The position numbers were made by a program, and so were the translations under genes. A model generated the notes under the pieces. It did no database searches. It was not told where the DNA came from and saw only the letters and a program-made list of their open reading frames with translations. Positions 1-43,777 of a DNA stretch of 43,777 nucleotides are shown piece after piece. This DNA is from a bacterium (GTDB taxonomy: Bacteria; JACRDZ01; JAQUKH01): contig JAQUKH010000024.1 of the NCBI GenBank assembly GCA_028719205.1, positions 1 to 43,777 on the forward strand, read 5' to 3'. The first letter of the stretch is position 1. Each line of letters begins with the position of its first letter.

Positions 1-1
1 T

Positions 2-406
2 GAACTGATTGAATTAAGCCTTCTGCTTCCGGGGGTAAAGAATTATAACGTGGCTGTCAGGGAGTGGAATGACGAAGTTGTTTTCCTTCACCAGATCGTG
101 CCGGGCGGAGCGGATAAAAGTTATGGGATACATGTAGCTCAGATCGCGGGGCTTCCGAAGGAAGTTTTGAAACGCGCCAAGGAGATCTTATTTGAACTGG
201 AAAAAAATAATATAAATGAGAGCGCGAAGATCTCAACGGAAAATAAGAATATTTCTAAAGAGCAGATGGACCTTTTCCTGAACATGGCGGATATAAATAA
301 TCCGATGATAGAAAAGATAAAGAATTTAGACATCAAGAACCTGACCCCGTTGGATGCGCTTAATTTTTTAAGTTTACTGCAGGATGACCTGAAAGATAAG
401 CAGTAG
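2..406 (+). CDS. mutS: DNA mismatch repair protein MutS, C-terminal fragment (gene starts before the window)
   Basis: Frame open from base 2: [40 protein letters not shown]...RAKEIL and C-terminal [15 protein letters not shown], both typical of MutS1. Confidence 0.95.
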
Positions 407-412
407 ATATGT

Positions 413-1021
413 TTATCTGAAATGGTAACCAAGCCCTGCTGCGTATGATAATGCCCCCACATTCACGCTTTGAGAAAGGACCGTTGAAGTTACAACGCTT
501 TTTTCAACTGTGCCGAAAACCACAAAAGAAGTATTGCCTAAAGGGATCTGGATGTCCGCTCCAAAATATGGGCCGAATCTGGTCTGGCTGGCGGATCTTT
601 TACCGGATGAAGACGCTGTTGAAACCGAGTTATAAGATACAGGTGCGATCGTTCCTCCAAGCCTGAAACCTAATAACGGGCCTGATTTGTTTGAACTTAA
701 AGGTATTTGATATTGGGTAAAAATAGAAAAATTGCTGATATTCCATTCATTGGATGTTGTCCCTGAAGAATCTGAAACATATTTTGTAATACTATAACCG
801 CTGAGAGCTAATCCGTACCCAAAACCATATCCCGCGCCAATATTCCAATAAATATAAGGCGCGTTTGTGTTTTCACCGTCAGGCGCGATCAGGCTATTAA
901 TACCTGAATTAGAAGGTAATACAATTTTTCCATATCCAATTCCAAATATACTTTCAGCATAAATGTTGACTTTAAAGAACAAAAAGACTAAAACAGCAAA
1001 ACAAAATAAATATTTTTTCAT
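413..1021 (-). CDS. Secreted protein, probable small outer-membrane beta-barrel
   Basis: Signal peptide MKKYLFCFAVLVFLFF..YA; alternating Gly/aromatic strands; C-terminal YAAGLGYHFR resembles a beta-signal. Confidence 0.6.
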   Translation of the reverse strand: MKKYLFCFAVLVFLFFKVNIYAESIFGIGYGKIVLPSNSGINSLIAPDGENTNAPYIYWNIGAGYGFGYGLALSGYSITKYVSDSSGTTSNEWNISNFSIFTQYQIPLSSNKSGPLLGFRLGGTIAPVSYNSVSTASSSGKRSASQTRFGPYFGADIQIPLGNTSFVVFGTVEKSVVTSTVLSQSVNVGALSYAAGLGYHFR

Positions 1022-1044
1022 AATTAAAAATATTACACAGGGCT

Positions 1045-1473
1045 CTAATAGTTAGGCCTGAAATGGCTGCCCGTGCTCGATATATCTACGACTTTTTTAG
1101 CTATTACAAATTTCAGGTTTTTTGCTATATCATTCGCTGTTATTATACCAACGATCTTATTGTTTTCTGTCAGGACCAGCCTTCTTATTTTTTTAGCCGC
1201 CAGGATATTACTCGCATCCAGAATATCAGTCTCAGAATCAACAGTTATAAGCGGGGCATTCATAATATCTTTAATAGTTACCCTGTCGGCGTTTAAACGT
1301 TTTGCTACTACTTTTCTCAAAATGTCTCTTTCTGTCACCATGCCGGTAACTTTGCCTTTTTCCTCAACCAGGACCGAGCCTATTACTTTTTGATCCATAA
1401 TACCGGCCGCATCAGCAATAACTGTATTCGAAGGGAGTTTTGTAACATCTTTCATTATTTCTTTAACTTTCAT
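1045..1473 (-). CDS. CBS-domain pair protein
   Basis: GMVTERDILRKVV and KIRRLVLTENNKIVGIITANDI CBS motifs; AAGGAGG RBS upstream. Confidence 0.9.
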   Translation of the reverse strand: MKVKEIMKDVTKLPSNTVIADAAGIMDQKVIGSVLVEEKGKVTGMVTERDILRKVVAKRLNADRVTIKDIMNAPLITVDSETDILDASNILAAKKIRRLVLTENNKIVGIITANDIAKNLKFVIAKKVVDISSTGSHFRPNY

Positions 1474-1493
1474 TTTAGTTCCTCCTTAATTTG

Positions 1494-1521
1494 ATTATAT
1501 AATTAAATTATTCGATGTCAA
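1494..1521 (-). promoter_or_regulatory. Sigma-70-type promoter for the CBS gene
   Basis: Minus strand TTGACA-N16-TATAAT just upstream of the RBS. Confidence 0.65.
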
Positions 1522-1595
1522 TGAAAATAATTTTTTGAATGTTGGAATTTTCGGATTCGGGTTATAATATGGCAAATATATTAACAGGGGATAAA

Positions 1596-2222
1596 ATGTT
1601 TCTTGAGAAAATAGTCGTTGGGCAATTAGAGGCAAATTGTTATATTTTTGGTGACGATAAGACCAGAGAGGTTGTTGTTATCGATCCGGGCGGGAACGCT
1701 GTAGAAATAATTGAAGTGATCAAAACCAACAAATTAAGGGTTTTGGCGATCATTAATACTCATGGGCATATTGACCATACCTTCGACAATAAGGCGCTGA
1801 AGGAATATTCAAAATGCCCTCTTTTAATACACGAAGATGACCGCGAAATGCTAACCTCAAGTTTCCAAAATCTATCTGATTTTTTAGGATATGAGATCAG
1901 CGTGATCCCGCCGGATAGATTGTTAAAGGATAATGAAATAATCAAGGTTGGTTCTTTTGAATTAAAAGTAATCCATACCCCCGGACACACACCGGGATGT
2001 ATTTCATTAGAATGTGTGGGAAAAGAGATAATTTTCACGGGAGATACGCTTTTCGCCGGAGGTATAGGCAGGACAGACCTGCCTGGCGGGTCGGGAGAAA
2101 AAATAATATCCTCTATAAACAAAAGGCTGCTTATTTATTCCGATAATACAATTATCTATCCAGGACACGGCCCGTCATCAACCATCGGAAAAGAGAAAAA
2201 ATATAATCCGTTCCTGAAATAA
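1596..2222 (+). CDS. MBL-fold metallo-hydrolase (glyoxalase II/YcbL-like)
   Basis: THGHIDH, HTPGHTPG, FTGDTLF and PGHG motifs; start moved to ATG 1596 behind AGGGG. Confidence 0.9.
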   Translation: MFLEKIVVGQLEANCYIFGDDKTREVVVIDPGGNAVEIIEVIKTNKLRVLAIINTHGHIDHTFDNKALKEYSKCPLLIHEDDREMLTSSFQNLSDFLGYEISVIPPDRLLKDNEIIKVGSFELKVIHTPGHTPGCISLECVGKEIIFTGDTLFAGGIGRTDLPGGSGEKIISSINKRLLIYSDNTIIYPGHGPSSTIGKEKKYNPFLK

Positions 2223-2241
2223 TTCAGTAATAAGAATAGGA

Positions 2242-2646
2242 TTATTTCTGGTTTTTTAGAATATCCCTTATTTCTTTTAATAATAACTCTTCATTTGTCG
2301 GCTGAGGCGGTGCCGCGGGGGCTTGCGCCTGTTTTCTTTTCATGCCGGATATAATTCTGACCATCATAAAAATAGCGAACGCGACGATAATAAAATCAAT
2401 AACGGTATTGATAAATACACCGTATCTCAACGCTACCGCGGGTTTTGTTTCTTCGGCTTTTTTAAGCGTTACCATAAGATTGCTGAAATCCACGCCTCCC
2501 ATGGCAAGGCCGATAGGCGGCATAATTACATCCGTGACCAAAGAAGAAATGATCTTACCAAAGGCACCGCCGATGATTATACCTACCGCCATGTCAAGTA
2601 CGTTACCACGCATAGCAAAATCTTTAAAATCCTTTAGCATTGGCAT
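2242..2646 (-). CDS. mscL: Large-conductance mechanosensitive channel MscL
   Basis: [37 protein letters not shown] and C-terminal LLKEIRDIL. Confidence 0.97.
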
Positions 2647-2684
2647 ATAATTCCCCCATATGTTTATTAAACAAAAACAATTAA

Positions 2685-3410
2685 TTAAAAAGAAAGCATT
2701 AACGCTGTTGCTGTCAGAACATCGGTTTTACTTTTTCCAGTGACCGGCAGATTAGCAAATTTGTAACTTACGCCTGTGTTTAATGAAAGGTTTTCTTTTA
2801 ATTTCGCTGAAATAGAAAGTTCCCCGTTTGAGCGCCAGTTTTCGCTGTCAGAAAAATCATATAAATAGTCAGCGGAGGTATTAAGCAAAGTCATTTCTGT
2901 GAAATTGTGAAGGTATCCGAGAAAATAACGGCCCGAAGTAAAATCTTTACTCTCAACATCAATTCTTTTTTCTGATTTAAAATCAATACCCAATTCAGTT
3001 TTAAGTTCGTCTTTACTTGTCTTTATTAAACTATATCCGAGGCCTCCCTGGGCGTTATAACGATAATTGAAACCGGCATATTTATCAGATTCGGTTCCCA
3101 ATATATCATATAGATATAATTTACCTGAAATGGAGAATTCTTCTTTTATTTTAACTAACCAGTTATTTGCTGTTTCCTCCCCGGATGTTTTAGCGTTAAA
3201 ATAACCTGTATTTAAAATAAATTTAAATTTGGGATTTTCTTTTATAGTTTCGGTTTTTAATCCGAGGCTTTGAGTTCTTGTATTCCCGCTTGTCGTTAAA
3301 AGAGAAAACTCCATGTTGTTTTTCCAGGCGGTATCCGCTGCCGACAAGTCAGCGCATACAAAAAATAACAGCGTGACTAAGGAAAATAACAGGATAAAAT
3401 AATATTTCAT
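2685..3410 (-). CDS. DUF481/YdiY-like outer-membrane beta-barrel
   Basis: Signal peptide; W...[18 protein letters not shown]; terminal Phe (ALMLSF). Confidence 0.75.
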
Positions 3411-3555
3411 ACATCCTCCTTTTCTAAGTTTATAGATTGATTATACCAATTAATGATTATTTATAAAATACTTATTTCTACTTTTTATTGATTTTTACCC
3501 TGTCGGCCTTTTGAAATATAAAGAATTAAAACCTGTATTTTATTATGTTTATTTT

Positions 3556-3564
3556 TGTTATAAT
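3556..3564 (+). promoter_or_regulatory. Extended -10 promoter element for uvrA
   Basis: TGTTATAAT (TGn-TATAAT) ending 9 nt before ATG 3574. Confidence 0.55.
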
Positions 3565-3573
3565 ATATTCAAT

Positions 3574-6381
3574 ATGAATAACGAAAAAATTATAATTAAA
3601 GGCGCGAAAGAACATAACCTGAAAAATATTGACCTTGAAATCCCGAGGAATAAGTTTACAGTTTTCACTGGGCTTAGCGGCTCGGGTAAATCTTCGCTCG
3701 CGTTCGATACGATTTACGCGGAAGGAAGAAGACGCTATATCGAATCACTTTCAGCTTACGCGCGCCAATTCCTGGGGCAGATCGAAAAGCCTGATGTTGA
3801 ATATATCGAGGGGCTTTCTCCCGCTATTGCCATCGAACAGAAAACGATCAGTAAGAATCCGCGCTCCACGGTCGGGACCATAACCGAGATTTATGATTAT
3901 TTCCGCCTGTTATACAGCCGTATAGGCGTGCCCTACTGCTATAAATGCGGAAAGAAGATTGAGAGGCAGACCGCGCAGGAGATCGTGGATCAGATATTAT
4001 TATTAAAAGAAAAAACAAAGGTTGAAATCATGGCGCCTTTGATCAGGGGGCAAAAGGGCGAATATCAGAAATTATTCAAACAGCTTGAGAAAGACGGATT
4101 TATCAGGGTGCGTGTAGACGGGAATGTCTTTGAAGTAAATGAAGAGATCAAGATGGATAAGAATAAAAAACATCATATTGAGGCTGTGGTTGACAGGCTG
4201 GTGATCTCTTCAGGCATACAAAAAAGATTAACGGATTCAGTTGAGACCGCGTTGAAAATGGGGCAGGGCCTGGTGCTGGTTTCTTATAACGGAAAAAATG
4301 AGATCTTCAGCGAGACTTATTCCTGCAGTAAATGCGGCATAAACCTGGTTGAAATGTCCCCGAGGATGTTCTCCTTCAACAGCCCGTTTGGGGCATGTCC
4401 CGAGTGCTCGGGACTCGGCACAAAAATGGAATTAGACCCTGACCTGGTTGTTCCGGATAAGAGTAAATCTATTTTCGCGGGCTGTATAGAACCCTGGTCG
4501 AGCGAATCATCCTATTATTACAGCCAGATAATGGAAAATCTCAGCCGTCATTTTAATTTTAAACTGAACACGCCATGGAAGGACCTGGACCCTAAGATCA
4601 GGCATATGATCCTGTACGGGAGCGGCGATGAAATAATAAGTTTTGAATATCACGGGAGTTCCGGTTCCCGAAATTATAAAAGCAGTTTTGAGGGGGTTAT
4701 AAAAAATCTGGAAAGAAGGTTCAAGGAGACTAAATCCGATTACATCCGTGACTGGATAGGTGAATATATGGCGAGCCGCAATTGCCCGGCATGCAAAGGT
4801 AACCGTTTGAAACCGGAGGTCTTGGCAATAAAGATCGAGGATAGGAATATCATTGAATTATGCTCTTATTCCATAAAAGAGTTAATAAAGTTCTTTAATG
4901 GTTTATCTTTATCCGAAAAGGACCGGTTTATCGGTCAGAGGATATTGAAGGAGATAAAGGCAAGACTCGCGTTTTTATCAAATGTCGGCCTTGATTATTT
5001 AACGCTTAACAGGAACGCCGGAACGCTTTCAGGGGGAGAGGCCCAGAGAATCCGTCTTGCTACACAGATCGGCTCGGGGCTTGTTGGTGTGCTTTATGTC
5101 CTGGATGAACCGAGCATAGGTCTTCACGCGAGGGACAATGACAGGCTGATCGAATCACTGATAAAATTAAGGGACATGGGAAATACGCTTATCGTCGTGG
5201 AACATGATGAGAAGACTATCAGGACGGCGGATTTTATTGTTGACCTGGGGCCGGGCGCGGGCGTTAACGGCGGAGAGGTGATAGTTGCCGGGACAATAAA
5301 GGATATTATTGCCTGTGGTAAATCCCTGACCGGCCAGTATTTAAGAAAAGAAAAAGAAATTGAAATTCCCTCTATGCGCAGAAAAGCGAAAGGGAAATTT
5401 TTAAAATTCCACGATGTGCGGCATAATAATTTGAAAAATATTGATGTTGAAATTCCGCTGGGTTTATTTGTTTGTGTTACCGGAGTCTCCGGCTCGGGAA
5501 AAAGCAGTCTGGTAGAAGAGACAATTTATCCAGCCCTGACTTCTCACTTTTTTCATTCCGGTAAGTTCAGCGGTGTTAAATCCATTCATGGCCTGGAAAA
5601 CATTGATAAGGTAATTGATATCGACCAGTCGCCGATAGGAAGAACGCCGCGCTCAAATCCCGCGACATACACGGGATTGTTCGCGCCCGTCAGGGAAATA
5701 TTCGCGCTTTTACCGGATTCAAAGGTGCGCGGTTATAAAGCAGGAAGGTTCAGCTTTAACGTTAAGGGCGGCCGTTGTGAAGCGTGCGAGGGTGACGGTA
5801 TAATCCGCATAGGGATGTATTTTCTTCCTGATGTTTATGTGCCCTGCGAGGTATGCCAGGGAAAACGGTATAACCGGGAAACACTGGAAATAAGGTACAA
5901 AGGCAAAAATATCTATGAGATCCTTGAAATGAGCGTTGATGAAGCCCTCCCGTTTTTTAAAAATATTCCCGCGGTAAACAGGATCTTGCAGACCATTTAT
6001 GATGTCGGCCTTGGATATATTAAACTGGGACAGCCCGCTACCACACTTTCCGGCGGCGAGGCGCAGAGAATAAAATTATCAAGCGAGCTTTCCAAAAGGG
6101 CGACAGGTAAAACGCTTTACCTTCTGGATGAGCCTACCACAGGGCTTCACTTTGATGATGTTAAGAAACTGCTTGAAGTTTTAAACCGGCTTGTGGATTC
6201 TGGAAATACGGTTTTACTGATAGAACATAACCTTGATGTTATTAAAACCGCGGATCATATTATTGATCTCGGCCCCGAGGGCGGCGATGAAGGCGGCTAT
6301 ATTGTCGCGGAAGGCACGCCTGAGGAAATCATAAAAATAAGAAATTCTTATACGGGCCGTTCCTTGAAGGAAATTTTGTAG
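3574..6381 (+). CDS. uvrA: Excinuclease ABC subunit A
   Basis: [15 protein letters not shown] start; two Walker A motifs ([18 protein letters not shown]); LSGGEAQRI twice; CxxC zinc fingers; ATG 3574 preferred over TTG 3511. Confidence 0.98.
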
Positions 6382-6453
6382 TATGTTAAGATCAGTAAAT
6401 TGATAAAAGTAATATTTTATGCTGCCATTTACGTTTTTATAAGAGAGATATAA

Positions 6454-9400
6454 ATGCGAAAAAAATTTACTTCAGTAATGTTAGTTTTATTTCTAACTCC
6501 TGTTTATACAGTAATATTTATTTCTTCTTTATCAAGCCAAAATACTCCAGATGAATATAAAAAAGGCGAATTGATCGTAAAATTCAAGCCAGAAACAGAT
6601 AATTCGGTGGTACAAAAATCTTTATATCGTAACGCTATGAGTGTCAAAAAATCTTTTAATAATATTCCGGTGAAAATTGTGAAAATAGAATCCGGATTGA
6701 CTGTAGAAAAGGCAATCAAAAACCTTGAAAATGATCCGAATGTGGAATACGCGGAACCTAATTTTATTTTGCACGGTTCAACTGTCGTGCCGAACGATCA
6801 GCAATTTGGTAAATTATGGGGATTAAATAATACAGGGCAAAATGAGGGAATAGCAGACGCGGATATTGATGCCCCTGAAGCCTGGGATATAACTACAGGC
6901 AGCGGCAATGCCGTAGTCGCGGTGATTGACAGCGGTATAGACTATACACATGAGGACCTTAAGAAAAATGTTTGGGCCAACCCGGGAGAAATTGCGGATA
7001 ACGGTATTGATGATGATGGAAACGGCGTAATAGATGATGTCCATGGTTATAACGCGGCAAGAAATAACGGTGATCCGATGGATGATGCTGAACATGGTTC
7101 TCATGTTTCCGGTACTATAGGTTCATCGGGAAATAACGGAATAGGAATTTCAGGGATTAACTGGAAAGTGAAAATCATGGCTTTAAAATTTTTAGAACCT
7201 GTTGCAAATGGAAGCACAGAAGGGTTAACGAGCCATGCGATAGAATGCATAGATTATGTGTTAGATATGAAAAAAAGAGGTATTAATGTCAGGGTTATAA
7301 ATAACAGCTGGGGGAATGACAGCTATTCATTTTCACTTTATGATGCTATCTCAGCCCTGAAAGATGAAGGTATCTTATTTGTCGCGTCAGCGGGGAATGA
7401 CAATGTTGATGTTTCTTCTGACCCTCGTTATCCCGCGAGTTATAATCTGCAAAATATAATTTCAGTGGCTGCCACGGATAACAAAGATCAATTGGCGCAT
7501 TTCTCGAATTATGGATCAGTGGATGTGGATTTGGGAGCACCCGGAGTTGGTATTTTAAGCACTGTACCGGATGACAAATATGCTATATGGGACGGAACAT
7601 CCATGGCGGCGCCTCATGTTTCAGGAGTTGCCGCTTTGTTGTGGGACTTCAGGCCGGAGTTAAGTTATAACGCGATCAAAAGAATTCTATTAACAAGCGG
7701 AGATCCTGTTCCCGGTTTAAATGGGAAAACGGTAACCGGAAAAAGACTGAACGCGTATAATGCTTTGAGATCTCCTGTGCCTCCGACTGAGCCGCCGGTA
7801 GTAAGTATTGGGGATACGCAATATATACAAAATAAAGACATGCCCATATTTTTTGATGGCTCTTCTTCATATGATCCTGACGGAGACATAGTTTCATATG
7901 CATGGGATTTCGGGGATAGTACTAATATCACAGGGAGTGAATCTCAAATATCGCATGTTTACAATTTACCAGGGGAATTTAAGGGAAGTTTGACTGTTAT
8001 GGATGATGAGAACGCTGTTTCGAAGGTTGAATTTAATGTTAAGATCATTGATCATAAACTTGAACCTGCTTACGGATATAATAATACAACCACTATGCTG
8101 ACTGTTACTTCGACAGGCAATGATTTTGATGTCTCCTCTCAAATAAACATTAAAGCCTACAATTCCGGTATTATAGGAAGTATCAATACAACGGGTACTG
8201 GCCGTAGAATTTGGGTATCGGGAAACTACGTGTATGTTGCTCATTTTGACTTAGGATTACAAATTATAGATATAAGTGATCCGGTAAATCCGGTTTTAAA
8301 GGGAAGCTTTGGCTCATCGGGTTTAACGGTTAGAGGGGTTTATGTTTCAGGGAATTATGCGTATCTGGCTTGTTACGATGATGGATTTAAAATAGTGGAT
8401 ATAAGCGATCCAGCCAGCCCCGTTGAGGTGGGTAGTTTAAATCTTCTTAATATCAATGAAGAAGTTTTTGTGTCGGGTAACTACGCATATGTAGGGTATT
8501 TGTGTGGAGTAAAAGTGATAGATATAAGCAATCCTTATTTACCAGCCATAACAGGAAGTATTGATCTCCCCGGTTACGATGTCTGTGGGATATATGTATC
8601 CGGAAATTATGCGTATGCGGCAGTTAATACTTTATCGGCGGGGAGACTTGATATAATAGACATAAGTAATCCGGTAAACCCTGTTCTTACAGGAACTGTC
8701 GGGGTAGGCTCAGGAACCAGTGGAAGCAGTATTTGGAGCGCCGCTCCAAAGGGAGTTTATATATCCGGCGCTTATGCATATTTAGTGCATTCGATGGGAT
8801 TGCAGATAATCGATGTAATTGATCCCGGAAATCCCGCTATAACAGGGGGGATAAACACACCTGGTTCGGCTGAGGACGTGTATGTATCCGGTATTTACGC
8901 ATACATTGCAAATTCTACCGATGGATTACAAATAGTAGACATAAGCAACCCGGTAATGCCGGCTATAAAAGAAAGCGTTGATTTGCCCGGCTATACTAAC
9001 GGAGTTTATATTTCAGGCAATTATGTCTATGTAAGTAAAGGCTATCCCGGCGGATTACAGGTAATTAATAAAGCGAGCATAAATTCTTCATCTGAGCCGA
9101 CAATATTTGTAAATAACAACACCTTAACAAAAATTGTCCCGGCAGGTTTGACTGCGGATAAATACGATATTAAAATTAATGATTATACTTCAGGAAAGTT
9201 GTTATTTGCTGCCGGATTTACAGCTTTAAATCCTGGAGACACACCTCCTGCTCCGCCCGTTATAATATCTTTAGATCCAAATTATGATTCAGGGAAAGCT
9301 CCTTTTAATGTGAATTTTAAGGCAAATGCTTATGACCCTGATGGAACTATAATAAAATGCGAATGGGATTTTGACGGGAATGGTACTTATGATTTGGTTT

Positions 9401-9984
9401 CTTTATCCAATACCGTTTCTAATACTTATACAAAAGCCGGAACTTTTAACGCGAGGGTCAGGGTTACGGATAATGACAGTGTCTCAATTACATCGTATGC
9501 AAGAATTTCCTGTATCCTTAATAAACCTCCTTCAGTATTTTTAACCTCAAACACGGTTTTTGGTGAATTGCCGCTGGCGGTAGATTTTAAAGCTAACGCT
9601 TATGACCCTGATGGGACAATAGTAAAATACGAGTGGGATCTTGATGGAAATGGAATTTATGATTCAACTACTGTTACTAACGTCGTAAGCCATAGTTATA
9701 ATGGCCCTGCTAAATATAATCCTAAAGTAAGAGTGACCGACAATGATGGTGCTGTTACTGTAGCTTCGGCAGTTGTGAAATTTAAAACTAATATCAAAGG
9801 GAATATTGATTGTATTTCTCCCGGTTCGGAAAACAGAGTTGATGGATATGATTTGTACTTATTGAAGAGGGCGTTTGGGTCTAAAACAGGCGATCCCGAT
9901 TGGAAAGCGGCAGCGGATATAAATGATGATGCAATAGTTAATGGTGAGGACCTTATTTTGTTAGCGGCTGATTTCGGCAGGTAA
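6454..9984 (+). CDS. Secreted S8 (subtilisin-like) serine protease with PKD domains, 7 LVIVD repeats and a C-terminal dockerin-like domain
   Basis: Signal peptide; prodomain ..VEYAEPNF; catalytic VAVIDSG, HGSHVSG, GTSMAAPHVSG; PKD motifs (YAWDFGD, EWDFDGNG, EWDLDGNG); YVSGNYAY..GLQIIDISDP repeats; terminal ADINDDAIVNGEDLILLAADFG. Confidence 0.9.
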   Translation: MRKKFTSVMLVLFLTPVYTVIFISSLSSQNTPDEYKKGELIVKFKPETDNSVVQKSLYRNAMSVKKSFNNIPVKIVKIESGLTVEKAIKNLENDPNVEYAEPNFILHGSTVVPNDQQFGKLWGLNNTGQNEGIADADIDAPEAWDITTGSGNAVVAVIDSGIDYTHEDLKKNVWANPGEIADNGIDDDGNGVIDDVHGYNAARNNGDPMDDAEHGSHVSGTIGSSGNNGIGISGINWKVKIMALKFLEPVANGSTEGLTSHAIECIDYVLDMKKRGINVRVINNSWGNDSYSFSLYDAISALKDEGILFVASAGNDNVDVSSDPRYPASYNLQNIISVAATDNKDQLAHFSNYGSVDVDLGAPGVGILSTVPDDKYAIWDGTSMAAPHVSGVAALLWDFRPELSYNAIKRILLTSGDPVPGLNGKTVTGKRLNAYNALRSPVPPTEPPVVSIGDTQYIQNKDMPIFFDGSSSYDPDGDIVSYAWDFGDSTNITGSESQISHVYNLPGEFKGSLTVMDDENAVSKVEFNVKIIDHKLEPAYGYNNTTTMLTVTSTGNDFDVSSQINIKAYNSGIIGSINTTGTGRRIWVSGNYVYVAHFDLGLQIIDISDPVNPVLKGSFGSSGLTVRGVYVSGNYAYLACYDDGFKIVDISDPASPVEVGSLNLLNINEEVFVSGNYAYVGYLCGVKVIDISNPYLPAITGSIDLPGYDVCGIYVSGNYAYAAVNTLSAGRLDIIDISNPVNPVLTGTVGVGSGTSGSSIWSAAPKGVYISGAYAYLVHSMGLQIIDVIDPGNPAITGGINTPGSAEDVYVSGIYAYIANSTDGLQIVDISNPVMPAIKESVDLPGYTNGVYISGNYVYVSKGYPGGLQVINKASINSSSEPTIFVNNNTLTKIVPAGLTADKYDIKINDYTSGKLLFAAGFTALNPGDTPPAPPVIISLDPNYDSGKAPFNVNFKANAYDPDGTIIKCEWDFDGNGTYDLVSLSNTVSNTYTKAGTFNARVRVTDNDSVSITSYARISCILNKPPSVFLTSNTVFGELPLAVDFKANAYDPDGTIVKYEWDLDGNGIYDSTTVTNVVSHSYNGPAKYNPKVRVTDNDGAVTVASAVVKFKTNIKGNIDCISPGSENRVDGYDLYLLKRAFGSKTGDPDWKAAADINDDAIVNGEDLILLAADFGR
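8170..9072 (+). repeat. Seven divergent LVIVD-type repeats (one predicted 7-bladed beta-propeller) inside the S8 gene
   Basis: Seven units of pattern V(Y/W/F)(V/I)SGxY(A/V)Y...G(L/F/V)x(I/V)(I/V)DIS(D/N)P counted in the translation. Confidence 0.8.
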
Positions 9985-9996
9985 GGAGACCGGATA

Positions 9997-10569
9997 ATGA
10001 AAAAAATTAGAAAATTTTTACTGGGAATATTATTTGCGGCTAATTTATTTATCCCCCATGGCTGCAGCTGCGCCGGTAAGGGAAATGATACTACCGGTTC
10101 CAATCCTGTAGTACCAGCTATTTCTTTCAGGGCCTCAGGGGCACCTGCCAATAACTCAGTTTATATTGAGGCTATCTCATCCAATGCCGATGAAATAACT
10201 TTAGGCGTGAAAGTAAAAGGCGGGACTGATGTTTATGGAACGTCTTTGGAAATAGTATATGACCAAGACAAATTGTTTTATGATACCTATTCGGCGGAAG
10301 GGAATTATCTTGGAGTTAGCCCGGGAGATTGTTATGCTAAATTATATCAAAAACAGGGAGTATTGCTTGTCGGAATTTTTAAAACAGGAAATGTCCCGGG
10401 CACTGATGGTGATGGTTTATTGCTAACTCTTAATTTTAAGGCATTAAAAGCACAAGTCAACACCCCGATAGAGTTTAATACGTTACATTGTGTCCTAAAA
10501 TCTTCTAATAAAAATAATGACAATATCTCCGGAACGAATTGGCTTGGCGGAAGTTTAAGTTATGAGTAG
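9997..10569 (+). CDS. Exported (possibly lipoprotein) single cohesin-like domain protein
   Basis: Signal-like N-terminus ending ..PHGCSC (atypical lipobox); ITLGVKVKGGTDVYGTSLEIVYD..L, EGNYLG, GDGLLLTLNFKA..PIEF fit a cohesin beta-sandwich pattern; AAGGAG RBS; 12 nt after the S8 stop. Confidence 0.65.
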   Translation: MKKIRKFLLGILFAANLFIPHGCSCAGKGNDTTGSNPVVPAISFRASGAPANNSVYIEAISSNADEITLGVKVKGGTDVYGTSLEIVYDQDKLFYDTYSAEGNYLGVSPGDCYAKLYQKQGVLLVGIFKTGNVPGTDGDGLLLTLNFKALKAQVNTPIEFNTLHCVLKSSNKNNDNISGTNWLGGSLSYE

Positions 10570-10670
10570 CCTGCCGTAAATTTTGGAAAAATTAAAGAAA
10601 TCTATCCAATCGAACGAAAAATTATGATATCATTATCAAATATTAATTTTATTATTTTACAGGAGGTATT

Positions 10671-13304
10671 ATGCTCAAAAAGCTTTTTATAACTGTTTTA
10701 ATTTTAAATTCAATCGCCTGTTTTGTTTCAGCCAGGGATAGGAACGCAAAGGAGGATGTAAATTTAATGGCGAATAATTTTGATTATGATACGAAAAAAT
10801 TTGTTTTAGATAATGGGATGACCGTGATACTGAGGAATGTGCCTACAATAGACGCGGTGGCGATGCAGGTGTGGGTAAAGGCAGGAAGTATCGATGAGGG
10901 TAAATATGTCGGGTCGGGGATATCTCATTTTGTGGAACATATGATCTTTAAAGGGACGGAAAAAAGAAAAGAAGGACAGATGTCGAGGGAGATAAAAAAG
11001 GCCGGCGGGGACCTTAACGGATATACGGCTGATGACCGGGTGGTTTATCTTTTAACGGTCAGTAAAGATTATTTTGACACGGGCCTCGATGTTTTATCCG
11101 ACGCGGTGATGAATTCCCTTTTTGATTCAACGGAATTAGAAAAGGAAAGGAACGTGATCCTGAAAGAAATAAATATGAATCTGGATAATCCTGACCGCGC
11201 GTCCAATCGTTTATTCTGGGAATCGCTTTATACAAAACATCCTTACAGGTATCCGGGGATAGGGTATAAAGACCTTTTTATGAGTTTAACAAGAGATGAC
11301 GTTTATGGTTATTACAAGAAAACTCATATACCTAATAATATGATCTTTATAGCTTGCGGTAATTTTGAGATACCGGGGGCTTTGGAAAAGATCAAAAACG
11401 CTTTTAAAGATTTTAAGGGGCAGTTGAAAGCGCCTTCAATGATAGAAACTGAACCGAAACAAATAAGCAAGCGTTTAGTGTCAAAGGAAACAGATGTGCA
11501 GGTCGCGAGGTTGAATTTGGGCTTTCACACGGTTGACCTTTTTAATGATGATATGTATCCGCTGGATGTTCTTTCAATAATTCTGGGAGAGGGTGAGGCG
11601 TCAAGATTAGTTAAAAAAATAAAAAATGATATGGGCCTTGCCTATTCGATCCATTCATGGTCCTATACGCCGCAATATCCCGGAGTTTTCGGGGTAAGCG
11701 CAACAATGGATGATAAAAATACCGGGAAGATCCAGAATGAAATTTGGTCCATAATCGAGGAATTAAAGAAAAAAGAAGTCTCTGACGCCGAGCTTGATAT
11801 GGCAAAACAAAAAGTGGCAAGTTCTCATATATTTTCCAAACAGACAATAGAAGGCATGGCAGGTCAGTTGGCTATGGATGAGATGACCACCGGTAATATG
11901 AATTTTGACGAGGTTTATATTAAAAGGGTAAAAAATGTTACCAAAAAAGATATACAAAGGGTCGCGCAGAAATATTTTAACGATGAAAATTTAACAGTCG
12001 CGATATTGGGCCCGGTAAAAAAAGTAGGATCTGAAGATAAAGAGATAAAGGAAACAGCTTTTATTTCGGAAGCGCAAAAGGTCAGTTTGCCTAATAAATC
12101 GACTTTAATAGTTAAAGAAGACAGGCGCCTCCCTATTGTTTCGGTCAGAGTTACCTTCCTGGGCGGTTTGCGGTTCGAGAATGAGTTTAATAACGGCATA
12201 ACTAATTTTATGAAGGAAGTCCTTTTGAAAGGGACAAAAAAATTAACCGCTGATGAGATCAGCCTGAAGATCGAAGGTAAAGGGGGCAGGATAAGCGCTT
12301 TCAGCGGGAGAAATTCTTTTGGTCTGTCGGTGGATGTTTTAAAAGAAAATCTTGACGAGGCATTGGAAATTATTGATCAGGTATTAACTTCATCTGTTTT
12401 TCCTGAAAAAGATATTGAAAAGGCGAGGGAGAAGATCCTGTCGGATATAGCGAATGAACAGGATGATGTTTTCAGGACAGCCTCAAATCTTTTTATGTCC
12501 ACTCTTTTTGAAAGGCATCCGTATCGCCTGCGTCCCATAGGATCGGCTGAGTCTATAAAGAAGATCACAGTTGATGATATCAAAAAATATTATTATGATT
12601 ACTGCCGCCCTAACAATATGGTTATATCCGTATACGGGGATGTAAACACGAATGAGGTTAAGGAAAAAGTAAATAAAAGATTTGCTGATTTTAAAGCGAA
12701 GGATCTGCCTGATGTCCGGGTGCCCGATGAGTTAGAGCCTCTTAATTCGAGAAAAGCTGAAAAATTTATCAATAAAACCCAGTCGGTGGCTATTATCGGT
12801 TTTTTAGCCCCTGACCTGAAAAGCCCTGATTATTTCCCGTTGGAGGTTTTAACATCTGTCTTAAACGGTCTTGGTTCTCGGATGTTTGAAAGCCTGCGCG
12901 GAGAAAAGGCGCTGGCATATTATGTCGGCAGTTTTTATGTGCCGGGATTAGAAACGGGGGCGTATTTATTTTATATCGGTACGATCCAGTCAAAAAGGGA
13001 AGAGGCTGTTCTGGGGATATTGGACCAGATTAAAAAATTGCAGGAAGAAGATATTACAGATGAAGAACTTCAGACGGCGAAACAAAATCTTATAGGGCAA
13101 AAAGCCATAACGCTTGAAACTATAGGTTCACAGGGTTTCTCTTCGGGGATAAATGAATTGTACGGCCTGGGATATAATTGGGATGATAAATATAAAGACC
13201 AAATTAATAAAGTGACCGTGGAAAATGTTAAGAGCGTCGCGAAAAGATATTTCAATCTTAATGCTTATACCATTGCGGTTGTTGAGCCGGAAGCAAAGAA
13301 ATAA
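10671..13304 (+). CDS. M16 family zinc peptidase (PqqL/pitrilysin-like, two halves fused)
   Basis: GISHFVEHMIFKGT inverted HxxEH; second M16 half lacks the motif (NFMKEVLLKGT); SRMFESLRGEKALAY; N-terminal signal peptide. Confidence 0.92.
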   Translation: MLKKLFITVLILNSIACFVSARDRNAKEDVNLMANNFDYDTKKFVLDNGMTVILRNVPTIDAVAMQVWVKAGSIDEGKYVGSGISHFVEHMIFKGTEKRKEGQMSREIKKAGGDLNGYTADDRVVYLLTVSKDYFDTGLDVLSDAVMNSLFDSTELEKERNVILKEINMNLDNPDRASNRLFWESLYTKHPYRYPGIGYKDLFMSLTRDDVYGYYKKTHIPNNMIFIACGNFEIPGALEKIKNAFKDFKGQLKAPSMIETEPKQISKRLVSKETDVQVARLNLGFHTVDLFNDDMYPLDVLSIILGEGEASRLVKKIKNDMGLAYSIHSWSYTPQYPGVFGVSATMDDKNTGKIQNEIWSIIEELKKKEVSDAELDMAKQKVASSHIFSKQTIEGMAGQLAMDEMTTGNMNFDEVYIKRVKNVTKKDIQRVAQKYFNDENLTVAILGPVKKVGSEDKEIKETAFISEAQKVSLPNKSTLIVKEDRRLPIVSVRVTFLGGLRFENEFNNGITNFMKEVLLKGTKKLTADEISLKIEGKGGRISAFSGRNSFGLSVDVLKENLDEALEIIDQVLTSSVFPEKDIEKAREKILSDIANEQDDVFRTASNLFMSTLFERHPYRLRPIGSAESIKKITVDDIKKYYYDYCRPNNMVISVYGDVNTNEVKEKVNKRFADFKAKDLPDVRVPDELEPLNSRKAEKFINKTQSVAIIGFLAPDLKSPDYFPLEVLTSVLNGLGSRMFESLRGEKALAYYVGSFYVPGLETGAYLFYIGTIQSKREEAVLGILDQIKKLQEEDITDEELQTAKQNLIGQKAITLETIGSQGFSSGINELYGLGYNWDDKYKDQINKVTVENVKSVAKRYFNLNAYTIAVVEPEAKK

Positions 13305-13305
13305 A

Positions 13306-13348
13306 AAAAGAGTATCCTTTTTTATGGAAAAAAATAGGATACTCTTTT
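13306..13348. terminator. Bidirectional intrinsic terminator between the convergent M16 peptidase and HU genes
   Basis: Perfect 13-bp inverted repeat AAAAGAGTATCCT...AGGATACTCTTTT with A/T tracts at both ends. Confidence 0.8.
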
Positions 13349-13353
13349 AAAAA

Positions 13354-13626
13354 TTAATTTACTGCTTCTTTTAATCCTTTGCCTGCTTTGAAAGAAGGGA
13401 CTTTTCTTGCCGCTATTTTAATACTTGCTCCGGTTTGCGGATTGCGACCTGTTCTTGCTGCTCTTTTGCGAACGTTAAAAGAACCAAACCCTACTAATTG
13501 TACGCTTTCACCTTTAGATAATGCCTTTGTAATAGTTGCGATCACTGCCTCAACTGCCGCGACAGAATCTTTTTTGCTAAGCCCTACGCTGTCAGAAAGT
13601 TTGTTAACGATATCAGCCTTTGTCAT
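13354..13626 (-). CDS. hup: DNA-binding protein HU
   Basis: MTKADIV..; [49 protein letters not shown] 13626 follows AAAGGGGTG. Confidence 0.96.
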
Positions 13627-13692
13627 CTTTGTTTTCACCCCCTTTCTGAAAAAAATAAAATAAGGTGCGTAATGATTGATAAAACCTAAAAA

Positions 13693-13720
13693 ATTTTAGC
13701 ATATTATAAAGAAGTGTCAA
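13693..13720 (-). promoter_or_regulatory. Sigma-70-type promoter for hup
   Basis: Minus strand TTGACA-N16-TAAAAT with TG extension (TGCTAAAAT). Confidence 0.6.
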
Positions 13721-13770
13721 GTAAAAAAAATATTAAATTATTAATAAAAACATACCGGGTATATATTTAT

Positions 13771-13799
13771 TTGACAGAAAAATGAAAGAGGATTATAAT
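13771..13799 (+). promoter_or_regulatory. Consensus sigma-70 promoter for the ilv-leu operon
   Basis: Perfect TTGACA-N17-TATAAT. Confidence 0.8.
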
Positions 13800-13846
13800 T
13801 ATTATCTAATTTGCTGTTATTTATTCAAATAAAAAAAGGTGAAATT

Positions 13847-15505
13847 ATGCGTAGTGATGTAATGAAAAAAGGTATCGACAGGTCGCCGCACCGTTCGCTT
13901 TTTAAGGCGATGGGATATTTGGATTCTGAAATTAAGGGGCCTTTGATCGCTGTGGCGAATTCGGCTAATGAGATCATTCCCGGGCATATCCATCTTCGCC
14001 AGATTGCTGACGCGGTTAAAGCAGGGATAAGAATGGCGGGCGGGACACCGGTTGAGTTTGGAGTGATCGGCGTGTGTGACGGAATAACAATGAATCACGC
14101 GGGAATGAAATATTCTCTGCCGAGCCGGGAAATTATCGCTGATTCAATAGAGATAATGTGTTCAGCGCATCCTTTTGACGGGCTGGTTCTCGTCGGGAAC
14201 TGCGATAAAATTATTCCCGGCATGCTTATGGCGGCGGGAAGACTGAATATTCCCGCGATCTATATAAGCGGCGGGCCGATGCTTGCGGGAAATTATAAAG
14301 GGAAATCTCTGGACCTGATCAGTACCTTCGAGGCCGCGGGAAAAGTCAGGTTAGGTAATATGTCTGAAAAAGAATTGCTCGCCTGGGAGGATGTCGCGTG
14401 CCCCGGGCCGGGTTCATGCGCTGGGCTTTTTACAGCCAATTCGATGAACTGTTTGAGCGAGGCTTTAGGAATGGCGCTGCCCGGGAATGGAACGATTCCT
14501 GCGGTTGACAGCCGCCGCGTAAGACTGGCAAAACAGGCAGGAATGAAAATATTGGAATTGATAAAGAAAAATATTACACCTCGTAAGGTCATGACTGAAA
14601 AGGCGTTCAGGAACGCGATGGTCGTGGACATGGCATTCGGCGGGTCGAGTAACACTACATTACATTTGCCGGCGATCGCCAAAGAGGTTGGTGTTGATTT
14701 GTCATTAAAAGAGTTTAACATAATCAGCGGAAAAACTCCGCACCTTTGCAGTATGTCGCCGGGTGGGAAATATCATCTCGAGGATCTGGACAGGGCAGGC
14801 GGGATTTCCGCTTTGATGAAAGAATTAACAAGAAAAAAACTACTTAACACGGAAGAAATTACAGTAAGCGGTGCTAAATTAAAAGAGAATATAAAGGACG
14901 CGGAGGTTATTGACAGCGAGGTAATAAGGCCGCTGAAAAATCCGTATCATAAGACGGGAGGCCTCGCGGTGCTTTTCGGGAATATAGCTCCTGAAGGGTC
15001 AGTCGTAAAAGAAGCGGCTGTTGCTCCGGCAATGCTTAAGTTCACCGGGCGCGCGCGGGTTTTTGAATCAGAGGAGTCTGCCGTAAAAACAATTTTTGAA
15101 AAGAAAATAAAACCGGGTGATTGTGTAATTATACGGAATGAAGGGCCAAAAGGCGGGCCGGGTATGCGTGAAATGCTCACACCGACCTCCGCGGTAATGG
15201 GGATGGGGCTGGGCGAAAGTGTAGCGCTTTTGACCGACGGCCGTTTTTCCGGCGGGACAAGGGGCGCGTGCATCGGGCATATTTCACCCGAGGCGGCGGC
15301 AGGCGGGCCGCTTTCTATTGTTAAAGAAGGAGATATAATCGAAATTGATATTCCCGCGAGAAAATTAAATGTCCGCTTGTCGAACGCGGAGATCGAAAAC
15401 AGGCTGAAAAATATCAAACCGATAAAATATTTAGAAACAAGAAGTTATTTAAGCCGTTATAGAAGAATGGTTACTTCAGGAAGTAATGGAGCGGTTCTGA
15501 AATAA
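13847..15505 (+). CDS. ilvD: Dihydroxy-acid dehydratase
   Basis: [65 protein letters not shown]; start at ATG behind AAAGGTG. Confidence 0.97.
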
Positions 15506-15516
15506 AGGAAGCTAAA

Positions 15517-16635
15517 ATGTTCAAAAATAGAAATTCATTTTTGTCAGGGATATTTTTTTTGATGATCATGTTTTTAAACAGCTGTAACTTTATTGATAAA
15601 AGTTCAGACCCTGTGTTTCCAACTTCAAATAATCCTCCTTCAGTGAGTTTGGCGGCAAATATAGCAACAGGGAATACGCCTCTGTTGGTAAATTTTGCAG
15701 CTACTGTTACAGTTAACAATGGAAGCATAATAAAATATGAATGGGATTTTGATAATAATGGAGTTTATGATAGCACTACAACCAGTAATTTAATAAGTTA
15801 TGCTTATGATACTGCCGGAATATATACTTCCAAAGTTAGAGTAACGGATAATACTGGAACAACAGCTGAAGTTACTGCACAATTTACAGTTGGATATTCC
15901 CTTTCGGTAAGTTTGGCGGCAAATCCTGCATTAGGGGTAGCGCCACTAACGGTAAATTTTACAGCTAATTCTACATATGGCGGAGAAAGCGCGGTAAAAT
16001 ATGAATGGGATTTTGATAATAATGGAGTTTATGATACTACTACAACCGGTAAATCTGTAAGTCATATATATAGTATTGTTGGAATATATACTTCCAAAGT
16101 TAGAGTAACGGATAATGTTGGAGTGACAGCAGAATCTACTGTACAGGTTACGGTTACAACTCCGGTTAATCAAATCAGTACAATTTCTTTTACTCCATCA
16201 GGTATACCTTCAGATAACACGGTATATTTGGAACAAGTTGCGATAAATAATGATGAAATAACATTAGCTGTCAGGGTTAAAGGCGGAACAAATGTATATG
16301 GGGCAGCAATGGAGATAACATATGATAGCAGTAAAATAAACTATATATCTATAAGCCAAGGAAATTATTTAGGTGCGAAAGCAGATACCGCTTTTTATGC
16401 TTCGCTCATTAATGGGCAGAAAGGAATATTGCTGATTGGGATTGATAAAAAAGGAAATGTTCCGGGAACAAATGGGGACGGAACGTTAGTTACTATTGTT
16501 TTCAGGGCGGTAGCAACGCAGACTAATACAGCTATAGGATTTAATATCCAACATAGCGTTTTGAAATCACCAAACGCAGGTAATGCAAATATTCCCGGTA
16601 CATTATGGATCGGCGGGAGTTTGAGTTATAACTAA
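15517..16635 (+). CDS. Lipoprotein with two PKD domains and a C-terminal cohesin-like domain
   Basis: Lipobox FLNS-C; two KYEWDFDNNGVYD...YTSKVRVTDN PKD units 264 bp apart; C-terminal domain clearly paralogous to 9997..10569. Confidence 0.75.
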   Translation: MFKNRNSFLSGIFFLMIMFLNSCNFIDKSSDPVFPTSNNPPSVSLAANIATGNTPLLVNFAATVTVNNGSIIKYEWDFDNNGVYDSTTTSNLISYAYDTAGIYTSKVRVTDNTGTTAEVTAQFTVGYSLSVSLAANPALGVAPLTVNFTANSTYGGESAVKYEWDFDNNGVYDTTTTGKSVSHIYSIVGIYTSKVRVTDNVGVTAESTVQVTVTTPVNQISTISFTPSGIPSDNTVYLEQVAINNDEITLAVRVKGGTNVYGAAMEITYDSSKINYISISQGNYLGAKADTAFYASLINGQKGILLIGIDKKGNVPGTNGDGTLVTIVFRAVATQTNTAIGFNIQHSVLKSPNAGNANIPGTLWIGGSLSYN

Positions 16636-16678
16636 AAATACATGGAATTTTGAAAAATAGTTACAAAGGGAGACTAAA

Positions 16679-17188
16679 ATGCGCCATACAATTTCGTTAT
16701 TAGTCAGGAATAAACCGGGTGTTTTATCCCATATAGCCGGGCTTTTCAGCGCGAGGGGGTATAATATAGATAGTTTAACAGTCGGTGAGACCGATGACAA
16801 CACGGTATCACGTATGACGATCGTTACTATAGGCGACGACAGGATCGTTGAGCAGGTGAGTAAACAGCTTAACAAATTAATTGATGTAATTAAGGTGGTT
16901 GATCTGACCGATCAGCCTTTTGTTGACAGGGAGCTTGTTTTAATAAAGGTACAGGCAGAGGGTGAAAAAAGATCGCAGATAATCGAGATAACGGATATAT
17001 TTCGCGCGAAGATAGTTGATGTGAGCCCGAAAACAATTACGGTTGAAATTACCGGTGATGATTCGAAGATACAGGCGATCATTGAGCTTCTTAGCCCTTT
17101 CGGGATAAAAGAGATCGCGCGCACAGGAAAAGTGGCGATTGCGAGAGGCAGGGAAGCAGGGAAGAACAAGGGAGGCGCAACATGTTAA
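16679..17188 (+). CDS. ilvN: Acetolactate synthase small (regulatory) subunit
   Basis: [38 protein letters not shown] domain; [14 protein letters not shown]. Confidence 0.97.
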
Positions 17189-18858
17189 TGTCAGGTTCAG
17201 AAATTTTATTAGACGCATTGGAAAAAGAAGGTGTGGAAGTTATGTTTGGATTTCCTGGAGGGGCTATCTTGCCCGTCTATGACGCTATTTATGATTCCAA
17301 GATCCGGCACATCCTGGTTCGTCATGAACAGGGTGCGGCGCACGCGGCTGACGGGTATGCCCGTTCAACCGGCAAGGTTGGAGTATGTATTGCCACCTCA
17401 GGCCCGGGTGCCACAAATCTGGTTACAGGCATCGCGACCGCTTATATGGATTCGATCCCTATGGTGGCAATCACAGGACAGGTGGGTACCGATCTTTTAG
17501 GAAATGACAGCTTTCAGGAAGCGGATATTTTCGGGATCACAATTCCTATTACTAAATATAATTATTTGGTGAAAAAAGTTGAAGACCTGCCGGGAATTAT
17601 AAAAGAGGCGTTTTATATCGCACGGACCGGACGCCCGGGGCCGGTTCTCATAGATATTCCAAAAAATGTCCAGGTGGCGAAGATTGAATATGACGGATAT
17701 CCGAAAGAAATAAGTATTTCAAGTTATAATCCGACCATTAAAGGTAATCCGCGGCAGATTAAATTGGCGGCTGAGGCGATAAGCAAAGCGGAAAGGCCTG
17801 TGATCTACGCTGGCGGTGGAGTGATAATATCCGGCGCTGCTGATGAATTGAAACAGTTTGCTGAAAAAATAGAGGCTCCTGTTACCATGACACTTATGGG
17901 ATTAGGCGGTTTTCCTGGGACACACATCCTTTCCATGGGAATGCTTGGAATGCATGGAACACACGCGGCAAACCACGCGGTTACGGAAAGCGACCTGTTG
18001 ATCGCGATCGGCGCGAGATTTGACGACAGAGTAACCGGAAAATTATCGGCGTTCGCGCCTAACGCGAAGGTTATCCATATAGATATTGATCCGGCGGAAA
18101 TAGGTAAACGAAAAAAGGCTGATATTCCGATCGTTGGTGATATTAAACAGGTTCTCCAGTCTTTGATAAAAGAGATAAAAACAAAGAGCCATTCCGACTG
18201 GGCAAAACGGATAGAAAACTGGAAAGCAAAGCACCCGTTAACTTATAAGAATGAAAAGGGTAAACTTAAGCCGCAGTTCGTTATTGAAAAAATTTATGAA
18301 GTAACAAAAGGCGACGCGATCATTACAACAGAAGTCGGACAGAATCAGATGTGGGCCGCCCAATATTATAAATTTGATAAACCGCGGAAATTTTTGACTT
18401 CAGGCGGTTTGGGAACAATGGGGTATGGTTTCCCGGCGGCTATCGGCGCTCAGGCGGCTAATCCGGGGAAAGTTGTTTTTGATATCGCGGGGGACGGAAG
18501 TATTCAGATGAACATTCAGGAACTTGGGACCGCGGTTTGTTCAAAACTGCCGGTGAAGATCGCGATATTAAATAATTTTAACTTAGGTATGGTCCGCCAA
18601 TGGCAGGAATTATTTTTTAATAAGCGTTATTCAAATACCTGTCTCTCGGGGAATCCTGATTTTGTCGCTCTCGCGAAGGCTTACGGGGCACACGGGATCC
18701 TGGTGAAAAAACAGGAAGAGGTTATTCCCGCGATAAAAGAAGCGATGAAGATTAATGACAGGCCGACAATAATCGATTTTCGAGTTGAACCGGAAGAAAA
18801 TGTTTTCCCGATGGTTCCGGCGGGCGCGGCAATAACAGATATGATACAATTAGCATAA
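17182..18858 (+). CDS. ilvB: Acetolactate synthase large subunit
   Basis: [41 protein letters not shown] motif GDGS..MN; MVRQWQ. Confidence 0.97.
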
Positions 18859-18897
18859 ATAAATATATTTATTAAACAAAATCTAAGGAGAAAAGAA

Positions 18898-19887
18898 ATG
18901 AAAGTTTATTACGAAAAAGACGCTGATCTGAAAATTCTTAAAGGTAAAAAAATAGCGGTGGTCGGTTACGGCGCCCAGGGGCACGCGCATGCCCAGAATT
19001 TAAAAGACAGCGGGCTTGATGTAGTTGTAGGTTTGCGCCCGACAAGCGAAAAAGCGAAACAGGCAAAGGCGGACGGCCTTACTGTCCTGCCGGTTGCTGA
19101 CGCTGTAAAATCCGCTGATATTGTAATGATACTGATCCCGGATGAGATACAGGGTGATGTTTATAAAGAATCAATTAAGCCCAATTTGAAAAAGAACGCG
19201 ACTTTGGCATTTGCCCATGGTTTTAATATTCATTTCGGTCAGATCGTGCCGCCGGCTGATACAGATGTAATCATGATAGCTCCGAAGGGGCCCGGGAAAC
19301 TTGTTAGAAGCGTTTATCTGGAAGGAAAGGGAGTGCCATGCCTTATAGCCATTCATCAGGATGCTTCAGGCAAGGCAAAAAATATAGCGCTTGCTTATGC
19401 CAGAGGTATCGGCGGTACAAGGGCGGGTGTTATTGAAACCAATTTCAGGGAAGAAACAGAAACCGATCTTTTTGGCGAGCAAAGTGTCCTGTGCGGCGGG
19501 GTAAGTTCATTGATCATGGCAGGCTTTGAAACACTTGTGGAAGCCGGATACGCGCCGGAAATGGCGTATTTTGAATGCCTTCATGAGGTTAAATTAATTA
19601 CTGATCTTATTAATGACGGGGGGATTTCGTATATGAGAGACGCGATCAGCAACACCGCGAAGTACGGCGATATTACACGCGGGCCGAGAATTGTTACGGC
19701 TGAGACTAAAAAAGAGATGAAAAAGATCCTGACTGAGATCCAGAGTGGACAGTTTGCCAGAGAATGGATGCTTGAAAATAAAGTTAATCGCCCGGTGTTT
19801 AACGCGCTTTTGAAAAAGGACAAAGAACATCAGATCGAAAAAGTCGGCGATGAACTTCGTAAGATGATGGTTTGGAAGAAGAAGTAA
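18898..19887 (+). CDS. ilvC: Ketol-acid reductoisomerase
   Basis: [47 protein letters not shown]. Confidence 0.98.
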
Positions 19888-20510
19888 TGGTTGCTAAGGA
19901 AGGAATTCAAATAGCCTTTTATTTTATATTTGGCGCGATTGCCGCGTTTTATATTGGATTAGGGGCATTAGGTTTTATTTTTATTCTTTTAGCTTGTTTC
20001 ATTTTGTTTTTTTTCAGGAATCCTGACAGGGTTCAGCCAAAGGGCGAAAATTTGATCTTGTCGCCGGCTGATGGTAAAATAATTGAAATACAGAAAATAA
20101 AAGAGGAAAAATATTTAAAGGCGGATTCGATCAAAGTCAGTATTTTCCTTTCTATTTTTAATGTTCATATTAACCGTTCGCCGATAAGCGGAAAGATCAA
20201 ATATTTTGAGTATCAAAAGGGCAAGTTCCTGGTTGCGAGCCACAAAGAGGCAACTGATAAAAATGAAAAAAATATCATCGGGATCAAAGGTAAAAAATTC
20301 GATCTCTTAGTTTATCAGATTACAGGATTAATTGCCCGGCGAGTCGTATTTTGGCTGAACTTAGAAGAAGATGTATCAGCGGGACAACGGATCGGTTTGA
20401 TGAAGTTTGGTTCACGGATGGATGTTTTTTGTCCGATAAATACGGAATTAAAGATCAAGATCGGAGATAAAGTGCGGGCGGGTGAAACAGTGCTGGGAGA
20501 GGTGAAATAA
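19887..20510 (+). CDS. psd: Phosphatidylserine decarboxylase proenzyme (short type)
   Basis: FFRNPDR; SPADG; SIFLSIFNVHINRSP; KFGSRMD cleavage motif; ATG overlaps the ilvC stop (TAATG). Confidence 0.93.
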   Translation: MVAKEGIQIAFYFIFGAIAAFYIGLGALGFIFILLACFILFFFRNPDRVQPKGENLILSPADGKIIEIQKIKEEKYLKADSIKVSIFLSIFNVHINRSPISGKIKYFEYQKGKFLVASHKEATDKNEKNIIGIKGKKFDLLVYQITGLIARRVVFWLNLEEDVSAGQRIGLMKFGSRMDVFCPINTELKIKIGDKVRAGETVLGEVK

Positions 20511-20521
20511 GGAGGCGAAAA

Positions 20522-21301
20522 ATGGAAAAGAAAAATACAAGAAGCAAAGGAATTTATATTATCCCGAATATGCTTACATTGGGGAATTTATTTTGCGGAT
20601 TTCTGTCAATAATAAGTTCTCTTGACGGCAAGTTTGAAATGGCGGCATATTATATTATACTCGCGGCGTTTTTTGACGGTATGGACGGCCGGGTCGCGCG
20701 TATGACAAATTCACACAGCAAATTTGGCGTTGAATTTGATTCTTTAGCGGATCTTGCTTCTTTTGGCATGGCGCCGGCTCTGTTAATTTATTTATTCGCC
20801 CTGAGGGCTTATGGAAAGCTGGGTTGGATGGTTGCGTTCCTTTTTGTGGCAGGCGGCGCGCTCAGGCTCGCGAGATTCAACGTTCTGGTGGATAAAGCGG
20901 AGAAAAATTTTTTCACAGGGCTTCCGATCCCTTCCGCGGCGACAGTTGTTATTTCTTATATTCTGATCGCTATCCATTACAACTGGACTGATAATTGGCC
21001 CGGATATAAAATTATTTTGCCAATAATGATGATCCTGATATCTTTTCTAATGGTCAGTAATCTGAGATATTTTGGTTTTAAGGAATTGGACCTGAAAAAG
21101 AAAAAGCCGTTTAATTTACTCGTTATCGCGATAATAGGAATTTATATTATTGTTTTAAATCCTCAAATGCTTTTATTTATATTATCTTTATTGTATCTGA
21201 TTTCAGGCATATTATCTCCTTTGCTTTTCCCTTTAACCGGGAAAGAAAAAGTATTAAAAGAATCAGCTGAACAAAAAAATGTAATAAAAGCGGTGAAATA
21301 A
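20522..21301 (+). CDS. pssA: CDP-diacylglycerol--serine O-phosphatidyltransferase
   Basis: IPNMLTLGNLFCG; DGMDGRVAR...S.FGVEFDSLAD..SFG.AP; ALRLARFN; F.GLPIP. Confidence 0.94.
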   Translation: MEKKNTRSKGIYIIPNMLTLGNLFCGFLSIISSLDGKFEMAAYYIILAAFFDGMDGRVARMTNSHSKFGVEFDSLADLASFGMAPALLIYLFALRAYGKLGWMVAFLFVAGGALRLARFNVLVDKAEKNFFTGLPIPSAATVVISYILIAIHYNWTDNWPGYKIILPIMMILISFLMVSNLRYFGFKELDLKKKKPFNLLVIAIIGIYIIVLNPQMLLFILSLLYLISGILSPLLFPLTGKEKVLKESAEQKNVIKAVK

Positions 21302-21356
21302 CTTAAAAATTCCCTCCAACAAATAGAAGATTAAACATAAGTATGAAAGGTATATC

Positions 21357-22874
21357 ATGGGAAAAAATATAATAATATTTGATACTACACTGCGTGACGG
21401 AGAGCAATCTCCGGGAATAAGTTTGAATATTCAGGATAAATTGGAAATTGCGATGCAATTGGCCCGCTTAGGCGTTGATGTAATAGAGGCCGGTTTCCCA
21501 ATAACATCGGAAGGCGATTTCAAGGCGGTAAAAACTATTGCTGAAGAAGTAGAAGGCCCGGTTATCTGCGGGCTTTCGCGCGCGGTCAGAAAAGATATAG
21601 AGCGGGCCGGGGATGCGCTTAGGAATTGTAAAAAACCCAGGATCCATACATTTATTAACAGCTCGGATGTGCAGATCAAACATCAGCTGAAAAAGACGCG
21701 TAAGGAAGTTTTACAGATGACGGAAGAGGCGGTAAAACTGGCTAAAAGTATTTGTAACGATATTGAATTTTCCGCGATGGACGCCACCCGGGCGGATATT
21801 AATTTCATATATGAACTTGTAGGTGTGGCTATTGAGAACGGGGCAACAACTATAAATATTCCTGATACTGTCGGGTATTCAATGCCATGGGAGTTTGGAG
21901 AATTTATAGCCTCAATAATAAAAAATGTCAAAAGAAGCCGCGAAGTGGTTTGGAGTGTTCATTGCCATAATGATCTGGGCCTTTCCGTGGCAAATTCAAT
22001 TTGTGCCGTAAAAAATGGCGTGACCCAGGTAGAATGTACTATTAACGGTATCGGCGAGAGGGCCGGAAATGCCGCGATGGAAGAACTTGTTATGATAATG
22101 GATACCCGTAAGGATATTTTAAACGTGTCAACAAAAATAAAAACCGCTGAAATAATGAAAACCAGCCAGTTGATCAGCCGTTTAACCGGGTATCAGGTCC
22201 AGCCTAATAAGGCGATCGTAGGGATGAACGCGTTCGCGCATACGTCGGGTATCCATCAGGATGGTGTGCTCAAAGAACGAACCACTTTTGAGATAATGAA
22301 CCCTCAGAAAATAGGATTAAAAGAAAGCAAGCTGATCCTTGGAAAAACGTCAGGCCGCCACGCGTTCAGCAAACATCTTGGGGAGCTTGGATATTTTCTT
22401 AATGAGGAAAGCCTGGAAAGAGCGTTCGTAAGGTTCAAAGATCTTGCGGATAAAAAAGTTGAGATCACTGAAAATGACCTGGAGGCGATCGCTCAGGATG
22501 AAAAAAGGATCTCACAAAAAGAAACTTTCGTGTTTGAATCTATTGAAACCTCAAGCGGCACAGGGAAAATTCCGCAGGCTTCGATCAAATTAAAGAAAGA
22601 TGATAAAATTATTTCGGCTAAGGCTGATGGAGACGGACAGGTTGATGCTGTTTGCAACGCGATAAGCCGCGCGACTGGAATTAAAACGAAACTTCTGGTT
22701 TATAATGTAAGTTCAATTACTTCAGGTTTGGATTCGCAGGGTGAGGTTACTATTCATCTTGAGATCGGCGGGAAAAGAATAATCGGGCGCGGGGTAAGCA
22801 CGGATATTATCGAGGCAAGCGCGAAGGCATATTTGAACGCGATAAACAAATCTATACAACTCAAGGAGAAATAA
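21357..22874 (+). CDS. leuA: 2-isopropylmalate synthase
   Basis: FDTTLRDGEQSPG; HCHNDLG; INGIGERAGNA; HTSGIHQDG; C-terminal regulatory domain. Confidence 0.96.
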   Translation: MGKNIIIFDTTLRDGEQSPGISLNIQDKLEIAMQLARLGVDVIEAGFPITSEGDFKAVKTIAEEVEGPVICGLSRAVRKDIERAGDALRNCKKPRIHTFINSSDVQIKHQLKKTRKEVLQMTEEAVKLAKSICNDIEFSAMDATRADINFIYELVGVAIENGATTINIPDTVGYSMPWEFGEFIASIIKNVKRSREVVWSVHCHNDLGLSVANSICAVKNGVTQVECTINGIGERAGNAAMEELVMIMDTRKDILNVSTKIKTAEIMKTSQLISRLTGYQVQPNKAIVGMNAFAHTSGIHQDGVLKERTTFEIMNPQKIGLKESKLILGKTSGRHAFSKHLGELGYFLNEESLERAFVRFKDLADKKVEITENDLEAIAQDEKRISQKETFVFESIETSSGTGKIPQASIKLKKDDKIISAKADGDGQVDAVCNAISRATGIKTKLLVYNVSSITSGLDSQGEVTIHLEIGGKRIIGRGVSTDIIEASAKAYLNAINKSIQLKEK

Positions 22875-22875
22875 A

Positions 22876-22927
22876 AAAAGCACTTTATGTAATAGGAGGG
22901 CAAACGTTTTCTACATAAAGTGCTTTT
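22876..22927. terminator. Long hairpin, probable terminator after leuA
   Basis: Perfect 16-bp inverted repeat AAAAGCACTTTATGTA / TACATAAAGTGCTTTT with a 20-nt loop. Confidence 0.65.
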
Positions 22928-22990
22928 CCATTTAATTGATCGGCAGATATAAAAAAATACTTTAGATAAATTATCTGAGGGGAGGATTAT

Positions 22991-23146
22991 ATGGAAGATA
23001 AAAAAGAAATGGAAAACAGAAGAAAGATCAGAATAGACCGGAGAAAAATTAAAGAAGAATTATTTCATAGAATTTGGGACAGAAGGGTTAAAGACTGGGA
23101 TAGAAGAGCTTCGAATGAAGACACGGAAGAGAAAAAACTAAAATAA
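22991..23146 (+). CDS. 51-aa highly charged small protein with (D/N)RR repeats (not in the ORF track)
   Basis: GAGGGGAGG RBS 5 nt before ATG; MEDKKEMENRRKIRIDRRKIKEELFHRIWDRRVKDWDRRASNEDTEEKKLK*. Confidence 0.7.
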   Translation: MEDKKEMENRRKIRIDRRKIKEELFHRIWDRRVKDWDRRASNEDTEEKKLK

Positions 23147-23170
23147 AATTATAAAAATCGGGGTGAATTT

Positions 23171-24424
23171 ATGACAATTACTGAAAAAATACTGGCAAAG
23201 CATTGCGGGAAAAAGGAAGTTGTTCCGGGCGAATTGATACTTGCTAAAGTAGATCTGGCTTTGAGCAACGATGTTACGGCACCTCTGGCAATAAATGAAT
23301 TTAAAAAGTCAGGGACAAAAAAAGTGTTTGACCGTAATAAAGTGGTTTTGGTACCGGATCATTTTACTCCAAACAAGGATATAGCGTCCGCCGAACAATG
23401 TAAGGTTATGAGATGTTTTGCCAGAGAGCAGAAAATAACGAACTTTTATGAAGTCGGCAGGATGGGAGTTGAACACGCGCTTTTGCCGGAACAGGGTTTG
23501 GTAAAACCGGGTATGGTAATTATCGGCGCTGATTCGCATACCTGTACTTACGGCGCGCTTGGCGCGTTCGCGACAGGTGTCGGGAGCACGGATATAGCCG
23601 CGGCAATGGTTACAGGAAAAGCATGGTTTAAGGTTCCCGCTACAATGAAGTTCATTTATCACGGAAAGATGCCTAAATGGATCGGCGGCAAGGATTTGAT
23701 CCTGCATACTATCGGGGATATCGGAGTGGATGGCGCGCTTTATAATTCGATGGAGTTTACCGGGAACGCGATCGACAATTTATCCGTGGAAGGCCGTTTG
23801 ACCATGGCGAATATGGCGATCGAGGCCGGCGGTAAAAATGGGATCTTTCACGTTGATAAAAAGACGATTGAATATCTAAAGGATAAGACTAAAGATAAAT
23901 ATACTATATTCGAAAGTGATAATGACGCGAAATATATCAGCGTGCATGAATATGATGTAAGCAAGCTTAAACCAAAGGTGGCGGCGCCTCATCTGCCGAG
24001 CAATGTAAAATCTGCTGTCGAATATAAGAATGTGATGATCGATCAGGTTATAATTGGTTCGTGCACAAACGGGCGGATATCGGACCTTCGGGTGGCGGCA
24101 GCAATTTTAAAAAATAAAAAGGTTCATCCTTATGTCAGGCTGATTGTTATTCCTGCTACTCAAAAGATCTATCAGCAGGCTATGAAAGAAGGTTTGCTTG
24201 ATATTTTTATTAATGCGAACGCGGCGGTATCAACACCGACCTGCGGCCCTTGTTTAGGCGGACATATGGGGATCCTGGGCGAAGGAGAACGTGCTTTGGC
24301 GACAACCAACAGGAATTTTGTAGGCCGTATGGGACATCCAAAGAGCGAGGTATATTTGTCAGGCCCTGCCGTGGCTGCCGCAAGCGCGATAAAAGGAAAA
24401 ATAACCAGTCCGGAGGAGATATAA
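23171..24424 (+). CDS. leuC: 3-isopropylmalate dehydratase large subunit
   Basis: [55 protein letters not shown]. Confidence 0.95.
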
Positions 24425-24907
24425 ATGAAAATACAGGGTAAAGTATGGAAATTCAAAGATGATGTAAACACGGATGAAATAATTCCGGCAAGGAGACTGA
24501 ACACCTCAGATCCTAAAGAATTGGTCAAATATTTTATGGAGGATATTGACACTGATTTTATTAATAAAATGAAACCCGGAGATATTATTGTCGCGGGTAA
24601 GAATTTTGGATGCGGTTCCTCACGGGAGCACGCGCCTATAGCTGTTAAATATTCGGGAATATCCGCAGTAATAGCGGGTTCTTTCGCGAGAATATTTTAT
24701 CGTAACGCGATAAATATAGGCCTGCCTATTCTTGAATCTCCTGACGCGGCAGCGGAAATTAAAGAAGGGGATAAGATCGAAATTGATTTTGATCAAGGCC
24801 AAATAAAAAATTTAACTACGAATAAAATTTATGAAACCGCGCCATTCCCGCCATTTATGCAGGAACTGATCTCAGCGGGCGGGTTGATGTCCTGGATTAA
24901 AAAATAA
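24425..24907 (+). CDS. leuD: 3-isopropylmalate dehydratase small subunit
   Basis: [40 protein letters not shown]. Confidence 0.95.
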
Positions 24908-24926
24908 ATATTTATAGGGAACAAAA

Positions 24927-25943
24927 TTGAAAGATAATGACAAACGCATAGGCTTTACTACCTCCATTCCAGTAGAGGTAATTTTTGCCGCAGGGTTTAT
25001 TCCGCTTGATCTTAATAATATTTTTATCAATCATCTTCAAAAAGAAAAACTTGTTGAATTCGCTGAAGAAGCGGGTTTTCCACGCAATACCTGCAGCTGG
25101 ATCAAAGGAATTTATTCCACAGCGTTAAAACTTAAAATGAAAAGGGTTATCGGGGTCACGCAGGGTGATTGCAGTAATACTCACGCCCTGATGGAGACAT
25201 GGCAATTGAGGGGGATCGAGGTAATCCCTTTTTCCTATCCATATGGCCGCGATGAAAAACAGTTAAAGTATGAGATATCAAAATTAATTGAATATTTTGG
25301 TACAACCTGGGCTGAGGTAAAAAAGGTCAAACAGAGATTAGACAAAATAAGAAGCTTGTTAATCAGGCTGGATGAACTAACATGGAAAGAAGGCAGGATT
25401 AGCGGGTTTATCAACCATTTGTATCTTGTGGCAAGCAGTGATTTTAACGGGAGTTTTGAACAGTTTGAAGAGAAATTAACGCGGTTTCTGGATATTGCTA
25501 AAAAATCACCAAAAATAAACGCGGGAATGTCCCTGCCAAGGATTGCCTATATTGGCGTTCCGCCCATTTTCTCCGATTTTTATCTTTTCCTTGAAGGATT
25601 GGGAGTCCATGTTGTTTATAATGAGATCCAGCGCCAGTTTAGCATGCCATACCTGAAGCAGGATATCACGGAACAATACAGTTCTTTTTCCTATCCTTAT
25701 GGAGCTTTTTTCCGGCTCAAAGATATTAAAAAAGAGCTTAAAAGGCGAAAAATTGACGGCGTTATCCACTATACCCAGAGTTTTTGCTTCCGCCAGATCG
25801 AGGATCTGATATTCAGGCATGAGATCGATATGCCTTTTTTAAGTATAGAAGGGGACAGGCCGGGAAATCTTGACGCCAGGACGAAGTTGAGAATTGAGAG
25901 TTTTGTGGAGATGCTTTATGAAAGAAAACAAAAAAGAAGTTAA
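24927..25943 (+). CDS. 2-hydroxyacyl-CoA dehydratase (HgdA/B-like, component D) family protein
   Basis: IGFTTSIPVEVIFAAG..P; three spaced Cys (NTCSWIKG, GDCSNT, SFCFR); C-terminal EGD..G..DARTKLRIESFVEML; TTG start. Confidence 0.8.
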   Translation: MKDNDKRIGFTTSIPVEVIFAAGFIPLDLNNIFINHLQKEKLVEFAEEAGFPRNTCSWIKGIYSTALKLKMKRVIGVTQGDCSNTHALMETWQLRGIEVIPFSYPYGRDEKQLKYEISKLIEYFGTTWAEVKKVKQRLDKIRSLLIRLDELTWKEGRISGFINHLYLVASSDFNGSFEQFEEKLTRFLDIAKKSPKINAGMSLPRIAYIGVPPIFSDFYLFLEGLGVHVVYNEIQRQFSMPYLKQDITEQYSSFSYPYGAFFRLKDIKKELKRRKIDGVIHYTQSFCFRQIEDLIFRHEIDMPFLSIEGDRPGNLDARTKLRIESFVEMLYERKQKRS

Positions 25944-26743
25944 TCCGCGGATACAGATTCAGTAATGTTGTTTTGATAAACTCTTTCAATAAACTTTTTT
26001 TCTATAAAATAAAAAAATAAAAATATCAGGGTTTGATTTAATAAAGCCGCTATTAAGCCATGTTTGGATCCGTACCACACCGCGATTGCGTACGCCTGAA
26101 TTTGTCCGATCCCGTACATCGGATTGTTAAAATATTTATATGGTCCGGTTTCAACGAAATCAGTGATCTTTTTTCCTAGGAACATGTCTTTCCAGTAATA
26201 AATATCTATTGATACTACCTTCGCTGCCCATATTTTTATAATAAAACCAAATATAAATAGAATTGCCAATATTACAAGTAAAAGTTCTTTATGAAAAAAA
26301 TTTAATAAATTTCCTGAGGTTGTCGAGGCTATATATCCGATACTTAGCGCGTTATGGAAAAATATGAAACCCAGTGTTGCTTCGTAAGCCAAATATCCTT
26401 CATGTTCATCGCCCCACTTTTTAATAAACCAATGACGAAAACCGTTTTCTTTAAGAACAAGTGTTATAAAACCTATATAAAATACTTCAACCAGAATAAA
26501 ATAGAAAATAGCCAGTTTATAATTGTGAGGCTGATAATTGACTATATATATGGAAAAAGTTAGAGAAGAGAGTATTGCGATCGTCCTGGGTATAGTCGCG
26601 TGTTTTACGACGTAACCTGATATCGAAAGCAGGAGTGTGATAAAAAGGTGAAATTTCTTAAGAAAATTAGTAATTATATTTTTATATGGCATTTTGCTTA
26701 TTTTAAACATATGCTTATTATATCCTAAAATCTTAAATTTCAA
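25940..26743 (-). CDS. Membrane methyltransferase, PEMT/ICMT-like (start uncertain, may be a later Met)
   Basis: Several TM segments; YYWKDMFLG...FVETGPYKYFNNPMYGIG and terminal EK.F..RVY, as in PEMT/ICMT proteins. Confidence 0.7.
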   Translation of the reverse strand: MKFKILGYNKHMFKISKMPYKNIITNFLKKFHLFITLLLSISGYVVKHATIPRTIAILSSLTFSIYIVNYQPHNYKLAIFYFILVEVFYIGFITLVLKENGFRHWFIKKWGDEHEGYLAYEATLGFIFFHNALSIGYIASTTSGNLLNFFHKELLLVILAILFIFGFIIKIWAAKVVSIDIYYWKDMFLGKKITDFVETGPYKYFNNPMYGIGQIQAYAIAVWYGSKHGLIAALLNQTLIFLFFYFIEKKFIERVYQNNITESVSAD

Positions 26744-26775
26744 AAATTAATTAATAAACATTTCAGCCCTACGTA

Positions 26776-27276
26776 CTAAAAATAATATCTTATGCCTAGT
26801 CCTGCATCCAGTTCAAAGTCTGAATTTGGCACCAAGTCAAGTAAAGGAACAATCTCAGCAAAAATATCAAAAGGAGCGGTTGGAAAAAGATAAGTTATCC
26901 CTAAAGGGATACGAATTCCGACTTTTGTGTCATTATTGTTATTATTGCTGGTGTTGATAAATTTAAATCTTGTACCAATGCCATAATAGAGAATAATATT
27001 CCTTTCATTTGTATTTAACACACTAAAGTCGTGCATAAGATAATCAAAATGGAGATCTATGTCGCTATGAGTTCCTGTCGACCAGGCAATAGCTCCATCA
27101 ATTGCCGTCCTTGGCCCTGTCCAAAATTTACCGCTAACTCCTGTCGGCTCACCTATAATAATTCCTAAACCAAACTTTTTATTCTGCGATCCGGCGTTTT
27201 GTGCTGATGCGGTGCCGCAAAGTAAAATTGCAACAAATGTAGCCGCGATAAGTATTTTTGAATAATTTAATTTCAT
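26776..27276 (-). CDS. Small outer-membrane beta-barrel protein (DUF3996-like)
   Basis: Signal peptide ..ASA; FGLGIIIGEPTGVSGKFW; GIRIPLGITY; terminal GIRYYF; AAGGAG RBS. Confidence 0.7.
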   Translation of the reverse strand: MKLNYSKILIAATFVAILLCGTASAQNAGSQNKKFGLGIIIGEPTGVSGKFWTGPRTAIDGAIAWSTGTHSDIDLHFDYLMHDFSVLNTNERNIILYYGIGTRFKFINTSNNNNNDTKVGIRIPLGITYLFPTAPFDIFAEIVPLLDLVPNSDFELDAGLGIRYYF

Positions 27277-27322
27277 GGAAAGCTCCTTTCTGATTTTTTA
27301 TTAATTATCGCCAAAAAATGGT

Positions 27323-27484
27323 TTAGTTTCGGGTTCTTCCAAATATAAAAGTCAGAACCGATAAAACTAGGAATATAAAGAACAGGATCTTAGCAATTTC
27401 AATGGCTGAACCCGCAATGCTGGTAAATCCCAACAACGCTGCTATAATCGCGATAATGAAAAATACTGCCGCCCAATGCAACAT
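27323..27484 (-). CDS. DUF1328 (YtjA-like) small membrane protein, 53 aa (not in the ORF track)
   Basis: [63 protein letters not shown] matches the DUF1328 pattern. Confidence 0.9.
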
Positions 27485-27741
27485 GATAAAACCTCCTTCC
27501 TTTTAAATGCCAGATAGATCATTTCGAACAATTTCCGGCCACCGGTACTATCATGTTAAAATATAAGTCAATTGTACCTGGGTATAATACCTGTTTATCC
27601 CCTTCAAGGATAACAATGAGTAATCCGTCTTAGTCGCCCACCTGCCGGATACGCAGGGACCGTTTAACTCATAAGCAAAAAAAGTTGATCAGATCGGATT
27701 ACAAAACTGTCGACAAGAAGCCAGTTAGCTTTTTAATTGGG

Positions 27742-28026
27742 TCAGTCGGTCCGGCATTTTGCAAGGCACGCGAAAATCAGCGCTAGTATAACGGAAAGAA
27801 TTGACACTAATATCGATGCGGCGGCAGGTGGCATCTGCGCGGTAAGGTACTGGTATATTCCCAGCAGAAAAAATCCCGACGCGGCAAGAACCAGCAGGGC
27901 GGAAATTACTATAAATGCCAGTGCCCAAATCAGGTTCATTATCTTTTTCTTTATTATTTTTTCTTCCATTTCAATAAAACGCAGAAATGGTTCAGCAAGA
28001 TTAATCAGCATCGTTAGTATTTTCAT
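27742..28026 (-). CDS. Two-TM membrane protein, YqjE/holin-X-like partner of ElaB
   Basis: Two hydrophobic helices; overlaps the 3' end of the ElaB-like gene; ATG 28026 preferred. Confidence 0.55.
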   Translation of the reverse strand: MKILTMLINLAEPFLRFIEMEEKIIKKKIMNLIWALAFIVISALLVLAASGFFLLGIYQYLTAQMPPAAASILVSILSVILALIFACLAKCRTD

Positions 28027-28345
28027 TTTTTGCCTTCCTGGTACAAACTTTGGCGATCGCGTAACCAACGCCGAATGCTATCATAATACTTATGAACGGG
28101 TGTTCCTCAACTTGAGTTGTAACCTCCCTGACGACTTTTTTCCCGCGTGCCTTTGATGCGTAAAACTTATCCATAAGATCCGCCCATATTTGATGGCTTT
28201 TCTCAATAACTTGATCTTTTTCGTCAGATACTTTTGCTCCGGCATAATTTTTTATGCCGCTAAAGAGTTTTGTAATATCTGTGCGCAGATTCGCGATCTC
28301 GGACCTTAGCTCGTCGAGTTCTTTATCATGTGTTTTTTCAATCAT
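28001..28345 (-). CDS. ElaB/YqjD (DUF883) family tail-anchored protein
   Basis: Coiled N-terminus ELDELRSEIANLRTDI; VEEHPFISIMIAFGVGYAIAK C-terminal anchor; AAGGAGG RBS. Confidence 0.8.
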   Translation of the reverse strand: MIEKTHDKELDELRSEIANLRTDITKLFSGIKNYAGAKVSDEKDQVIEKSHQIWADLMDKFYASKARGKKVVREVTTQVEEHPFISIMIAFGVGYAIAKVCTRKAKNENTNDAD

Positions 28346-28384
28346 ATTATTTCCTCCTTATAATTATTTAACTATTATAATAAA

Positions 28385-28430
28385 AAAAAATGATTAGAAT
28401 GTAAATTGGCTGAATCCGCTTTATATTGAC
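28385..28430 (-). promoter_or_regulatory. Conserved 46-bp upstream element, copy A (upstream of the ElaB-like gene)
   Basis: 39/46 identical to 31942..31987; contains the -35 of a minus-strand TTTACA-N17-TATTAT. Confidence 0.65.
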
Positions 28431-28529
28431 AAATTGGAACTTTTAACCCAGGATTTTTATATTTTATTGCATATAGGGTAAATCGTAGCATTGCTTTTAA
28501 AAATTATTATTATGATCTTATTGTCGGAT

Positions 28530-29270
28530 TTAAAACCTATGATATAGATCAATGCTGAAATAACCGGAGGATGAAATACTGTTGCTATGCCTGTAACCCA
28601 ATCCAAAAAGAATAGACAAATTTTCTTTTAGTTTCTGTATTTCGAAGATCGGGCCTAAACGGTAAGCTGAATAATCACTATTGCCTTCTCCAATGCCTTC
28701 CATTCCGATAAAATATTTATTGGTAATTTTATTTGATGGTACTAAATATTTAAGTTTACCTCTTCCCCAGAGAGAATGGCCTATTGTGTTGTAATCTCCT
28801 AAAAGGTTTATAATAAGCCTTTCTGACAGGTCTCTGGTATAGTCGGTTTCAAGTATTAGTCCTGTTTTTGGCCCTCGTGTTGAATTACTTTTATCATCAG
28901 GGTGGAAGGAAGTATTTCTTTTAACAATTCCTCCTATTACTGTTAAATATGCGCTGCGATAAAGGCGTGTTTCCCCAATAAACAGTTTTAGTTCAGGTAC
29001 TTTGGCCTTAATAATCTCTGTGCCTGATTCATATTCATAATTTAAATAATCCGCGATGATTTTTGCCGTTAACACCCGTTGATCGTCAATTTTATGGTCA
29101 AGGCCGACCCCTAAATATTCGAATCCCTGATTCTTTGTGTCGGTATACCAGCCTGAATATATATCTACTCCGGTGATGATTTTTTTACTGCCGGCGTTAA
29201 CAGGTGAAATAAAAAATACGGACAAATAAACTAAACAAATAAAAAAAGAATAGAAATATTTTATTTTCAT
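28530..29270 (-). CDS. BcsS-like outer-membrane beta-barrel (putative polysaccharide export pore)
   Basis: Signal peptide; amphipathic strands; YFIGMEG..EGNSDY..YRLG; terminal LYHRF; 3 nt downstream of the GT2 gene. Confidence 0.55.
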   Translation of the reverse strand: MKIKYFYSFFICLVYLSVFFISPVNAGSKKIITGVDIYSGWYTDTKNQGFEYLGVGLDHKIDDQRVLTAKIIADYLNYEYESGTEIIKAKVPELKLFIGETRLYRSAYLTVIGGIVKRNTSFHPDDKSNSTRGPKTGLILETDYTRDLSERLIINLLGDYNTIGHSLWGRGKLKYLVPSNKITNKYFIGMEGIGEGNSDYSAYRLGPIFEIQKLKENLSILFGLGYRHSNSISSSGYFSIDLYHRF

Positions 29271-29273
29271 ATT

Positions 29274-31136
29274 TTAATCCCTTATTCTGTTTGCCATGCT
29301 TAATTTTAGGAATTTAGCCTGTGCAGGGGCTGCCACAAGCATTAGAAACCTTATGATCTTATCCTTATCTGATTCGCTGATATTTTTGAATTCAATTCCG
29401 TTCATATATTTGTTCATATTTTTTGATATCTTAAACAGGCTGGACATTTTTATTTCTCCCAAAGTATTTATGTAAATTCCATCCGGAAGAAAAATTTTGA
29501 GTTTCAAGACCCGGCCTGCCGGCATTGGATCATCTGTAGTTAAAGAAAGGCCATAGGGTGAAATATTTCTCGCGAAACCCGAGTTTTCTTTTTTTATTTC
29601 ACTTAAGCCAACATTTTCATATTGTACATTTATGTCAAATTTACCATCGAAGCGGTATAATTTCCTGAAATCTTTCTTACTCAAAGCGGATAAAGCCATT
29701 GGTACCGTTAAGATAGTGTAAAATATAGCCCAGAATATACTTGCAAGATATGCCCAAAATTGTATCCCGCCCAAATGGAAAATATCAATAACGCCCTTAA
29801 TAATAGCAATACAGCTAAGCATAGATATAGACAGCTGGAGGCTTACTTCGTTCAGATTATTTTCCATTCTGCTCTGTTTGGGAGTAACTATATATTTTTC
29901 TTTTCCAAATATCCCTCTTATCACAGCCTTCATTTGGTTGACAAGTTTAATTATATTATATTGTTCCACTAATATTATTCCTCTAAAGCCGCCCATTGTA
30001 AGGCTCATGCCATAAACACTTACAAAAAAATATGGGACAAAGAAATTTAGAAAAGTTGAAGGGTCGGAGTGTATTGGTATAAATCCGGTATTTAATATTA
30101 TAATGGGTACCAATAAATAAATTAATTTCTGGAATCCGCCAAAATAAGTATACATAGAGGCAAAGTAACACAACCTTTGCGGTATTGATAATCCTTTTGT
30201 TGTCAGAGGATTATTTATCTTCCATACCTGCATCGCGCCTGCTCCCCAGCGGAATCTCTGGATGGCAAATCCGCCTAAAGTTGATGGGGCAATACCCCTG
30301 GCCATAGTCTTATTATAATATACAGAATGCCAGCCTTTCGCGTGTAATCTAAGGGCGGTATGGATATCTTCTGTTATTGTTTCTTCAGCAAAACCTCCGA
30401 TCTCATCTATGGCCTTTCTTCTTATCATAGTTGTACTGCCGCAATAAAATGCCGCGTTCCAGTAATCTTTCCCCGGCTGTATCACAGAATAAAACAGTTC
30501 TTGTTCATGCCATGAATAGCCTTTGCTCCAATTGGTCGTGTGTTGGAAGGAATCTAGGTTGTAAAAATCCTGGGGCATTTGTACCAGAGCGACTTTTTCA
30601 TCGATAAAAAAGCCTATTGTTTCATTAATCAGGGTAGGCAAAGGTATATGATCGGCATCAAGGGTTAATAAAAATTCACCATTTATATGTTTTAAAGCGC
30701 TATTTAGATTTCCCGCCTTAGCGTTTTTTCTTTCAGTTCGTGACATATACACACAATTTAATTTTTCAGCTAAAACTTTTATCTCAGGCCTCCGGCCGTC
30801 GTCAAGAACATAGGTCGTGTGAGGATATTTCAGGTCCATGCATCCCAGCAACGTCATTCTTAAAAGATGCTCGGGTTCGTCGTATGTAGGCACAAGTATA
30901 TCCACGGTTTTGTTTTGCAGCGGTGGAAGAGATTTCCTTTTGGTGGGATTCCATACCATAAAAAAGAAAAGGGTTGTTTCAATAAAACCATGTAACTCGG
31001 CAATTAATAGAAGAAGTGAAAACCACAGGGCATTAGGATTTAAAGTAAAACGAAATCTCCAGATAAGATACCTTACACTGAAAATAACCGACAAGATCAT
31101 TATCAGCCATCGCCAATATTTTTTATAGTCCTCCAT
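29274..31136 (-). CDS. bcsA: Cellulose-synthase-like GT2 (BcsA-like) with C-terminal PilZ domain
   Basis: YLIWRFRFTL; VDILVPTYDE; LDDGRR; AKAGNLN; LDADH; FYCGS; TITEDI; QRFRW; PilZ RKLYR and NISPYG; ATG 31136 preferred over TTG 31160. Confidence 0.85.
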   Translation of the reverse strand: MEDYKKYWRWLIMILSVIFSVRYLIWRFRFTLNPNALWFSLLLLIAELHGFIETTLFFFMVWNPTKRKSLPPLQNKTVDILVPTYDEPEHLLRMTLLGCMDLKYPHTTYVLDDGRRPEIKVLAEKLNCVYMSRTERKNAKAGNLNSALKHINGEFLLTLDADHIPLPTLINETIGFFIDEKVALVQMPQDFYNLDSFQHTTNWSKGYSWHEQELFYSVIQPGKDYWNAAFYCGSTTMIRRKAIDEIGGFAEETITEDIHTALRLHAKGWHSVYYNKTMARGIAPSTLGGFAIQRFRWGAGAMQVWKINNPLTTKGLSIPQRLCYFASMYTYFGGFQKLIYLLVPIIILNTGFIPIHSDPSTFLNFFVPYFFVSVYGMSLTMGGFRGIILVEQYNIIKLVNQMKAVIRGIFGKEKYIVTPKQSRMENNLNEVSLQLSISMLSCIAIIKGVIDIFHLGGIQFWAYLASIFWAIFYTILTVPMALSALSKKDFRKLYRFDGKFDINVQYENVGLSEIKKENSGFARNISPYGLSLTTDDPMPAGRVLKLKIFLPDGIYINTLGEIKMSSLFKISKNMNKYMNGIEFKNISESDKDKIIRFLMLVAAPAQAKFLKLSMANRIRD

Positions 31137-31176
31137 CTTTAAGGATTCCTTAATAAACAAATAAATTTTTACTGTT

Positions 31177-31860
31177 TTATTTTATTAATCTTTTACGTAA
31201 TCCCGCGAAACCGAATAATCCTGAAGCTAAACTGACGAGTAACATAATTGTGCCTGGTTCGGGAGTTTGAACTGTTGATATTCTCCCTTGCAAATGTCCC
31301 CAATCAGAATAATCAGGGCCTGCTGAAGAAACCCCGAAATAAAGGTAATCGTTATAATTAAGAAAAATATTGGTTAGATTATAATTAACAACATCTCCCG
31401 GATTCAGGTAACTTGAGAATAATAAAGTGTCATTTTTTTTAATATAGCTTTGAATATAACCGCTATCAGGATACAGATTATCTATCTTTAACCAGAAAGA
31501 ACCCGTTAAATTATATAAATTATTATAAGGCGATAAAAAGGCAAGGTTTACGTCTTCTGTACCATATTCAGTTCCACATTGCGGCATTGAGGACGGATGC
31601 ATATATATCCATGGTTGATTAACTTTCACGATCATAGGATTCTCAAATGGCTGTTCCGGAGTTAAAAAAGTATGGTTCGCATCAGGTTTTTTAGCTATAG
31701 ACCTATATGTGTTTGTTTCAGGACTATAACCATAAGCATACAATCCATTTTCACCCTGGTAATTGGGGAACTGAGACCAAAGATCAATAGTGAGAGCTCC
31801 TGCGCTTTGCCCACCTGCTAAAATAAAAATTGTACTTAAAAAAAATAATAATTTTTTCAT
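31177..31860 (-). CDS. PEP-CTERM sorting-domain surface protein
   Basis: Signal peptide; C-terminal TPEPGTIMLLVSLASGLFGFAGLRKRLIK (PEP, TM helix, basic tail). Confidence 0.88.
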   Translation of the reverse strand: MKKLLFFLSTIFILAGGQSAGALTIDLWSQFPNYQGENGLYAYGYSPETNTYRSIAKKPDANHTFLTPEQPFENPMIVKVNQPWIYMHPSSMPQCGTEYGTEDVNLAFLSPYNNLYNLTGSFWLKIDNLYPDSGYIQSYIKKNDTLLFSSYLNPGDVVNYNLTNIFLNYNDYLYFGVSSAGPDYSDWGHLQGRISTVQTPEPGTIMLLVSLASGLFGFAGLRKRLIK

Positions 31861-31941
31861 TTAATTGTCCCATCCTTTCAATTACATTAATTATGATTCC
31901 ACGATTTACTAAAAAATTCAAATTTCATATATAATATTATC

Positions 31942-31987
31942 AAAAAATGGCTAAAATATAAATTGGCTGATTCCGTTTTCTATTGAC
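31942..31987 (-). promoter_or_regulatory. Conserved 46-bp upstream element, copy B (upstream of PEP-CTERM/bcsA/bcsS)
   Basis: 39/46 identical to 28385..28430; contains the -35 of a minus-strand TTTATA-N17-TAATAT with TG extension. Confidence 0.65.
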
Positions 31988-32024
31988 TTTTTACCACATT
32001 TTCCCTGACGAATTCAAAAAAGAG

Positions 32025-32052
32025 TTGACTATTTATGAAAAATGACTATAAT
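32025..32052 (+). promoter_or_regulatory. Sigma-70-type promoter for the gap operon
   Basis: TTGACT-N16-TATAAT, followed by an AAGGAG RBS. Confidence 0.7.
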
Positions 32053-32090
32053 TTCTGTGGTTTAATAACTAAGACCTAAAAGGAGACCAC

Positions 32091-33098
32091 ATGGCTATAA
32101 AAATCGCGATTAACGGGTTCGGAAGGATCGGCAGGAATTTCATGAGGATAGCCTCAGATCAAAAAAATTTTGAAATTGTGGCGATAAATGATCTGACGGA
32201 TGCCTCGGTTTTGGCTCATCTCTTAAAATATGATTCAGTTCACAGGATTTTTAACAAGGATGTAAAAGCTCAGGATAATAACATCATTGTTGACGGCCGT
32301 AAAATTAAAGTGATTTCTGAGAAAGATATTAATAAACTGCCATGGAAAGACCTTGGCGCGGATATAGTTATTGAGTCCACAGGCCTTTTTACGGAAAAAG
32401 AAAAAGCGCAGGTTCATTTAACGAACGGCGCGAAAAAGGTAATTATAAGCGCTCCCGCGAAAAATCCGGATATAACAATTGTTTTAGGTGTAAATGAAAA
32501 GACCTATGACAAGTCTAAACATCATATTATTTCAAACGCCTCATGCACCACAAATTGTTTAGCGCCTATCGCTAAAATAATTGATGAGAATTATAAGATC
32601 AAGCACGGGTTCATGCTTACTACCCACTCGTATACTAATGACCAGAGAATTTTGGATCTGCCGCACAAGGACCTTCGCAGGGCGAGAGCCGCGGCGGTTT
32701 CAATGATACCTACTACAACAGGCGCGGCAACCGCGACCGCTTTAGTTCTTCCGCAATTAAAAGGGAAGCTTGATGGTTTGTCGGTAAGAGTTCCCACACC
32801 AAATGTTTCAATGGTGGATTTTGTGACTGAAGTGGAAAAAACTACCACGAAAGAAGAAGTTAACGCGGCATTAAAGAAAGCTACTCAAAATGAATTAAAA
32901 GGAATTCTTGATTTTTGCGAACTGCCTTTGGTTTCTATAGACTTTTTGGATAATCCGCATTCATCGATAGTGGACGCCTTGTCAACAATGGTAATTGATA
33001 AAACTATGATAAAGGTGATCTCCTGGTATGACAACGAATGGGGATATTCCAGCAGGCTGGTAGATTTAGTTAATTATGTTAATAAACAGGGGTTGTAA
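32091..33098 (+). CDS. gap: Glyceraldehyde-3-phosphate dehydrogenase, type I
   Basis: [30 protein letters not shown]. Confidence 0.98.
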
Positions 33099-35047
33099 TG
33101 AATAAATTATCAGTAAGAGACCTGGATGTAAAAGGTAAAAGGATCCTTATCAGGACCGATTTCAATGTGCCGCTTGATAAGAAGGGCGAAATCATTGATA
33201 TTATCAGGATAACAAGTTCCATTCCTACAATAAAAAATGTTATTGACCGCGGCGGCCGGGCCATTTTGATCTCTCATCTGGGAAGGGCGAAGGGTGAGGT
33301 TATTGAAGGCCTTAGAATGAATAAGGTCGCGGAAAAACTGGAAGTGGCGTTAGGCAAAAAAATAAAAAAATTGAATGACTGCATAGGGACTTCTGTTGAA
33401 ATGTCAGTAGCGGGGATGAAAGACGGTGATGTAATTCTTCTGGAAAATGTAAGGTTTTATAATGAGGAAGAGGATAATGACCCTGAATTCGCACAGAAAT
33501 TAGCAAAACTCTGTGATTATTACGTAAATGACGCTTTCAGTGTTTCTCATCGGGCACACGCGTCGGTTGTCGGCGTGACTAAATTTGTTTCAAAGGCAGC
33601 AGCCGGTTTGTTAATGGAAAAGGAAATAAAATATCTGGGACAGGCAGTCCAAAATCCAAAAAGGCCGTTTTTGGTTATTCTTGGCGGAAGCAAAGTTTCA
33701 GATAAAATAGAAATATTTAAACATCTTTTACATAAAGTCGACACGTTTTTGATCGGCGGAGGGATGGCCTACACATTTTTAAAATCTCAGGGGATATTAA
33801 CCGGAGATTCTTTGGTAGAGAAAGACAAACTGGATGTCGCTAATGAGATCCTGGAAAATGTAAAAAAGAATCATAGCAAAATAATTTTGCCTGTAGACCA
33901 TATTATTGCTGATGAATTTTCAAAGACAGCTAACAGCAGGGTCCAGGATGAAAAATCAATACCTGATGGCTGGCGGGGTATGGATATCGGGCCTAAAACA
34001 ATTGAGCTTTTTAAAAAAGAAATTGAAAAAGCAAATACGATCCTTTGGAACGGGCCTGTCGGGGTTTACGAATTACCCCAGTTTAAAAATGGAACGATCG
34101 CGCTCGCGAAACTTTTGGCTGAATCAAAAGCGACAACGATCATAGGAGGCGGGGATTCAGCGGCGGCGATACATGACAGTAATGTAGAAGATAAAATTAC
34201 CCATATTTCCACAGGCGGCGGCGCGTCATTAGAATTTCTTGAAGGAAAATCGCTTCCGGGAATAGAAGCACTCAGCGATATTGAAGGAAGAAAAATATTT
34301 ATTGCCGGGAATTGGAAAATGAATACACTGCAGAAAGACGCGAGAATACTTATAAACGGCATCAAGGAAAAGACAGATGGATTTAAAAATATTGATATAG
34401 CATTTATCCCGCCCTATACTCATCTTTTTTTAATGCAGGATATACTTAAGGATTCAAATATCAAATTTGGGGCTCAAAATATGTATTTTGAAGAAAAGGG
34501 AGCATATACCGGAGAAATATCGCCGTTGATGCTTAAGGATTTAGGCTGTACTTATGTTATAATAGGCCACTCGGAAAGACGGAAATATTTTAATGAGAAC
34601 GATGAGCTTTTAAATAAAAAAATAAAATCCGCTTTGAAACACGGGTTATTTCCGATTTATTGTGTTGGAGAGACTCAGGAAGAAAGGGATAAAAATTTAC
34701 ATCAGAAGGTAGTAGAAAAACAATTAATTAATGGTTTAACCGGAATAACCAGTGATGAAATTAAGAAAATAACAATTGCTTATGAGCCGGTATGGGCGAT
34801 CGGTACCGGTAAAAACGCGACACCTGAGCAAGCGGAAGAAATGCATAAATTTATCAGGAACCGGATTTCAGTGATCTATGATGAGGAAATTTCTTCTAAT
34901 GTCCGTATCCAATACGGGGGAAGTGTAACTTCTGAAAATGTGGCGGATATTCTTAAACAGGAAAACATTGATGGCGCGCTGGTTGGAGGCGCGAGCCTAA
35001 AAATTGATACTTTTTCGGATCTGTTAAAAATTGCAAATAATTTGTAA
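33098..35047 (+). CDS. pgk-tpiA: Phosphoglycerate kinase / triosephosphate isomerase in-frame fusion
   Basis: PGK: RTDFNVPL, YVNDAFS..HRAHAS, STGGGASLEFLEG; continues without a stop into TPI: IAGNWKMN, GHSERR, AYEPVWAIGTG, YGGSV, GALVGGASL. Confidence 0.96.
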   Translation: MNKLSVRDLDVKGKRILIRTDFNVPLDKKGEIIDIIRITSSIPTIKNVIDRGGRAILISHLGRAKGEVIEGLRMNKVAEKLEVALGKKIKKLNDCIGTSVEMSVAGMKDGDVILLENVRFYNEEEDNDPEFAQKLAKLCDYYVNDAFSVSHRAHASVVGVTKFVSKAAAGLLMEKEIKYLGQAVQNPKRPFLVILGGSKVSDKIEIFKHLLHKVDTFLIGGGMAYTFLKSQGILTGDSLVEKDKLDVANEILENVKKNHSKIILPVDHIIADEFSKTANSRVQDEKSIPDGWRGMDIGPKTIELFKKEIEKANTILWNGPVGVYELPQFKNGTIALAKLLAESKATTIIGGGDSAAAIHDSNVEDKITHISTGGGASLEFLEGKSLPGIEALSDIEGRKIFIAGNWKMNTLQKDARILINGIKEKTDGFKNIDIAFIPPYTHLFLMQDILKDSNIKFGAQNMYFEEKGAYTGEISPLMLKDLGCTYVIIGHSERRKYFNENDELLNKKIKSALKHGLFPIYCVGETQEERDKNLHQKVVEKQLINGLTGITSDEIKKITIAYEPVWAIGTGKNATPEQAEEMHKFIRNRISVIYDEEISSNVRIQYGGSVTSENVADILKQENIDGALVGGASLKIDTFSDLLKIANNL

Positions 35048-35059
35048 AGGAGGAGTTTA

Positions 35060-35440
35060 GTGCATACATTAATTCTTATAATTCATGTTTTAGTTTGTTT
35101 AGCATTGGTGCTTATTGTTTTGCTTCAGCAGGGCAAAGGCACTGATATTGGTTCTGTTTTCGGAGGCGGCGGACAAAATCCATTATTGGGCAGCCGCGGA
35201 GCAGCGAGTTTGATCGGAAAGGTAACAGTAGGTTGCGCGGCGGTTTTTATGTGTACCTCTCTTTATCTTTCAACAATGGGCCGCCGGGCTGCTGTCGGAA
35301 CAAGTAATTCCTTGTTAGAAAAAGCCGCGCAGGAAGAAGCAGCCAGAATGCATGCCGGCCACGCTCAGCAGGAGTTAAATAGTAATGTTTTACCTGCTTT
35401 GCCGGGATCAGTTACTCCATTAAATTCAAGCAACAAATAG
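35060..35440 (+). CDS. secG: Preprotein translocase subunit SecG
   Basis: IHVLVCLALVLIVLLQQGKG.DIG..FGGG; follows tpi as is common; AGGAGG RBS and GTG start. Confidence 0.92.
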   Translation: MHTLILIIHVLVCLALVLIVLLQQGKGTDIGSVFGGGGQNPLLGSRGAASLIGKVTVGCAAVFMCTSLYLSTMGRRAAVGTSNSLLEKAAQEEAARMHAGHAQQELNSNVLPALPGSVTPLNSSNK

Positions 35441-35441
35441 T

Positions 35442-37145
35442 ATGAAGAATAAAATAAAATATTTTTCAGCTTTTTTAGCGGTACTGCTTTTATTTTCATG
35501 CGCCAGAAAAGAAAACAAAGTAAAAGCCGGGCCTGATAGCCGGTTTGGCGGTAAAATAGTTATAAGTTCAGTAAGCGATCCCAAATCGTTCAATCCGATC
35601 ATGGCAAAAGAAACGTCAACAACACACGCGATCGGATGGTGTTTTGAAGGGCTTACTGAAACGGATGGGGTAACCACTGAGGTAAAACCGTGCCTGGCTG
35701 AAAGCTGGCAGATCTCGCCTGATGGTTTAGAATGGATTTTTAAACTTCGCAAAGATGTAAAATGGTTTGACGGAAAACAATTTACCGCTGATGATGTAAT
35801 TTTTACATTTGATAAATTAATTTATAATGATGATATTCCTTCCTCAAGCCGTGATATTTTTACGATTGACGGCAAAGAAATAAAAACCGTAAAGATCGAT
35901 GATTTTACAATAAAATTCATTTTATCAAAACCCTTCGCGCCTTTCCTGCGACAGCTTAACCAGGAAATATTGCCTAAACACATCCTGGAAAAATCAGTAC
36001 AGGAAAAAAAGTTCACTTCGACATGGGGTGTAAACTCGAATCCATTGGAGATCATAGGAACAGGCCCGTTTTATCTTAAAGAATATGTTCCAAGCCAGAA
36101 ACTGATCTTAGAAAAAAATCCGTATTACTGGAGGAAAGATAAGGATGGAAAACAATTACCTTATCTGGATCAGCTGGTGATTCTTATCGTGCCGGATCAG
36201 GACGCGGACCTTTTAAAATTCCAGTCAGGTGAAATAGATATTTTATCACCACGCGGACAGGATTTCTCCTTGCTTAAATCGAAAGAAAAAGAAGAAGATT
36301 TTACGCTCTATAACTGCGGGCCTACATTTGGAACCAATTTCCTTGTATTCAATCAAAATCCGGCCGCGGTTAAACACCCGAAGATCGATTGGTTTACAAA
36401 TGTTGATTTCCGCCGGGCCGCAGCGTATCTGATCGATAAAAATTCAATAATAAATAATGTTATGTCGGGGCTGGCATTTCCGCAGAATTCAGCAATGGAA
36501 AAGGCCGCTGTATTTTTCTATAATGATAATGTGAAAAAATATGATTATAATATTCCTAAAGCTAAAGGGATCTTATCGGCCTCGGGTTTTACAGATAAAA
36601 ATAAAGATGGATTTTTAGAGGATAAAAACGGGAATACTGTAGAGTTTACGATACTTACAAACAGTGAGAATAAGGAACGCGAACAGATGGGAAATATTAT
36701 AGCTGATGACCTGCGGAAGGCAGGTATTAAAGTGAATTTTGCTCCGGTTCAGTTTAATACTTTAGTCAGTAAACTTGATAATCCTCCGTTTGACTGGGAT
36801 GCGATCCTTATCGGCCTGACAGGCGGAGTCGAACCTCATAGCGGAATGAATGTCTGGATGTCTTCTGGACAATTGCACATGTGGTATCCAAGGCAAAAGA
36901 AGCCGGCTACAACATGGGAAAAAGAAATAGATGACCTGTTTACCCGCGGGGCAAGCGAGTTAAATGAAGAAAAACGCAGGCAGATCTATTTTCGCTGGCA
37001 GGAGATCGCTGCCGAACAGCTTCCTTTTATCTACACGGTTAATCCCGCCGCTATTTACGCAGTCAGAAACAAATTCGGTAACCTTCACCCCACCGCCTTT
37101 GGAGGCGTAACCCATAATATCTGGGAATTTTACCTGAATAAATAA
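35442..37145 (+). CDS. Peptide/nickel ABC transporter substrate-binding lipoprotein (family 5)
   Basis: Lipobox LFSC; SDPKSFNP; LAESW..SPDG..W.FKLRKDVKW.DG..FTADDV.FT; GTGPF. Confidence 0.93.
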   Translation: MKNKIKYFSAFLAVLLLFSCARKENKVKAGPDSRFGGKIVISSVSDPKSFNPIMAKETSTTHAIGWCFEGLTETDGVTTEVKPCLAESWQISPDGLEWIFKLRKDVKWFDGKQFTADDVIFTFDKLIYNDDIPSSSRDIFTIDGKEIKTVKIDDFTIKFILSKPFAPFLRQLNQEILPKHILEKSVQEKKFTSTWGVNSNPLEIIGTGPFYLKEYVPSQKLILEKNPYYWRKDKDGKQLPYLDQLVILIVPDQDADLLKFQSGEIDILSPRGQDFSLLKSKEKEEDFTLYNCGPTFGTNFLVFNQNPAAVKHPKIDWFTNVDFRRAAAYLIDKNSIINNVMSGLAFPQNSAMEKAAVFFYNDNVKKYDYNIPKAKGILSASGFTDKNKDGFLEDKNGNTVEFTILTNSENKEREQMGNIIADDLRKAGIKVNFAPVQFNTLVSKLDNPPFDWDAILIGLTGGVEPHSGMNVWMSSGQLHMWYPRQKKPATTWEKEIDDLFTRGASELNEEKRRQIYFRWQEIAAEQLPFIYTVNPAAIYAVRNKFGNLHPTAFGGVTHNIWEFYLNK

Positions 37146-37307
37146 TAAAATATTTTCCTCATCGTATCAAAATTCTATTCAAAATTATCATACCTAAAAT
37201 ATTCGTTTACGGTCAAAAAAATTTGGTATATAGAATAATCACGGTTAAATATAAATTTAATATAAAAATTGTAAAATCAATTTAATGCCGGAGGTGTGTG
37301 AAATATT

Positions 37308-40300
37308 ATGAAAATTAAATATGTTCTATTTTTATTTTTGATTTTATCAGTAAAAACTGTTTTTACTGCAGCTCCTGTAATTGAGTCAATATCGCCTGTT
37401 TCAGGTTACAACGATGAATTTACAAACATAACTATCAACGGCCAGAATTTTGATTCAGCCTGCAGGGTATCTATAAGTTCCGGAAGTTTTTATTTAAAAG
37501 GGACATATAATACCCCGGGACGCGCGTATGGCGTATATGTAAATGGGAATTATGCTTATGTTGCGTATGAAACCTCCGGTTTAGAAATAATTGATATCAG
37601 TAATCCGGCAAGTCCGAGTTTAACAGGGACATATAATACGCCGGGAAGAGCTTTAGGAGTATATGTAAATGGGAATTACGCCTATGTTGCGGATGATACT
37701 ACCGGTTTACAGATAATCGATATAAGTGATCCGGCAAACCCGATTTTAAAAGGGACATATAATACGCCGGGAAATGCTATAGGCGTATATGTAAATGGGA
37801 ATTATGCTTATGTAGCGGATTTAGGTTCCGGTTTGCAAATAATCGATATAAGTGATCCGGCTAGTCCAACCTTAAAGGGAACTTATGATACGCCAGGAAA
37901 TGCTATAGGAGTATATGTAAATAATATAAATGCAGATACTACTTACGCGTATGTGGCAGATGATGATTCCGGTTTGAAAATAATTGATGTGAGTGATCCG
38001 GCAAACCCGATTTTAAAAGGGACATATAATACTCCTGGATATGCAGAAGGAGTATATATAAATGGGAATTATGCATATGTAGCGGATTTTGGCTCCGGTT
38101 TAGAAATAATCGATATAAGTAATCCGGCAAGCCCGATTTTAAAGGGGACATATAATACGCCTGGAAATGCTATAGGAGTACATGTAAATGGAAATTATGC
38201 ATATGTAGCGGATTTTAGTTCCGGTTTACAAATAATAGATATAAGTGATCCGGCAAACCCGATTTTAAAAGGGACATATAATACGCCTGGATATTCTGTA
38301 GGAGTATATGTAAATGGGGATTATGCATATGTAGCAGATTTAGATTCCGGTTTACAAATAATCAATATAGGTAATTTATCAAGTTCGAGTTTAAAAGGGA
38401 CATATAATACACCGGGATACGCGGAGGGAGTGTATGTAAATGGGGATTATGCGTATGTAGCGGATTTTGGTTCCGGTTTACAAATAATAGATATAAGTGA
38501 TCCGGCAAACCCGATTTTAAAAGGGACATATAATACGCCTGGATACGCGGAAGGAGTGTATGTAAATGGGGATTATGCGTATGTAGCGGATTATGGTTCC
38601 GGTTTACAAATAATAGATATAAGTGATCCGGCAAATCCGATTTTAAAAGGGACATATAATACACCGGGATATGCGTATGGGGTATATATAAAGGGGAATT
38701 ATGCATATATTGCGGATGGTATTTCCGGTTTACAGATAATAGATATAAGTGATCCGGCAAACCCGATTTTAAAAGGGACATATAATACACCTGGAAATGC
38801 TATAGGAGTATATACGGATGGTGATTATGCATATGTAGCGGATTTTGATTTCGGTTTACAAATAATAGACGTAAGCAATCCGGCAGGCCCGATTTTAAAA
38901 GGAACATATAATACACCGGGGAATGTGTATGCGGTATATATAAAGGGAAATTATGCGTATGCTGCGGATGATACTGCCGGTTTACAAATAATCGATATAA
39001 GTGATCCGGCAAACCCGAGTTTAAAGGGGACATATGATACGCCGGGAAATGCTTCGGGAGTGGATATAAGCGGGAATTATGTATATGTAGCGGATTTTAG
39101 TTCCGGTTTACAAATAATTGATATAAGCAATCCGGAAAATCCAAGTTTAAAAGGAAGCATCGATACTATGGGATATTCTATGAAAGTATATGTAAATGGG
39201 AATTATGTATATATAGCGGATTTTGATTCCGGTTTACAAATAATCCAAAAAATAAGCGCAGGGAGTGAATGTGGAAATATTATATATAATGATTCAACTT
39301 CGATGACCGCGGATGTTTTAACGCGATTATGCCCGGGTAAATATAACATAACAGTGACAAACACAAATGGAGAACAAGGGATTTTATATAATTGTTTTGA
39401 TGTGTTGCAGGGAATAACAGTAAATAACGCGCCAATATTTGATCCGACAGGAAACAAGATAGTAAATGAGTATGAAACACTAAGCTTTACAATAACAGGT
39501 TCTGATCCGGACGCAGATATTGTATTTTATGAGGAATCAAATTTACCGGATGGAGCAAATTTTAATACAAATACTAAAAAATTTACATGGAAACCGAATT
39601 ATTTACAACAAGGCCTATATTATGTGAATTTCGGTATTTATGACGGTGAATTGGCCGGATATGAGACAATAAGTATAACAGTTAACAATATAGATATTCC
39701 GCCAACAGTAACGTTAATTGCCGCTGAAACAACTGGAGTCGCTCCGCTGACAGTGAACTTTACGGCAAACGCGCATGATCCGAATGGAACAATAATAAAT
39801 TATGAGTGGGATCTGGACGGGAATGGGAGTTATGAAACAAGCACAACAGGAAATACACATTCATATACATATAGTACAACTGGAACATATAACGCGAAAG
39901 TGAGGGTAACCGATAATGATAGCGCAGCAGCTATAGATACTGAAACAATAACAGTAAATAATCCGCCTAATCAGCTTCCAACGGTAACCCTGATAGCTGA
40001 TAAAACAACGGGAGTAATCCCGCTGACAGTGAACTTTACGGCAAACGCGCATGATCCGAATGGAACAATAATAAATTATGAGTGGGATCTGGACGGGAAC
40101 GGGAGTTATGAAACAAGCACAACAGGAAATACACATTCATATAAATATAGTACAACTGGAACATATAACGCGAAAGTGAGGGTAACCGATAATGATAGCG
40201 CAGCAGCGATAGATACTGAAACAATAACAGTAAATAATCCGCCTAATCAGCTTCCAACAGTAACACTGATAGCAGGTAAAACAACAGGAGTAAGTCCGCT

Positions 40301-40727
40301 GACAGTGGACTTTACGGCAGATACGTTTGATCCAGACGCAACAATAATAAATTACGAGTGGGATCTGGACGGGAATGGGAGTTATGAAACAAGCACAATA
40401 GAAAACACATATTCATATACATATAATATTGCAGGAACTTACAATACAAAAGTAAGGGTAACAGACAATGACAAGGTAACAGCAATAGATACTAAAACAA
40501 TAACAGTGTCGCGACCGAAGAATAATTTGCCATTAGGTAATATTGACATAAGTTCCCCCGGTTCATCCGACCGTGTTGACGGGCATGATCTATATGTATT
40601 AGGCAAGGCATTCGGGGCTCAGCCCGGGTATTCCAACTGGAATATTTTAGCTGATCTTGATGAGAATAATATCATTGACGGGAATGACCTTATAATATTC
40701 GCAGGGAATTTCGGGAAAAAGAATTAA
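37308..40727 (+). CDS. Secreted modular protein: split IPT/TIG-like domain with 14 LVIVD repeats, Ig-like domain, 3 PKD domains, C-terminal dockerin-like domain
   Basis: Signal peptide; 42-aa repeats LKGTYNTPG..GVYVNGNYAYVAD..SGLQIIDISDPANPI; NLPDGANF....FTWKP Ig; YEWDLDGNG PKD x3; ADLDENNIIDGNDLIIFAGNFG; GGAGGTG RBS. Confidence 0.88.
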   Translation: MKIKYVLFLFLILSVKTVFTAAPVIESISPVSGYNDEFTNITINGQNFDSACRVSISSGSFYLKGTYNTPGRAYGVYVNGNYAYVAYETSGLEIIDISNPASPSLTGTYNTPGRALGVYVNGNYAYVADDTTGLQIIDISDPANPILKGTYNTPGNAIGVYVNGNYAYVADLGSGLQIIDISDPASPTLKGTYDTPGNAIGVYVNNINADTTYAYVADDDSGLKIIDVSDPANPILKGTYNTPGYAEGVYINGNYAYVADFGSGLEIIDISNPASPILKGTYNTPGNAIGVHVNGNYAYVADFSSGLQIIDISDPANPILKGTYNTPGYSVGVYVNGDYAYVADLDSGLQIINIGNLSSSSLKGTYNTPGYAEGVYVNGDYAYVADFGSGLQIIDISDPANPILKGTYNTPGYAEGVYVNGDYAYVADYGSGLQIIDISDPANPILKGTYNTPGYAYGVYIKGNYAYIADGISGLQIIDISDPANPILKGTYNTPGNAIGVYTDGDYAYVADFDFGLQIIDVSNPAGPILKGTYNTPGNVYAVYIKGNYAYAADDTAGLQIIDISDPANPSLKGTYDTPGNASGVDISGNYVYVADFSSGLQIIDISNPENPSLKGSIDTMGYSMKVYVNGNYVYIADFDSGLQIIQKISAGSECGNIIYNDSTSMTADVLTRLCPGKYNITVTNTNGEQGILYNCFDVLQGITVNNAPIFDPTGNKIVNEYETLSFTITGSDPDADIVFYEESNLPDGANFNTNTKKFTWKPNYLQQGLYYVNFGIYDGELAGYETISITVNNIDIPPTVTLIAAETTGVAPLTVNFTANAHDPNGTIINYEWDLDGNGSYETSTTGNTHSYTYSTTGTYNAKVRVTDNDSAAAIDTETITVNNPPNQLPTVTLIADKTTGVIPLTVNFTANAHDPNGTIINYEWDLDGNGSYETSTTGNTHSYKYSTTGTYNAKVRVTDNDSAAAIDTETITVNNPPNQLPTVTLIAGKTTGVSPLTVDFTADTFDPDATIINYEWDLDGNGSYETSTIENTYSYTYNIAGTYNTKVRVTDNDKVTAIDTKTITVSRPKNNLPLGNIDISSPGSSDRVDGHDLYVLGKAFGAQPGYSNWNILADLDENNIIDGNDLIIFAGNFGKKN
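37494..39250 (+). repeat. Tandem array of 14 x ~126-bp LVIVD-coding repeats
   Basis: TTAAAAGGGACATATAATAC recurs at a 126-bp period (e.g. 38391, 38517); unit 4 carries a 5-codon insertion. Confidence 0.92.
39700..40510 (+). repeat. Three tandem 276-bp PKD-coding repeats
   Basis: CCGCTGACAGTG at 39744, 40020 and 40296; units 1 and 2 almost identical at DNA level. Confidence 0.9.
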
Positions 40728-40774
40728 ATAAATATTACAATAAAATTGCGAAATTTGGTAAAATAAACCAAATT

Positions 40775-41737
40775 ATGTTTGCATATATCCGCCGTAGAAT
40801 TATCCATATGATCCCTTTGCTTATCGGGATCACTTTTTTTTCCTTTCTTATCATCCAGATGGCCCCCGGTGATTTTTTTGACCAGCTTAAATTAAATCCC
40901 CAAATATCAAGAGTTACACTGGAAAAAATGCGGCAGGAATTTGGACTGGATAAGCCATGGGTTGTTCAGTATTTTCATTGGTTAAAAAATATTTTAAAAT
41001 TGGATTTTGGGTATTCATTTACCTATCATGTTCCTGTATTTGACCTGGTTAAGGAACGGGCGTGGAACACATTTGTTTTAGCCTTTTTAAGCATGATCTT
41101 TATATGGCTTTTAGCTATTCCAATGGGGGTAGTTTCAGCGGTAAAAAAAAATACTATATCGGACAAACTTCTTTCTATACTTGCTTTTTTAGGAATGTCC
41201 ATACCAAGTTTTTTTCTTGCTTTTATTTTTATATTTATCGCGGCTAAAACAGGCTGGCTGCCTATTGGAGGGGTAGTTAGCCTTGATCATGATAATTTGA
41301 GCGTTTTTGGCAAAACAATTGATTATCTGAGACATATCATTATTCCCATTAGCGTTTTGGTTGTTGGAGGATTGGCGGGCCTGATGCGTTTGATGAGGGC
41401 GAATATGCTTGAGGTTTTAAGAAGTCAATACATTACCACTGCTCGCGCAAAAGGGCTTCCTGAATATCTTGTGGTCTACAAACACGCGTTGAGAAATGCC
41501 ATTAATCCTCTGGTTACAATTTTTGGCTATGAAATTTCGGGATTGTTAAGCGGCGCGGCATTAATAGAAACTGTTACCTCCTGGCCGGGATTAGGCCGTT
41601 TGATGCTTGACGCGGTGTTCAGTCAGGATCTATATCTTGTTATGGGAAGCCTTGTTATGAGTGCAGTCCTTTTATTAATTGGAAATTTAATTGCTGATAT
41701 TTTGCTTTTAATTGTTGACCCGAGGATAAGGCAGTAA
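40775..41737 (+). CDS. Peptide ABC transporter permease (OppB/DppB-like)
   Basis: YIRRRII..IP; GLDKP..VQY; SIPSF; RLMRANMLEVL.SQYITTARAKGL; HALRNA; DPRIR. Confidence 0.93.
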   Translation: MFAYIRRRIIHMIPLLIGITFFSFLIIQMAPGDFFDQLKLNPQISRVTLEKMRQEFGLDKPWVVQYFHWLKNILKLDFGYSFTYHVPVFDLVKERAWNTFVLAFLSMIFIWLLAIPMGVVSAVKKNTISDKLLSILAFLGMSIPSFFLAFIFIFIAAKTGWLPIGGVVSLDHDNLSVFGKTIDYLRHIIIPISVLVVGGLAGLMRLMRANMLEVLRSQYITTARAKGLPEYLVVYKHALRNAINPLVTIFGYEISGLLSGAALIETVTSWPGLGRLMLDAVFSQDLYLVMGSLVMSAVLLLIGNLIADILLLIVDPRIRQ

Positions 41738-41741
41738 AAAA

Positions 41742-41773
41742 GTCACAAGTATTTAAGGTCACAAGTCACAAGT
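41742..41773 (+). repeat. Short GTCACAA(GT) heptamer repeats between the two permease genes
   Basis: GTCACAA at 41742, 41758 and 41765. Confidence 0.6.
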
Positions 41774-41782
41774 TAGGAAGAA

Positions 41783-42835
41783 ATGCTTAAAAAATTGTTT
41801 AAAAAACATAAATTGGCGGCTTTTGGCGCGGTAATTCTATTTATTCTTTATTTTTGCGCTATATTCGCGGATTTTATTTCGCCTTACAGGTACGATGTGC
41901 AGAACCGTGATAAAAATTATCATCCGCCGACAGGAATCCATTTTTTTGACAGCGAAATGAAATTTTATATCAGTCCTTTTATTTATGGAACAGCGGGGGA
42001 GATGAATACTGAGACATATCAAAAAAAATATGTAATTAATTATCAGGAAAAATATTTTATAAAATTATTTGTAAAAGGGGATGAACATTTAATTTTTGGG
42101 ATTTTTAAGACAAATATTCATTTATTCGGCGTTGATGAACCCGGCAGGATATTTATTTTTGGCAGTGATTATCTTGGCAGGGATATCTTTACAAGGATTT
42201 TATATGGAAGCAGGATATCTCTTTCAATAGGGCTGATAGGTGTTTTTATATCCTTTTTTATCGGAATGATAGTAGGGGGTATTTCGGGATATTTTGGAGG
42301 ATGGATTGATAATATTATAATGCGTTTTTGTGAAATAATAATGTCCTTCCCGCATTTTTATCTCCTTCTGGCATTGAGGGCCACCTTCCCGCCGAATTTA
42401 AACTCAGTTATAATTTACATTTTAATTATAATGGCTATGAGCTTTATTGAATGGGCCGGAATGGCACGAGTTGTAAGAGGGATGGTTCTTTCTTTACGGG
42501 AAGAAGAATATGTTTTAGGCGCGAGAGCTATCGGGGCAAGTCCGTGGAGAATTATATACCGCCATATTTTGCCAAATACAATGTCTTACGCGATTATATC
42601 CGCGACATTGAGCATACCGGGGTATATACTCGGAGAATCCGCTCTCAGCCTTCTATCCCTGGGGATTATGGAGCCTCAGGCAAGCTGGGGTAATATGCTT
42701 TCTGTCGCTAAAAGTGTTAATGTCCTGACTAATTTCCCATGGGTTCTTACGCCCGGGATTTTTATTTTTGCCGCGATTATGGCATTTAATTTTTTAGGCG
42801 ACGGATTGCGGGATATTTTCGATCCAAAGCAATAA
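41783..42835 (+). CDS. Peptide ABC transporter permease (OppC/DppC-like)
   Basis: FGSDYLGRDIFTRILYGSRISLSIG; ARVVRG.VLSLREEEYV.GARAIGA; HILPN; FNFLGDGLRD.FDP. Confidence 0.93.
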   Translation: MLKKLFKKHKLAAFGAVILFILYFCAIFADFISPYRYDVQNRDKNYHPPTGIHFFDSEMKFYISPFIYGTAGEMNTETYQKKYVINYQEKYFIKLFVKGDEHLIFGIFKTNIHLFGVDEPGRIFIFGSDYLGRDIFTRILYGSRISLSIGLIGVFISFFIGMIVGGISGYFGGWIDNIIMRFCEIIMSFPHFYLLLALRATFPPNLNSVIIYILIIMAMSFIEWAGMARVVRGMVLSLREEEYVLGARAIGASPWRIIYRHILPNTMSYAIISATLSIPGYILGESALSLLSLGIMEPQASWGNMLSVAKSVNVLTNFPWVLTPGIFIFAAIMAFNFLGDGLRDIFDPKQ

Positions 42836-42856
42836 CTCAGGGGATAAAGGCTTTGT

Positions 42857-43591
42857 TCAGGATTTAGGTTCATGTATTTCATGCCTTGGGAAACGCCTTC
42901 GATCAATTGCTTTCCTGCGAGCCATATTCAATTCGTTTTCGTTAGATAATTTGAAACTGTATTTTACTTCCAACTCAAACCATTTTGTTAAATGATTAAT
43001 TGCTCTTTGATGTATGATGAAAATCCATTGCTTGCTTTTAGAAAGTTTTTCACCGATACTGGAAAAACTTAAACCATCATTATAATGAAGCACAATTACA
43101 GTTTTTTCATCTTTGTCCAGCCGCTCAATCAGCATTTTTAGAATTTCTGCCTCTTGTTTTTCAGAGATCAGATCCAGCGGCATTTTTGCTTTATCATCAG
43201 CGATTATCTCATCAATGTTCATCGAGGCATCGCGTGAACTGTCAATCTTATTATCCAGTGAAATACATTCTGATAATTCTTTAGTGGCCATATGTCCCCT
43301 GCGTTCGGGGTCACGTGAGCGAAAATCTCTCCAGAGGTATTGTTCCGCCAATTTAATCGTCCACATAAGAAATATTTTATCCACATTGCCTTTATCAGGT
43401 ACTTTTACCGGATCAAATCTGGTCATAGCCTGCCAGGCTCCCGTAAGCAGTATTTGCCTGATATCCTGTTTGTCCATTCCGGGAGAAAAATAATGAGATG
43501 CTATTTTGACCAGTATAGGTTCAATTTCTTTCAGGACTGTTTCAATAGCTTTTCTGTTGCCTTGATTTGCCTGGAGGTATAATTCTTTCAT
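42857..43591 (-). CDS. Alternative sigma-70 family sigma factor (group 3-like, divergent) with C-terminal extension
   Basis: Region 2 DKQDIRQ...GAWQAMTRFDP; ISLDNKI; region 4 LDKDEKTVIVLHYNDGLSFSSIGEKLSKSKQWI..IHQRAI..L. Confidence 0.8.
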   Translation of the reverse strand: MKELYLQANQGNRKAIETVLKEIEPILVKIASHYFSPGMDKQDIRQILLTGAWQAMTRFDPVKVPDKGNVDKIFLMWTIKLAEQYLWRDFRSRDPERRGHMATKELSECISLDNKIDSSRDASMNIDEIIADDKAKMPLDLISEKQEAEILKMLIERLDKDEKTVIVLHYNDGLSFSSIGEKLSKSKQWIFIIHQRAINHLTKWFELEVKYSFKLSNENELNMARRKAIDRRRFPRHEIHEPKS

Positions 43592-43777
43592 GGTTTAAAA
43601 TATATCCTTTTAGTTATTATCGGCTGAATATTGTAAAAACTTTTTATATATTTAAAATATTTATAATAATATTTATATCGTTTTTTGTAATATTTGAGGT
43701 TAGGGAAATTCTTAACCTGCTTTGACCATTTGGAACAGTGGGCGGCCTGATCCCGGGAATGAATATATTTTTTTCAA

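Follow-up and report, generated by a model that had tools for sequence, protein, structure and literature searches.

Dispersed cohesin and dockerin genes suggest a one-plug-one-socket envelope anchoring system in an uncultured diderm bacterium

Four genes in the window (the whole 43,777-nucleotide stretch of DNA analysed here) belong to a larger set of cohesin and dockerin genes dispersed through the genome, and the best explanation of this set, which we consider probable, is an envelope anchoring system in which one plug fits one socket. The original prediction described a system of four genes centred on proteolysis. Profile searches of the genome (92.7% complete) instead identified 12 exported proteins that bear a dockerin and 13 proteins that bear a cohesin, each with a single module, and only three of the 12 dockerin proteins are proteases.

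The two cohesin genes of the window, coh1 and coh2 (Table 1), encode exported proteins with a common C-terminal domain. The motifs by which this domain had been recognised span 10120-10566 and 16183-16632, that is, residues 42-190 of the ORF at 9997-10569 and residues 223-372 of the ORF at 15517-16635, and the two domains share 55% identity over 153 aa (E 2e-50). Both score above the gathering cut-off of Pfam Cohesin (PF00963, 24.1 bits). A model of coh1 (pLDDT 94.7) found its best fold match in the cohesin 6kgc_A (Z 16.4, rmsd 2.1, 134 residues aligned), with cohesins at all of ranks 1-20 and the first non-cohesin at Z 10.1. This fold evidence comes from the coh1 model, coh2 being covered by its 55% identity to coh1, and the search left type I and type II cohesins unseparated, their top Z values being tied. 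The lipobox of coh2 is clear (FLNS-C23) and that of coh1 atypical, with the cysteine at 23 or 25. The shared domain, its identity as a cohesin, the clear lipobox on the second protein and the lipid anchoring of cohesins, one on a stalk and one lacking it, had all been predicted and held up. The start of coh1 lies 12 bp downstream of the S8 protease gene, and coh2 sits between ilvD and ilvN in an amino-acid biosynthesis operon.

Table 1. Cohesin and dockerin features of the window.
Feature	Position	Strand	Content	Evidence
coh1, stalkless single-cohesin lipoprotein, 190 aa	9997..10569	+	cohesin domain 10117-10566	Pfam Cohesin 34.4 bits
coh2, single-cohesin lipoprotein with two-PKD stalk, 372 aa	15517..16635	+	cohesin domain 16180-16632	Pfam Cohesin 47.4 bits and two PKD
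Secreted subtilase (S8 protease), 1176 aa	6454..9984	+	signal peptide, prodomain, S8, PKD, LVIVD propeller, two PKD, C-terminal dockerin	Pfam
Dockerin-like tail of S8 protease, residues 1115-1176	9796..9981	+		Dockerin_1 20.2/25.5 bits; family profile; model
Secreted LVIVD protein, 1139 aa	37308..40727	+	14 LVIVD repeats, Ig-like domain, three PKD, C-terminal dockerin	Pfam
Dockerin-like tail of LVIVD protein, residues 1076-1139	40533..40724	+		own profile 104.7 bits

The S8 protease and the LVIVD protein share a different C-terminal domain, as had been noticed from the sequence, in the form of a tail of about 62 aa with 49% identity. Against the Dockerin_1 cut-off (PF00404, 22.9 bits) the S8 tail scored 20.2 in one scan and 25.5 in another, in which three of the 12 genome tails exceeded the cut-off; the LVIVD tail was not among the PF00404 matches listed. 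A profile made from the genome's own tails gave both window tails more than 100 bits, and a profile of 28 tails, searched against the PDB, found 2y3n_B best (E 1e-13), followed by type II X-dockerins. Moreover, dockerin-containing chains occupied ranks 1-17 of a Foldseek search with the tail model, at a best E of 0.07 and with none at or below 0.001. The predicted dockerin identity therefore stands, but the duplicated calcium-loop and helix pattern does so only in part. Two helices (19-29 and 52-61) were modelled and loop 2 is canonical, whereas loop 1 departs from the canonical 12 residues, either by an excess of 3-5 residues or by having no Asp at positions 1 and 3, and it does so across the expanded dockerin family as well. 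Judged by their sequences, both window tails are dockerin homologs with an atypical first calcium loop. The S8 domain (PF00082) scores 181 bits, and its motifs give D159, H214, N315 and S383, which places the protein in peptidase family S8 with an intact Asp-His-Ser triad and oxyanion Asn. Its N-terminus is hydrophobic and no later transmembrane segment follows. The cargo had been described as a protease and a binding propeller, and both proteins are present; however, the S8 protein itself bears an LVIVD propeller, whose six Pfam repeats are 41-46% identical to the LVIVD protein. The 14 repeats of the latter probably form two propellers.

Across the genome, the cohesin proteins comprise 11 lipoproteins, with 0, 1 or 2 PKD spacers, and two proteins encoded in a secretin cluster; in 11 of the 13 a signal peptide, read by eye, ends in Cys after a hydrophobic stretch. 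The dockerin proteins carry three proteases (the S8 enzyme, an M6 peptidase at 174.4 bits against a cut-off of 110.8, and a CLCA-like HExxH/VWA protein), five propeller-only cargoes and three others, and one is a bare dockerin; relatives add M36/M4 and M23 peptidases. The lists of cohesin and dockerin proteins of the genome are disjoint, so no adaptor carries both modules.

Of the 12 dockerin genes, seven lie next to a cohesin gene, a count that includes one case inferred from two contigs overlapping by 26 nt; none of 100,000 shuffles yielded more than three. Five dockerin genes stand without a neighbouring partner, as do four of the 11 genes for lipoprotein cohesins. The arrangement recurs elsewhere: in a sample of 17 dockerin genes from six other genomes, 9 adjoin a cohesin gene, and in another lineage the two kinds of gene lie within 8 kb of each other in 7 of 14 genomes. 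The dockerin and cohesin genes of the window look like variable insertions. The ilvD-ilvN slot holds coh2 here, is empty in G001 and contains a dockerin cargo gene in G002; the LVIVD gene lies between oppA and oppB in the window, and this slot lacks a dockerin gene in G002 and G005, where oppA and oppB are adjacent, and in G001, where an unrelated 233-aa gene intervenes. GC3 is 0.24-0.32, compared with 0.36-0.49 in six flanking genes. Other cassettes adjoin murB, pyrR, ruvB and ffh-like genes, some of these neighbours being named by eye from sequence. By BLAST, two attC-like sites of C35 match C12, C15, C21, C30 and C43 and have no match on the window contig, and no dockerin or cohesin remnants were found in the window; mobilisation of the window genes by an integron or repeat element was rejected on these grounds.

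A complex of the S8 dockerin with cohesin is plausible on modelling (ipSAE 0.79 versus 0.15 for the best control), with runs agreeing in at least 96% of contacts and partner pLDDT of at least 92, which is in line with the predicted pairing for the one pair modelled. In calibration, 116 of 157 solved pairs and 2 of 215 mismatched ones scored this high; because similar complexes have been solved, the model may owe its result to remembered structures. Across eight close paralogs, dockerin residues of the modelled interface are 81% conserved, against 51% elsewhere. Partner divergence correlated over 16 pairs (rho 0.71, reached by 0 of 2000 permutations), a correlation that follows deep splits and shared ancestry. 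It was not significant for the six close pairs of the genome: 128 of 720 permutations reached the observed rho of 0.33, and 228 of 720 reached the rho of 0.12 obtained from the interface columns alone. Fine-scale partner co-evolution was therefore rejected. The window protease most likely uses coh1. Among the dockerins sampled, the one nearest to the LVIVD tail (76%) ends the cargo that G002 encodes between ilvD and ilvN, and over PKD and tail the two proteins share 63% across 165 aa. Since this cargo fills the slot that coh2 occupies here, there is a hint that it and the stalked cohesin are cognate; for the LVIVD protein, coh2 or a further socket of that class is the likelier partner. A bolder proposal is a swappable surface-display kit for diderms, in which dockerin-cargo and cohesin-lipoprotein genes would be shuffled by recombination at repeated gene ends and by an integron, and partner choice would rest largely on one residue pair (cohesin 88/dockerin 26: Phe/Lys, Asp/small, Ser/Asp). 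The LVIVD protein would then dock on coh2, encoded 21 kb away, and the tag would perhaps first be read by a secretin cohesin for cargo exit. In the model, a Lys of the S8 dockerin lies opposite cohesin residue 88; we regard the proposal as a whole as unlikely.

How the favoured anchoring system might work can be sketched as follows. Cargo would be exported by Sec, its signal peptide at the N-terminus and its dockerin at the C-terminus both being features of the sequence. The single-cohesin lipoproteins would carry a lipid that fixes them in a membrane, probably the outer membrane, given their lipoboxes and the presence of LolA; BamA and LpxC are also encoded, in agreement with the predicted diderm host. 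The dockerin would bind Ca2+ and, as modelled, clip one cargo to one cohesin via its first helix. The pair would face outward, cargo leaving by a type II-like secretion machinery, which is the weakest step. It counts against an outward-facing pair that lipoproteins face the periplasm by default in hosts with the Lol pathway. On this reading the dockerin would serve as an all-purpose tag by which adhesin-like propeller/Ig proteins, and also a few proteases, are anchored. Most of the genes would move as cassettes of two, inserting into housekeeping operons and changing from one species to the next.

Alternatively, binding may be periplasmic, the cohesin lipoproteins holding or escorting cargo and the dockerin serving as a targeting tag read by a secretin-fused cohesin. 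Such a secretin, with a C-terminal cohesin, is encoded at C10:11690-13651 next to a stand-alone cohesin that is 82% identical, inside a GspE/PilM/GspM/pseudopilin cluster; our literature search found no paper joining a cohesin domain, a secretin and type II secretion. Moreover, none of the three TIGR04183 matches (T9SS Por tail) in the genome is on a dockerin protein and no late transmembrane segment was found in cargo, so a route across the outer membrane is needed. However, the secretin cohesins branch as a clade of their own (99/97), and at the modelled interface their identity to the lipoprotein cohesins is only 13-14%, versus 23-25% elsewhere. In 50 named genomes, all three cohesin matches are secretin-fused or secretin-adjacent and none of the three genomes matches the dockerin profile; thus such a cohesin need not have such a partner, and we hold this reading to be rather unlikely. 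It is highly improbable that the modules are homologous yet no longer pair, the tail being a calcium-binding cap and the cohesin-like lipoproteins doing something else. The non-canonical first loop, the weak Pfam and Foldseek scores of the tail, one shortened tail at C17 and several remnants of gene ends in the genome fit such a loss, but adjacency far above chance and recurring in other lineages, the conserved interface and a complex model that passes its controls argue for pairing.

The original prediction went further and proposed a dedicated module that would capture protein on the propeller, cleave it with the S8 and M16 peptidases and take up the peptides through Opp. Intact S8 motifs, the proteases among the cargo here and in relatives, and the proteolytic cohesin-dockerin complexes proposed for other diderms are all in its favour. 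Its gene context fares less well in five other genomes of the host's lineage, taken here to be a small uncultured diderm phylum; in a scan with ilvC the best matches, in Nitrospirota and Geobacter, reached no more than 72% identity. The propeller gene does lie within a peptide ABC operon here, but is absent from that slot in both congeners (G001, G002), and G005 likewise has no dockerin gene there. M16 is one gene from a dockerin-cohesin pair in G003, but it occurs in all five relatives, including G005 (78% complete), which has no cohesin or dockerin match, and in G001 it has other upstream genes. Nor does the placing of other cassettes beside housekeeping genes, or of coh2 among amino-acid biosynthesis genes, suit this reading, and 9 of the 12 cargo proteins are not proteases; we judge it quite improbable. 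An ordinary cellulosome-like breakdown of polysaccharides is barely credible, although one G001 protein combines a cohesin with a GH2-like TIM barrel, after the C3 pair comes a protein with CBM4/9 and DUF5060, and BNR-type propeller cargo, with a sub-cut-off match to a glycosylhydrolase model, could hide hydrolases. All 13 cohesin proteins are single-module, with no multi-cohesin scaffoldin, and none of the 12 dockerin proteins here or the 14 scanned from relatives has a catalytic glycoside hydrolase over cut-off. The predicted lack of a recognisable glycosidase is thus confirmed, and no CAZyme-dominated cargo emerged genome-wide.

OlpA and OlpC of C. thermocellum are anchored via SLH domains. 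They likewise provide one cohesin per dockerin protein (PDB 3ul4, 4dh2), as do ClcC and ClcD of Cellulosilyticum lentocellum, which have consecutive locus tags and are reported to form a complex (PMC13487519). These systems are monoderm and cellulase-centred, whereas here there are about a dozen lipoprotein cassettes with propellers and proteases. The best sequence matches are the (Pseudo)Bacteroides cellulosolvens type II pair (PDB 2y3n; dockerin profile E 1e-13) and Acetivibrio cellulolyticus ScaB cohesins (3l8q, 1qzn; cohesin profile E 1e-5). They have the same cohesin fold, but here there is no scaffoldin or cellulase, the anchor is a diderm lipoprotein and the first calcium loop is altered. 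Non-cellulosomal display of peptidases on a diderm has been proposed for the Planctosome of freshwater Planctomycetes, whose described parts are a cohesin-dockerin adaptor and an anchor of 2,210 aa that bears lamin-tail and P-domains (PMC6461901); here the anchors are short lipoprotein sockets and no adaptor occurs. In Ca. Stygibacter (Cloacimonadota), also an uncultured diderm, an S8 peptidase with a C-terminal dockerin is described, as here, but within a cellulosome-like complex with a 3,755-aa multi-cohesin scaffoldin bearing CBMs and with GH18/GH57 cargo (PMC8542988). Proteolytic cohesin-dockerin systems have thus already been proposed in print, and this genome is not the only one to prompt the idea. 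Archaeoglobus fulgidus also has non-cellulosomal cohesin and dockerin proteins (PDB 2xdh). In ANME archaea and syntrophic sulfate reducers, non-cellulosomal modules vary between close relatives and are proposed to act in attachment or adhesion, and archaeal pairs are reported to bind; the accessible portions of these reports describe multi-cohesin and S-layer fusions in ANME, and not lipoprotein single-cohesin cassettes (PMC9012536, PMC10553843). If binding and surface exposure are true, the cellulosome connector would be a general protein-anchoring tag of diderms with a lipoprotein socket, adding to covalent and secretion-tail anchors. A single small genome with a dozen paralogous pairs would offer a compact test set for the origin of cohesin-dockerin specificity, with one concrete residue pair as a candidate determinant and possible orthogonal pairs for display engineering.

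A single-protein cohesin scan for named relatives found none among the genome contigs, and no part of the alignments was sufficiently conserved to serve as a scanning motif. A 94-aa ORF on the + strand at 13379 was rejected as a gene, being the shadow of an HU/IHF gene on the - strand. A promoter and terminator scan was uninformative, with promoters near shuffle level (39 versus 32 +/- 5.6); a perfect promoter consensus lies upstream of ilvD.

The motifs cited in the original prediction were found where it placed them in the window, and its identification of two cohesins is borne out. The C-terminal domains of coh1 (the cohesin lipoprotein without a stalk) and coh2 (that with a two-PKD stalk) are 55% identical and both exceed the Pfam Cohesin cut-off. 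The AlphaFold model of coh1 (pLDDT 94.7) matches solved cohesins with Z 16.4 and rmsd 2.1 over 134 residues, and cohesins occupy ranks 1-20 throughout among 48,161 chains. The dockerin assignment is supported as well: the tail of the S8 protease and the LVIVD protein is marginal in Pfam, whilst searching with a profile from 28 tails leads to the B. cellulosolvens dockerin 2y3n_B (E 1e-13). The S8 tail is modelled as two helices, and dockerin-containing chains fill the first 17 ranks of its structure search, none at E ≤ 0.001. Calcium loop 2 is canonical; in the expanded family loop 1 is longer or lacks two Asp ligands.

The system is not confined to the four genes originally proposed. Iterated profiles on 8,002 ORFs of the host genome (2.59 Mb, 92.7% complete; the window is its contig C24) identified 12 dockerin and 13 cohesin proteins, each with one module and none with both. 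Read by eye, the signal peptide ends in Cys in 11/13 cohesins; the remaining two, a C-terminal fusion to a secretin and its 82%-identical neighbour, lie in a type II-like secretion cluster. The presence of BamA, LpxC and LolA shows the host to be a diderm, as had been assumed. Three of the cargo proteins are proteases: S8, an M6 over cut-off and, below its cut-off, a CLCA-like HExxH/VWA protein. Another five are propeller-repeat proteins, of LVIVD, RCC1, delta-60 and, twice, BNR-like type, the tail being truncated in one of the BNR-like pair. The rest are an FN3 protein, a PKD protein, a bare dockerin and one protein without assignment. None of the 12 carries a T9SS tail. The earlier observation that the window's cargo lacks a recognisable glycosidase extends genome-wide, with no catalytic glycosidase family over cut-off in 12/12; one propeller matches a glycosylhydrolase model below cut-off, and the FN3 protein exceeds the cut-off for an RGI-lyase beta-sheet model, which is non-catalytic. 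Seven of the 12 dockerin genes adjoin a same-strand cohesin gene, in either order, overlapping or within 50 bp (one pair inferred through a 26-nt contig overlap), compared with a maximum of 3 in 100,000 random placements among ~2,350 genes.

Across 31 genomes, the host included, the cohesin profile matched 10 and the dockerin profile 11. Both modules occur in 4/5 phylum relatives, the fifth (G005, 78% complete) matching neither, and in the lineage around G026 they lie ≤ 8 kb apart in 7/14 genomes. A cohesin gene adjoins 9/17 dockerin genes from six genomes, in a sample that leaves out matches in G016, G017, G027 and G030; two of the remainder are cut by contig ends. Fourteen of the 17 proteins were scanned with Pfam, giving two peptidases (M36/M4 and M23), otherwise propellers and Ig-like stalks, and no catalytic GH; a GH2-like barrel occurs on one cohesin-bearing G001 protein. 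Two G002 cohesins have one PKD domain, so the "two heights" first proposed are a repeated design.

With two Ca2+, ESMFold2 predicted a complex of coh1 and the S8 dockerin with ipSAE 0.79 against 0.15 for the best control, passing a mark that 116/157 solved and 2/215 mismatched calibration pairs reach, counts only roughly applicable here; contacts agreed between runs by at least 96%, with a partner pLDDT no lower than 92. One of the proposed pairings passes its controls, and since cohesin-dockerin complexes have already been solved, this indicates likeness rather than binding. In the model, the dockerin contacts its partner through helix 1 and, within loop 1, the SPGS segment. This face is 81% conserved versus 51% elsewhere, which favours cross-binding over a strict code; the cohesin face is less conserved (41% versus 55% for a remainder including buried core). 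The tightest predicted contact joins cohesin residue 88 to dockerin residue 26. By these two residues, the six close adjacent pairs fall without exception into three classes, namely Phe/Lys (two pairs), Asp/small (three) and Ser/Asp (one), as in 12/720 permutations. This is the sole perfect three-class match in 460 interface column pairs, but the classes are post hoc and the pairs share descent, and we therefore regard the match as a lead. Against a strict code, the two close G002 pairs are Gly/Gly and Ser/Ser, and overall partner divergence among the six host pairs is not significantly correlated (rho 0.33, 128/720 permutations).

The gene slots occupied in the window are variable. Between ilvD and ilvN, where coh2 lies, the genes are contiguous in G001, G003 has an unrelated gene and G002 an 852-aa dockerin cargo. 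The dockerin of this cargo is the closest of 28 others to that of LVIVD (76%; 63% across PKD and tail), and the same contig retains a deleted coh2-like remnant (87% DNA identity over 62 bp), which suggests that coh2 and an LVIVD-type tail were formerly one linked unit; their residues (Asp88, Gly26) are consistent with the Asp/small class. The G002 ilv region holds ~8 dockerin- or cohesin-end remnants, three weak (E 0.005-0.05), interspersed with housekeeping, toxin-antitoxin-like and ATPase genes, possibly as an assembly artefact; the host has one. One host cohesin gene lies in an integron array (IntI 428 bits, cut-off 265), flanked by attC-like hairpins (z -5.1 and -4.5). GC3 is 0.24-0.32 in the four window genes versus 0.36-0.49 in six flanking genes. 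The four genes behave as variable insertions, so that their neighbours say little about function.

The analysis shows which domains are present, that lipobox and signal-peptide features accompany them, that the genes pair, what kinds of cargo occur and that the slots vary; binding is modelled. We lean towards an outward-facing anchor, in which cargo would be exported by the type II-like machinery and its dockerin would bind a cohesin presumed to be lipidated, membrane-located and displayed outward with it. Periplasmic holding of cargo, or its hand-off to the secretin, is unlikely: hand-off is weakened because the secretin cohesins branch off as a clade of their own and present a different face, and because in the 3/50 named genomes with a cohesin match this lies on or beside a secretin, none with a dockerin match. 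That the modules do not bind at all we consider distinctly improbable.

The original prediction recognised the domains correctly and over-interpreted a real feature as a pathway in which the propeller captures proteins, S8 and M16 cleave them and Opp imports the peptides. Such a feeding module now seems improbable. In G002 and G005 oppA directly neighbours oppB, in G001 an unrelated 233-aa gene lies between them, and in the stretches of G003 and G004 covered other genes, none encoding a dockerin, precede oppB. M16 is present in 5/5 relatives, including G005, which matches neither profile, with different upstream genes in G001 and at a contig end in G002; in favour of the feeding module, a G003 dockerin-cohesin pair lies one gene from M16. 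A cellulosome-like role, given the cargo of host (0/12) and relatives (0/14 scanned), is highly improbable, and the anchor remains our preferred reading.

Non-cellulosomal pairs are already established. The related literature covers the planctosome (PMC6461901), an S8-dockerin protein of Ca. Stygibacter (PMC8542988), ANME and partner sulfate reducers (PMC9012536, PMC10553843), Saccharophagus (PMC2386152), dockerin-type giant proteins (10.1101/2023.11.21.568195) and the minimal C. lentocellum pair (PMC13487519), alongside a cellulosome survey (PMC11557425). The literature searched, mostly at listing level, yielded no account of a diderm with dispersed lipoprotein cassettes of single cohesins; such cases may exist in subscription papers, in Peer et al. 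2009 or in the ANME/sulfate-reducer supplements. What sets this case apart is a cassette set that is expanded and changes fast, with a specificity rule that can be tested.

Several minor features are listed in the table. The PEP-CTERM cluster is a small exopolysaccharide cluster and possibly a second anchoring route. Helix 1, kept in the truncated dockerin, makes most of the modelled interface. The bare dockerin and cohesin pair is conserved in G000, G001 and G003.

Locations of features in the window, the host genome (G000) and relatives
Feature	Location	Strand	Remarks
S8 protease	window:6454-9984	+	62-aa C-terminal tail in common with LVIVD protein
coh1	window:9997-10569	+	ends in cohesin domain
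HU/IHF gene	window:13354-13638	-	
Perfect TTGACA-17-TATAAT match	window:13771-13799		upstream of ilvD
coh2	window:15517-16635	+	ends in cohesin domain
PEP-CTERM cluster	window:28530-31860	-	with cellulose-synthase-like GT2 with PilZ and BcsS-like gene
Phosphoglycerate kinase-triosephosphate isomerase fusion	window:33098-35047		also fused in G001, split in G002
LVIVD protein	window:37308-40727	+	62-aa C-terminal tail in common with S8 protease
Integron	L013:1545-8248 (G000:C35)		IntI at 6908-8248; array cohesin divergent, beside IS110 element
Array cohesin lipoprotein	C35:1647-2282	-	
Type II-like secretion cluster	L002:7590-16082 (G000:C10)		secretin ends in cohesin, then stand-alone cohesin gene
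Duplicated second half of dockerin CDS	L002:1545-1634 (G000:C10)		just 3' of delta-60 cargo gene
Truncated propeller cargo	L010:6498-7646 (G000:C17)		dockerin ends inside calcium loop 2; helix 1 intact
Unassigned 344-aa dockerin protein	L001:6069-8551 (G000:C7)		after collagen-like protein with peptidase S74 chaperone domain
Lone cohesin lipoprotein	L012:8381-8962 (G000:C8)		3' of ruvA-like gene end, directly 5' of ruvB-like gene (names by eye)
Bare dockerin, secreted and without cargo (~110-130 aa)	L009:4484-8827 (G000:C3); L023; L031		directly 5' of cohesin lipoprotein; in G000 then DUF5060/CBM4-9 protein
Cohesin-GH2-like protein	L029:511-3999 (G001:C138)		N-terminal cohesin, GH2-like TIM barrel, PKD domains
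Remnant region	L042:405-8439 (G002:C148)		includes 55-aa deleted cohesin gene; GC-rich REP-like inserts in ilv operon
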